The notes below the pieces were generated by a model. It did no database searches. It saw only the letters and a list, made by a program, of their open reading frames with translations, and was not told where the DNA came from. A stretch of 63,459 bases of DNA, the filler included, from Octopus bimaculoides (lineage: Eukaryota): NCBI RefSeq assembly GCF_001194135.2. It is 8 parts of 8 records of this genome, joined end to end, with 100 filler letters (N's around TTAATTAATTAA, not from the genome) between each part and the next. Parts side by side here need not be neighbours in the genome. Positions count along the whole stretch, not along the records: positions 1 to 16,734 come from NC_068994.1; positions 16,835 to 36,231 come from NC_068984.1; positions 36,332 to 38,715 come from NW_026374850.1; positions 38,816 to 41,543 come from NC_068989.1; positions 41,644 to 44,763 come from NW_026326656.1; positions 44,864 to 60,028 come from NC_068992.1; positions 60,129 to 62,290 come from NW_026331658.1; 1 more part is not named here. One strand, 5' to 3'. The translations under genes were made by a program, and so were the position numbers. The stretch's first letter is position 1; each line of letters starts with the position of its first letter. Shown piece after piece: positions 1 to 63,459 of this stretch.

Positions 1-316
1 TTCATCACTTGTCTGCGTTCATGCGGAACGGCATTAAGTGTTTTCGCCTCTGGCATTAGGAGCGGGAAGTCGGCCTCGTTGAAAACCTTAGCCATATTCG
101 TTTTAAAGAATATGGCTAGGAACGAGGAAGATATGTTTGAATTTTTGGAAATAAGGCTCTAAATAGAGCTATTTCCGATTTGAAAAATATATGTTCACGA
201 AGTATTTTGTGTTATACACAACTTATACAAAATTTTAAAACAAAATAGGTCTTTTAAGAGGTGAAAAATGCAACTTACATGGGAGCCGATGTGTCTACCG
301 TCCGTCCATGATGTTA

Positions 317-524
317 ATAGATAGATAGATAAATAGATAGACAGGCAGAGAGACAGGCAGAAAAACAGGGAAGCAGACAGACAATCAGACAGACAGACAA
401 TTAGACAGATAGACAGATTGAGGCGCAGACATGTAGATAGACAGACAAACAGACGTACAAACAGGGGGATAGATAGATGAAAGTAAGAAAGACAGACAGA
501 CAGACAGATAGACTGATAGATAGG

Positions 525-568
<44 letters not shown>

Positions 569-635
569 TAGGCAGGCAGACAGAAAGACATATTAATAGA
601 TAGATAGATAGATAGATAGGTAGATAGATAGATAA

Positions 636-715
<80 letters not shown>

Positions 716-722
716 AGCGTGA
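317..722. repeat. (GATA)n/(GACA)n compound microsatellite
   Basis: Direct reading of tandem tetranucleotides; source of spurious ORF 385..744. Representative of dozens of (AT)n, (GT)n, (TATG)n, (ATC)n and (AAT)n tracts in the window. Confidence 0.98.
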
Positions 723-2467
723 TAGACGCTAATAAAGAGAGCATGATAAAAAGCGTAAGAGAGAGAATAAAAAAAAAACTAGAGAACAGGTTAAAGATAG
801 AGACAGAAAGAGACAGCCGAGGCGGGAAATATCATAAGATTTATTGGTGAAACAAAATTCTTGATTGTTTGCTCTTTTAAAAAACATTAAAGACTAACGA
901 TATAAAATTCATTTGTTCATCAGACAGAAAGGTAAATATTCTCAATAAGTTGTCAAGTTATTTATTTCGTCCAATATTCTCATAATTTGTTTGCAGCTAG
1001 GGTGTTAGAAGTATAATTTGTTTTTCTTATTAATTTTGCCGATCACCAATAGTTTCCCAAGTGACCTAGGAATAGTAAGGTAGTATGAAAAGCGAAAGTA
1101 GAGGAGACAGAGAAAGGGAGGAGAGAAGAGGGAGACAGTGGACGAGGAAAAGGAAGAGAAAGACATTAATGACCCATGTATTATGTATTTAATTTGTTTT
1201 TTTTTATTATTTACACTCTTATTGCTACTTATTACTGTCCCGGTCTTTTTGTCTTTTCATAACATTACTTGCTACTTTATTGATGTTACTGTTTCATATA
1301 TATTAATATAGATAGATAGATAGATACATGCATACATACATACATACATACATACATACATACATACATACATACATACATACATACATACCTGCAGTGC
1401 TCGGACTGAAACTAAAATGTGTATATTATAAATATATATATATATATATACTTTATTTAAAAGCAGCAGAAATATAACAAAAAATGTTACTCGGACAGAA
1501 TTCATATTTTTTTCCATCCAAATGATTGTGAAGACTAAGGAATAAATAATAATCAGATGGGGGCAATGTCCGGCGGATATGGTGGGTGTGGCACCGTTTC
1601 CCATTGAAACTGCTCCAGCCTTTGGAATGTCATCATCCCTGTATGTGGCCAAGCATTCTCTTGATGGAAGAACACCTTGCGTCTTGAAACCAAAGAATGG
1701 TTGTTTTGCTTCTAGCACTGTCTTAAGCCGCTCATGTTGCTCGCAGTAGATCTTTGTTATCGTTTGGCTTAAACGTTCAAAGTGGACTAAACCTGTTATA
1801 TCTTACCAAACAGATAACAACACTTTACCTTCTTTAGCCTGGGGTACCGGAATTTCTCCTTTCCCTACCCACTGTCTTCGGCACTTGACATTTTTATAGA
1901 GAACCCATTTCTCGTCACCAGTCATTATTCGGTCCAAAAGAAGGTTCATTCATGAGACATGACAGCAAAGAAGAGCACACATTCACACTTTGCGCGCGAT
2001 TAGACTCGAAAAGTTTGTAAGGAACACATTGACCCAATTTACTGACTTATCCTATGGCACACAATTGTCGATGAATGGTTGAATGACCAAATTCAAGTGT
2101 CTTGCTCAAGGAGCTGCCTTCCAAGTCTCATGATGTTATTAGACCCATGTATGCAAACTTGTTCAAGTTATAATCCGGATAGATTATTCATTGGAGGAAT
2201 ATGAATGGCTGTTCTATAGAAGCTGTTATTCCTCAACATATTAAAGGAAGCTTTTCTCTGTAGGTACAAAAATGACCATAATTATTTCCCTAGGTGTATG
2301 GCTATGCATAGTTACAAGTAAGCATTTCTTTTGCCGTATACGTAAGTAGATATTCCTATATAATTATGTAAATTCAGTCCATCACCCTAATTATTCTAGA
2401 AACATTAGGTGATTTAAATAGGAACCGCATAACTTGATATTATATAGAGAACGTCACTAATATTCAT

Positions 2468-2610
2468 AAACGTCAAAAGAGCACGAGGCATATTACATGA
2501 TATAATACACATTATTGTACAAATGTACATACCATTGCCGTCAAGATTTTCCTAAAGCTTCCTAATAAACATCAATTCGTAAGCAATAGCTATCATATTT
2601 CATAAGAAGA
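2468..2610 (+). mobile_element. Penelope-like element remnant, copy 1 (RT-to-endonuclease linker)
   Basis: Translates KRQKSTRHIT*YNTHYCTNVHTIAVKIFLKLPNKH, resembling the PLE motif RKRxIIWxNPPYxxNVKTNIGKxFLKLIDKH; contains a stop. Confidence 0.55.
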
Positions 2611-2902
2611 TATTTCATCATTATCACAACAAATTTCAAGAAAACTTTCCAGTACGAGTCAACTTATGGAATTGCTAAATCCTTCATATCTGTTGTCTCA
2701 AACTTGTGTGCTTCTTCTAATCATAAGACGATCTACAAACAAAAGCTATCGGATGTAGACGGATAATTCGTTAAAAGAAAATGGCAATACATGAATACAT
2801 ACTGATATCGGGAACGACTCCTCATCACGTTGCTATCGAATACGTATCCGCAGCTTAAACACTAACAGTATCAATGATTTAAAAAATCGTTCCTCTGGCC
2901 AA

Positions 2903-3300
2903 GATATCTTCAACAACGACGCCCCCTACTACAACAAGGCGCTGGCATCTAGTGCGTTTAAGGACTGTATTTCCTATACGCCAGACCCTAGCACCCACAA
3001 ATAGAAGCATTGCCAAAACATCATTTGGTTTGCACCACCCTTCTCATACAATGTCAAGACTTGTGTGGGAAGGGTATTCCTCAGGTATAATATACACAGA
3101 TACAGACATTTATTCAACTGACACAATCTAAGGGTCTCCTTTAGTTGTGAACCCAACAAAAAAATATTTTAACTAATGCCCACAAAACACAGGAGGAGGC
3201 AGGTTTCTCTTGCAGGGTGTACAATGACTGCGCAGCAGATGCCCAATGCGAGGACGAAGGAGTCATCTACAAGACTATGGTGACACCTAGACCGGCAACT
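2903..3300 (+). mobile_element. Penelope-like element remnant, copy 2 (RT C-terminus to GIY-YIG N-terminus)
   Basis: DIFNNDAPYYNKALASSAFKDCISY ... K*KHCQNIIWFAPPFSYNVKTCVGRVFLR in one frame, then HNLRVSFSCEPN and QCEDEGVIYKTMVT; these match the PLE motifs IIWFNPPYSxNVKTNIGK, LKVSYSCMPN and CLxxxVVYKATVT in the expected order. Confidence 0.8.
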
Positions 3301-4620
3301 ACATTAGGAATTCAGTTTGGGATATTTATATATATATATATATATATATATCCCAAAATGAGTTTAAAGGCATATATATATAATCCAGGCAGTTGCTGTC
3401 TTTTCTAAGAAATCGGTTCCCCGTGTGTGTGGTGCGTGTGTGTGTGTGTGTGTGTAAAACGGATTAAAATCAGCTCTAGTAATCTAAACATTATCGTTCA
3501 CACACTGCTTGGATCAAACGCCCACAATCAGTGACAACTTCCGGGGAAATCTTCCTACAGGATGCCGTGTGTTAAAGAACACTAAATGTCTCCAACCAGG
3601 TGAGACAACACATTCCGAAGTCATCGAGTATGTGTGTGTATGTGCGTGTATGTGTGTATATGTGTGTATGTGTGTGATTTTTATATTAGAGCATGTTTTC
3701 ATTTTATGCTTTTATCAAAGTGTGGCACTTTTATTTCACACAAGTGCATTTGATATCTCATATTGATATAAAGATTCTGAAGTGGAATATTGATTTCATT
3801 TGAAAGGAATATTTGATAGCCAGCCTTCTATAATGAGATTTGATAACTGTCTATGTATTTTTGTGAACTTTATACATGGGAAGCCTATCTCTAATTGAAT
3901 ATCGAAGTATGATATTGTCCTCTAAATCTCATTGCAATTTCTGAACGGTATTGTTGAGAAGTGAATTACTGTACATACTTCAATACTTCAAGTTCAAAAG
4001 GAGATTATTTATGTTTTACAGATGTTCTTTTTTCCCTAAATATCCAGTTTCTCTTATCCAGTAACTTTGCTACATCAATAGTATCAAGAATGCTGTTTCA
4101 TTTTCCCTGTCTTTCATGTGTAGCCTATTGAGATCTGCTATCCTGGAGGATTATATTTTTAAATATTAAAGATGAAAACTTTCCACGTATTCTAAGATAT
4201 AAATTATTCACTACGACGTCATTTAATGCGTTGGGTGACTTTATGTAAATAGGAACTCTTCAAAAGGGTGAGATACTGGAGACAAATATGAAAAAGATAG
4301 TTGTGTCTTTATCTCCTCCTTGTGTCTAATATTATCTCTCTAAACTGATGCATTACTAATTATCTTCACATGCAGATTATGTGGTTAGCATTAGCAAACA
4401 TCTTAATGTAGATATTTTCATTTATATCGGAATCCCTGGGTTTATGCAGAGGGACACAGACGAGTTTTAAAACTTTGATTCCAAAACTGTTTGAATATAA
4501 ATGCTTACATTATTTGTTCCGAGGTCAAAACACAACTTAACTAGCAAAAATAACATATGACCCATTATTACCTAAACTGTGACAACTGTGTATGCATTTA
4601 TTATTAGTCAAGAATGTAAT

Positions 4621-4865
4621 GCTGCGAGCTGGCAGAATCGTTAGAACGCCGGGCGAAATGCTTAGCGGTATTTCGTCTGTCTTTACGTTCTGAGTTCAAA
4701 TTCCACCGAGGTCGACTTTGCCATTTATTCTTTTGGGGTCGATAATCTAAGTACCGTGTCGGACAAAATGCTTAGCGGCATTTTTCTGCATTGTACTTCC
4801 TGGGTTCAAAGGTCATCCAGGTCGATTTTCTTTCATTTCATCCCCCTGGACTCGACCAGTTGAGC
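4621..4865 (+). mobile_element. tRNA-derived SINE family A (one near-complete copy plus a partial copy)
   Basis: GCGAGCTGGCAGAATCGTTAG (A-box-like) ... GAGTTCAAATTCC (B-box) ... GGGGTCGATAA; more than 15 related copies in the window. Confidence 0.85.
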
Positions 4866-4989
4866 AAGACATTCGATGTAACTGACCAGCCCCACCGACA
4901 CCAGAACCACCACCACCGCCACCACTTACTTTCAGGCTTTATACCAATAGTAGACAGAACTATTTGTGAAGAACTTAATACATCTAGAA

Positions 4990-5100
4990 TCTATAGAGCT
5001 TGGAAACATTTAAAGGAACATCACGTATTATACAATAAAACTGACATTCGACCACTTTACGTCACAAGACGTGAAGATATTAAGAGAGTGTTGAGTAGCA
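4990..5100 (+). mobile_element. Degenerate non-LTR retrotransposon remnant (RT C-terminal region)
   Basis: HVLYNKTDIRPLYVTRRED resembles the HPKxDxDRLYVPRKEGGRG motif of R4/Dong- and RTEX-type LINEs. Confidence 0.4.
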
Positions 5101-5289
5101 GGCAGCAGTACTAAGTTGACAGTTGTCAATGTTGTTCAGAAGAATTCCATTTCGCATGAAAGAGGGAAATACACGTTTGTGGATAGTGGACTTGCGAAAA
5201 AATAGTAAATCGCTACATCAGCAATATTCAAAATTTACTTTCACCAATTCCAATTGTCTTTGAACTAAAACTAAATCAATAGCCATGGT

Positions 5290-5445
5290 TAAAAGGTAAG
5301 GTAGCAGAATCATTAGTGCGTCTGTAAAGTACTTTTCGGTATTTTTTCTGGCACTTTACGTTGTTAGTGCAAATGCCATGGAGGTCAACTTTGTCTTCGA
5401 CGCGCCTCGTCCATTGAAATTTCAGACCTTGTGCCTACAGGGGAA
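5290..5445 (+). mobile_element. SINE family A, diverged copy
   Basis: GTAGCAGAATCATTAG ... GAGGTCAACTTTG ... CCTTGTGCCTA, colinear with 4621-4757. Confidence 0.7.
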
Positions 5446-5701
5446 AGAAAAAATATATATATTGATGGAAAAATAATTTACGAGATATGTGCGCGCGCGG
5501 GCGTGTGCGTCTAGTTCAAATTTATAGAGAAACAACGACGAAGACAGGTTTTGGAACAATAAGCATATATACTTGGTCTTATAAGGATTTTTATATATTT
5601 CGAGAGAACGTGAAATAGTGGACCAGTTCTTTTTTGACATTGGTAAATCTCGAGGCAAATAAAACAATAAAATTCGTGAGTAAATATCGTGTGTGTTTGC
5701 C

Positions 5702-5741
<40 letters not shown>

Positions 5742-6461
5742 TATGTGTGTGTGTGTGTGTACCATATGTGAGAAGAGAAGATCAATAGTCAACCGAATTG
5801 ATAATGGAAGGAAATTACCTTCTTATTTTGTTATTTTGTCAGAAATTGTCTACAAATCTTTGCTCACTGTATATATAAGAGCGGAATGAAATCACAAATA
5901 TCAACATAACAGAAAACGTGACACCAACATAAAAAATATAAATGTTTTCTGTTATACATTAGACTTATGATGTATTCTTTGTATATATTATAATGTTTGC
6001 TGATTTTTGTAACTTAGGTATTTCATTTCAGGTCCCTTCGTTTCTCTGGTAAACTTCAGTACGTCTATTCAACTAAGCCTTAACAGTTCTTGAGATATCA
6101 GCTTCCACCATTTTTCTTTGTCCTCTACTGGATAGAAATATATTTTTTCTCGGAGTTACCTTTCTTATTGTCGCTCTTCAGTTTTTTTTTGTTTTTTTTT
6201 CCTTTAGTGTCGCTAAAATATTTACATTTTAAATTGACCTCAAGCTTTTTCTTATTGTGACCTCACATACTCCACTTTTCCAACATTTGTTTTCAATTCT
6301 CGTGAATATACATTTCTATTATAAGATATATAATGTCTCAAGAAAGAAAATCTTCATCAAATATGAAGTGATTTACTTTTTTCTTAATTTCCATCGGTAT
6401 CTTTCTTCGCTCTCTCTTTCTCCATTCATAAATTCATATATCTATATATATATATATATAT

Positions 6462-6572
6462 GGGAGAATATACAAAAAATAACAACAGACGAGGACAGGT
6501 GGTGTAAATAACAAAAGTATATATTAGTATGACGCTCGGGAATACGGAAAGTCTTTGACGTTTCGAGCTACG

Positions 6573-6575
<3 letters not shown>
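6462..6575 (-). mobile_element. Truncated copy of a ~150-bp repeat with a hammerhead-like motif (family H2)
   Basis: Homologous to 21955-22111 and 61079-61233; minus strand reads GAGC-GTA-GCTC-GAAAC-GTC-AAAGAC; the 5' core is replaced by (AT)n. Confidence 0.7.
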
Positions 6576-6612
<37 letters not shown>

Positions 6613-7255
6613 NNNNNNNNNNNNNNNNNNNNNNNNNNNNNNNNNNNNNNNNNNNNNNNNNNNNNNNNNNNNNNNNNNNNNNNNNNNNNNNNNNNNNNNN
6701 NNNNNNNNNNNNNNNNNNNNNNNNNNNNNNNNNNNNNNNNNNNNNNNNNNNNNNNNNNNNNNNNNNNNNNNNNNNNNNNNNNNNNNNNNNNNNNNNNNNN
6801 NNNNNNNNNNNNNNNNNNNNNNNNNNNNNNNNNNNNNNNNNNNNNNNNNNNNNNNNNNNNNNNNNNNNNNNNNNNNNNNNNNNNNNNNNNNNNNNNNNNN
6901 NNNNNNNNNNNNNNNNNNNNNNNNNNNNNNNNNNNNNNNNNNNNNNNNNNNNNNNNNNNNNNNNNNNNNNNNNNNNNNNNNNNNNNNNNNNNNNNNNNNN
7001 NNNNNNNNNNNNNNNNNNNNNNNNNNNNNNNNNNNNNNNNNNNNNNNNNNNNNNNNNNNNNNNNNNNNNNNNNNNNNNNNNNNNNNNNNNNNNNNNNNNN
7101 NNNNNNNNNNNNNATATATATATCTTTCAAGTAAAGATTGTTGTTTGCTAATATGATATGGCAGTGCTGGTTATGTTGGCAAACAATCTTTACTCCAATG
7201 TTCTGTTGCTGAATATCTCTCGTTGTGAGATTTACAAATAGTACTTTTCTTATGC

Positions 7256-7295
<40 letters not shown>

Positions 7296-10200
7296 ACGCA
7301 CGCGTGTGTTTCTGCATACTCTCCACCACCAATTGACAACCGTTAGTTACTTTTTACGCCCAATTACCTAGCGCTTCGACGAAAGAAAATAGTAAGTATG
7401 TATTTGAGTTGTTTTTTTCGATTAAATCCATCAAGGCAGCAGCCATCTTGGTTGCAGTCTAATAACTTATACAAGTAAAAGAAGAAAGTTAACAATTTTA
7501 TAATTCACCATACACAAACATCATAATAAATTAAAATAAACTTTACCATGCAACATACAAAAACAAAACAAAATCGGTTATTATTTTGTGTCCAACATGA
7601 ACACCTTAGCTAGTAGAAAATATTTCTGAGTCCTCACAACCGGAAGCGGATATGAAGACTAACCAGAATCGTAGTTTTATAGGAAGAGCCCTCTTAAGTT
7701 TTATGTATTTGTATAAGGGAAATTTTGAAAGAATTATGCGTGGAGCCGAATGCAAAACTGTGATCGATTAAAGAATTCCCGATGCTATTTAAGATAGTAT
7801 ATTTAAGCTGGTATATTTTAGATCTAAAATTTTACAGTTTTCAAGAGGAAATAAATAATTAAATAAATGAAAGAGAAATAAGATGTAGAAATAAAAAATA
7901 ATTACATTTTTCAACACCCGCAGGGAAATGCTGTAAACTTAACCACTTGCTTTAAGAATTCTTGCATCATAATTTCTGATATTCGATTTACTTGTGTTTA
8001 GTTCTACTAATAAAACATTATTAAAACCTGGTCAGACAAAAAAAAATTTAATTTAATAAAGACAAAAGTGAAAATTACCCAAAATAATACTAAATTACAA
8101 AAAATAATAATAAACGCAGAAAAACAAATTAATTGAAAGAAAAATATAATACCNNNNNNNNNNNNNNNNNNNNNNNNNNNNNNNNNNNNNNNNNNNNNNN
8201 NNNNNNNNNNNNNNNNNNNNNNNNNNNNNNNNNNNNNNNNNNNNNNNNNNNNNNNNNNNNNNNNNNNNNNNNNNNNNNNNNNNNNNNNNNNNNNNNNNNN
8301 NNNNNNNNNNNNNNNNNNNNNNNNNNNNNNNNNNNNNNNNNNNNNNNNNNNNNNNNNNNNNNNNNNNNNNNNNNNNNNNNNNNNNNNNNNNNNNNNNNNN
8401 NNNNNNNNNNNNNNNNNNNNNNNNNNNNNNNNNNNNNNNNNNNNNNNNNNNNNNNNNNNNNNNNNNNNNNNNNNNNNNNNNNNNNNNNNNNNNNNNNNNN
8501 NNNNNNNNNNNNNNNNNNNNNNNNNNNNNNNNNNNNNNNNNNNNNNNNNNNNNNNNNNNNNNNNNNNNNNNNNNNNNNNNNNNNNNNNNNNNNNNNNNNN
8601 NNNNNNNNNNNNNNNNNNNNNNNNNNNNNNNNNNNNNNNNNNNNNNNNNNNNNNNNNNNNNNNNNNNNNNNNNNNNNNNNNNNNNNNNNNNNNNNNNNNN
8701 NNNNNNNNNNNNNNNNNNNNNNNNNNNNNNNNNNNNNNNNNNNNNNNNNNNNNNNNNNNNNNNNNNNNNNNNNNNNNNNNNNNNNNNNNNNNNNNNNNNN
8801 NNNNNNNNNNNNNNNNNNNNNNNNNNNNNNNNNNNNNNNNNNNNNNNNNNNNNNNNNNNNNNNNNNNNNNNNNNNNNNNNNNNNNNNNNNNNNNNNNNNN
8901 NNNNNNNNNNNNNNNNNNNNNNNNNNNNNNNNNNNNNNNNNNNNNNNNNNNNNNNNNNNNNNNNNNNNNNNNNNNNNNNNNNNNNNNNNNNNNNNNNNNN
9001 NNNNNNNNNNNNNNNNNNNNNNNNNNNNNNNNNNNNNNNNNNNNNNNNNNNNNNNNNNNNNNNNNNNNNNNNNNNNNNNNNNNNNNNNNNNNNNNNNNNN
9101 NNNNNNNNNNNNNNNNNNNNNNNNNNNNNNNNNNNNNATACACATATTCATATACATATTCATATACATAGATATATACATACACATATTCATATACATA
9201 TTCATATACATAGATATATACATACACAATGTGTGTGTCTCTCTCTCTTACACACACAGGTTGGTCTTGGTTTGCTAAATTTTAAGGCGGCCGGCAATAT
9301 ATTACATATACCTGTTATTACTGCCAGATCAAGCATATTTAGGTGTTTGATAGATTCCAATGTGTTGGATACATCACTATTCTTCATAATTAAAATACTA
9401 TTCAAGTTAATGATTTGTTGTTGAACTTTATCGACGAGCAGTATGTACCCCTACAGATTGTCATTGCTTTCGCTTCGGTCATAAATTAATAGAAAATTGC
9501 AATAATGTTAATGTAATTAAAACGCTGATGTCACCGAAATGAAAACAAGACGTAATAAATCATTTTTAAATGTCATACAACATCGTGACAATCACAATAA
9601 ACAGAAATCGAGACATCATAAAATGTGAATAAAATATTCTATAAGACAGAGCCATAGATTAGCCAGTCGGAAAAATCAACATTATCAAATAATTGATATG
9701 TTATAGATTATTATATACTTGCTGACCGCGTGCCGTAAATAATGACGACTAATTGTAGTAATTTATATATAAATAAGGTACACATACTTTCTAATCACAC
9801 ATACAGACATTCAAATATTTCCCTTGTACACGCACACACATACACACATATATTCACGCAGAGTTAAAACGCTGATTTTCTTTCACCCCTTCCTTTCTTT
9901 AATATTGTTTTCTCTCATTCCCTCTCAGTGAGGGCTATTACTCTCACTACTTCTCCTTCACTGAATTACTACTTTCTGTCATCCTCCGCGACGGGCGTCA
10001 TTCAGGACAAATATATATATATATACACATAAATATACAAATATATAAAAAACGCTACGCTCATTATTATTTTAGGAGATATTTAGATATGCTATGCCCC
10101 TGATATGCATGTAGGCACTGTTGTATATAAATTGCTCCTCATGAAATTTTCTCCGCTAAGTTTCTCTTGTTCAATAATGCTAATGATGATTTTAGAGTGC

Positions 10201-11849
10201 ACACACAAACACACACNNNNNNNNNNNNNNNNNNNNNNNNNNNNNNNNNNNNNNNNNNNNNNNNNNNNNNNNNNNNNNNNNNNNNNNNNNNNNNNNNNNN
10301 NNNNNNNNNNNNNNNNNNNNNNNNNNNNNNNNNNNNNNNNNNNNNNNNNNNNNNNNNNNNNNNNNNNNNNNNGTTGTATTCCTCACTTGGGTGTTATAAG
10401 ATCTTTTTTCATCCGAGTGACATGAAACAGACCTATAAATGTTATCTATTCTAGAATTTATACTGAATAGGCCACGTATATTTTAGAATTCCTTATTGTG
10501 CTGCGGAAAAAGAAATGAAATATAAACGATCTGAGAATATCGCAGCAGAAAGAATGCTAGTAAAAATAAACTGCAGGCATACATCTGTTTTATTACAAGT
10601 GTAAATAGCTGGATACGTTAATAATGCTGGCATCACAGTTTTATGACCTTACATTTCCCTACGAGCAGAACCATTCTTTGGAAACAGACAATTGTCTGCT
10701 ACGAGCAGCGGGACAGACGTTGAGCTATCCTAATTAGCCGCTTTGTGTCGCTTAATATAGAAAATGATGAATAATATAATACATATTATACTATTTTATA
10801 TACGTAATGCCCACGTTCTTCTGGATAGGGACGTTAAGACTTATTTTACCCCAAGTTCAATGTAGTACAATAAAATTATGAAGACAAGTACAGTATTTGA
10901 TGCAGCGAGGGAGTCAAAAATCAAAGGATTCTTATATTTTCGACAAGACCCATTGCAATTAATTCCGTAATTACAATAACACCATGCAAACAAGTTAATC
11001 TCTGATATGAATGATTAGAAGAAATATCCAAAATGATTCGTATCGTCAGATGACTACTGATTATATTTTAGAATGTTTAATTAAATGCAAACCGTCTATC
11101 AAGCTAATAGTTTATACAAAGAATGTCGTCTAACCTTTAAGATGCCTGATTAATTCACCCTACTAAGACTGATGTTTAATTAATTAGTAAAATAATCAAA
11201 ATTACATTAATGATACAATTCGCAAAGGAAGCTAATTTACGTTAATTGAAATATAGGAGTATAATAATGATGTGGCTTAAGAATTATATTAATAAAACTC
11301 AATGCAAACATTTTGTTAATTCTCGCGCGATATACTACAATATCGAAGTAATTATTCACCAGATATGAACCATTTGCCAAAACATAGAAGATAGGCGGCA
11401 TGATTAATTAAATTATAATGCATTCCGGTAAAGAAAAAAAAAAAAGAAAAGAAACAACGTTACAGTTCTAAGAACACTTTGCTTCACGTAGAACAAAATG
11501 TAGCCCCCTCGGTTGATTGCAATATCGGCTCTTTCGATATTGCAGAGTTGCAGGAATATGCTTGTAGGACTAGATATGGTTGTTAAGCTTCATGAATTCA
11601 TGCCAAAAGTGATAGGCGTAGAAATATATATCCAGTTGGACTTATAGCTCCATGACGCGATTAAACATCAGTGCAGTTTAGAGAAGAATTTAACAAAATC
11701 TTTAAAACTTCAGACTTATAGTAGCAATATGCATATAATTGAATAGCGTTTTTATTTAAAATTTTTATTGAACCTGAATAAAAGTTGAAATAGTGCATAC
11801 GATTGATCCGTGACTACAGGGTACACTTCTTGAAAATTGAAAACTCACA

Positions 11850-11893
<44 letters not shown>

Positions 11894-12687
11894 CTTGCCC
11901 AAGATGCCATGCAGAGGGAGGGAACGAAACCGAGCCCATTAGGCTTGGAAGCAAAATTGTCGACACAAAGTCAACGCCTACGTATATACACTTTTACATT
12001 ATATGCTGCATATATAAGAAAATATGTTGTTATTCGATTTGCCTGAGCACAAGTGTGTCAGTATGTGTCTTTCTCAAGGAGAAATATATACTTCAGTGTA
12101 GGACTTCCCGTATAATATCAACATTTTCGAAAGCTTAACAGAAAAGTCAGACACAATGGTATGAATAATGTAGTGCATTGAAACTATTCTTGGTAGATTC
12201 GTTTTCTCAAGCGTAAGAGTGCGAGGAAGTGGAATCTTGGAAATGATCATAAATGTGGGTTGAAAGTAAAACGTCACCTTTGCTATATCACTTGCTCTAT
12301 AACTACTAAGACAGCACCACATAGAAATGTTTCACCTTTACAAATTGTTATATATATATAAACGTAGGCTGAAACAGTTACGGATCTGGCCGTGGACATA
12401 CATACCTATATACATACACAGGCATACGTACATGTATAGCCACACACAGAGATACATGCATATAAATACACACATAAATATATACGTAAATATGAATGCA
12501 TGTATATATGTATATATGCATGCACATATAAATATATATATATATATATATANNNNNNNNNNNNNNNNNNNNNNNNNNNNNNNNNNNNNNNNNNNNNNNN
12601 NNNNNNNNNNNNNNATATACATATATATATATGCAAATGCATATACATATATTTCTACATATGTATATAACTAGTGTGTGTTTGTTT

Positions 12688-12730
<43 letters not shown>

Positions 12731-13049
12731 TGTGTGTGTGTGTGTGTGCTTGTGCGTGCTTGTCTTTACATGGCCTATTAAACTTCACCTGCTAGACAGA
12801 TCTCCATACAACGTCAGGCACAGATTTGTTTCCTTGCCTACGGCATTTTGCTCTTATAGATGTTTGCACAATATCTATTTTGGTTTATGAATGGACGGCT
12901 TTTAGGAAGCATAGTTTCTATCGTTTTCCCTTTTATCTTTTTTTTACTTGTTTTTGTAACTGAATTGCGGTCAGTCTGAGGCTTATTCTTGTTTTACATG
13001 CGCATTAGATCTGTTGTTTTTTTTATTTTATTTTATTTCCTCCTTTGTT

Positions 13050-13235
13050 TAGGCGGCGCACAGACAGAATCATTTGTTCACTGGGCAAAAATGCCTCGCG
13101 ACTTTTCATCCGTCTTTACCTTTAGAGTTCAAATTCCTCCGAGGCCGACCTTGCTTTTCATCCATTCGATGTAAAAAATAATTCAGTTAACCACTCATTC
13201 AAAACATGTGGCCTTGTGCAAATATCTGAAAGGTA
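13050..13235 (+). mobile_element. SINE family A
   Basis: GGCGGCGCACAGACAGAATCATTT ... GAGTTCAAATTCC ... GGCCTTGTGC. Confidence 0.75.
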
Positions 13236-15529
13236 ATTACCTCTTTATTTCATGCATATTTTCCCACAATCCGATTTACACTTTGCGTTCACAATATTTT
13301 ATCAATTAAGTTTGATTAGTACAATGTACTTACGAGATCACATGCAAAATCATACATGTGTGTGTGTGTGTGTGTGTGTGTTATACCCAGGGCATAAACT
13401 GCATCTGCTTGAGACACTCATTTGTGAGAATTCCAGAGACGTGATATCCCTTTAATTACCATTACTCACTGGGTCGTGAGTTACCCTTTAATTACCATTA
13501 CCATTACTCACTGACCCAGAATGGGTTAAATATATTTCGCAGGGCTAGAAAAGCTCATTTTACTTCTGTCTAGCCGTGGAGTAGGCAGCTTTTTCGAGGA
13601 GAAACACACTTCGGACGAAGTTTGCACTTAAAATAATCCATGTCGTCTTCTAAGGAACGATCTCCGCCACATATTTTATATCAGACAAAACACGTAGCAT
13701 CGTGCCTGTAAATAATCTATATACGTCAACTATGATACATAAATGTATATTTTGAATGAAATATTGCTCCAATTCCGAACCACGAAATTTTTTCCAGTCG
13801 GAGGCTTATTCGCAATGTCAGTTAATGTACTTACGGTTTTCAGTATCGGAGATGGTAGATCCTATCTAACTTAGGTTTACGAGTACACGATTTCTTCAAG
13901 CCCCAGAATGGTGAAAAAGCATCTGGTGTTCAGCTAATTATTGATGTTGGGGGAACTTTTCGTCACTCCTGATGGAAAACGTTTGTTTTAACACACCAGG
14001 AGATAAACTGGTGAAATAGAGACAAAACAACGACTTGCAACGAATCACATATGTCCGTGAAATGTGATAGTTATATGTAATCGGCCATGACGGTTTTATT
14101 TTGGAAGAACGTTATAAAGTATTAAGTATAATTGATGCGAGGAAAAGCTGTTATCATATCTGTTAGACGTATTCATTAACTAACATCAACTGAATAAACT
14201 TTTTTGTTTGAAGAACGTAACAACGGAACTGTCTGCATCCCCCCCTTTTTTGTTTTACATCTCTTTCGATATCTAAAAGTGATGGATTGTTTATGTGGAG
14301 CAGATTTTAGCGCATGACCTGACACACATTGCTTCAGTATTCCTGGCAACCTCAAGATTTTCCGAGTTGTTCACAATGGCGGTGGGTATAACGTTATCGG
14401 CGCTACGGGACTTCATGTAAATAACCCGAATAATATACGGAGATTGTGATTGCTGTTGGGACAAAGGTTTAGATGTAGAGTAGATTATTATTTAATGCAT
14501 TTTCCTAAACTGAATTCAAGTATTCTTTGAGGATATAAAGCAATAACTTTTTGATTACCAAGTGGCTCGCATTTCTCGCCGTACAATGTATGTAAAGAAA
14601 TATATGGGATAATAAATATTAAGAAAACTATATTTAAATTTATGTATTATTCGATTTTGATGTTTTCAAATAGCCTCGTGGCTTTTTTCGTTATTTGTTT
14701 AGAACACAAGAAAAATACAAACATGCATACACATACAGAAATGTGTTTAAAAGTATGCATATATACATACAATATTTATACGCATATATATGCATGTGTG
14801 AACATATGCATGTGTGAACATATGCATGTATATATTTATGCATATATATATATATATANNNNNNNNNNNNNNNNNNNNNNNNNNNNNNNNNNNNNNNNNN
14901 NNNNNNNNNNNNNNNNNNNNNNNNNNNNNNNNNNNNNNNNNNNNNNNNNNNNNNNNNNNNNNNNNNNNNNNNNNNNNNNNNNNNNNNNNNNNNNNNNNNN
15001 NNNNNNNNNNNNNNNNNNNNNNNNNNNNNNNNNNNNNNNNNNNNNNNNNNNNNNNNNNNNNNNNNNNNNNNNNNNNNNNNNNNNNNNNNNNNNNNNNNNN
15101 NNNNNNNNNNNNNNNNNNNNNNNNNNNNNNNNNNNNNNNNNNNNNNNNNNNNNNNNNNNNNNNNNNNNNNNNNNNNNNNNNNNNNNNNNNNNNNNNNNNN
15201 NNNNNNNNNNNNNNNNNNNNNNNNNNNNNNNNNNNNNNNNNNNNNNNNNNNNNNNNNNNNNNNNNNNNNNNNNNNNNNNNNNNNNNNNNNNNNNNNNNNN
15301 NNNNNNNNNNNNNNNNNNNNNNNNNNNNNNNNNNNNNNNNNNNNNNNNNNNNNNNNNNNNNNNNNNNNNNNNNNNNNNNNNNNNNNNNNNNNNNNNNNNN
15401 NNNNNNNNNNNNNNNNNNNNNNNNNNNNNNNNNNNNNNNNNNNNNNNNNNNNNNNNNNNNNNNNNNNNNNNNNNNNNNNNNNNNNNNNNNNNNNNNNNNN
15501 NNNNNNNNNNNNNNNNNNNNNNNNNNNNN

Positions 15530-15566
<37 letters not shown>

Positions 15567-15929
15567 TATATACATATAGCATATATATTCCGCGTAACAC
15601 ATAGGTAGTCATATGGCTATAAATACAATAAATAAACCACGAAGAAAAAACATAAAATCTTTAAAATAATTTAAAGTTCGCAGCATAACTATGCAAACGA
15701 AAAATCATATGATAGTGAAATAAGAAATAAAATATTCAGCATTAATATTAAAATAAAATGTATGACCTAAGATGTATGTGTGTGTGTGTGTGTACATATA
15801 CACACTGAATACGAGTGAGAATGTATAACGTGTGGAATTTTATTTGTGTATGATATCAAATTTTCCCATTTAAAAAACGAAAAATAATAATGATAATAAT
15901 AATAATAGTAACAATAATGACATTAATAG

Positions 15930-15973
<44 letters not shown>

Positions 15974-16284
15974 ATAACTAATAAAACTATGACACTTGCA
16001 ATAGAAATATATGCAATATAGTATATCTATGTAGGTATGCATGCATACAAGAATGTATGTATGTATGCATGTATGTATGTATTTATGTATGTATATATGT
16101 ATGTATATTTCTAAGCGTACGAAGACATTGTTGGAGAATAAAATACTGACGAAAAAAACAGTTGGTAACAGCAAGAGCTAATACGACTGTAGAAGAAACT
16201 TCCTACAAGAGGTTTTAAGAGACGATTGGCGTACAATGTCAAATTTAATTCAAATGTTTCGTGTAAAATCATTACTATACTTTA

Positions 16285-16353
<69 letters not shown>

Positions 16354-16355
<2 letters not shown>

Positions 16356-16495
16356 TGTGTAGTAAGTAACTTGCTTATGAACCACATATCTGTGTGTGTG
16401 TATGTTTGTGTGTCTTTGTTTGTCCTCCCAACATCGCTTGACAACCGATGCTGGTGTATTTATGTCCCCGTAACTTAGCGGTTCGGCAAAAGAGA
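16354..16495 (+). mobile_element. SINE family C (microsatellite-containing), internally deleted
   Basis: Head GGCTGTGTAGTAAGTAACTTGCTTA joined directly to (TG)n and the tail CATCGCTTGACAACCGATGCTGGTG...TTCGGCAAAAGAGAC; compare the full copy at 39726-40095. Confidence 0.8.
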
Positions 16496-16657
16496 CATTT
16501 TCCTTCAAGGATGTAGGGACCAACCACAACACCCTCTGGGAAATGATAACTGTGGACTTTATTCCCCTGTCTGTATTCATCTATGAATATTTAATCTTTA
16601 TTCTCCTATATTATTCCTTATAATTTTCCTGTCTAGGACTTTTATACATTCTAAACT

Positions 16658-16734
16658 TTTCTAACGACGGAATACCCGGAGCATGGACATGCTAGACTAT
16701 CAGCTGGGGTATCCCAGAAACAGGTGTAAGACTT
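16658..16734 (+). ncRNA. Type I hammerhead ribozyme-like motif, degenerate core
   Basis: CTAACGA (16661-67; G5A variant), stem II ATACCC/GGGTAT (16672-77/16707-12) plus GG/CC, GAAA 16717-20, stem III ACAGGTGT, GTA triplet 16726-28, weak stem I TTT/AGA. Confidence 0.55.
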
Positions 16735-16834
16735 NNNNNNNNNNNNNNNNNNNNNNNNNNNNNNNNNNNNNNNNNNNNTTAATTAATTAANNNNNNNNNN
16801 NNNNNNNNNNNNNNNNNNNNNNNNNNNNNNNNNN

Positions 16835-16882
<48 letters not shown>

Positions 16883-17227
16883 CATACGACGAGCTTCTTT
16901 CAGTTTCTGTATACCAAATTCCCATACCAAATCAAGGTGATACGCAGTGAAGCTGAACCCCAGACCTGGTGGTTGGGAGACGCAGTCATTAGTTATTAGA
17001 TGCGTGTCGCATAGAGCTTGCGATTTCATAAAAGCAAATGCTGCCAAAAACATAAAGAAATGAAAGTATATTGCCCAAAGTTTTATGAATATCAGATGCT
17101 ATGTCCATTTTAGAAAATTATAGCATGAAAGAAAGACATTAAGTGTTCTTTTCTTCCTTCATATGCTAGTTATTAATTTAATAACTGAATTCAACGTACA
17201 CTACTCTTTTTCTACAATATTTATCGT

Positions 17228-17945
17228 TAAGATGGCGAGCTGGCAAAATCATGAGAGAACCGGAATTTGCGAGATTTGTTCCAACACGTTATATTCTGAA
17301 TTCAAACCCCGACTTTATCTTTCTCCCTTTCGGGGTTGATATAGCAAAGTACCAGCTGATGGGGTCAATGGTATCGAGTAAACACCTCCCCTAAAACGAA
17401 ATGGCCTTGTGCCTAAAAAAGAAATCTTTGTTTCTGTTATCAACCAAGAATTTTGAGATAGTTTGATAATCTGATATCCTTGCTTGTGAGAAACAATAAA
17501 TTACAACGGCTTCACATTTTCTACCAAGGCCAACATTTCGGGTGGGAGGAAGTCAATAACATCGACGCCGGTACTCAACTGGTATTATTTTATCGACCTC
17601 GAAAAGATGAAAAGGCCGACCAAGGTGGAATTTGAACTCACAAAGTAAAGATGGACGAAATGCCGCTAAGCATTTTGCCCGGCGTGCTAACGATTCTGTT
17701 AGCTCACCGCCTCGAGACTATAAATAATATCCTCTCTACTATAGGCACAAGGCCTGAAATTTTAGGAGAGGGGGCTAGTCGATTACATCGACCCCTGCGC
17801 TTAACTGGTGCTTATTTCATTGGCCTCGAAAGGATGAAAAGCGAAGTCGTTCTCGACCGAATTTGAACTCAGAATGTAAAGACGAAAGAAATACCGCTCA
17901 GCATTTTGTCCGGCATGCTAACGATTCTACCAGCTCGCCACCTTG
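17228..17945. mobile_element. Cluster of three family A SINEs (17228-17420 +, 17515-17715 -, 17735-17945 -)
   Basis: The minus-strand copies read GAATTTGAACTCA...CTAACGATTCT..CAGCTCGCC, the reverse complement of the family A head. Confidence 0.85.
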
Positions 17946-18731
17946 AGAAAATAAATAAAACCGGAAGACTGAAAATAGCGTTTGCACAATTCACAGAAAA
18001 TAGCTAACATGAGTGGCAACAAGCGATGGGATTACAGAGTATTTCATTAATTATATGTTGAAACTCGTGATTCTAGAACTGATTTGTCGCATAGGTAAAA
18101 GTTTACATCTCTTAAAGATGGCGATTGCTGTAAGGCAAAAGGTAATCTCCCCTTAAACTGAATGTGTGACAACGTTGAAGCGCAGTTGATTCTGAAGCAA
18201 TGCAAATAGAATTGAATCAAATCCAGTTCACTAAGCGAATCCTAATGTTTCTGCCTACTTGACTGTTCAATAACATCTCTTAATATAACAAGTTTTATAA
18301 GTGTGTAGAGAGAGAAGTATGTGTACGTGCGCGAGCACGTGGGTGTGTGTGCGTATGTGTATGAGTGTATGTGGGCGAGCACGTGTGTACGTGTATGTAA
18401 TACACGTAATAGAATCTATTAGTTTATAATGTGAATCCCAGTGACTCATTCTCTCCGTCATTACATACATACATATATATATGTATATAAATATATATAC
18501 ATACACATATATATATACATATATATATATATACTTATATACATATACATACATATATACATATATATACATATCTATATATACATATGTATACATATAT
18601 ATATATATATATACNNNNNNNNNNNNNNNNNNNNNNNNNNNNNNNNNNNNNNNNNNNNNNNNNNNNNNNNNNNNNNNNNNNNNNNNNNNNNNNNNNNNNN
18701 NNNNNNNNNNNNNNNNNNNNNNNNNNNNNNN

Positions 18732-18783
<52 letters not shown>

Positions 18784-19829
18784 TTATATACATATGCATA
18801 CATATATATATATACATATATATACTTACATATATACATATATATACATACATATATATGCAGACACACACACACGCACGCACACTCACACATGTACACA
18901 CACACACACATACATAATATCTTTACTTTGTCTCTCCTTCAGTGCAATTCGATACACGCGAGCAATGTTAAGTTAACACACAGTAAAAGATCACTGAAGA
19001 TCACATTCGAGGAAAATAATGATATGAGATTTCTAAACAGCTAAGGTGTTCCTTGCTTACTATTTTTTTAATCTGAAGTAAGATAAAGAGTTTTTATGGT
19101 AATTCTAATACTCGTAAGAAACATAAAACGATAAGTGGATAATATTGACGAATGAGAGGAAATGTGATGAATCTTATTATAAATCGGATTTATAATTCCT
19201 TCCTCATATAAAAAAAAAATCTTATATATTCAGCAGCAGTTATGGCAAGCCTGCAAGATCAAATTTGATCCAAATAACGAATAACGTCATTTTTAGATGA
19301 TGTCAAGGGAATAAAATCGATATTATTAAACAAGTTGCTCAAAGCTTACGGTTATTGTTAATAGGTCACACGAAAATAAATTCATTTCCGGTTGCTTGTT
19401 TTCATGTTTGTATGAGCTATAGTAGAATAGTAATTATTTCTAGTCGATCAAATATTAAATTATTATAAATGATGAGATATGATGTATTTAAAAACAATTT
19501 TCAATCGCCATCAAATTCAATTGGCAAATTAAATTAAAAGTCACATAAGCCTCTGAAACTGTGTTACTAGGTTCAGTTTTCAACAATACCAAGCATTTCT
19601 ATCTTAAAGTTATCTTTTGAAATGTTATTTTCATTTTCAAGCATGCATAAAAACCTATAGTCGCAGGTATAACTTTAATACTTGTTTCTATCTTCAATAG
19701 TCACAAAGTTCTATTTTCTATTTGGTGAGGAAATCGGAATACTATAACACTGGAATTGAAATCGAATCCCCAACTCAAGGTGCCGGCAGATTATTTCGTG
19801 TTTGTACACTGTAATATATTGGTGTTATT

Positions 19830-20532
19830 AAGGCGGCGATCTGGCAGAAACGTTAGCACGCCGGGGGTCGATAACTTAAGTACCTGTTGCGTACTGGGGA
19901 TCGATCTAATCGACTGACCCCTTCTCCAAAAATTTCTGGCCTTGTGCCTAGAGTAGAAAAGGTTATTAAGGCGGCGATCTAGCAGAAACTTTAGCACGCC
20001 GGGCGAAATGCTTAGCAGTATTTCGTCTGTCTTTACGTTCGGAGTTCAAATTGAGACGAGAGTAGAAAATAATATATTGGTGTTATTTAAGGCAGCAGGT
20101 TGGCAGAATCGTTAGCACGCAGGACAAAATGTTTAGAAGCATTTCGTCCGTCTTTACGTTCTATGTTTAAATCCCGCTGAAGTTGACTTTGCTTTTCATC
20201 CTTTTGAGATTGTTAAACAAGGTACCGTTTGAGCACTGAAGTCGATGTAAACGACTAGCACCCACGCCAACATGCCAGGCCTTATACCTATAGTTGAAAG
20301 ACTGTACGGGAGTTATTTATATTGACTTCAAATTTTGGCCCAAGGCCAGAATGTTAGAGGAATGGGTTAAGTCAATTACATCAACCTCAGTGCTCAACTG
20401 GTACTTATTTTATCGTCCCCGAAAGAATGAAAGGCAAAGTCGACCTCAGCGAGATTTGAACTCAGAATGTAAAGACGGACGAAATGCCGCTCAGCATTCT
20501 TGCCCAGCGTGCTAACGATTCTGCCAGCTCAT
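19830..20532. mobile_element. Cluster of four family A SINEs (three +, one - at 20325-20532)
   Basis: Repeated AAGGCGGCGATCTGGCAGAA heads; 18-bp direct repeat TAATATATTGGTGTTATT at 19812-19829 and 20070-20087. Confidence 0.88.
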
Positions 20533-21054
20533 CACATTAAATTGGGATTATTTATATTGCCTAGAACTTCAGTTCACAAACATTGGCCTTCCATGAGAAA
20601 CCAATACGTCATGATTAACAAATTGATAGTAAGCGTGTCTCTAGAGGCAGCAAAACTTTGTGTAATAAACTTGGTTTTTAATATATCGATTAAATCTGTA
20701 GCCTGCTAAAAATTGGCCTTGGGACAAAATCACAAACCAATATTCTGTAATAATCTCATTAATTAATAGCGCTCGGATTGATAGTGAAGCTCTACTTGGT
20801 AGTTCAGAAGAGCGTTGCAATACATTATTATAAAAAGATACATTATTATAAGAGGATATATTCAATTGAAATGGTGTAGACATATTTGTATCATTCGTCA
20901 ATAACGTACATGAAGTTTCGTCTGCAATATTTTCCCGTGACAATGAATCTCAGAAATTTAATTTCATTATTAAATAACTTGATTTCGTGCAGAAAGTTTT
21001 CCATAAAATAGATAGATAGATAGATAGATAGATAGAGATTATATATTTTTTTTT

Positions 21055-21272
21055 TGTTTCAGTCATTTGACTGCGGCCATGCTGAAGCACCGCCTTTCGT
21101 CGAGAAAATCGACCCCAGGACTTATTCTTTGTAAGCCTAGTACTTATTCTATCGGTCTTTTTTTGCCGAACCGCTAAGTTACGGGGACGTAAACACACCA
21201 GCATCGGTTGTCAAGCGATGGTGGGGGGACAAACACAGACACACAAGCACACACACACACACACATATATAT
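21055..21272 (-). mobile_element. SINE family C, 3' half and internal microsatellite (head lost in gap)
   Basis: Close match to 39726-39930. Confidence 0.85.
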
Positions 21273-21954
21273 NNNNNNNNNNNNNNNNNNNNNNNNNNNN
21301 NNNNNNNNNNNNNNNNNNNNNNNNNNNNNNNNNNNNNNNNNNNNNNNNNNNNNNNNNNNNNNNNNNNNNNNNNNNNNNNNNNNNNNNNNNNNNNNNNNNN
21401 NNNNNNNNNNNNNNNNNNNNNNNNNNNNNNNNNNNNNNNNNNNNNNNNNNNNNNNNNNNNNNNNNNNNNNNNNNNNNNNNNNNNNNNNNNNNNNNNNNNN
21501 NNNNNNNNNNNNNNNNNNNNNNNNNNNNNNNNNNNNNNNNNNNNNNNNNNNNNNNNNNNNNNNNNNNNNNNNNNNNNNNNNNNNNNNNNNNNNNNNNNNN
21601 NNNNNNNNNNNNNNNNNNNNNNNNNNNNNNNNNNNNNNNNNNNNNNNNNNNNNNNNNNNNNNNNNNNNNNNNNNNNNNNNNNNNNNNNNNNNNNNNNNNN
21701 NNNNNNNNNNNNNNNNNNNNNNNNNNNNNNNNNNNNNNNNNNNNNNNNNNNNNNNNNNNNNNNNNNNNNNNNNNNNNNNNNNNNNNNNNNNNNNNNNNNN
21801 NNNNNNNNNNNNNNNNNNNNNNNNNNNNNNNNNNNNNNNNNNNNNNNNNNNNNNNNNNNNNNNNNNNNNNNNNNNNNNNNNNNNNNNNNNNNNNNNNNNN
21901 NNNNNNNNNNNNNNNNNNNNTATATATATAAACATATATATATATATATATATA

Positions 21955-22111
21955 GGGATAATTCACGAAGAGACAACAGACGAAGACAGGTAGTGTAGAC
22001 AACAAATGAATGTATTAGTATAACGCGCTCGGAAATAGAGAAAGTCTTTAACGTTTCGAGCCTACGCTCTTCAACAGAAAAGAACACACAAAGAAACAAG
22101 GAGAGAAAAAA
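21955..22111 (-). mobile_element. ~150-bp repeat with a hammerhead-like motif (family H2)
   Basis: Minus strand 22082-22044: CTTTT-CTGTTGA-A-GAGC-GTAG-GCTC-GAAAC-GTT-AAAGAC, then ~90 nt and a (TA)n tract. Confidence 0.75.
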
Positions 22112-22524
22112 ATGTGTGTCGTGGTCAGCGGAAGTACGCCGTTTAAGAAGTACTCCGTAAGAACGTCGTGTGCTCAGTTTATTTAAGCTGGTCCAGTGAC
22201 CTGTTACACAAGACTTTCGATGGCATGTAGCCGCCGCTTCTGACAAGATAGAGTGGGCTCATTCTGACTTGTGAGAAGAACCGGTTGCACGTGGGAGTAA
22301 TTCCAGAGAAGCAGACCATTGCACCTGTTTCAATGACCAATGTGCATGTATACTTGTGTTTTGATAGATACTTACAAGAATATGACAAGGCAAAACAACC
22401 GTAGAAACGTGACTGTTTTTCACATGATTAATGTTATCAGTAAATAGCACAGTGGTTCTATTTACCAAAACAGAGAAATGATGCGACCCAATAATATAGT
22501 AAACAATGCTTACCATATGTAGAC

Positions 22525-22586
<62 letters not shown>

Positions 22587-23489
22587 ACATTTTGGAGCCA
22601 GGTCGCCAAATTCTTGTGTAATCTCCCTATGTAACACTGCTTAAACTATCTTATTCTCGGCTGTGTCATCAGAAATATTGATTTTTACATTACTACATAA
22701 TCTATCTCTGAAAACGTTGACCAATATTACATTTAAAGCACCTTATTAAAGTTGATGTCAATTATCTAACGGAATATGCTGATGAGCTAACAAAGGAAAC
22801 TGTAGATGATCGCTCGAGTTATTAAAAATCAGCGCTGGCCGTGGCCTTTATAACAACAACCAATGTGCTATAAACACATGACTATAGGTTCATAGGAGAG
22901 GAAAACGAGATCGAATGACATGTCTATCTCTATAGATAGTATTAGATGTGTAGGTAAATCCAGCCGGGAAATGAAACAGAGTTCTGAATTAAGCTCACTG
23001 AGTGATTCTCTCTGTTTCAACAGCTATCAACATTGTCATGCAAAATATTATTTATCAGGAGACTTATAAAATAGACAACTGAGTTTACCGTAATATGTTT
23101 GGTACATATTTTACTGAGTCAGAAGGAATGAAAATGTGTTCAAATCCTACCGAAGTACGATTCAAACAGTGCCTAGCTTTGCATATTAGCATTTATCTCT
23201 CTGTGCGACATCGTTAAAATAAACTGTAACTTGAAATATATCCAGTCTGGTGCACAACCGGTTCTGATGTATCAACGTCCAGGAGTGCATAATTTTATGA
23301 ATCCCCAAAATGAAAAGACGTCCAAGAGATGAAAGAACACTACAAGATTGTTATAGGAGTTGATTGTTAGAGACATGCTATCTGCAATGATCTGAATTTA
23401 TTTTATTTTGATGCATAATTCTTTCAGGTTTAAAGTACTATTAAATGGTTTCGAATGTCTCGTAATGATCGCGAATACAATCGGCCGAA

Positions 23490-23760
23490 ATGGGATTTTA
23501 CCGTAGGATATCTTGAATAAGCCTACTCGACAGTGTGCATAGCTCGGAGACAAGAAACTTTCTCCAAATTGAGCCCCTAATTTTCCACTTTAAGATGTCA
23601 CAGCTCCGGCGCGATGGACATGTGATTAGAATGCCACAGGAAAGAATCGCAAGACGGATTCGTCAAACCGGACTATCAAGCAAGAAACCTAGGGGTTGAC
23701 CAAAAGAAATGATTGAATAATATCCATAGTCTCACGTTGGTCACGATAGCAAATCTAGCC
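23490..23760 (+). mobile_element. RTE-clade LINE remnant, C-terminal end of the ORF
   Basis: MGFYRRIS*ISLLDSVHSSETRNFLQIEPLIFHFKMSQLRRDGHVIRMPQERIARRI...KKPRG*P matches the RTE motif QLRWxGHVxRMPxxRxxRRxL...RPRGRP; in-frame stops. Confidence 0.85.
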
Positions 23761-25874
23761 GGAAAGTCTAATAACAGTTGCTCCTGATTGGAGGGTGTGC
23801 CTGAAAATTTTATCCCTACGGTCCTCCTAGGAATAGTGGGCGTAGAAGATTGCTTACTTGCTTGCTTGCTTGTTTGCTGGATGGATGGATGGATGGAGTA
23901 TATTTAATTTATCTTCATAATGTGTATGTAGAGTGTAAGCCGCTAAAAGGCATTGAATCTAATCATGGACCAAATGGAAACACCCTATACATACACATTA
24001 GCAATACTACTAACACGTGAATATATTTTTTTCAGAATAATTATGTGAATACTTATGTCGTNNNNNNNNNNNNNNNNNNNNNNNNNNNNNNNNNNNNNNN
24101 NNNNNNNNNNNNNNNNNNNNNNNNNNNNNNNNNNNNNNNNNNNNNNNNNNNNNNNNNNNNNNNNNNNNNNNNNNNNNNNNNNNNNNNNNNNNNNNNNNNN
24201 NNNNNNNNNNNNNNNNNNNNNNNNNNNNNNNNTATATATATATATATATATATATATTCTCTGTAAAAACTTTCTAGCTCTGTAAAAATTTTGCTGCCTA
24301 CTCCAGACAGAATACATATTCTATGTCCAAGAGAAAATTATTTAAAATCTGACTGTTAAACCAGCGCAATCTGTTTATTAATTACATTGAAAGAAATTTT
24401 GTAGTTTCTAATAAAATCCAATCGTTTTAGGAAAGGACTATTCCTTTAACTGGGTAATGTAAAATATTTCACAGAATCAATTGCTATAAACGCAAAACCT
24501 AATGCTGTGAACTAATCAGTTTAGATTTAGAAACTATTTTCTGCTTTATAATTAACTCTGCGAGATCACTACGGCCTAATGTATTTACCGGTTTTAGTCT
24601 TCACAATCCTAATCTTCAAACTTAAATTCTTCAGAACTCAGGTAGATCTTTATTTCTATTGTCCTATTTTATTTTACTCTATTTTTTTTCCACTCTTTTC
24701 TGTATTACTCGAAATTTTATTGTTTTTGATTCTGTTTGCACACGACCAGGCAATTATCTTGTGTCTTTTTCTAGAAGGAAATCAAGATGTGTTTTATTAT
24801 TTCTGCTTTGGACACTAAGCTTTGATTAAATTAGATATAAATCATTTATGGCGTAGAATCACTTTGTCAATGTAATCTCTTGTCTTGTGAGCACGGTTCT
24901 CTCAGTAATGATATTTGATCTTCCAAAAGGGAAAAGAAGATTAAGACTCACTTGATCACGTGTTGTTTTGTGACAATCAGAAAAATGTACTTGAAAACCA
25001 ACTTTTACTTTAAAATGACAAGAAAGATATCAAAGGAAAACCTCAATATTAAACACAGTTTAATGAAACGTTTCACATCTATAAGGATATACCTTTAGAT
25101 ATGCCTAAAGTTATCGAAGTTTTGCATGCGAATTGTTAATCCACCAGCGGCAAAATCGAATAAACTTGAGAGACACCATAGTTAAATCCATGTCTCAAAT
25201 TTATTTTTCATTTAAGTAATATTCAGATTCCCATCTAATTTCCCTATGGAAGAGTTGTTATGCATTCAATTTTATCATGGAAATTCAAATCTATATAATA
25301 AAACGAAAATCATGATTCTTAAAATATTTTCCACTTACTGGTGGTGTGGCCGATGAGAATTCATCTCTATAATTATCAGAAATATCTATTTAATAATTAT
25401 CTTTAGCCACTCTTAAACAATCAGGAATTATCTTTACCAAGTTCTATAATTTGGAGATATTTGTCTGAACGCCTTGAGGAGTTTAGACAAACAAATCAAC
25501 TCTAGTACTTATTTTTAAAAGAATGTACTAATAATAAATTTTCTTATGGGATGAATGGATATAGCTTGTATTTTGATATTTTCTCTTTCCATATTATTCT
25601 GGATTTGCTATTTATTCATTTATTTAAATTAAATTTTATTGCATTATGATTATAAACATAAACAATAAGTTATTATTATTATTATATTTAAAAATTATTT
25701 ACCCCTTTCAGATAACTCAATTACCTCTCCATTTTCTCCTTATTCTTTAAATATATAAATATATGAACCACGGTTTATATTGTTACCTTATAGTTGAATT
25801 TTCTATAGGTTGGTGACTCACCAGTATTTTCATTGGATTTATGATCCCTTAATGAGGTTTACTACCTTTACTTG

Positions 25875-25919
<45 letters not shown>

Positions 25920-25923
<4 letters not shown>

Positions 25924-26065
25924 GTTTCCGCCAACCAAATTAACTCACAAGACATTAGTCAGCCTGGGGCTATAGTAGAAGATACTTGCCGAAGGTGCCA
26001 CGCACTGGAACTAAGCCCGAACCCACATAATTGCCAAGCTAACTTCTTAACCATACAGTCATGTC
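25920..26065 (-). mobile_element. SINE family C head
   Basis: Reverse complement of GTTCCAGTGCGTGGCACCTTCGGCAAGTATCTTCTACTATAGCCCC. Confidence 0.75.
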
Positions 26066-39935: not shown

Positions 39936-40095
39936 CTGTCTTCTTTTAGTTTCCGTCTACCAAATCCACTCAAAAGGCTTTGGTTGGCCCGATGCTATAG
40001 TAGAAGACACTTGCCCAAGGTGCCACACAGTGGGACTGAACCCGGAACCAAGTGGTTGGTAAGCAAGTTACTTATCACACAGCCACCATTGCGCT
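39726..40095 (-). mobile_element. SINE family C, full length (head, internal (TG)n, tail)
   Basis: Head GGCTGTGTGATAAGTAACTTGC..CCGGGTTCAGTCCCACTG, then (TG)n, then tail CATCGCTTGACAACCG...GGCGGTGCTCTAGCATGGCC. Confidence 0.88.
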
Positions 40096-40603
40096 TATAA
40101 ATAAGATCTAAATAAAATGTTATATTTTTATGATTGAATTTTTATTAGGAATTCTGTTAAAACATTGTTTAGACTAGAACAGAAGTAAAACCAATTTCAT
40201 TGCGCATGAAGTTTAACAACAGAATCTCGTATGGTCCCCTAAGGGTCATTGGGCCCCGGTCGTGAACCACTGGTTTAGTCGAACAAATCAACCCCAGTAC
40301 ATATCGTTTTTCCGGTTTCATACTTATTATATCATTTTCTTAAGCCGAACTGCAAAGATACGGGAATGTAAATAAACCAACACTCGTTATCAAGGGTTGC
40401 AGGGCGACAAGCACAGACACAAATATTTATTACGACAGGTATCAACATATTTTCCGTCTCTCACCTTCGCTTACAAGGCATTTGTCAGTCCGGAGCTTCA
40501 ATACACAGCACTTGCTCAAGGTGCCACGCAATGGGATCGAACCGAAAATGATATGACTGCCAAGAAAGTTTCGTAACCACATAACCATGCGTATGCTTAT
40601 ACA

Positions 40604-40980
40604 TTCCGTGGAACTACGTCGGTTACGACGACGAGGGTTCCAGTTGATCCGATCAACGGAACAGCCTGCTCGTGAAATTAAACGTGCAAGTGGCTGAGTA
40701 CTCCACAGACACATGTACCCTTAATGTAGTCCTTGGGGGAGATTCAGCGTGACACAGAGTGTGACAAGGCTGGCGCCTTTGAAATACAGGTACAAGAGAA
40801 ACAGGTAGAAAGAGGGAGAGAAAGTTGTGGTGAAAGAGTACAGCAGGGTTCACCACCAACCCCTGCCGGAGCTTTAGGTGTTTTCACTTAATAAACATTC
40901 ACAACGTTCAGTCTGGGAATCGAAACCGCGATCCTATGACCGCGAATCCGCTGCCCTAACCACTGGGCTATTGCACCTCC
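40604..40980 (-). mobile_element. SINE family D, near full length
   Basis: Reverse complement of the 39433 head at 40840-40980, continuing ~240 bp to the tail GGATCAACTGGAACCCTCGTCGTCGTAACCGAC. Confidence 0.85.
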
Positions 40981-41271
40981 ACTGCTTAAATATATATTTA
41001 TGGAGTGACGAAAGCAGTCGAACATCGCTGTGGGATATGGAATAATATTTTCATAATTGATACAGGATCATTGCGGAAACTTAGGTAAGTCAAACACGCA
41101 CTTGATTCCATACTTGGTGATAAGCCAATCAATAAGTTTCACGCTGATATGTTCAATATCCATAGTTCAATATGGCTGACTTTTAGTAAAAGATAAATTT
41201 TGTTAACCCCCAAAATTGTGATTGTCTTACTGGTTCGAATCCAGTCTGGAAACATATACCGCTGTAACGAC

Positions 41272-41412
41272 CAGTGGTTTGAAATTTTGGCACAATGTCA
41301 GCAATTTCGGTGGGTGGGGAGAGGACAAGTCGATTACGTCGACCTCAGTACGCAACTGGTACTTATTTTATCAACCACGAAAGGATGAAAGGCAAAGTCA
41401 ACCTCGGTGGTA
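41272..41412 (-). mobile_element. SINE family A, 3' half
   Basis: GGTACTTATTTTATCAACC..GAAAGGATGAAAGGCAAAGTCAACCTCGG. Confidence 0.8.
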
Positions 41413-42989
41413 TATTCGGCGTGTAAATATCACTCAAGTCATCTGCCGCCTCAAAAGCTTCGTACTTGCCGTGCCAACCAACGTAAGTCAATGACACACA
41501 ACTTCACTCATTCACTCTATCTCTCTTTCTCACCCTCTTTCTCNNNNNNNNNNNNNNNNNNNNNNNNNNNNNNNNNNNNNNNNNNNNTTAATTAATTAAN
41601 NNNNNNNNNNNNNNNNNNNNNNNNNNNNNNNNNNNNNNNNNNNGACATCCCCTTCAGGGGGAAATGTTGTGATCTTGGTCGCTTATATGCTATGGAAATT
41701 GGGTAACCAGTCTTATCAGTCATAAGGTTCAAGGAAATCTTTTTAAAAAAATGCAACAGCTGATCAAACGGACGATATATATATTTCGGGTAACTTTTAG
41801 TGGTGCAGTTCTATATTTAAGAAATGAGGAATTATGTACAGCTGGGGGGTACATTAACTGAAATGTTGTGTTAACAAGAAACAAGGTGAGGACAAATATC
41901 TGTCAAATGTAAATAATGTAACTTTTAGTGGTGTCCACTCTTTAGCAAGTCCAGTTCTCTGATTTGAGAACTTAATACCTGTAGGTGTTTTATTCCCTTC
42001 TCATCCCCTCCTCAAGAATTTTGGAAACCCTAGAAAAGCAGTTGACATCNNNNNNNNNNNNNNNNNATTAAATTTTAATGCCATTAAAAATAATTGGCTT
42101 CACCAGAAAGTTAATGATTTATATCTCTTCTGGAAGTGTGGTGAAGCTGGGGAGGAATATGAAGTCGGTCTTGGCAGCAAATAAACTCAGGAACTGGAGA
42201 GTTGGTGTTAAATGTTCAACTGACATCTTCACATGCACAATGAGTTATAATAGAAGTCCATTGATAGGAAGTGAGAGAAACCAGTTGAAAGGTTGCAGAT
42301 CATCCTGTTCTTAGTACCAAGCCCAGGACACCAAACTCACAACAGCCTTGTCCACTTAGAGCCAGAAAATTTACTGATTAGTGTGTGGTTAGCTCAAAGT
42401 ACTGAGCTTCATTTTTTCATCATCATCATCATCATNNNNNNNNNNNNNNNNNNNNNNNNNNNNNNNNNNNNNNNNNNNNNNNNNNNNNNNNNNNNNNNNN
42501 NNNNNNNNNNNNNNNNNNNNNNNNNNNNNNNNNNNNNNNNNNNNNNNNNNNNNNNNNNNNNNNNNNNNNNNNNNNNNNNNNNNNNNNNNNNNNNNNNNNN
42601 NNNNNNNNNNNNNNNNNNNNNNNNNNNNNNNNNNNNNNNNNNNNNNNNNNNNNNNNNNNNNNNNNNNNNNNNNNNNNNNNNNNNNNNNNNNNNNNNNNNN
42701 NNNNNNNNNNNNNNNNNNNNNNNNNNNNNNNNNNNNNNNNNNNNNNNNNNNNNNNNNNNNNNNNNNNNNNNNNNNNNNNNNNNNNNNNNNNNNNNNNNNN
42801 NNNNNNNNNNNNNNCTAGAGTAGAAAAGAATATAATCAACTTGCACCCTGCCCTTCAAAACATCTGGCCCTGGACCAACGTTTGAAACTGTTATGCTCAT
42901 CATTTTCATTAACATTTTTTTATCAATTTCATTTTCGTTATTCTCTTCCTCATCACTTTGTTAAATACAATTAATCATTCTTTTTAAAG

Positions 42990-43167
42990 GTACCTGTACT
43001 TTANNNNNNNNNNATAATCCTTCAAAATCATGGATAGGAAGGATTGGCATGGATGGCTCAAACTATCAACGTTTGATCACAGATGGTCTTGGCTCCCCAA
43101 CTGGTTTAACCATCGATTTTGAGAGTGAACGAATGTGGTGGGCAGATGCCCACTTTGATGCGATTGA
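42990..43167 (+). CDS. LDL-receptor-related protein (LRP1/LRP2-like) YWTD propeller exon A
   Basis: AG at 42988-89, GTAAGT at 43168; translates YLYF[10-N gap]NPSKSWIGRIGMDGSNYQRLITDGLGSPTGLTIDFESERMWWADAHFDAIE. The frame requires the placeholder gap to be 9 or 12 nt rather than 10. Not called in the ORF track. Confidence 0.92.
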
Positions 43168-43298
43168 GTAAGTATTCTTTGTTTGGAGTTNNNNNNNNNN
43201 NNNNNNNNNNNNNNNNNNNNNNNNNNNNNNNNNNNNNNNNNNNNNNNNNNNNNNNNNNNNNNNNNNNNNNNNNNNNNNNNNNNNNNNNNNNNNNNNNN

Positions 43299-43329
<31 letters not shown>

Positions 43330-43330
<1 letters not shown>

Positions 43331-43990
43331 GGGCCTTAAAGTTAATTTAGCAAAAAACAAAATCTTAGTAAGTAGGAAAGCAGACAAGTCACAAATTTTC
43401 TCAGGTAGATGGCCCTGTTCAATAAGTAGAAGAGGTGTGAGTAGAAATTCCATAAGGTGTACTCAGTGTAAGTTATGGACACATAAGAGGTGCAACAATA
43501 TCAGAGGAAGGTTAACAGGGAACCTATTTTTTGTGTGTGTTTGTGGAAGGTGCACAAGTACAGTAAACACGAGAAATGTACAGAAAATCCTGTCCATCAA
43601 ATGCCTGTGGGGATACCTAGAATTAATTGATAGCTTCTGTTATCTAGGTAACCAAGTCAGTAGCAGAGTTGGATGCTCTGAGAGCAAGGCTGCTAGACTA
43701 AGAATAAGCTGGGCAAAGTTCAGACAGTTTCTACTTTTGTTGGTAACTAAAGGCCTCTCCCCCAGAGTGAAAGGAAGACTGTATGATACCTGTGTATGAA
43801 CAGCTATACTATACTGCAATGAAATATGTGCNNNNNNNNNNGGCCTCTGAGGACATGTGTAGGCTTGAAAAAATGAAGCTAAATATAACAGACGGATGTG
43901 TGTGTGTGTACATTGAGGTTACTAAACGTAGTGGTCAGATGTGGAGNNNNNNNNNNATTGAGGTTACTAAACGTAGTGGTCAGATGTGGA
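43330..43990 (+). mobile_element. RTE-like LINE, RT C-terminal half with an embedded Cys/His finger
   Basis: GLKVNLAKNKIL...WPCSISRRGVSRNSIRCTQCKLWTHKRC...CGRC...IDSFCYLG...ARLRISWAKF...KGRLYDTCV; sits in the intron between the two LRP exons. Confidence 0.88.
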
Positions 43991-44423
43991 GTGTCACCAT
44001 ATGTCAAATGCAGGATGATACAGCATAACAACAGCATTGAAGAGGAAAAGAAAAATGTCCGTCCTCCACCACTATTTGAGGTAGTGAGCTGTGTTCACAA
44101 AATTGTTAACAGCAGACAAAATGCCTTGTGGTATTTCTTCTGGTTCCTTATATTCTGAGTTCAAATTCTAATGAGGTTGGCTTTGTCTTTCATTTGCAGT
44201 GTCAGTAATAATAAGTACCGGGTGAGCCCTGGNNNNNNNNNNTGTCTTTCATTTGCAGTGTCAGTAATAATAAGTACCGGGTGAGCCCTGGAGGTGGTGG
44301 GGTGTCAACGTAATTGTTTAACTGTCTTCTCTAAAATTGATGGCCTTCTACTATGACTCTTTGTCACTATACAACATTCCCACATGAAGCAGCCATTTGT
44401 TAATAATCATTTTGCTTTTGTAG

Positions 44424-44647
44424 ATATGCCAATTTGGATGGTACTAACAGACAAACAGTAATGAAAGAGAACGTACCATTCATTCACTCACTTGCAGTGT
44501 TTGAAGACTGGATCTACTGGACAGACTTGAATCACCTGAGCATAGAAAAAGCACATAAATTCACTGGACGTAACCATACTATTCTGCGGAATATGACTCA
44601 CCAACCAAGTAACCTTGTTGTGTTTCATTCATTACGACAAAAGCAAT
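44424..44647 (+). CDS. LRP1/LRP2-like YWTD propeller exon B
   Basis: TAG acceptor 44421-23, GTTAGT donor 44648; the phase-2 join with exon A gives GA|A; YANLDGTNRQTVMKENVPFIHSLAVFEDWIYWTDLNHLSIEKAHKFTGRNHTILRNMTHQPSNLVVFHSLRQKQ. Confidence 0.95.
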
Positions 44648-44863
44648 GTTAGTGTCTTATGGTATTTCCATGTTGCATGTTAATATGTTTTATCTTTCTT
44701 TTATCATATACTAGTTTCAGTCATTAGACTGTGGCCATGCTGGGGCACAACCTTGAAGAATTTNNNNNNNNNNNNNNNNNNNNNNNNNNNNNNNNNNNNN
44801 NNNNNNNTTAATTAATTAANNNNNNNNNNNNNNNNNNNNNNNNNNNNNNNNNNNNNNNNNNNN

Positions 44864-44990
44864 AGATAAACCTGTCGCCTAGCTTCCCTTCTGGCAGATT
44901 GGTACAATTCCCTGCTACCACCGTTCTTCCAGTCCTTCCAAGCCTGTTTCTTTTGTCTAATAGCCCTGTCTACCTCCTTGTTCCACCACC
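44864..44990 (-). mobile_element. RTE-like LINE fragment (endonuclease-RT linker)
   Basis: WWNKEVDRAIRQKKQAWKDWKNGGSRELYQSARREARRQVY. Confidence 0.85.
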
Positions 44991-45241
44991 ACGTATGTAC
45001 GTATGTATGTATGTATGCTTGCATGCATGCATGTATGTATGTATGTATGTATGTATGTATGTATGTATGTGTGTATGTAGTGTTTAGGTGTATCCTTCTT
45101 CTATCATTTTCTGCTGTTTGTGGGATAATTTATGAAACACTTCCCATATTTCATTGACACAAGTAAGTTGTTGTTGTGTAGCTTTTATTTCTTCTTAATT
45201 ACAAAACAATTTAATTATATATTTTTCATTGGGAACAACTA

Positions 45242-45283
<42 letters not shown>

Positions 45284-46039
45284 NNNNNNNNNNNNNNNNN
45301 NNNNNNNNNNNNNNNNNNNNNNNNNNNNNNNNNNNNNNNNNNNNNNNNNNNNNNNNNNNNNTGATATTACATTAAAACTGCTGTCATTATTTACCATGGT
45401 CTTCATTCAAAACAAATCTAATGGAATATAAATATTACATTTAGCAGCAGCAGCAGCAGCAGAAGTAGCACCAACAGGGTGTAGCCAACATTACATACAC
45501 ACATGTGTGTGTACGTGTGCGTGTGTGTGCTTGCGCGCGCGCGAGCACGCACGTACACGCATACACAAACACACAACCTGAAGTTGTTGTAGTCAGGCCT
45601 GATTTTATGGCAAAGAATTGACCCAATCCATCAATCAATGTTATATTTGCTTCACCTGAACTGTTTTATATGTATGTGTGTATATATATACATGGTAAAT
45701 GAAAGGTGGAAGATATATAAATACATATGCATGCGTGTGTGTGTGTACTCAAATCAGTGACCATAATCTTCTGTTGTTGTTTGTAGTGGTGGTGGTGGTG
45801 GTGGTGGTGGTGATGTTCTCATTTTTGTTTTATGTTGAGTAACGACAGGTAACACTGCTTCAATAAACAGCTGACACAGAATTAACCAATCAAAAACTTA
45901 GAAGTCACTCATAACACCTACACATTTCATATACCAGAATTCACTGTATTAATAGTTTCAAACACCATTTATCATCATCATCAATATCACCACCACTACC
46001 ACCACCACCACCACCACCACTGCCACCCCTGTTACCATT

Positions 46040-46860
46040 ACTCCCTTCTCTTCGTAACAAATGTCTCTACCTTGATGCTGCTGGTACCACATGAAAAGTA
46101 CCCAGTTCACTCTGTAAAGTACTTAATGTTAGGAAGGGTATCCAACCATAAAAAACTATACCAAAACAGATAGTGGGGCTTGGTTCAGTCTTCTTGACTT
46201 CAGAATTAAAGCTAGAGAGGCTCAGAGAGATAAACCACATGTGAAAAGAAGATTATGGAAGCTCAAAGATCCAGCAAGCCAACAAAAATTTAGAAACATT
46301 TAACTGAAAGCCTATGAGGATAGAGAAGAGGAGGAGGAGGAGGAGGAGGAAGAAAGGACAAATAGCTTAGAGGACAACCGGAAGTTCCTGTGGGACAATT
46401 TATTGGGTGCCACTAACTAAATCTCCATTATAGGAAGACAGCTGTTTCTACCTCTCTGTCTCTTTGTCAAACTCAAACCTTTCATCTTCTGACATAAGTT
46501 ACCCTCTTCAAATGCCCCTACACCTCTCATAATTCCTTGTCTTGCGAGTTACTTGGTAACTCTGCCAGTGCTGGTGCCACATGAAAAGCATCCAGTCCAC
46601 ACTGTAAAGTGGTTGGCATTTGGAAGGGCATCCAGTTGTAAAAATCATGCCAAAACTAATCCCACCTATGCTACTGGTGCCATGTAAAAAGCACTGAATC
46701 CACTCTGCAGAGTGGTTGGTGTTAGGAAGGGCATCTAGCCATAAAAACCCTGCCAAAACAGACACAAAAAGCTTAGGGTAGTTTTTCTACCTGACCACGT
46801 CCTGTCAACCATCCTACTCATGCATGCATGGAAGATGGATGTTAAATGATAATAATGATA

Positions 46861-46905
<45 letters not shown>

Positions 46906-47050
46906 TTTGTGTCAGGAGCTGGCAAGTTGGAGAGCTGTACTATGCTCCAGTTATCTATTTTGGCATGGTTCCTATGGCTGGATACCCTTCTTGGTGCCAA
47001 CCACTTTATAGTGTGTATTGGGTGCTTTTTACTTGGCACCAGCACAGGCG
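46040..47050. mobile_element. Cluster of LINE pieces: ORF remnant 46200-46420 (+), 3' UTR-like ~85-bp repeats with ATG/ATA-type tail 46480-46865 (+), inverted piece 46905-47050 (-)
   Basis: RRLWKLKDPASQQKF; repeated GTGGTTGG.(A/G)TT(T/A)GGAAGGGCATC motif at ~46120, ~46610 and ~46715, with its reverse complement near 46980 and 54410. Confidence 0.7.
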
Positions 47051-47385
47051 TTTTTTACATGGTACAAATTTGGTATTTCATAATTTTGTGTTCAAATCCA
47101 GCTAGAGCTGGCTTTAGTAAAGGTGACTTTGGGCCTCATCATATGAATGGACTTCTGTTTGATGCTGACTCACCATCTTATGTCTCCTTGTCATGCCTAG
47201 ATCTCTTCTCTATTCCAAAATCTTTGTTACATCTCCAGAAGACACTCCAAGGGATGAAAGTGATTTTATTTCCTTCGTACAACCATGTAAATGTTTAGAA
47301 CAAGGAGATTCTTTTGAAATTTACTTGTTACATATTGCTGAAAAACTTTCCAAAAGACTGAGTATTTTTTGTGTCTTTATTGTAG

Positions 47386-47590
47386 GTGGGCCCCAGGAGA
47401 ATGGTCAGAGTGCAGTTTGACCTGTGGAGAAGGACAAATGACACGGCAAGTGGAATGCAAGCAGAAATATTCTAAAACATTTTTCAAAAGAGTTTCTGCA
47501 TCAGCATGCCTGAACCAAACTCGTTTGATAACTGTGAAAAAATGTCAGAATAAACCCTGTTCACAATGGGAAATTAAAGAATGGTCAAAG
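47386..47590 (+). CDS. THSD4: ADAMTS-like protein (THSD4/ADAMTSL4/6 type), TSP1 exon 1 of 6 in the window
   Basis: AG|G acceptor, GTAATT donor; WAPGEWSECSLTCGEGQMTRQVECKQ...CQNKPCSQWEIKEWSK; phase 2 start, phase 0 end. Confidence 0.93.
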
Positions 47591-47862
47591 GTAATTTATA
47601 AGTAATCTTTTAAGAGCTATTTGTTGACTAACACCAAAATATAAATGTATTCTGATGGTATTAAATCATATTAGCAAGATAAAAGTTTGAGAAGGTCAAT
47701 GAAACTAAAATCTGGCCAGGCCATACATTCTTCAAAAACATATCCTGCATGTAGTTTTTTTGTCATATGAACTAGCCAGACAATTTTACGTTGTCCTTTA
47801 TTTTGTAAAGTTGTGTTTATATGTGCAACAATGTTTTGATCCGACATTTTCTATAATTCCAG

Positions 47863-48033
47863 TGTTCAGTTGAGTGTGGTCTTGGACAACGTAGTCGAAA
47901 AGTGACATGTGTGTCAGCTGATGGCAGAGTAATTCCTGACTATGAATGCCGTGAAACCAAACCTTCAGTTTCAGAAGTTTGCAATATGGGCTCCTGCGCC
48001 AAATCTTGGTTTTTCACAGAATGGTCAAAAGAG
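47863..48033 (+). CDS. THSD4: THSD4-like TSP1 exon 2
   Basis: 171 nt, CAG|...|GTGAGA; CSVECGLGQRSRKVTCVSADGRVIPDYECRETKPSVSEVCNMGSCAKSWFFTEWSKE, close to the vertebrate THSD4 stretch CxMGPCAKSWFLTEWSERC as recalled. Not called in the ORF track. Confidence 0.95.
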
Positions 48034-48639
48034 GTGAGAACTTTCCACTTTCTTCTCTGACAAAGATATTTTGCATATATCACACTCACATCTCCAGTTA
48101 CTCAACACCAGAGCTGGCTCAAGGCACCAGCAACTTGGGCAGTCACTTGAAGTGCCATGTGCTAGTGGGTGCCAAGGAGAGCATGACAAAGACATGGAAA
48201 TTTCCATGACTGTCAGCTTGTACACACCGATGTTCAGCCAGCAACCCTAGGACCAGCCCTGCCCAACACACTCCACTCACCACACTTCACTTACTCATTT
48301 TGTACTCCACTCACCCAGTACACATGCCACTCACTCACACACAGTACTCACCCACACATTGTTCACTCACTCAACATACACTCTACTCCCTTACCACTCA
48401 TGCCGTATATATGTATAAATGCCTTTTAATTGCTATGTTTAGATGAAGGCATAATGCCCACAATCTCCTTTACAAGTTCTCACAGACTGGTAAAATTTCT
48501 GCCCTTAATGTCCTCAGACATTTTTAAGACAATCTCTGTGGGAAAGATATGAACAACAATGGAATTCCAAATGGTCAACACTTAGAGAAAGAAGAACTAG
48601 GCATAGGGATTAGTATAGGGCCTTGAGAGGTCGATCACT

Positions 48640-49100
48640 TTAAGGGTGATGAATGGAGATGGGATGTAATGTATCTATCAGAGATCCAAGAAAAGCCATT
48701 CCTTCTGTCAATGCTGTTGTTATCCTTCAGCTTATGGAATATGTACTCATGCATTGCTTTTGGCTGATATGCCGCCTGCTTTACCTTCAAACTTCTGTTC
48801 TGATAATCCAGTCAAGCCTCCTTTGAATCGCATGAGACAGTTGTATTCTAAGAGTACCGGCTCAATAGTTCTTCTCCAGCTCTGAAGATGCTTTTGCTCT
48901 CACATTTGAGCATGTATTCCTTTCTTCACTGTTCATTTGTGACATTCAAAGGCTGTTTGGACTGACTTTATGCCTCTACCACCATCATTTCATCTCACGT
49001 AGATCCTATTGGTGTCACTGTTGATGTAGAAATTGCCAATGGTTATCAGTACCTTTCTGGTTTTGATGTCTAGGCTGCATATCTCATCAAGTGTCCATCA
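48640..49100 (-). mobile_element. Non-LTR retrotransposon remnant (R4/Dong- or RTEX-like RT C-terminal region)
   Basis: WTLDEICSLDIKTRKVLITIGNFYINSDTNRIYVR*NDGGRGIKSVQ matches WTxxELxxLDRKTRKxLT...SDxDRLYxPRxxGGRG. Confidence 0.8.
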
Positions 49101-49204
49101 AGTGTGTATAAAGAATAGATTTGTATTTAAGTTGTTGTGCGTGTACGTATGTGTGAGTGTGCGTTTGAGAGAGAGAGAGAAAGTGTGTGTGTGTGTATGT
49201 TTGT

Positions 49205-49568
49205 GTGTGTGGTTGACTAAATTTCTGTCTCCGTGTCTATCTGGTTGTACCAATGACAGTTACAAAATAGTTTCTATGCTTGGATCAAGGGAGGTAACTT
49301 AAATTTGAGAGTTTTACGTGTTCTAGGATTAACAGGCGTGTGTGTGTATGTGTGTGTGTGCGTGTGCATGTGTGTGTGTGTGTGTGTGTGCTTGTTTGTG
49401 TGTGAGCGTGTTTGTGTGTGAGCGTGTGTGTGTGGTTGCCTAAACATCTGTCCATTTGTCTCCTTGTCTACCTGGCTGTACCTGTGACAGTTACAGAACA
49501 GTTTCTATGATTGGAGCAAGGGAGATGACTTTAATTTGAGATTTTTATGCGATTTAGGATTAACAGGA

Positions 49569-49616
<48 letters not shown>

Positions 49617-49805
49617 GTGTGTGAGCGTGTTTGTGTGTGAGCGTGTGTGTGTGGTTGCCTAAACCTCTGTCCATTTGTCCCCTTGTCTACCTGGTTGTAC
49701 CTGTGACAGTTACAGAACAGTTTCTATGATCGGAGCAAGGAAGATGACTTTAATTTGAGATTTTTATGTGATTTAGGATTAACAGGAATGTGTGTGTGTG
49801 TGTGT
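49205..49805. repeat. Three-copy ~220-bp tandem repeat with embedded (GT)n
   Basis: Unit anchor GGTTG at 49211, 49434 and 49653; each unit ends TTTAGGATTAACAGG or a close variant. Confidence 0.92.
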
Positions 49806-50466
49806 GTGCGTTTATCTGTTTAGTATCTACTGTTGGAAAAAAATCGTAATTTCCCTGAAATAAAGATAGACCCAAGAATATTACACCATTATCAGGAAAA
49901 AGGTAAAATTCAGAGAAACAAAAGCTCGACTAAACTTAACTTGCAACTTTGCAGTTGTTTCAGCTGGTGTCTAGAGCCATCATCATGGTTTGCCTTTTTA
50001 TTTTCTTTCTTGATGCTGTTGATATGTCTGAAAGAGAAATAAAAAAAAGTTGATATTTTGTACATATCCTGTAAGTTTAGGGTTAGGTTATCTTCCATGT
50101 GTGGCCCACTAAAAGATGTGTTCACAAAGACCTGGTGTATCCTGTACAATCAGGACATTCAGTGGTTTTGTAGTTAGAGGTTTTCACTTTGCTAAGGAAA
50201 TCTAATAAAATGTAATCACTTTCATTGTTTTATCAATCATTGGACTGTGACTATACTGGGGCATCATTTTCAAGAGTTCAGTCAACCTCATTAATCTCAC
50301 ATAATTCTCTCCTTTATGGGAGAAGGGTCTTACAAAGCTCATGGATGCTGTCTCTTCACTTTTCAGTAATCAATTTAACAAATTGAAGTCTTTTAATTGC
50401 AGCACTCTATCTTCTACGCTTCTGTAGTATTATTACTTATACGTCTTTTATTTCTGTATTGTTTAG

Positions 50467-50640
50467 TGTTCCTCTTCCTGTGGTCATGGAGTCCTTCGAC
50501 GTCAAGTTCACTGTTCAGCTGATGATGGTAGCAACTTGGAAGACAGCAAATGTAAATTAAGTGAGAAACCAAAGTCAGAGAAGTCTTGTAAGAGTGACCA
50601 GCCTTGTGGTGGTTTATGGTTCACAGGGCCATGGTCTGAG
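50467..50640 (+). CDS. THSD4: THSD4-like TSP1 exon 3
   Basis: 174 nt, TAG|...|GTCAGT; CSSSCGHGVLRRQVHCSADDGSNLEDSKCKLSEKPKSEKSCKSDQPCGGLWFTGPWSE. Confidence 0.95.
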
Positions 50641-50729
50641 GTCAGTATTCAAAATTTACTAATAATACCAATAATAATAATAATAATGATGATAATAATA
50701 ATAATAATAATAATGATAATAATAATAAT

Positions 50730-51260
50730 TCTTTCTTTATTGGCCACCATGGCTGAACACAAAACATAGAGGACGATACACAGGTGAGGGACAGTGAGGT
50801 TTAAATGTGTAAGCAGTCAACAAACACAACGATTAACAAAGAGATTAAAACAACAATATGCTTCCCCAATAGGAGGGAGTTCCACCATAAGGTGACCAAA
50901 AAGACTTCATGCACTTTGGACCCCTTAACACCAATGGCTCCATGAAAGGTACCCTCTCTTCTCAGTTCCATCCAGCCTGCAGGTGCACACTTAGCGTAGG
51001 CCTATTCACGTGGGCCATTCTTGCCACATTCACCCACCTTTCAACGAACTCCCTCTCCAGCCTCACTTTCCTTTTCAGGGGGAACCTGAAAAAGTTAATG
51101 AGGCCTTGGCCAAAGAGGAGGGTACCCGTCTTCAACCCTTTCAATCACATCCACCACACAACCTCTTTTGCCATAGCCACCAGACAGAGAAAAATTGCCC
51201 TCCCTTCTCAGCCAAAGGAAGGAGGTGGGGCGATCAGTAATAATCCTTTCTGCTATGGTT
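50730..51260 (-). mobile_element. Probable L1/Tx1-like LINE 3' end
   Basis: Minus strand LFGQGLINFFRFPLKRKVRLEREFVERWVNVARM, then AATAAA (50741-50736) directly followed by a (TTA)n tract; clade assignment is by recollection only. Confidence 0.5.
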
Positions 51261-51421
51261 ATAAAACAGGTATAAAACAATCTCAACTAACCAACATGGA
51301 AGAAAAAACATAGAAATTGTAAAAAGTTTATTGAGAATTAAGAAAGTAAACTAACTTCCAGAATTATTTGTGATTTTCCTTCATGTTACAATTTTTGGAG
51401 AATTTTATTGTTCTGTTGCAG

Positions 51422-51607
51422 TGCTCTGCCACTTGTGGTCAAGCCTTTAAGATACGCAGTGCTGCATGTGTCAAAAAGTTGCATTCTACATCATTTGTTG
51501 TGGTTAGTCCAAATAACTGCGTGAAGAAAGACAAACCAGCAACAAAAGAACCCTGTCTTACAATGCCAGCATGTCCTGCCCAATGGCATATGACAGAATG
51601 GACACAG
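51422..51607 (+). CDS. THSD4: THSD4-like TSP1 exon 4
   Basis: 186 nt, CAG|...|GTATTA; CSATCGQAFKIRSAACVKKLHSTSFVVVSPNNCVKKDKPATKEPCLTMPACPAQWHMTEWTQ. Confidence 0.95.
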
Positions 51608-51689
51608 GTATTACGGCTTTCCACTCATTTTATCCTCATCTCTTCTTCACCTCCATATTCTCATATCATCTCTCTCTCTCTCTCTCTCT

Positions 51690-51724
<35 letters not shown>

Positions 51725-52366
51725 NNNNNNNNNNNNNNNNNNNNNNNNNNNNNNNNNNNNNNNNNNNNNNNNNNNNNNNNNNNNNNNNNNNNNNNNNNNN
51801 NNNNNNNNNNNNNNNNNNNNNNNNNNNNNNNNNNNNNNNNNNNNNNNNNNNNNNNNNNNNNNNNNNNNNNNNNNNNNNNNNNNNNNNNNNNNNNNNNNNN
51901 NNNNNNNNNNNNNNNNNNNNNNNNNNNNNNNNNNNNNNNNNNNNNNNNNNNNNNNNNNNNNNNNNNNNNNNNNNNNNNNNNNNNNNNNNNNNNNNNNNNN
52001 NNNNNNNNNNNNNNNNNNNNNNNNNNNNNNNNNNNNNNNNNNNNNNNNNNNNNNNNNNNNNNNNNNNNNNNNNNNNNNNNNNNNNNNNNNNNNNNNNNNN
52101 NNNNNNNNNNNNNNNNNNNNNNNNNNNNNNNNNNNNNNNNNNNNNNNNNNNNNNNNNNNNNNNNNNNNNNNNNNNNNNNNNNNNNNNNNNNNNNNNNNNN
52201 NNNNNNNNNNNNNNNNNNNNNNNNNNNNNNNNNNNNNNNNNNNNNNNNNNNNNNNNNNNNNNNNNNNNNNNNNNTATATATATAATCATATATATATATA
52301 ATTATATATATATATAATCGTTAATTACTTCTCATTATCAAATGATTTTGCTGTGTTTCATTCCAG

Positions 52367-52520
52367 TGCTCAGCTAGTTGTGGTACAGGTTCTAAAACAC
52401 GAGAAGTGAAATGCATGGACAGCCACTTGAGACACAGTACATTGTGCAACCCTGATAAACGACCTATCACAAGACAGAGCTGTGATTCTCATTCCTGCCA
52501 CCAGAAACCACTAAACACAG
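52367..52520 (+). CDS. THSD4: THSD4-like TSP1 exon 5
   Basis: 154 nt, CAG|...|GTAAAT; CSASCGTGSKTREVKCMDSHLRHSTLCNPDKRPITRQSCDSHSCHQKPLNT plus G (phase 1). Not called in the ORF track. Confidence 0.95.
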
Positions 52521-52795
52521 GTAAATTACTCACCTCTAATTAAGAGAGTATTATAAATATCTATTGTCACATTCTTAAATACATAAACATTAGATATATC
52601 ATTAGATGTATCTTTAATGACTCAGTCACAAATGACTCTTTACAGGGTCACCAGATAGGAGACCTGGCCTGAATGCTTTCTACGGGGTAGAGTTGTTGTT
52701 AAACTGGATGAAAGATTAACTCTACAAAGATATAAGACATGACTTAATGATGCTCCAACTTTTCACAGAATTAATAATGTTTTCTACTCTTTCAG

Positions 52796-52935
52796 ATCCA
52801 TCATGCCAGGATCAAATAAAGTTGTGTCGCCTTGTTGTACAGGCTCGTCTCTGTTCTTACAAGTACTACCAAAGGAAATGTTGTGAAACTTGCTACAAAC
52901 ATCGTGTACATAACAAACACCATCATTCTTCTTAA
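52796..52935 (+). CDS. THSD4: THSD4-like terminal exon, PLAC domain
   Basis: CAG acceptor; G|AT completes Asp; DPSCQDQIKLCRLVVQARLCSYKYYQRKCCETCYKHRVHNKHHHSS*. VVQARLCxYxYY is the PLAC signature of ADAMTSL4 and THSD4. Confidence 0.96.
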
Positions 52936-53354
52936 CAACTCTTCAAACTTCCTTGTTATTCTGTATGCTTTGTTTACTTCAGCAATTAAACTCAGTAGTA
53001 AATAGATGTCATCAACCCTTGAATCAACAACGATGACATACAATATATAAAACTTTATATTGAAACTATGTCAAACATTACAGTTTAGATATCCCTCTTC
53101 CTTACGACTCCTGGCTGTGTGTTCTAGCCAGCATTTATCTGTGTCTTCACCTTTAACACAAATTTATGTCCACAAGAAAACCAACTCATAACTAAGTTTC
53201 TGTGTAGTCAAGATTTACATGAGTCCATCAGATTATTTTGATGACATTAATAATTAGTATTGTGTTGTCTTAACTGTTGAATATGGTTTTAACACTTTGC
53301 ACACAAACAGATACGTACATACAATATATATATATGTATGTGTGTGTGTATGCA

Positions 53355-53395
<41 letters not shown>

Positions 53396-53542
53396 ATATA
53401 TACGCTATATAGATATGAATATGTATATACTCATATGTATGTGGTGTGTCAGTCTACATGTGTGTGTGTGTGCTTGGGTATGTAAATTTTATTTGTTTTA
53501 CATCTGTTTTACCGCACTAGCATGGGAATGTATATGTACATA

Positions 53543-54091
53543 AATAAATACAGATTATACATCATGGCTAACTTTCAACTTTCATGTCTCCACAAACATT
53601 CATCTGACCCTTTTGTTATTCACCAAAAGTTTTAAAATTTGAGGAATTATATCCTTTATCTGACTAATCACTTCACACATCTACTTTACCTGAAGTACAT
53701 GTATGTGTACACATAAAAACAAACACACACACACACACATGATATGTTTCATCACAAAATGAATTGTGTCTGTGACAGTTCAATACACTTGAACATCTTC
53801 ATCAGCAAAGTAGCAAAGAAGATGAAAGATGTTCCTTACAAATGTTTATACACTTGAGAATGAGAAGTGGTGATACACGGAAACAGTTGTAATATCATAA
53901 ACAAAAATATGTACTAATTGATGTGTAAATAAGTTTTTCAAGAGTGTTTAAGTCACTGAAATCAAAATTAAAAAGACAATTTTAATTTACCTTAATGAAA
54001 TGAACTTTTGTAGTGATTATATGGATAAATATTTTATAATTAAACTAAAAGAACATTTTTCATGTTAAGTAATCAGATTTAGATCAATAAA
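53543..54091 (+). promoter_or_regulatory. Candidate polyadenylation signals for the THSD4-like gene
   Basis: AATAAA at 53543-48 and 54086-91 downstream of the stop codon; motif only, in AT-rich DNA. Confidence 0.3.
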
Positions 54092-54284
54092 GTATAGACA
54101 TTGATATAATTTTCATTTATAAAATCAAGAGCACTCATACCAGGTTTGTAAAGTGTAAAATAATATTATCAAATATACAAGATACAGTAAGACATGATTC
54201 ATGTCCATTTGATGAGTGAATTATGTAATTGTCACTTAATCTCACAAAGCAAATCCACAGATTTGTCTAGCTGTTTTGCAATCA

Positions 54285-54520
54285 TCCTCATCCTCATCAT
54301 TGCTTAATGTCTGCTTTCCATGCTGGCATGGGTTGGACAGTTTGAGTGAGGGCTGGCGAGCCAGAAGGCTGCACTGGCCTCCAATCTAATCTGGCAAAAT
54401 TTCTACAGCTGGAAGCCCTTCCTAACGCCAACCACTCCGCTATTTATGTACCACTGGTACAATGCCCAGTTAGGTGGCACTAGCATTGACCGTGCTTAAA
54501 TGGTACATTTTACGGGCCAC
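54285..54520 (-). mobile_element. LINE 3' UTR-like / SINE-like piece related to 46480-46865
   Basis: (ATC)-type tail, TTTCCATGCTGGCATGGGTTGGAC ... GCCCTTCCTAACGCCAACCACTCC. Confidence 0.7.
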
Positions 54521-54567
54521 TGGCACAGGATCAAGTCAGGCAACAATTGGCAACAACTAGACTTGAA

Positions 54568-54606
<39 letters not shown>

Positions 54607-55137
54607 NNNNNNNNNNNNNNNNNNNNNNNNNNNNNNNNNNNNNNNNNNNNNNNNNNNNNNNNNNNNNNNNNNNNNNNNNNNNNNNNNNNNNNNNNNNNNN
54701 NNNNNNNNNNNNNNNNNNNNNNNNNNNNNNNNNNNNNNNNNNNNNNNNNNNNNNNNNNNNNNNNNNNNNNNNNNNNNNNNNNNNNNNNNNNNNNNNNNNN
54801 NNNNNNNNNNNNNNNNNNNNNNNNNNNNNNNNNNNNNNNNNNNNNNNNNNNNNNNNNNNNNNNNNNNNNNNNNNNCCTTATGAGGTTTTTTTCACGCTAG
54901 CTACTTGATAAATTCTTGTAAAAGAATTCGTCCTATTATTGAAATTTAAATATATTACCAGAATATATTCAGTGCTGAATTTATTCTGAGTAAGAGGCAT
55001 ATTTACCGAGATGCAATTCGAAATTCCCGCCACTTACATAGGAAAATAGCGATGAACAGTCGTCCATATACTATGCTGGATACATGGTATTCGTTTGGTA
55101 TGTTGATTCACTGTTTATTTCTATTTTTCTGGACCAT

Positions 55138-55198
55138 ATTATACTGACGAGTAGAAGTTGTATAATACTACAATAACTACGAAATCATGATCTATAAT
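55138..55198 (+). ncRNA. Type I hammerhead ribozyme, canonical core and three stems
   Basis: Stem I ATTATA/TATAAT (55138-43/55193-98); CTGACGA 55144-50; stem II GTAG/CTAC plus inner TTGTA/TACAA; GAAA 55181-84; palindromic stem III ATCATGAT; predicted cleavage after AUC at 55192. Confidence 0.88.
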
Positions 55199-57574
55199 TT
55201 AGTTCGTTTTTAAGGGGTTGTCTTTGAGAGTTGCATTTCCTCGCATTCGGTAAAAAATGTGCTTTTATAGTAGTCTGACCTTNNNNNNNNNNNNNNNNNN
55301 NNNNNNNNNNNNNNNNNNNNNNNNNNNNNNNNNNNNNNNNNNNNNNNNNNNNNNNNNNNNNNNNNNNNNNNNNNNNNNNNNNNNNNNNNNNNNNNNNNNN
55401 NNNNNNNNNNNNNNNNNNNNNNNNNNNNNNNNNNNNNNNNNNNNNNNTATATAGCAATAAGAAAATGGAGGGGAATATGTGGCACTCATCAACTTCCAGG
55501 CACTGTACTCTGTTAATTAACCTGTTTATTTTCCAACCAAAAGGACAATAAAGACAATATACAAACACATATGACACACTATGTCATATCAACAATTAAA
55601 AATTCAAAAATACATCTAGTAAACCGAAGAAGGGACGTATATGGGGAAAGTCACAGAAGATCCTGTAATAATCATTTTCTATCGCAGCCCCATGGCCAAT
55701 GATCAATTTGTGTAGTTGTAATGTCAAATATTGGTTGAACATAAAATATATAATAGCATTGTATACTGACACAGTGAATAAAAAAGATCTCTTCTAATAT
55801 ATTCTTTGGTAAATATTTCAGTAGAGGTCACCAAGAGTATTCAGATATCCAGAGTTCAAATCTTACCAGAAGTATCAATGTCTAGTATTTAGATAATGTA
55901 CCATTGTCTTTTTTCAACACTCACCACCCACCACATACATACACACTTCCAAAGATGCCCACCTCAATCTTTTTGTTAGAAAGTCAAATCATACGATGTC
56001 ATTCATCAAATAAATAAATAAATAAATAAATAAAACCTCAGTGAAATTTGTGCTCAATAAATGACTGAAAATATTTGACTTTGTAGGTTTATCAAACCCA
56101 TCTTTAAAATGTCAGCAGTTTGATCATATCTATGGTCACTGACCTGACTGATTATCTCCTTTTTTGTCAGCACTCAGTAGGTTTCTTAGAGTAGAATTGT
56201 AAGATTCTTCTCTAATATATCATTATAATGTATTCACATGTTAGCTTGTGGAAATCTTCTAGAAATATTTCATTCACTGACTGTCAGAGCTAAGTTACTA
56301 GGAGCCTCGATTAAGCTAATTCACTACGAAGAATCATAATTCTACCCAAGGGTAAATTATTTCGTCTGTTAAATATTTAAAGAAGCAGGATAATGGATTT
56401 CGTTGGTTGGTGAGGAAATTATATTTACTATCAACTGAGTGCACTTACTTTCTGAAGAAAGTCAAAACCATCTGAAGAAACTGAGATAGCACAAGACCAT
56501 TGTATTTTGAGGAATTTAATTTTCTAAGTTCAAACCATGTGAAAGTAAATTTTATATTTTTCTTTCCTCCAATTTATGTTTTTACCAGTAAAACAAACCA
56601 TAGTACCTCCACAACAGCTCTCAAGTCCGATAATTAAATATTTTCTATCGTACAAGTGTTCCTTACAATACAGAACTTAATTATTTCTCCGCATTAATTA
56701 TATTTTCCTAGCATTTCTCTTTTCTCAGCTGCTTTTGTGTCAGGTTTTCTAAAGAAAACTTGCTTCAATTCAGGAAATTGTTTTGAGTTTGATTCAGAAT
56801 AATATTATTAAAATATTTTCATGATTTCTTTACATTTGTTTATTCGTTCTTGTAAAATAAATCCATAATTTAGTAAAAAAAAAATAATAATAGTGTTCAT
56901 TGTTGTATATGTTAAAATATTATTTCAAAACAGAGTTTGTATTTATCAAAAGTGCAATAGTTACTATATATTGTAATGATATTTTGTGCTTTCAGCAAAT
57001 TACTTCATTGTGTTAGATAATTTCATTCCTGAATATAATATAAGACATACATGAGTATATTGCAACCATGTTTATGTTGAATTCTGGAAACTTGCAGTAA
57101 AAGAAAATCCAGAATGGACTCGACCTACGTTTCTTAGAAGAAAAGAAATTTTGGAAGTCTTGAAATAATATTTTGTATTTTTCATAATTATTTTACATTT
57201 CTGTATTCAAATTGTACCATTGTCTGATTTATTTTACATCCTTCTGGCTTCTGGAAAGTAAAAACCATTTACATTGTGAGGTTGATTTAATCAACTGTTC
57301 CAAAAATATCTGCTCTTATGTCTCACTTAGAACTATCATTATCATGAAGCAAATCTTACCGTGTGCAGATTTTCCTGAAAATCTACTACATATGTGGGAA
57401 ATTCTGTCTGTGGGTATGTTTGTGGAGTTGTTAGCTAACTCCTCCTACATCATTGTATCAATTTTGATGAAACTTGACACATGAGTAGAACTCATGTCTG
57501 GGAACCTCATGACATACTCAGATTGTTGAAAAAAAATCGATAATAGGGCCCCTGGAAGGGATCCTTATATATAT

Positions 57575-57690
57575 CTAATATATTTCAGTTTTTCCTTGGG
57601 GCTGGCCAGATTGGAGCAATGTCGAGTATAACCAGCTGAAATTGCAAAGATAATCTGGAACTCGACTGAGGAATGAAAACATGTTGTGTA
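57575..57690 (+). repeat. Unclassified dispersed repeat, inverted homolog of 59140-59250
   Basis: Shared TTGGG..CCAGAT..CTGAAA.TG.AA.GA..ATCTGG.AC.TCGACTGAGGAA.GAA. Confidence 0.65.
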
Positions 57691-57801
57691 AAGTACTATC
57701 TGTCTGAGGTCCATGTTGTGACTTGACAAACAGTACAAAACTCCAGTAGACACAATATCTTCAATCAACAACCTCACAATATTGTATACTGTGCGACATT
57801 T

Positions 57802-57839
<38 letters not shown>

Positions 57840-58989
57840 GATGATAATAATAATAATAATTATGATGATGATGATGATGANNNNNNNNNNNNNNNNNNNN
57901 NNNNNNNNNNNNNNNNNNNNNNNNNNNNNNNNNNNNNNNNNNNNNNNNNNNNNNNNNNNNNNNNNNNNNNNNNNNNNNNNNNNNNNNNNNNNNNNNNNNN
58001 NNNNNNNNNNNNNNNNNNNNNNNNNNNNNNNNNNNNNNNNNNNNNNNNNNNNNNNNNNNNNNNNNNNNNNNNNNNNNNNNNNNNNNNNNNNNNNNNNNNN
58101 NNNNNNNNNNNNNNNNNNNNNNNNNNNNNNNNNNNNNNNNNNNNNNNNNNNNNNNNNNNNNNNNNNNNNNNNNNNNNNNNNNNNNNNNNNNNNNNNNNNN
58201 NNNNNNNNNNNNNNNNNNNNNNNNNNNNNNNNNNNNNNNNNNNNNNNNNNNNNNNNNNNNNNNNNNNNNNNNNNNNNNNNNNNNNNNNNNNNNNNNNNNN
58301 NNNNNNNNNNNNNNNNNNNNNNNNNNNNNNNNNNNNNNNNNNNNNNNNNNNNNNNNNNNNNNNNNNNNNNNNNNNNNNNNNNNNNNNNNNNNNNNNNNNN
58401 NNNNNNNNNNNNNNNNNNNNNNNNNNNNNNNNNNNNNNNNNNNNNNNNNNNNNNNNNNNAAGCGAAGTTTACCTTTCATTTAAAGTTTAAATTTTTAAAC
58501 GATAAAACATACCTGTAATATACTGTTTGTTCGAATCAAGTACATTCGCGCGCGCACGCACACACTGCTCGTTCTTGTGTTTCTGCAAGAAATCAACGAT
58601 TGATAGATTTCGAGGTATAAATGACTGTATTAACTGCAGTTTTTTTTTTTTATTTTAGCTATTTTATCGAACATCAATCAGAAGTTGACTGCGTTGAGAT
58701 TTAAACGTTGAGACTTAGAGATCGAAGCCGCCCAATTTCGGTGACCCTACTGATAAAGGAAAATCATATAATGTTCTCTTAGTAAGCGTGTTTATAAGTT
58801 TTATATTTGTTGTTTATTGTTTCTAAGTGATATGAAATAGAATCAAGATATGTATGTATGTATGTATGTACGTATGCATACATACATACTTCAGACAGTT
58901 TGATGATGGCAAGTCGAAATTTCGAACTCACTGTCGACCTTGTCCTTATAATAATCAATGAATATGTACGCTAATTCTTCAGTTTAATG

Positions 58990-59039
<50 letters not shown>

Positions 59040-59044
<5 letters not shown>

Positions 59045-59260
59045 ATGGGACAAAAACGCAGTAGAGTACAATAAAACATTTGGACAGATAGACGATACAA
59101 AGGCGGACAGGAGAAACAACAATTAGAAGGACAGGACGGGTCATTTGTGGCCTTCTTTCCTCAGTCAAGGTACCAGATGTCATTACAGTTTCAGGTTTGA
59201 GACAGTTCGATCTGGTTGTCCCCAAAAGAGTCTAAGCTAAGAGCATTAGACTTTATGTAA
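59040..59260 (-). repeat. Unclassified dispersed repeat; part of it (59040-59130) recurs at 59765-59850
   Basis: ACAATAAAACATTTGGA.AGATAGAC.ATACAA.GGCGGACAGGAGA.ACAACAATTAGAA occurs twice. Confidence 0.7.
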
Positions 59261-59879
59261 GAAAGCTCGCGAATGTGTACGGCAGTAAAGACAAAAAAAA
59301 CGGAGAACATGGTACACAATTGCAAATACAAAGTAACAAGTATATAACAACAGGTGTCTTTCGACTGAGAACGAATCAAATTGAGCTGGCGTGTATGAAG
59401 TGAAAGCCTGAAGACAGGAACATAGGAGATGGACATAAGAGGTGTTGGCGGTCGGCAGTCAGGCCAAGAAAGAAAGATTAGGGCTGGCCGGACACCGGTC
59501 ATGTGGAAGGAGAGAGCGGGATTGAAGGATTAGAAAGAAAAATCAGATAAAAAAAAAGAATAGGTACAGGGGAGATAAACGATGTGGAAAAGTGGGAGTT
59601 CCAAGAAATGTGAGAAAGAGAGGAGGAGCGAGAAAAAGAAAAGTGGGAGAAAATATGAAGGGGACTAAACGATAACGTAAGAATCGTACAAAATTTACAT
59701 ACTCAAGGGGAGCACAAGTATGTACGTACGCCGCTATATGTATATATAAATATTTTTAAAAAATGAACAAAAACGTTATAGAGGACAATAAAACATTTGG
59801 ATAGATAGACAATACAATGGCGGACAGGAGACACAACAATTAGAATGACAGAGAAGCAAAAATTAAAGAACGGGTCTGT

Positions 59880-60028
59880 TTGGCAAGTAACTTGCTTACT
59901 AACCACCGACTCTAGGTTCAGTCTCACTGCGTGGCACGCTGAGCAAGTGTTTTCTACTATAGTTGCAGGCTGACCAAAACTTTGTGGATGGATTTGGTAG
60001 ACGGAAACTGAAAGAAGCCCGTCGTATG
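59880..60028 (+). mobile_element. SINE family C head
   Basis: AAGTAACTTGCTTACTAACCAC...GGTTCAGTCTCACTGCGTGGCAC...GGTAGACGGAAACTGAAAGAAGCCCGTCGTAT. Confidence 0.85.
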
Positions 60029-60634
60029 NNNNNNNNNNNNNNNNNNNNNNNNNNNNNNNNNNNNNNNNNNNNTTAATTAATTAANNNNNNNNNNNNNNNN
60101 NNNNNNNNNNNNNNNNNNNNNNNNNNNNATATATATATAATATATATATATATATGATTTAATATTTCGTTTAAGCATTGCAAGACTAATAACCTGATGC
60201 AGAACTCAATATACGTATATTATGTTAGAGTATAGAGCGGTAATAAGAAAAAAGAGATGACGTAGGAAAAACAAATGTTATATTGTCAACTTAATTAGCT
60301 TGCAGCTGTTTCTGCTATACTGTGCAGTGGACTCACATTATATATACATGTGTGTATGTGTGTACATCTACGTGTACAACATGATAATAGTTTTCAAATC
60401 TTTGATTATATATCTTGATCTTGACCACAACGGAAGTGGCCCCTGAGCTAAAAAGAAAGTGTATTTTAAAATTGGTAAATAGTTTAAAACTATGCAATAC
60501 CAGTTTCCGTAAGAGCGAAATTGTAGGCCGTATCTCAGAATTGGTGACTGTATTGAGGGTTTCGAGCGAATCCCCAACCAGTTTTCACAGGATCTCCTAA
60601 CAATGATGTAAATTTCATATAATCAAGATCTCCT

Positions 60635-60722
60635 TGGCCTGAAGAGTAGCTTGCAGTCTACTCCCTCGTTTGGATAATTTACTACTTCCGAGGTTCCGCT
60701 AGCTATGAAACATATGTAGCCA
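60635..60722 (+). ncRNA. Type I hammerhead ribozyme, canonical core, long stem II
   Basis: Stem I TGGC/GCCA; CTGAAGA 60639-45; stem II GTAGCT/AGCTAT plus inner CCTCG/CGAGG; GAAA 60707-10; palindromic stem III ACATATGT; predicted cleavage after GUA at 60718. Confidence 0.85.
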
Positions 60723-61035
60723 TGCTTTTATTTACTCCATTACCAAAATTTTGGATATATATATATNNNNNNNNNNNNNNNNNNNNNNNNNNNNNNNNNN
60801 NNNNNNNNNNNNNNNNNNNNNNNNNNNNNNNNNNNNNNNNNNNNNNNNNNNNNNNNNNNNNNNNNNNNNNNNNNNNNNNNNNNNNNNNNNNNNNNNNNNN
60901 NNNNNNNNNNNNNNNNNNNNNNNNNNNNNNNNNNNNNNNNNNNNNNNNNNNNNNNNNNNNNNNNNNNNNNNNNNNNNNNNNNNNNNNNNNNNNNNNNNNN
61001 NNNNNNNNNNNNNNNNNNNNNNNNNNNNNNNNNNN

Positions 61036-61067
<32 letters not shown>

Positions 61068-61078
61068 ACATATATATA

Positions 61079-61233
61079 GGGAGAATTCACAAAAAAAACA
61101 AAAGACGATGACAGGTGGTGTAAACAACAAACAGATGTAATTAGTTTAACGCTCGGGAAGTTGAAAAGTCTTTAACGTTTCGAGCCTACGCTCTTCTACA
61201 GAAAGGAACACAGAAAGAAACAAGGAGAGAAAA
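61079..61233 (-). mobile_element. ~150-bp repeat with a hammerhead-like motif (family H2)
   Basis: Minus strand 61205-61168: CTTT-CTGTAGA-A-GAGC-GTAG-GCTC-GAAAC-GTT-AAAGAC. Confidence 0.75.
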
Positions 61234-61514
61234 TAAAGAATCTGTAGTGGCTAGCGAATACACAGAGAGATAGAGAAACAGAAACAGAGATCAAAGACAG
61301 AGAGAAACATACTGACAGATAGACAGATTGATGTAATATAAGTTGAAATTCTAATAACAAGATTAATGAAACATTACGTAAAAAGCAATTTTATTCAGTC
61401 TGTGAAACATTGATTTAAAAAATTAATTACTTGATTAAAACATGCTTTGATTTAGTCGTTAGTCAGTAACAGATATTTCTCATTTCATTGTCGTCAGCTT
61501 TGTTTACACTGCGT

Positions 61515-61775
61515 TTCACCACCACCACCACCACCACCACCATCATTAACACCACCAACTTTACTACCTTTACCACCACCAGCACCACCACCGACAACAA
61601 CAACAATAACAATAGCACCACCACCATTACTACTAATATCATAACGACCAATACTACTACTACCACAACCATCACGACCACCAATGCCACCATTATCACC
61701 AGCACCATCACTACCAACAACAACAACACCTTCATAACGTTCACCACCAGCACCGCACTATTTATAACCACCAAC
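61515..61775. repeat. Degenerate (ACC)/(ACT)/(AAC) trinucleotide low-complexity tract
   Basis: Direct reading; produces the Thr-rich and Val-rich pseudo-ORFs. Confidence 0.9.

Positions 61776-63459: not shown

Follow-up and report, generated by a model that had tools for sequence, protein, structure and literature searches.

Type I hammerhead motifs with a palindromic helix III in Octopus bimaculoides: likely 3'-terminal ribozymes of Penelope-like element families

The window analyzed here, a 63,459-nt stretch of Octopus bimaculoides DNA in whose coordinates all positions are given, contains four hammerhead-like loci (L1 to L4), and the question is what kind of element left them there. We consider L1-L4 likely, with a probability of roughly 0.7, to be 3'-terminal ribozymes of separate Penelope-like element (PLE) families, present as short, 5'-truncated and mostly decayed copies at (TA)n.

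Motif anatomy and excess over chance

L2, L3 and L4 are complete type I hammerhead motifs whose 8-nt helix III is a perfect palindrome; at a fourth locus (L1) the core is mutated and one pair of the palindrome is broken (Table 1). A first-pass annotation had listed four plus-strand loci with a CUGANGA core at 16658, 35659, 55138 and 60635. These coordinates are the starts of stem I and not the cores, and CUGANGA itself is present at three of the four loci, L1 being the exception by a G5-to-A change. GAAA, the A15.1-U16.1 pair and an NUH triplet occur at all four loci, and the core-to-GAAA stretches are 49 (L1), 65 (L2), 30 (L3) and 61 nt (L4) long.

Table 1. Hammerhead loci, repeat copies and PLE remnant in the window
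Feature	Position	Strand	Details
Broken Hydra-type PLE reading frame	2441..3310	+	RT thumb, linker, start of GIY-YIG endonuclease
L1, type I hammerhead, probably decayed	16658..16731	+	core CUAACGA 16661-67; GAAA 16717; predicted cut after 16728
L2, type I hammerhead	35659..35748	+	core 35662-68; GAAA 35734; predicted cut after 35745
Repeat copy with L3 inside	54946..55282	+	5'-truncated member of a high-copy family; contigs of one run (DNA presumed)
L3, best hammerhead	55138..55198	+	core 55144-50; GAAA 55181; predicted cut after 55192
Repeat copy with L4 inside	60585..60757	+	second high-copy family; 5' limit approximate
L4, hammerhead	60630..60726	+	core 60639-45; GAAA 60707; predicted cut after 60718

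An open helix I together with a closed helix II around the core is firm at L3 and L4 and marginal at L1 and L2. L3 has a stem I of 6 bp, a helix II of 4 bp, a 2x2 internal loop, 6 bp and a 6-nt loop, and the triplet AUC, while L4 has a stem I of 4 bp, a helix II base of 6 bp that encloses a 49-nt insert, and the triplet GUA. The pair that closes helix II (position G10.1-C11.1) is G-C at L3, G.U at L4 (variable in its family), A-U at L2 and offset by one base at L1. Stems I and II of L2 contain only three pairs each around the 65-nt region, and the hammerhead form has a fold energy of +8.8 kcal/mol vs a minimum of -8.7; L2 is probably decayed in spite of its intact core. At L1, stem I has three pairs including a G.U, and the 49-nt helix II region has eight of nine offset pairs; the locus is predicted to be inactive. 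An assembly gap starts at 16735, shortly 3' of L1.

For L2-L4, the 8-bp helix III duplex between two copies has a predicted energy of -7.0 to -11.1 kcal/mol vs +2.4 to +4.8 kcal/mol for the monomer hairpin, in line with the dimer-type helix III suggested earlier. Since helix III is predicted to be stable only as a two-copy duplex, cutting would need two motifs together. Lunse et al. (2017), as covered in the review PMC6765202, reportedly studied PLE hammerhead dimers.

A strict descriptor (helix III loop of 4-12 nt, palindrome not demanded) was run on both strands of the window and matched only L2-L4, all on the plus strand and all with a perfect palindrome. In 1000 dinucleotide shuffles, one loose match occurred in 39, two in none and a palindromic match in none, so that the match density lies above that of shuffled sequence. 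A relaxed descriptor, loosened afterwards to fit L1, matched exactly L1-L4; in 500 shuffles it gave one match in 31 (seven at a tighter setting) and never two. L1 is therefore probably a decayed hammerhead, with a possible chance rate for this locus alone of 1-6% per window. Pattern scans of viral and metagenome contigs yielded 2 and 90 loci, respectively, none resembling the window loci and none matching the PLE profile; among 96 such matches, three had the palindrome, and none combined the helix III pair with a three-pair stem I.

That the matches arose by chance in AT-rich, repeat-rich DNA could be argued from the relaxed descriptor that L1 requires, from the poor folding of L2, from fold z-scores of -0.84 to +1.87 and from the Rfam results. 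No Rfam hammerhead covariance model was found among the matches listed for the window (150 of 173), nor did focused scans of L3 and L4 give one at E<=10; the Rfam matches in the window are microsatellite-driven miRNA and snoRNA noise. Against chance stand both sets of shuffles, the viral and metagenome matches and the family-level conservation at L3 and L4, for which chance is already refuted; as an account of the loci in general it is extremely improbable. The helix II arm of 30-65 nt is the sole unusual feature of the motifs, and with it they escape Rfam.

BLASTN found no similarity between any of the four loci. What they share in pairing is thus a common grammar and not covariation, and the earlier reading of one system, in which pairing is kept while the sequence differs, is not supported.

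Two high-copy repeat families

Evidence for conservation comes instead from within families, which the first-pass annotation had called for and which we found for L3 and L4. The L3 family is represented by 1289 contigs of one run (DNA presumed), of which 256, 428, 431 and 174 are 99+, 95-99, 90-95 and <90% alike, respectively. The copy in the window is bordered by a decayed TA-rich tail at its 5' side and by a gap followed by TA at its 3' side, and the tail of the family ends about 95 nt past the cut site. Summed depth climbs from about 22,000-42,000 at 54992-55089 and reaches 215,000 across the motif and 295,000 across the tail. The loose ends ahead of 55162 and 55222 match the tail in reverse complement and so mark truncated copies inverted head to head. 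Two variants, 55161 T>C and 55170 A>G, turn a U-A pair of helix II into U.G or C-G, and one contig of run X1 carries both, making this a compensatory pair.

The L4 family is represented by 1615 contigs (38, 221, 548 and 808 in the same four classes), with seven DNA contigs showing opposite-strand joints. Its depth is highest over the two halves of the catalytic motif and about 5-12-fold lower within the insert; in the window copy, the end is formed by (TA)n, 36 nt past the cut site. Helix I of the family consists of 3 bp, a small internal loop and 4 more bp; three changes have removed the longer part from the window copy, and the majority letters of the family at 60630, 60723 and 60725 restore these four pairs. 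Other variants break pairing, namely 60716 G>A in the palindrome and 60706 T>G in the first helix II pair. Because variants were seen only among the rows listed (the best 40 of 100 for L3, the best 40 of 68 for L4), rarer core changes in both families may be hidden. We also considered the L4 insert as an intron and rejected it: the lone DNA contig that skips 60646-60692 (GT..AG) adds a base and removes one strand of helix II, and none of the RNA reads shows the skip.

An ADAMTS-like gene ends about 2.2 kb upstream of L3 on the same strand, which raises co-option by the host of at least one motif, L3 above all, for instance as a self-cleaving 3'-end or decay signal of this gene. L3 is intact and follows the last exon in sense orientation, the four motifs all lie on the plus strand (1 in 8 by chance), and a 301-nt contig of run X1, which we guess to be RNA, is identical to 54900-55200. 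The same contig extends 8 nt beyond the cut site, where read ends do not pile up, helix III is predicted to be unstable as a monomer, and L3 is one ordinary copy within a high-copy family. Co-option is thus very unlikely.

The Penelope link and the retrozyme alternative

The PLE remnant that the first-pass annotation placed at 2468-3300 was confirmed with slightly wider limits (892 matches at E<=0.001; 91.6 bits; compared by eye with the Hydra-1_Obim protein). It is cut off by a (TA)n run, carries no hammerhead, and no link from it to L1-L4 was found. Within the 200-350 nt available upstream of the four motifs, a Hydra-type HMM and tblastn detected no PLE coding sequence; these are weak tests, with Hydra-type proteins only as queries. 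Frameshift-tolerant PLE scores upstream of L2-L4 were in the shuffle range and that of L1 was 16.2 vs a maximum of 13.9 in 40 shuffles, by a test that also missed an endonuclease control. Pfam, word-based homologue and Atlas searches for coding sequence upstream of the motifs returned nothing usable. Reading frames upstream of L2 and L3 had seemed by eye to resemble PLE endonuclease motifs and were dropped, as none of these searches supported them. A connection of L2 to a LINE-type RT fragment just downstream (PF00078) was likewise rejected; the fragment begins mid-domain behind a microsatellite.

The PLE reading draws instead on the form and placement of the copies. From each of the four cut sites, (TA)n or a gap is at most 90 nt away; of all window positions, 16% have one within 100 nt. 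Insertion into (TA)n is direct at L2, where the run starts 23 nt 3' of the cut site, and at L4; at L1 and L3 the end is a gap with TA behind it, so that gaps stand for two of the four TA ends. Hydra and Naiad PLEs target (TA)n, and 5' truncation, inverted copies and tails are hallmarks of PLEs (PMC8557442).

L1-L4 could also be monomers of non-autonomous non-LTR retrozymes, with units of 170-400 nt, tandem sources elsewhere and circular RNA, mobilized in trans by PLE proteins. This alternative overlaps the reading as PLE tails because such retrozymes are themselves proposed to derive from PLE ends (10.64898/2026.07.22.740005). It would account for the absence of a coding link in all the searches above, and the internal loop in helix I of the L4 family is like that of canonical type I motifs. 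Family reads do occur in RNA runs (88-254 per 1.7-1.9 billion letters), yet they are few, come from both strands and mostly continue into dissimilar sequence, in contrast to mussel, where retrozyme circles are abundant (PMC7229834). A search across sequencing runs listed no carrier on record as RNA, which says nothing about expression. A single, ambiguous back-joint at L3 leads from 55282 back to 55148 with 39 letters in between (nine reads, three starts, run X23). It implies a unit of about 174 nt, tandem or circular, but is present in one of four runs, and the core is damaged in the copy that it re-enters. Clear circle junctions were not seen in RNA reads of the L3 and L4 families, in libraries whose preparation could lose small circles. 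Read ends did not pile up at the predicted cut sites of L3 or L4 in three raw RNA runs (about 6% of each covered), an insensitive test. Tandem hammerhead units are absent from the window, and the depth gradient and inverted tails better match truncated long elements. The circular RNAs and retrozyme tandems proposed earlier are therefore unsupported, there being no link to a PLE frame, no tandem in the window and neither cleavage ends nor clear circles; the retrozyme alternative as a whole is unlikely.

Under the preferred reading as PLE 3' ends, and judging from the PLE literature, two hammerheads on one transcript of a tandem parent element would pair via the palindrome and excise a unit RNA, which the RT and GIY-YIG endonuclease of the element would copy into a TA microsatellite. 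Lone 3' ends such as L1-L4 would result from premature termination, and their cleavage would be rare. As for the long insert in helix II, it is likely a self-folding expansion that is tolerated and adds no catalytic part.

Relation to known hammerheads

Craig et al. (2021; PMC8557442, Files S1, S2, S7) reported 3'-terminal type I hammerheads for PLEs of the Hydra clade, among them Hydra-1_Obim from O. bimaculoides. As in the window loci, the topology is type I, the core is intact, helix III is short, the motif lies near the 3' end of the element and the targets are (TA)n. By eye, a G-U...U-A-C-GAAA helix II base is also shared, and a related coding remnant is present in the window. In contrast, their helix II is a 3-7-bp stem with a 3-10-nt loop (vs 30-65 nt), and their helix III has a 1-3-nt loop (vs a loopless palindrome), so that the families may belong to the Hydra clade or to another; the sequences also differ, and the window loci have no shown link to a reading frame. 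Cervera and De la Pena (2014) described canonical and minimal type I hammerheads of metazoan PLEs, in which a helix III of 1-2 bp with a palindromic loop of 2-4 nt functions as a dimer. The same paper (PMC4209133) describes a helix II of 4-8 bp, many divergent families that are mostly single copies, and low in vitro activity; the window loci have the fuller 2 bp + 4 nt form of helix III and not the minimal one. The non-LTR retrozymes of mussel, coral and axolotl share with the window loci the type I motif, the non-coding repeat and a 2-bp helix III with a tetraloop, but what defines them, tandem units and circular RNA in abundance, is not in evidence here (PMC7229834; 10.64898/2026.07.22.740005).

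Other PLEs share single traits with the window loci (PMC8557442, File S2). PLE-X1_cBra of Chara has a loopless 8-nt palindrome, and PLE-X1_sMoe and sTam of Selaginella have a loop 2 of about 30-35 nt, similar to the long arm. In eight "HHR_half_core" Naiads, among which are families of Octopus vulgaris and Euprymna, 35-50 nt separate the two halves of the core (PMC8557442). All of these differ in host or sequence, and the octopus Naiad 3' ends do not resemble the window loci by eye.

Whether the motifs were already catalogued for octopus, as the first-pass annotation had asked, can be answered in part. Hammerheads with a palindromic helix III have been published before, as has one from an octopus PLE of the Hydra clade, in File S2 (PMC4209133; PMC8557442), while none of six short motifs of the window families, looked for as a sign of Naiad identity, was found in the PMC8557442 supplement, where line breaks could mask matches. 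To the known picture of PLE ends with dimer-type hammerheads, the window thus adds uncatalogued hammerhead-bearing repeat families. L3 offers a tidy natural substrate for comparing predicted cleavage as monomer and dimer and for the role of the arm. A more speculative and rather improbable proposal is that high-copy PLE-derived families of cephalopods have a selected, structured helix II arm of 30-65 nt that acts as a functional module, its tertiary or protein contacts tuning dimer cleavage; if so, some Rfam-missed "ribozyme-less" elements, the half-core Naiads among them, would carry working long-armed hammerheads. Motifs with a long helix II insert escape both Rfam and descriptors with 7-17-nt spacers, so hammerhead counts in molluscs, and claims that some PLE clades lack these ribozymes, may be too low.

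Type I hammerhead motifs and their chance level

All four plus-strand hammerhead loci named in the first-pass annotation (L1-L4) are present where it placed them, its positions marking the first stem I bases, and no sequence similarity was found among them. A strict type I descriptor, applied to both strands of the whole window and with no palindrome required, gave three matches (L2, L3 and L4), and in all three helix III is a perfect 8-nt palindrome. Among 1000 local dinucleotide shuffles, 39 contained one loose match and none contained two; the shuffle comparison proposed in the annotation gives three palindromic matches in the window versus none in the 1000 shuffles. The CUGANGA core ascribed to all four loci holds for L2, L3 and L4 but not for L1, which reads CUAACGA, has one broken pair in its palindrome and a stem I of 3 pairs. 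A relaxed descriptor, loosened post hoc to admit L1, matches exactly L1-L4 in the window, while one match occurred in 31 of 500 shuffles, or in seven of 500 when helix II was set more tightly, and no shuffle contained two; L1 thus probably represents a decayed hammerhead. The core base G5 is part of the hammerhead catalytic core and, since it is mutated in L1, this locus is predicted to be dead. L2 has an intact core and weak stems, with the hammerhead fold lying 17 kcal/mol above its minimum free energy.

Fold z-scores of the whole motifs are unremarkable, and an Rfam hammerhead search, also suggested in the annotation, matched none of L1-L4 among the 150 of 173 window matches listed or in focused scans of L3 and L4 (E ≤ 10). 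By sequence, three of the four loci qualify as type I, an assignment to the class and not to a named Penelope-like element (PLE) clade or to retrozymes. A (TA)n run or a gap lies 6-90 nt past the predicted cut site at all four loci; 16% of window positions are within 100 nt of such a run or gap. Several gaps in the window have the form listed in the table, an assembly marker and not biology. Separately, viral contig L002 (~480-545, minus strand) was seen by eye to carry a canonical type I hammerhead whose helix III is long and perfectly palindromic; this motif is unrelated to the window.

Coordinates of the hammerhead loci and neighbouring features
Feature	Position	Strand	Remarks
PLE remnant	2441-3310		ends at TA run within endonuclease
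Inverted repeat	3309-3364		around the (TA)n run truncating the PLE remnant
Second Hydra-type PLE reverse transcriptase remnant (probable)	10900-11700	+	heavily decayed; tblastn E 0.034 at 11150-11305, further motifs by eye
L1	16658	+	core 16661; predicted cut after 16728
Gap	16735-16834		44 N, 12-nt AT palindrome, 44 N
L2	35659	+	core 35662; predicted cut after 35745
LINE-type reverse transcriptase fragment	35863-36228	+	5'-truncated, directly downstream of L2; PF00078, E 4e-11
LDL-receptor class B (YWTD) exon-like frame	44407-44652	+	isolated, between small gaps; PF00058
ADAMTS-like gene exons	47342-52935	+	TSP1_ADAMTS repeats, Pfam on three exons
Imperfect tandem repeat	49136-49819		period ~220 nt
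3' end of separate repeat	54880-54945	+	TA-rich tail
L3	55138	+	core 55144; predicted cut after 55192
L4	60635	+	core 60639; predicted cut after 60718

Repeat families of L3 and L4

L3 and L4 were compared with public sequencing runs of a single organism label. The 403-nt stretch around L3 is fitted by 1289 contigs of one presumed DNA run, most of them less than 99% alike. Summed depth, which by the tool's own warning is not copy number, rises from ~22,000-42,000 upstream through 215,000 at the motif to 295,000 at the tail, and this rise toward the 3' end is the pattern of 5'-truncated copies. The family ends ~95 nt past the cut site, and its tail recurs in reverse complement as the loose ends before 55162 and 55222, which represent inverted, truncated copies in head-to-head joints. 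Two changes in the helix II arm (55161 T>C; 55170 A>G), found together in one contig, convert a U-A pair to U.G or C-G; no core changes occur among the 40 of 100 variants listed.

At L4, 1615 contigs fit, with depth peaks of 55,000 and 125,000 on the catalytic halves and a dip to 10,000 over the insert, which is related but different in sequence in other copies. Seven DNA contigs show opposite-strand joints. With the letters that predominate in the family at 60630, 60723 and 60725, helix I gains four pairs behind a small internal loop; the copy in the window has therefore decayed from a better motif. Two changes among the 40 of 68 variants listed speak against a rigid L4 structure: in some copies 60706 T>G disrupts helix II at its first pair, and 60716 G>A, at ~2% of DNA depth, interrupts the palindrome. 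The multi-copy families envisaged in the annotation are borne out at L3 and L4; among the variants listed, the compensatory change is the single L3 pair.

By eye, an ACACCCC-like motif is common to the L2 insert (35713-35727) and to loose-end inserts of other L4-family copies (L4 60659-60677), and a distant relationship between L2 and L4 is possible. Directly upstream of the L3 element ends the separate repeat at 54880-54945, which is of far higher copy (summed depth up to ~1,000,000); this suggests nested insertion into its TA tail. L3 also lies ~2.2 kb past the stop of the ADAMTS-like gene, in sense orientation; the last exon of this gene resembles a PLAC domain. The YWTD frame apparently does not belong to that gene and may stem from a misplaced piece of scaffold or from a nested gene. 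The descriptors used found no hammerhead in the ~220-nt tandem repeat.

Penelope-like remnants and published hammerheads

The PLE coding remnant reported at 2468-3300 proved real, with slightly wider limits and 892 relatives at E ≤ 0.001. It scores 91.6 bits against a profile built from 28 of 151 proteins and, compared by eye, is close to the Octopus bimaculoides element Hydra-1_Obim, a likeness in keeping with the octopus label in the annotation. Its relatives carry RWK-like, DKT and CxCX5C marks, which section 11 of PMC8557442 gives for the Hydra clade. The remnant contains no hammerhead. No coding sequence was found upstream of L1-L4 in weak tests for which all PLE proteins used were Hydra-type, so that the tie between motif and PLE is structural and indirect.

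In metazoan type I motifs, helix III typically has 1-2 bp and a palindromic loop of 2-4 nt (PMC4209133); the "dimer-ready palindrome" is therefore not new. File S2 of PMC8557442 includes an octopus Hydra PLE hammerhead, a Chara hammerhead with a loopless 8-nt palindrome, as in L2-L4, and Selaginella hammerheads with loop 2 variants of 30-35 nt. Six short motifs taken from the families in the window gave no match in this supplement, where line breaks could hide one. In giant squid, 235 Hammerhead_1 loci have been counted (PMC6962438). No paper on long-armed cephalopod hammerheads was found in the mostly open-access literature searched.

RNA reads and a proposed dimer model

In ~6% of each of three raw RNA runs, 245 and 254 reads fitted L3 and 141 and 88 fitted L4, in both orientations. 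Between 79 and 99% of them continue into unlike sequence and thus come mostly from other copies. No pile-up of read ends, as expected at the predicted cut sites, was found anywhere along L3 or L4 in this sample. A back-joint at L3 (55282 to 55148, 39 letters between; nine reads, three starts, one of four runs) fits a tandem or circle of ~174 nt. The core of the copy re-entered is damaged, and a tandem in the genome would account for the joint just as well as a circle.

For helix III, predicted energies are +2.4 to +4.8 kcal/mol when it forms a hairpin of 2 bp and -7.0 to -11.1 kcal/mol for an 8-bp duplex joining two copies. The simplest reading of the long helix II arm, which folds on itself and varies more than the core, is an expansion that is tolerated; given the lone compensatory pair at L3, selection on it may still play a part. 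The L1-L4 motif likely works like the terminal dimer hammerhead of PLEs. Following PMC4209133 and PMC6765202, two hammerheads of a tandem PLE transcript would pair via the palindrome and release a unit RNA for insertion at a TA run by the proteins of the element; truncation would then leave lone ends that seldom cut.

What the first reader, a model, noticed from the sequence alone, without database searches (positions are those of the whole stretch)
55138..55198. Textbook hammerhead ribozyme 2.3 kb downstream of the THSD4-like stop, same strand
Seen: perfect CUGACGA/GAAA/AUC core, 6-bp stem I, 4+5-bp stem II and palindromic stem III; further hairpins lie upstream (AATTCTT/AAGAATT at 54911-54928). 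It is the best-formed motif in the window. Inference: read-through or long-3'UTR transcripts of the ADAMTSL gene would be cut after 55192, which could affect termination or isoform stability; alternatively it is simply a young element copy.
Basis: partly seen in the sequence, partly recalled or inferred. Interest (0 to 1): 0.82.

Follow-up and report, generated by a model that had tools for sequence, protein, structure and literature searches.

The report
Hammerhead ribozyme inside a dispersed repeat
The motif is a real type I hammerhead ribozyme sequence, but it is one of several hundred copies carried by a mobile repeat inserted downstream of an ADAMTS-like gene, which is an ordinary situation in animal genomes and shows no sign of regulating that gene.

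Summary
The motif at 55138-55198 (+) is there as described. All invariant hammerhead core letters are present. Helix I is 6 bp, helix II is 4+6 bp, and the site reads ...AUC^U. My descriptor finds it once in the piece and never in 3000 shuffles. Rfam Hammerhead_1 aligns to exactly these coordinates end to end, but at 24.8 bits, below the gathering score of 34.

"Textbook" overstates it. Helix III is only 2 bp as a monomer. Its palindrome AUCAUGAU forms 8 bp only between two copies, which is the known dimer-dependent design of animal type I hammerheads.

The motif is not specific to this locus. Genomic reads pile up about 250-fold over it, against 0-2 on unique DNA nearby, so there are several hundred copies. 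Among the best-supported variants in those copies, none falls on an invariant core letter. N7 and H17 vary only within allowed letters, and three helix pairs vary on both sides at matching frequencies.

The 407-bp island lies between two assembly gaps inside a (TA)n tract. This fits a 5'-truncated Penelope-like or retrozyme-type element.

RNA reads of the ADAMTS-like gene fade about 300 nt past the stop. Reads cross the cleavage site without piling up there. The regulatory reading is unsupported. This is a new member of a known kind.

The parts
55138..55198 (+). Type I hammerhead ribozyme motif, helix I open. The predicted self-cleavage site lies between C55192 and U55193.
   Evidence: Sequence. 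Rfam RF00163 full-length alignment, 24.8 bits. Unique descriptor hit with 0 hits in 3000 shuffles.
55138..55143 (+). Helix I, 5' strand AUUAUA. It pairs with 55193-55198 (UAUAAU), 6 bp, all A-U.
   Evidence: Pair probabilities 0.85-0.93 in the 88-nt context. The pair 55139/55197 varies on both sides among genomic copies, T>C 8% and A>G 14%.
55131..55134 (+). Possible outer extension of helix I: GGAC pairs with 55202-55205 (GUUC), beyond a 3x3 internal loop (CAU/UUA). The loop sits where loop 1 of canonical type I hammerheads sits.
   Evidence: Pair probabilities 0.92. Most other copies have other letters at 55131, 55204 and 55205, so only 3 of these pairs look general.
55144..55150 (+). Core box CUGACGA (C3-A9, N7 = C).
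   Evidence: Among copies, the only listed variant is at the free position N7 (55148 C>T, 9%).
55151..55180 (+). Helix II: GUAG/CUAC (4 bp, G10.1-C11.1 at its base), a 2x2 AA/AA internal loop, GUUGUA/UACAAU (6 bp including one G-U), and the hexaloop UAAUAC. It is much longer than the Rfam consensus (26 nt versus 10 nt between the conserved flanks).
   Evidence: Pair probabilities 0.89-0.98. The pairs 55154/55177 (G>A 6%, C>U 9%) and 55161/55170 (U>C 23%, A>G 24%) vary on both sides at matching frequencies.
55181..55192 (+). Core GAA, then A15.1 ... U16.1, then H17. The 8-nt palindrome AUCAUGAU (55184-55191) is helix III. It is 2 bp plus a CAUG loop within one molecule, and 8 bp between two molecules.
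   Evidence: The monomer does not form it (probability 0.0). Cofolding two copies gives -32.2 kcal/mol against 2 x -13.5, with the 8-bp intermolecular helix III and both sets of helices I and II kept. In the copies, the only listed variant is the allowed 55192 C>U, 7%.
54944..55282 (+). The repeat copy that carries the ribozyme. It is sense on the + strand, has the ribozyme about 90-130 nt from its 3' end, and runs into the assembly gap at 55283. Its 5' limit is approximate.
   Evidence: DNA read depth at >=80% likeness rises stepwise in the 5'-to-3' direction: about 45 at 54947-60, about 250 at 55003-55200, and 500-600 at 55213-55254. Unique DNA nearby gives 0-2. Reads continue past 55256 with the consensus ...TGTGTTTATTATGGTAGTYTGACCTTAGAGTCCCTCATA.
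54876..54943 (.). Segment of a related but more abundant repeat, with the hairpin at 54911-54928. In other copies it is followed directly by (TA)n. It is weakly similar (about 60%) to 55209-55268, so it may be the 3' end of a preceding element copy. Its orientation is not settled.
   Evidence: Depth 230-880. Loose ends after 54943 read TTAATTATATATATATA.... Local alignment score is 25 forward and 21 reverse.
54567..54606 (.). (TA)20 microsatellite next to the left gap. The sequence after the right gap starts TATATA (55448-55453). The island with its two gaps therefore sits inside a (TA)n tract.
52796..52935 (+). Last coding exon of the neighbouring THSD4/ADAMTSL-like gene (PLAC domain). The stop codon is at 52933-52935.
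   Evidence: Pfam PLAC, E = 1.6e-11, and TSP1_ADAMTS in the preceding exon. The best named homologues are THSD4 proteins. RNA coverage begins at about 52792.

Best explanation
This is a genuine type I hammerhead ribozyme motif carried by a dispersed repeat family of several hundred copies. It is not a gene-specific element.

The family is most likely a Penelope-like element terminal repeat (pLTR), or a non-autonomous "retrozyme" derived from one. The copy here is a 5'-truncated fragment, sense on the + strand, with the ribozyme near its 3' end. It is inserted in a (TA)n microsatellite downstream of an ADAMTS-like/THSD4-like gene.

The ribozyme is of the dimer-dependent design. Helices I and II fold on their own. 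Helix III is only 2 bp within one molecule, and becomes a stable 8-bp helix only when two copies pair through the palindrome AUCAUGAU. Cleavage after C55192 is therefore expected mainly in transcripts with two nearby copies (tandem or partial-tandem element transcripts). There it would cut out unit-length element RNA.

A lone copy in a read-through transcript of the gene would cut poorly, if at all.

Shown: the motif, its multi-copy nature, the pattern of variation in the copies, the thermodynamic preference for the dimer, and the flanking (TA)n.

Inferred: the affinity with Penelope-like elements or retrozymes, the role in processing element RNA, and catalytic activity itself.
For: - Motif: complete core and three helices. 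It is the one descriptor hit in the piece, with 0 hits in 3000 shuffles. Rfam Hammerhead_1 aligns end to end at exactly 55138-55198, E = 1.6e-4.
- Copy number: three DNA read sets, each sampled to 1.9 Gb, give depth about 240-290 over the motif and up to 600-800 just 3' of it. Single-copy DNA 400 bp away gives 0-2.
- Selection on the fold across copies:
  - None of the 13 best-supported variable positions within the 61 nt falls on the 13 constrained core letters (p = 0.03). Counting the helix III palindrome as well gives p = 0.004.
  - N7 and H17 vary only within allowed letters.
  - Three base pairs vary on both sides at matched frequencies. In each, the more frequent single change is the one that gives a G-U wobble. 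The chance of three full pairs among 13 random sites is 0.02.
  - An expressed paralogue differs at 16 of 125 positions upstream of the motif but at 1 of 49 within it (Fisher p = 0.02).
- Dimer design: monomer helix III has probability 0. The dimer is 5.2 kcal/mol better than two monomers, with an 8-bp helix III.
- Match to published architecture: canonical metazoan type I hammerheads have helix I of 6 bp, helix II of 4 bp, and helix III of 1-2 bp capped by a small palindromic loop, and are active as dimers (PMC4209133).
- Element type:
  - Depth rises stepwise in the 5'-to-3' direction, as 5' truncation would give.
  - The island sits between (TA)n tracts.
  - Other copies abut (TA)n.
  - RNA reads show tandem junctions with periods of 174 and 85 nt.
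  - The island is bounded by assembly gaps.
  - PMC8557442 describes Penelope-like elements as 5'-truncated, in partial tandems or inverted arrangements, biased towards microsatellites including (TA)n, with hammerheads near the 3' ends, and troublesome for short-read assemblies.
PMC13282606 reports active Penelope families in Octopus vulgaris.
Against: - No full-length consensus of the family could be built, because no genome of this organism is searchable here.
- No reverse transcriptase or GIY-YIG open reading frame is in the piece.
- The Rfam score is below the gathering threshold.
- Linkage of the paired variants within single copies was not observed; only matching frequencies were. Some reads carry one of the two changes with no other difference (the "cleanest = 0" column).
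- Only the 40 best-supported of 112 variants were listed, so rare core variants surely exist.
- The depth steps could reflect modular sharing between families rather than 5' truncation.
- No DNA read joins the island's end to its start, so a simple tandem array of about 400-bp units is not shown.
- RNA reads show no cleavage ends and no circular junction at the site.
- In the 174-nt tandem variant, the letters in front of the second unit do not read CUGA.
Confidence: 0.8

Rival explanations
1. Exapted regulatory ribozyme. This copy cuts long-3'UTR or read-through transcripts of the ADAMTS-like gene after 55192, and so shapes 3'-end formation or isoform stability.
For: - The motif is on the same strand as the gene, 2.2 kb past the stop.
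- Many RNA assemblies hold 72-89% of the words of 53750-54555 and up to 100% of 55448-56000, so some RNA exists on both sides.
- The motif in this copy has no private substitutions.
- Precedent: the hammerhead in the 3'UTR of Clec2 genes, and the intronic hammerheads of amniotes (PMC6155905).
Against: - RNA depth drops from 8-20 in the exon to 0-2 by about 53220, and is 0-5 at 53750-54290.
- The high word shares are partly explained by an embedded, highly expressed repeat at 54290-54450.
- Downstream RNA does not track the gene across runs.
- There is no pile-up of read ends at 55192/55193, and depth is continuous across it.
- Helix III needs a second copy.
- The motif is one of several hundred copies, so its intactness needs no local selection.
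Confidence: 0.05
2. The carrier is not related to Penelope-like elements. It is another kind of hammerhead-bearing repeat, such as an Sm-alpha-like SINE/satellite or a tandem satellite like newt satellite 2, collapsed into gaps by the assembler.
For: - The island begins with CCTT and ends with GACCTT, and is bounded by gaps on both sides, as a collapsed array might look.
- RNA reads show short tandem junctions.
- No reverse transcriptase is nearby.
Against: - No DNA read joins 55282 back to 54877.
- The consensus continuation after GACCTT is AGAGTCCCTCATA, not the island's start.
- Depth is uneven along the unit, which a uniform satellite would not give.
- I saw no pol III A or B boxes by eye.
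- A recent preprint argues that animal retrozymes are themselves non-autonomous derivatives of Penelope-like elements (10.64898/2026.07.22.740005), so this distinction may be moot.
Confidence: 0.12
3. Chance resemblance in AT-rich DNA, with no ribozyme ancestry.
For: - The score is below Rfam's gathering threshold.
- All six pairs of helix I are A-U.
- The isolated 61-mer prefers another fold: -8.9 kcal/mol against -2.6 for the hammerhead fold.
Against: - 0 hits in 3000 shuffles.
- The covariance-model alignment is end to end.
- The core is kept across several hundred diverged copies, with paired changes in the helices.
- Helices I and II are predicted at >0.85 in the native context.
Confidence: 0.02

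Closest known systems
Canonical metazoan type I hammerhead ribozymes (Rfam RF00163 Hammerhead_1; newt satellite 2, Schistosoma Sm-alpha, invertebrate non-LTR retrozymes)
   Same: - Identical core.
- Helix I open, 6 bp, then an internal loop.
- Helix II with a 4-bp base and G10.1-C11.1.
- Helix III of 2 bp with a palindromic tetraloop, which implies action as a dimer (PMC4209133, PMC7229834).
- AT-rich carrier, many genomic copies, transcribed.
   Different: - Loop 2 is replaced by an internal loop plus a further 6-bp hairpin. There are 26 nt where the Rfam consensus has 10, which pulls the score to 24.8 bits, below the gathering score of 34.
- The conserved loop 1-loop 2 contact letters could not be recognised.
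- A regular tandem array is not demonstrated at this locus.
Hammerheads in the pseudo-LTRs of Penelope-like retroelements (Cervera and de la Pena 2014, PMC4209133; Craig et al. 2021, PMC8557442)
   Same: - Dimer-type helix III with a palindrome.
- Longer-than-usual helix II.
- Position near the element's 3' end.
- A 5'-truncation-like depth profile.
- Partial tandems.
- (TA)n microsatellite target.
- Assembly gaps around copies.
   Different: [quoted passage not shown] Here helix I is 6 bp and that nucleotide is absent.
- No RT or GIY-YIG coding sequence is linked to this copy in the piece.
Discontinuous hammerhead in the 3'UTR of mammalian Clec2 genes, and intronic hammerheads of amniotes (RECK, CTCL, DTNB), as reviewed in PMC6155905
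   Same: A hammerhead in the transcribed neighbourhood of a protein-coding gene, on the gene's strand.
   Different: - Those motifs are single-copy and conserved at orthologous positions, and fold as stable monomers.
- This one is a member of a family of several hundred copies, with a helix III too weak for a monomer.
- It lies beyond the point where the gene's RNA coverage ends.

Membership tests
Hammerhead ribozyme, type I | Invariant core: C3 U4 G5 A6 N7 G8 A9, G12 A13 A14, the A15.1-U16.1 pair, and H17 (not G) before the cleavage site | tested here: met
   CUGACGA at 55144-55150. GAAA at 55181-55184. U55191. C55192.
Hammerhead ribozyme, type I | Three helices around the core, with helices II and III closed by loops and helix I open (type I topology) | tested here: met
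   Helix I 6 bp, helix II 4+6 bp, helix III 2 bp plus a tetraloop. The Rfam alignment covers the whole model. Helices I and II have probability >0.85. Helix III forms only in the dimer.
Hammerhead ribozyme, type I | Score at or above Rfam's gathering threshold for RF00163 (34 bits) | tested here: not met
   24.8 bits, E = 1.6e-4 on an 88-nt search. Not reported at all in the larger searches. The shortfall comes from the 26-nt helix II insert and the all-A-U helix I, not from the core.
Hammerhead ribozyme, type I | Tertiary contact between loop 1 and loop 2, which gives fast cleavage at physiological Mg2+ | tested here: inconclusive
   The geometry fits: 6 bp to an internal loop in helix I, and 4 bp to an internal loop in helix II. 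The contact letters cannot be identified from sequence alone.
Hammerhead ribozyme, type I | Self-cleavage that leaves 2',3'-cyclic phosphate and 5'-OH ends | not testable with these tools
   Standard RNA-seq reads cross the site, and no pile-up of ends is reported. These libraries are unstranded, mix several hundred copies and both strands, and do not capture such ends.
Hammerhead ribozyme, type I | Conservation of core and helices across related copies, with compensatory changes | tested here: met
   Variant table from 3 DNA read sets over several hundred copies. No listed variant falls on a constrained core letter. Three pairs vary on both sides at matching frequencies. Caveats: linkage was not seen, and only the top 40 of 112 variants were listed.
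Metazoan non-LTR retrozyme | Type I hammerhead within head-to-tail tandem repeats of about 150-450 bp, AT-rich | tested here: inconclusive
   One unit of about 340-400 bp between two gaps. The motif itself is 26% GC. RNA reads show junctions with periods of 174 nt and 85 nt from other copies. No DNA read joins the end of this unit to its start.
Metazoan non-LTR retrozyme | Expression as unit-length linear and circular RNA joined at the cleavage site | tested here: inconclusive
   The family is transcribed. No back-joint at 55192/55193 was reported. The unit's ends are hidden in gaps, so such a joint could not have been mapped.
Penelope-like element (pLTR) | Association with an ORF encoding a TERT-like reverse transcriptase and a GIY-YIG endonuclease | tested here: not met
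   No such ORF or domain in the 15-kb piece. The element ORF search found nothing. This is expected for a 5'-truncated or non-autonomous copy, so it lowers the membership claim but not the likeness.
Penelope-like element (pLTR) | 5' truncation, partial tandem or inverted copies, and a microsatellite target, often (TA)n | tested here: met
   Depth rises in the 5'-to-3' direction. A second repeat 3'-end-like segment lies directly upstream. (TA)n is on both sides and next to other copies. The features are as listed in PMC8557442.

The most novel reading that the evidence does not exclude
This particular copy has been co-opted. Rare read-through transcripts of the ADAMTS-like gene reach it and are cut there, perhaps helped in trans by RNA from other copies pairing through the AUCAUGAU palindrome. 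The ribozyme would then act as a fail-safe terminator or isoform switch. That would be a first case of trans-dimer-activated hammerhead regulation of a host gene in a mollusc.
Probability: 0.04. Interest if true: 0.6.

Novelty: new member of a known kind. Interest (0 to 1): 0.22.

Why it matters
On its own it matters little. Type I hammerheads riding on retroelements are widespread in animals, and Rfam-level annotation has already counted hundreds in a cephalopod genome.

It has three modest uses:
- It documents a hammerhead family with an unusually elaborate helix II. This variant falls below Rfam's gathering score and is lost by the speed filters in whole-window scans, so routine annotation undercounts such copies.
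- It is a further example of the dimer-dependent palindromic helix III outside amphibians and flatworms.
- It flags a repeat that breaks the assembly at this locus.

If the family proved to make circular RNAs in this animal, it would extend retrozyme biology to a new group.

Tried and rejected
- Whole-piece Rfam scan at gathering score, and island scan at E<=10. Neither gave a hammerhead hit. I put this down to the filters, because the 88-nt scan finds it.
- Looking for further copies in the piece: pattern search, repeat finder and sensitive blastn of the island against the piece. There are none, so no alignment of real copies could be made and no covariance model was built.
- Fetching other copies through a spurious ORF of the element: no candidates.
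- Fetching a gap-free version of the locus, or an orthologue:
  - The gene's protein returned only distant THSD4 homologues and one short fragment.
  - Four flanking ORFs were not on record.
- Exact-pattern scan of metagenome contigs for this hammerhead variant: no match.
It was replaced by three shorter stretches.
- The palindrome GGTTCGTCCATCGATCGATGGACGAACC, which appears at many loose ends of the DNA reads, was considered as part of the element. I rejected this. It also appears on unrelated unique sequence, so it is a library linker.
- A terminal inverted repeat (CCTTATGAGG / CCTCATAAGG), which would suggest a DNA transposon, was considered. It is only 10 nt, and other copies carry conserved sequence further upstream, so it does not mark the ends.
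- Pfam scan of element frames and of the longest ORFs, looking for RT or endonuclease: none.

Full report
**What is there.** The finding's piece (44864-60028) is AT-rich (36% GC) and broken by five runs of N. The motif sits in a 407-bp island, 54876-55282, between a 269-N gap and a 165-N gap.

The sequence 55138-55198 on the + strand reads AUUAUA CUGACGA GUAG AA GUUGUA UAAUAC UACAAU AA CUAC GAAA UCAUGA UC^ UAUAAU. Every invariant hammerhead position is present: C3 U4 G5 A6, G8 A9, the G10.1-C11.1 pair, G12 A13 A14, the A15.1-U16.1 pair, and H17 = C. Cleavage would fall between 55192 and 55193. Helix II is 4+6 bp. The "palindromic stem III" is not a stable stem.

**Is it more than chance?**
- I wrote a descriptor with an exact core, helix I of at least 5 bp, helix II of at least 4 bp and helix III of at least 2 bp. 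It hits the real 13.5 kb once, at exactly these coordinates. It never hits in 3000 dinucleotide-preserving shuffles, both strands. A relaxed version hits 0.004 times per shuffle.
- A loose pattern without the helices is uninformative: 3 matches against 1.7 expected.
- Rfam gave nothing at gathering score on the piece, and nothing at E<=10 on the island.
- On 55125-55212 alone, RF00163 Hammerhead_1 aligns to 55138-55198, model positions 1-45 of 45. The score is 24.8 bits against a gathering score of 34, E = 1.6e-4.
- I attribute the earlier misses to the speed filters, since the same 24.8-bit hit should have passed E<=10 on 407 nt. The low score comes from a 26-nt helix II where the model expects 10, and from all-A-U pairs in helix I.
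- So it is a real hammerhead-type sequence, but not a "textbook" one by Rfam's own cut-off.

**Fold.**
- Alone, the 61-mer prefers another fold: -8.9 kcal/mol against -2.6 for the hammerhead fold.
- In its native 88-nt context, helix I, a 4-bp outer extension of helix I beyond a 3x3 internal loop (55131-55134 with 55202-55205), and both parts of helix II are all predicted at 0.85-0.98 probability. Helix III is predicted at 0.0.
- Two copies cofolded give -32.2 kcal/mol against 2 x -13.5. The structure is the classic double hammerhead, with the palindrome AUCAUGAU (55184-55191) forming an 8-bp intermolecular helix III and both ribozymes keeping helices I and II.
- This matches the published description of canonical metazoan type I hammerheads: helix I of 6 bp, helix II of 4 bp, and helix III of 1-2 bp capped by a small palindromic loop. 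That design is inefficient as a monomer and active as a dimer when a second copy is near (PMC4209133; also PMC7229834 for amphibian retrozymes).

**It is a repeat.**
- Raw genomic reads of the same organism were sampled to 1.9 Gb per run.
- Those reads cover the motif about 240-290-fold at >=80% likeness.
- Unique sequence 400-500 bp away is covered 0-2-fold in the same runs. The family therefore has several hundred copies.
- Depth is not flat. It is about 45 at 54947-54960, about 250 from 55003 to 55200, and 500-800 at 55213-55254. There is a separate peak of 230-880 at 54877-54932.
- Most reads are 80-95% alike and only about 3% are >=99% alike. This copy has letters that 94-97% of the others lack (55065, 55089, 55221). 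It is therefore not a particularly young copy.

**Is the ribozyme maintained in the family?** The per-position variant table (best-supported 40 of 112 variants) lists 13 variable positions within the 61 nt.
- None falls on the 13 constrained core letters (p = 0.03). None falls on the helix III palindrome either (p = 0.004 when it is included).
- The free position N7 varies (C>U, 9%).
- H17 varies only to another allowed letter (C>U, 7%).
- Three base pairs vary on both sides at similar frequencies: 55139/55197 (U>C 8%, A>G 14%), 55154/55177 (G>A 6%, C>U 9%) and 55161/55170 (U>C 23%, A>G 24%). In each pair the double change keeps a Watson-Crick pair, and the more frequent single change gives a G-U wobble.
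- Three complete pairs among 13 random sites would occur with p = 0.02.
- An expressed paralogue assembled in two RNA runs differs at 16 of 125 positions upstream of the motif but at 1 of 49 within it (Fisher p = 0.02).
- Each test is modest, and I could not see linkage within single copies. All of them point the same way.

**What kind of element?**
- The stepwise rise of depth towards the right suggests a retroelement with 5'-truncated copies, sense on the + strand, with the ribozyme 90-130 nt from the 3' end.
- Reads continue past 55256 with the consensus ...TGTGTTTATTATGGTAGTYTGACCTTAGAGTCCCTCATA, so the element runs on into the gap.
It belongs to a more abundant relative. In other copies it is followed directly by (TA)n, and it is weakly similar to 55209-55268. 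It may be the 3' end of a preceding copy, which would make a partial tandem.
- The island with its gaps lies inside a (TA)n tract: (TA)20 at 54567-54606, and TATATA straight after the right gap.
- RNA reads from other copies show head-to-tail junctions with periods of 174 nt and 85 nt.
- 5' truncation, partial tandems, hammerheads near the 3' end, a bias towards microsatellites including (TA)n, and trouble for short-read assemblies are all features listed for Penelope-like elements (PMC8557442). Animal retrozymes have recently been argued to be their non-autonomous derivatives (10.64898/2026.07.22.740005).
- No reverse transcriptase or GIY-YIG sequence is in the piece. I could not retrieve other copies. 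The assignment to the Penelope-like/retrozyme group is therefore an inference, not a demonstrated membership.

- The upstream exons encode TSP1 repeats and a terminal PLAC domain (Pfam E = 1.6e-11). The best named homologues are THSD4 proteins. The stop codon is at 52933-52935 on the + strand.
- In three raw RNA-seq runs, each sampled at 6%, depth is 8-20 in the last exon and 4-12 in the first 250 nt of 3'UTR. It falls to 0-2 by about 53220.
- Depth is 0-5 over 53750-54290. The very high depth at 54290-54450 comes from an unrelated, highly expressed repeat.
- Downstream of the island, depth is about 9 in one run and 0 in another. This does not track the gene.
- Over the island itself, RNA reads come from many copies in both orientations. 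They cross 55192/55193 at undiminished depth, and no pile-up of ends is reported.
- The bulk of the gene's mRNA therefore ends about 1.9 kb before the motif. Nothing indicates cleavage at this locus, and a lone copy lacks the second helix III strand it needs.
- The refuting condition "transcription never reaches the site" is not met either. Many RNA assemblies hold most words on both sides. The libraries are unstranded and cannot capture ribozyme ends.
- I therefore rate the regulatory reading as unsupported, at about 5%, rather than refuted.

**Comparison with what is known, and verdict.**
- Type I hammerheads on mobile repeats have been known since newt satellite 2 and Schistosoma Sm-alpha. 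They are widespread in Penelope-like elements and retrozymes (PMC4209133, PMC7229834, PMC6155905).
- An Rfam-based annotation counted 235 hammerhead 1 loci in the giant squid genome (PMC6962438). Active Penelope families are reported in Octopus vulgaris (PMC13282606).
- This locus is one more member of that kind. Its only peculiarity is an extended, bipartite helix II that drops it below Rfam's threshold.
- Interest is low.

Noticed in passing
window 54290-54450 (related pieces at 46081-46166, 46571-46656, 46674-46793, 46923-47049): A short interspersed repeat with very high RNA read depth (600-1100, against 0-5 in its flanks). It occurs several times in both orientations within the gene's introns and downstream region. 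It largely explains why RNA assemblies "hold" the region downstream of the stop.
   Followed up: partly
window 55170 (also 55174, 55178): A>G at 55170 is seen in 40-58% of RNA reads but in about 24% of DNA reads. The position is in the double-stranded helix II. This could reflect which copies are expressed, or A-to-I editing of the hairpin. The two were not separated.
   Followed up: no
window 55619-55960: Unique sequence downstream of the island is covered about 9-fold by RNA reads in run X39, as deep as the gene's last exon in that run, but not at all in X40. This suggests an independent, tissue-specific transcript of unknown strand.
   Followed up: no
loose ends of DNA reads of runs X22-X24: The palindrome GGTTCGTCCATCGATCGATGGACGAACC follows many reads at arbitrary positions, including on unique sequence. 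It is a library bridge or linker (proximity-ligation type), not genome. The "opposite strands" joints in these runs should be discounted for the same reason.
   Followed up: yes
window 49120-49788: Three tandem copies of a unit of about 219-231 nt (70-94% alike), each containing (TG)n-rich stretches, in an intron of the TSP1/PLAC gene.
   Followed up: no
window 54955-54993: A 40-nt near-perfect hairpin (CAGAATATATTCAG..CTGAATTTATTCTG, 85% complementary). It lies in the least-repeated part of the island (DNA depth about 45-90), at the apparent 5' limit of the ribozyme-bearing copy.
   Followed up: no
window 59050-59134 and 59767-59851: An 85-nt direct repeat, 89% identical, 717 nt apart, next to a (TA)n tract at 58983-59042. 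It could be the two ends of another small insertion.
   Followed up: no
window 55448-55485 and 55543-55610: The first 40 nt after the right-hand gap are also repetitive (DNA depth about 60-75, against 0-2 further on). A second stretch is moderately repetitive (depth 10-25). The insertion complex may therefore extend beyond the gap.
   Followed up: no
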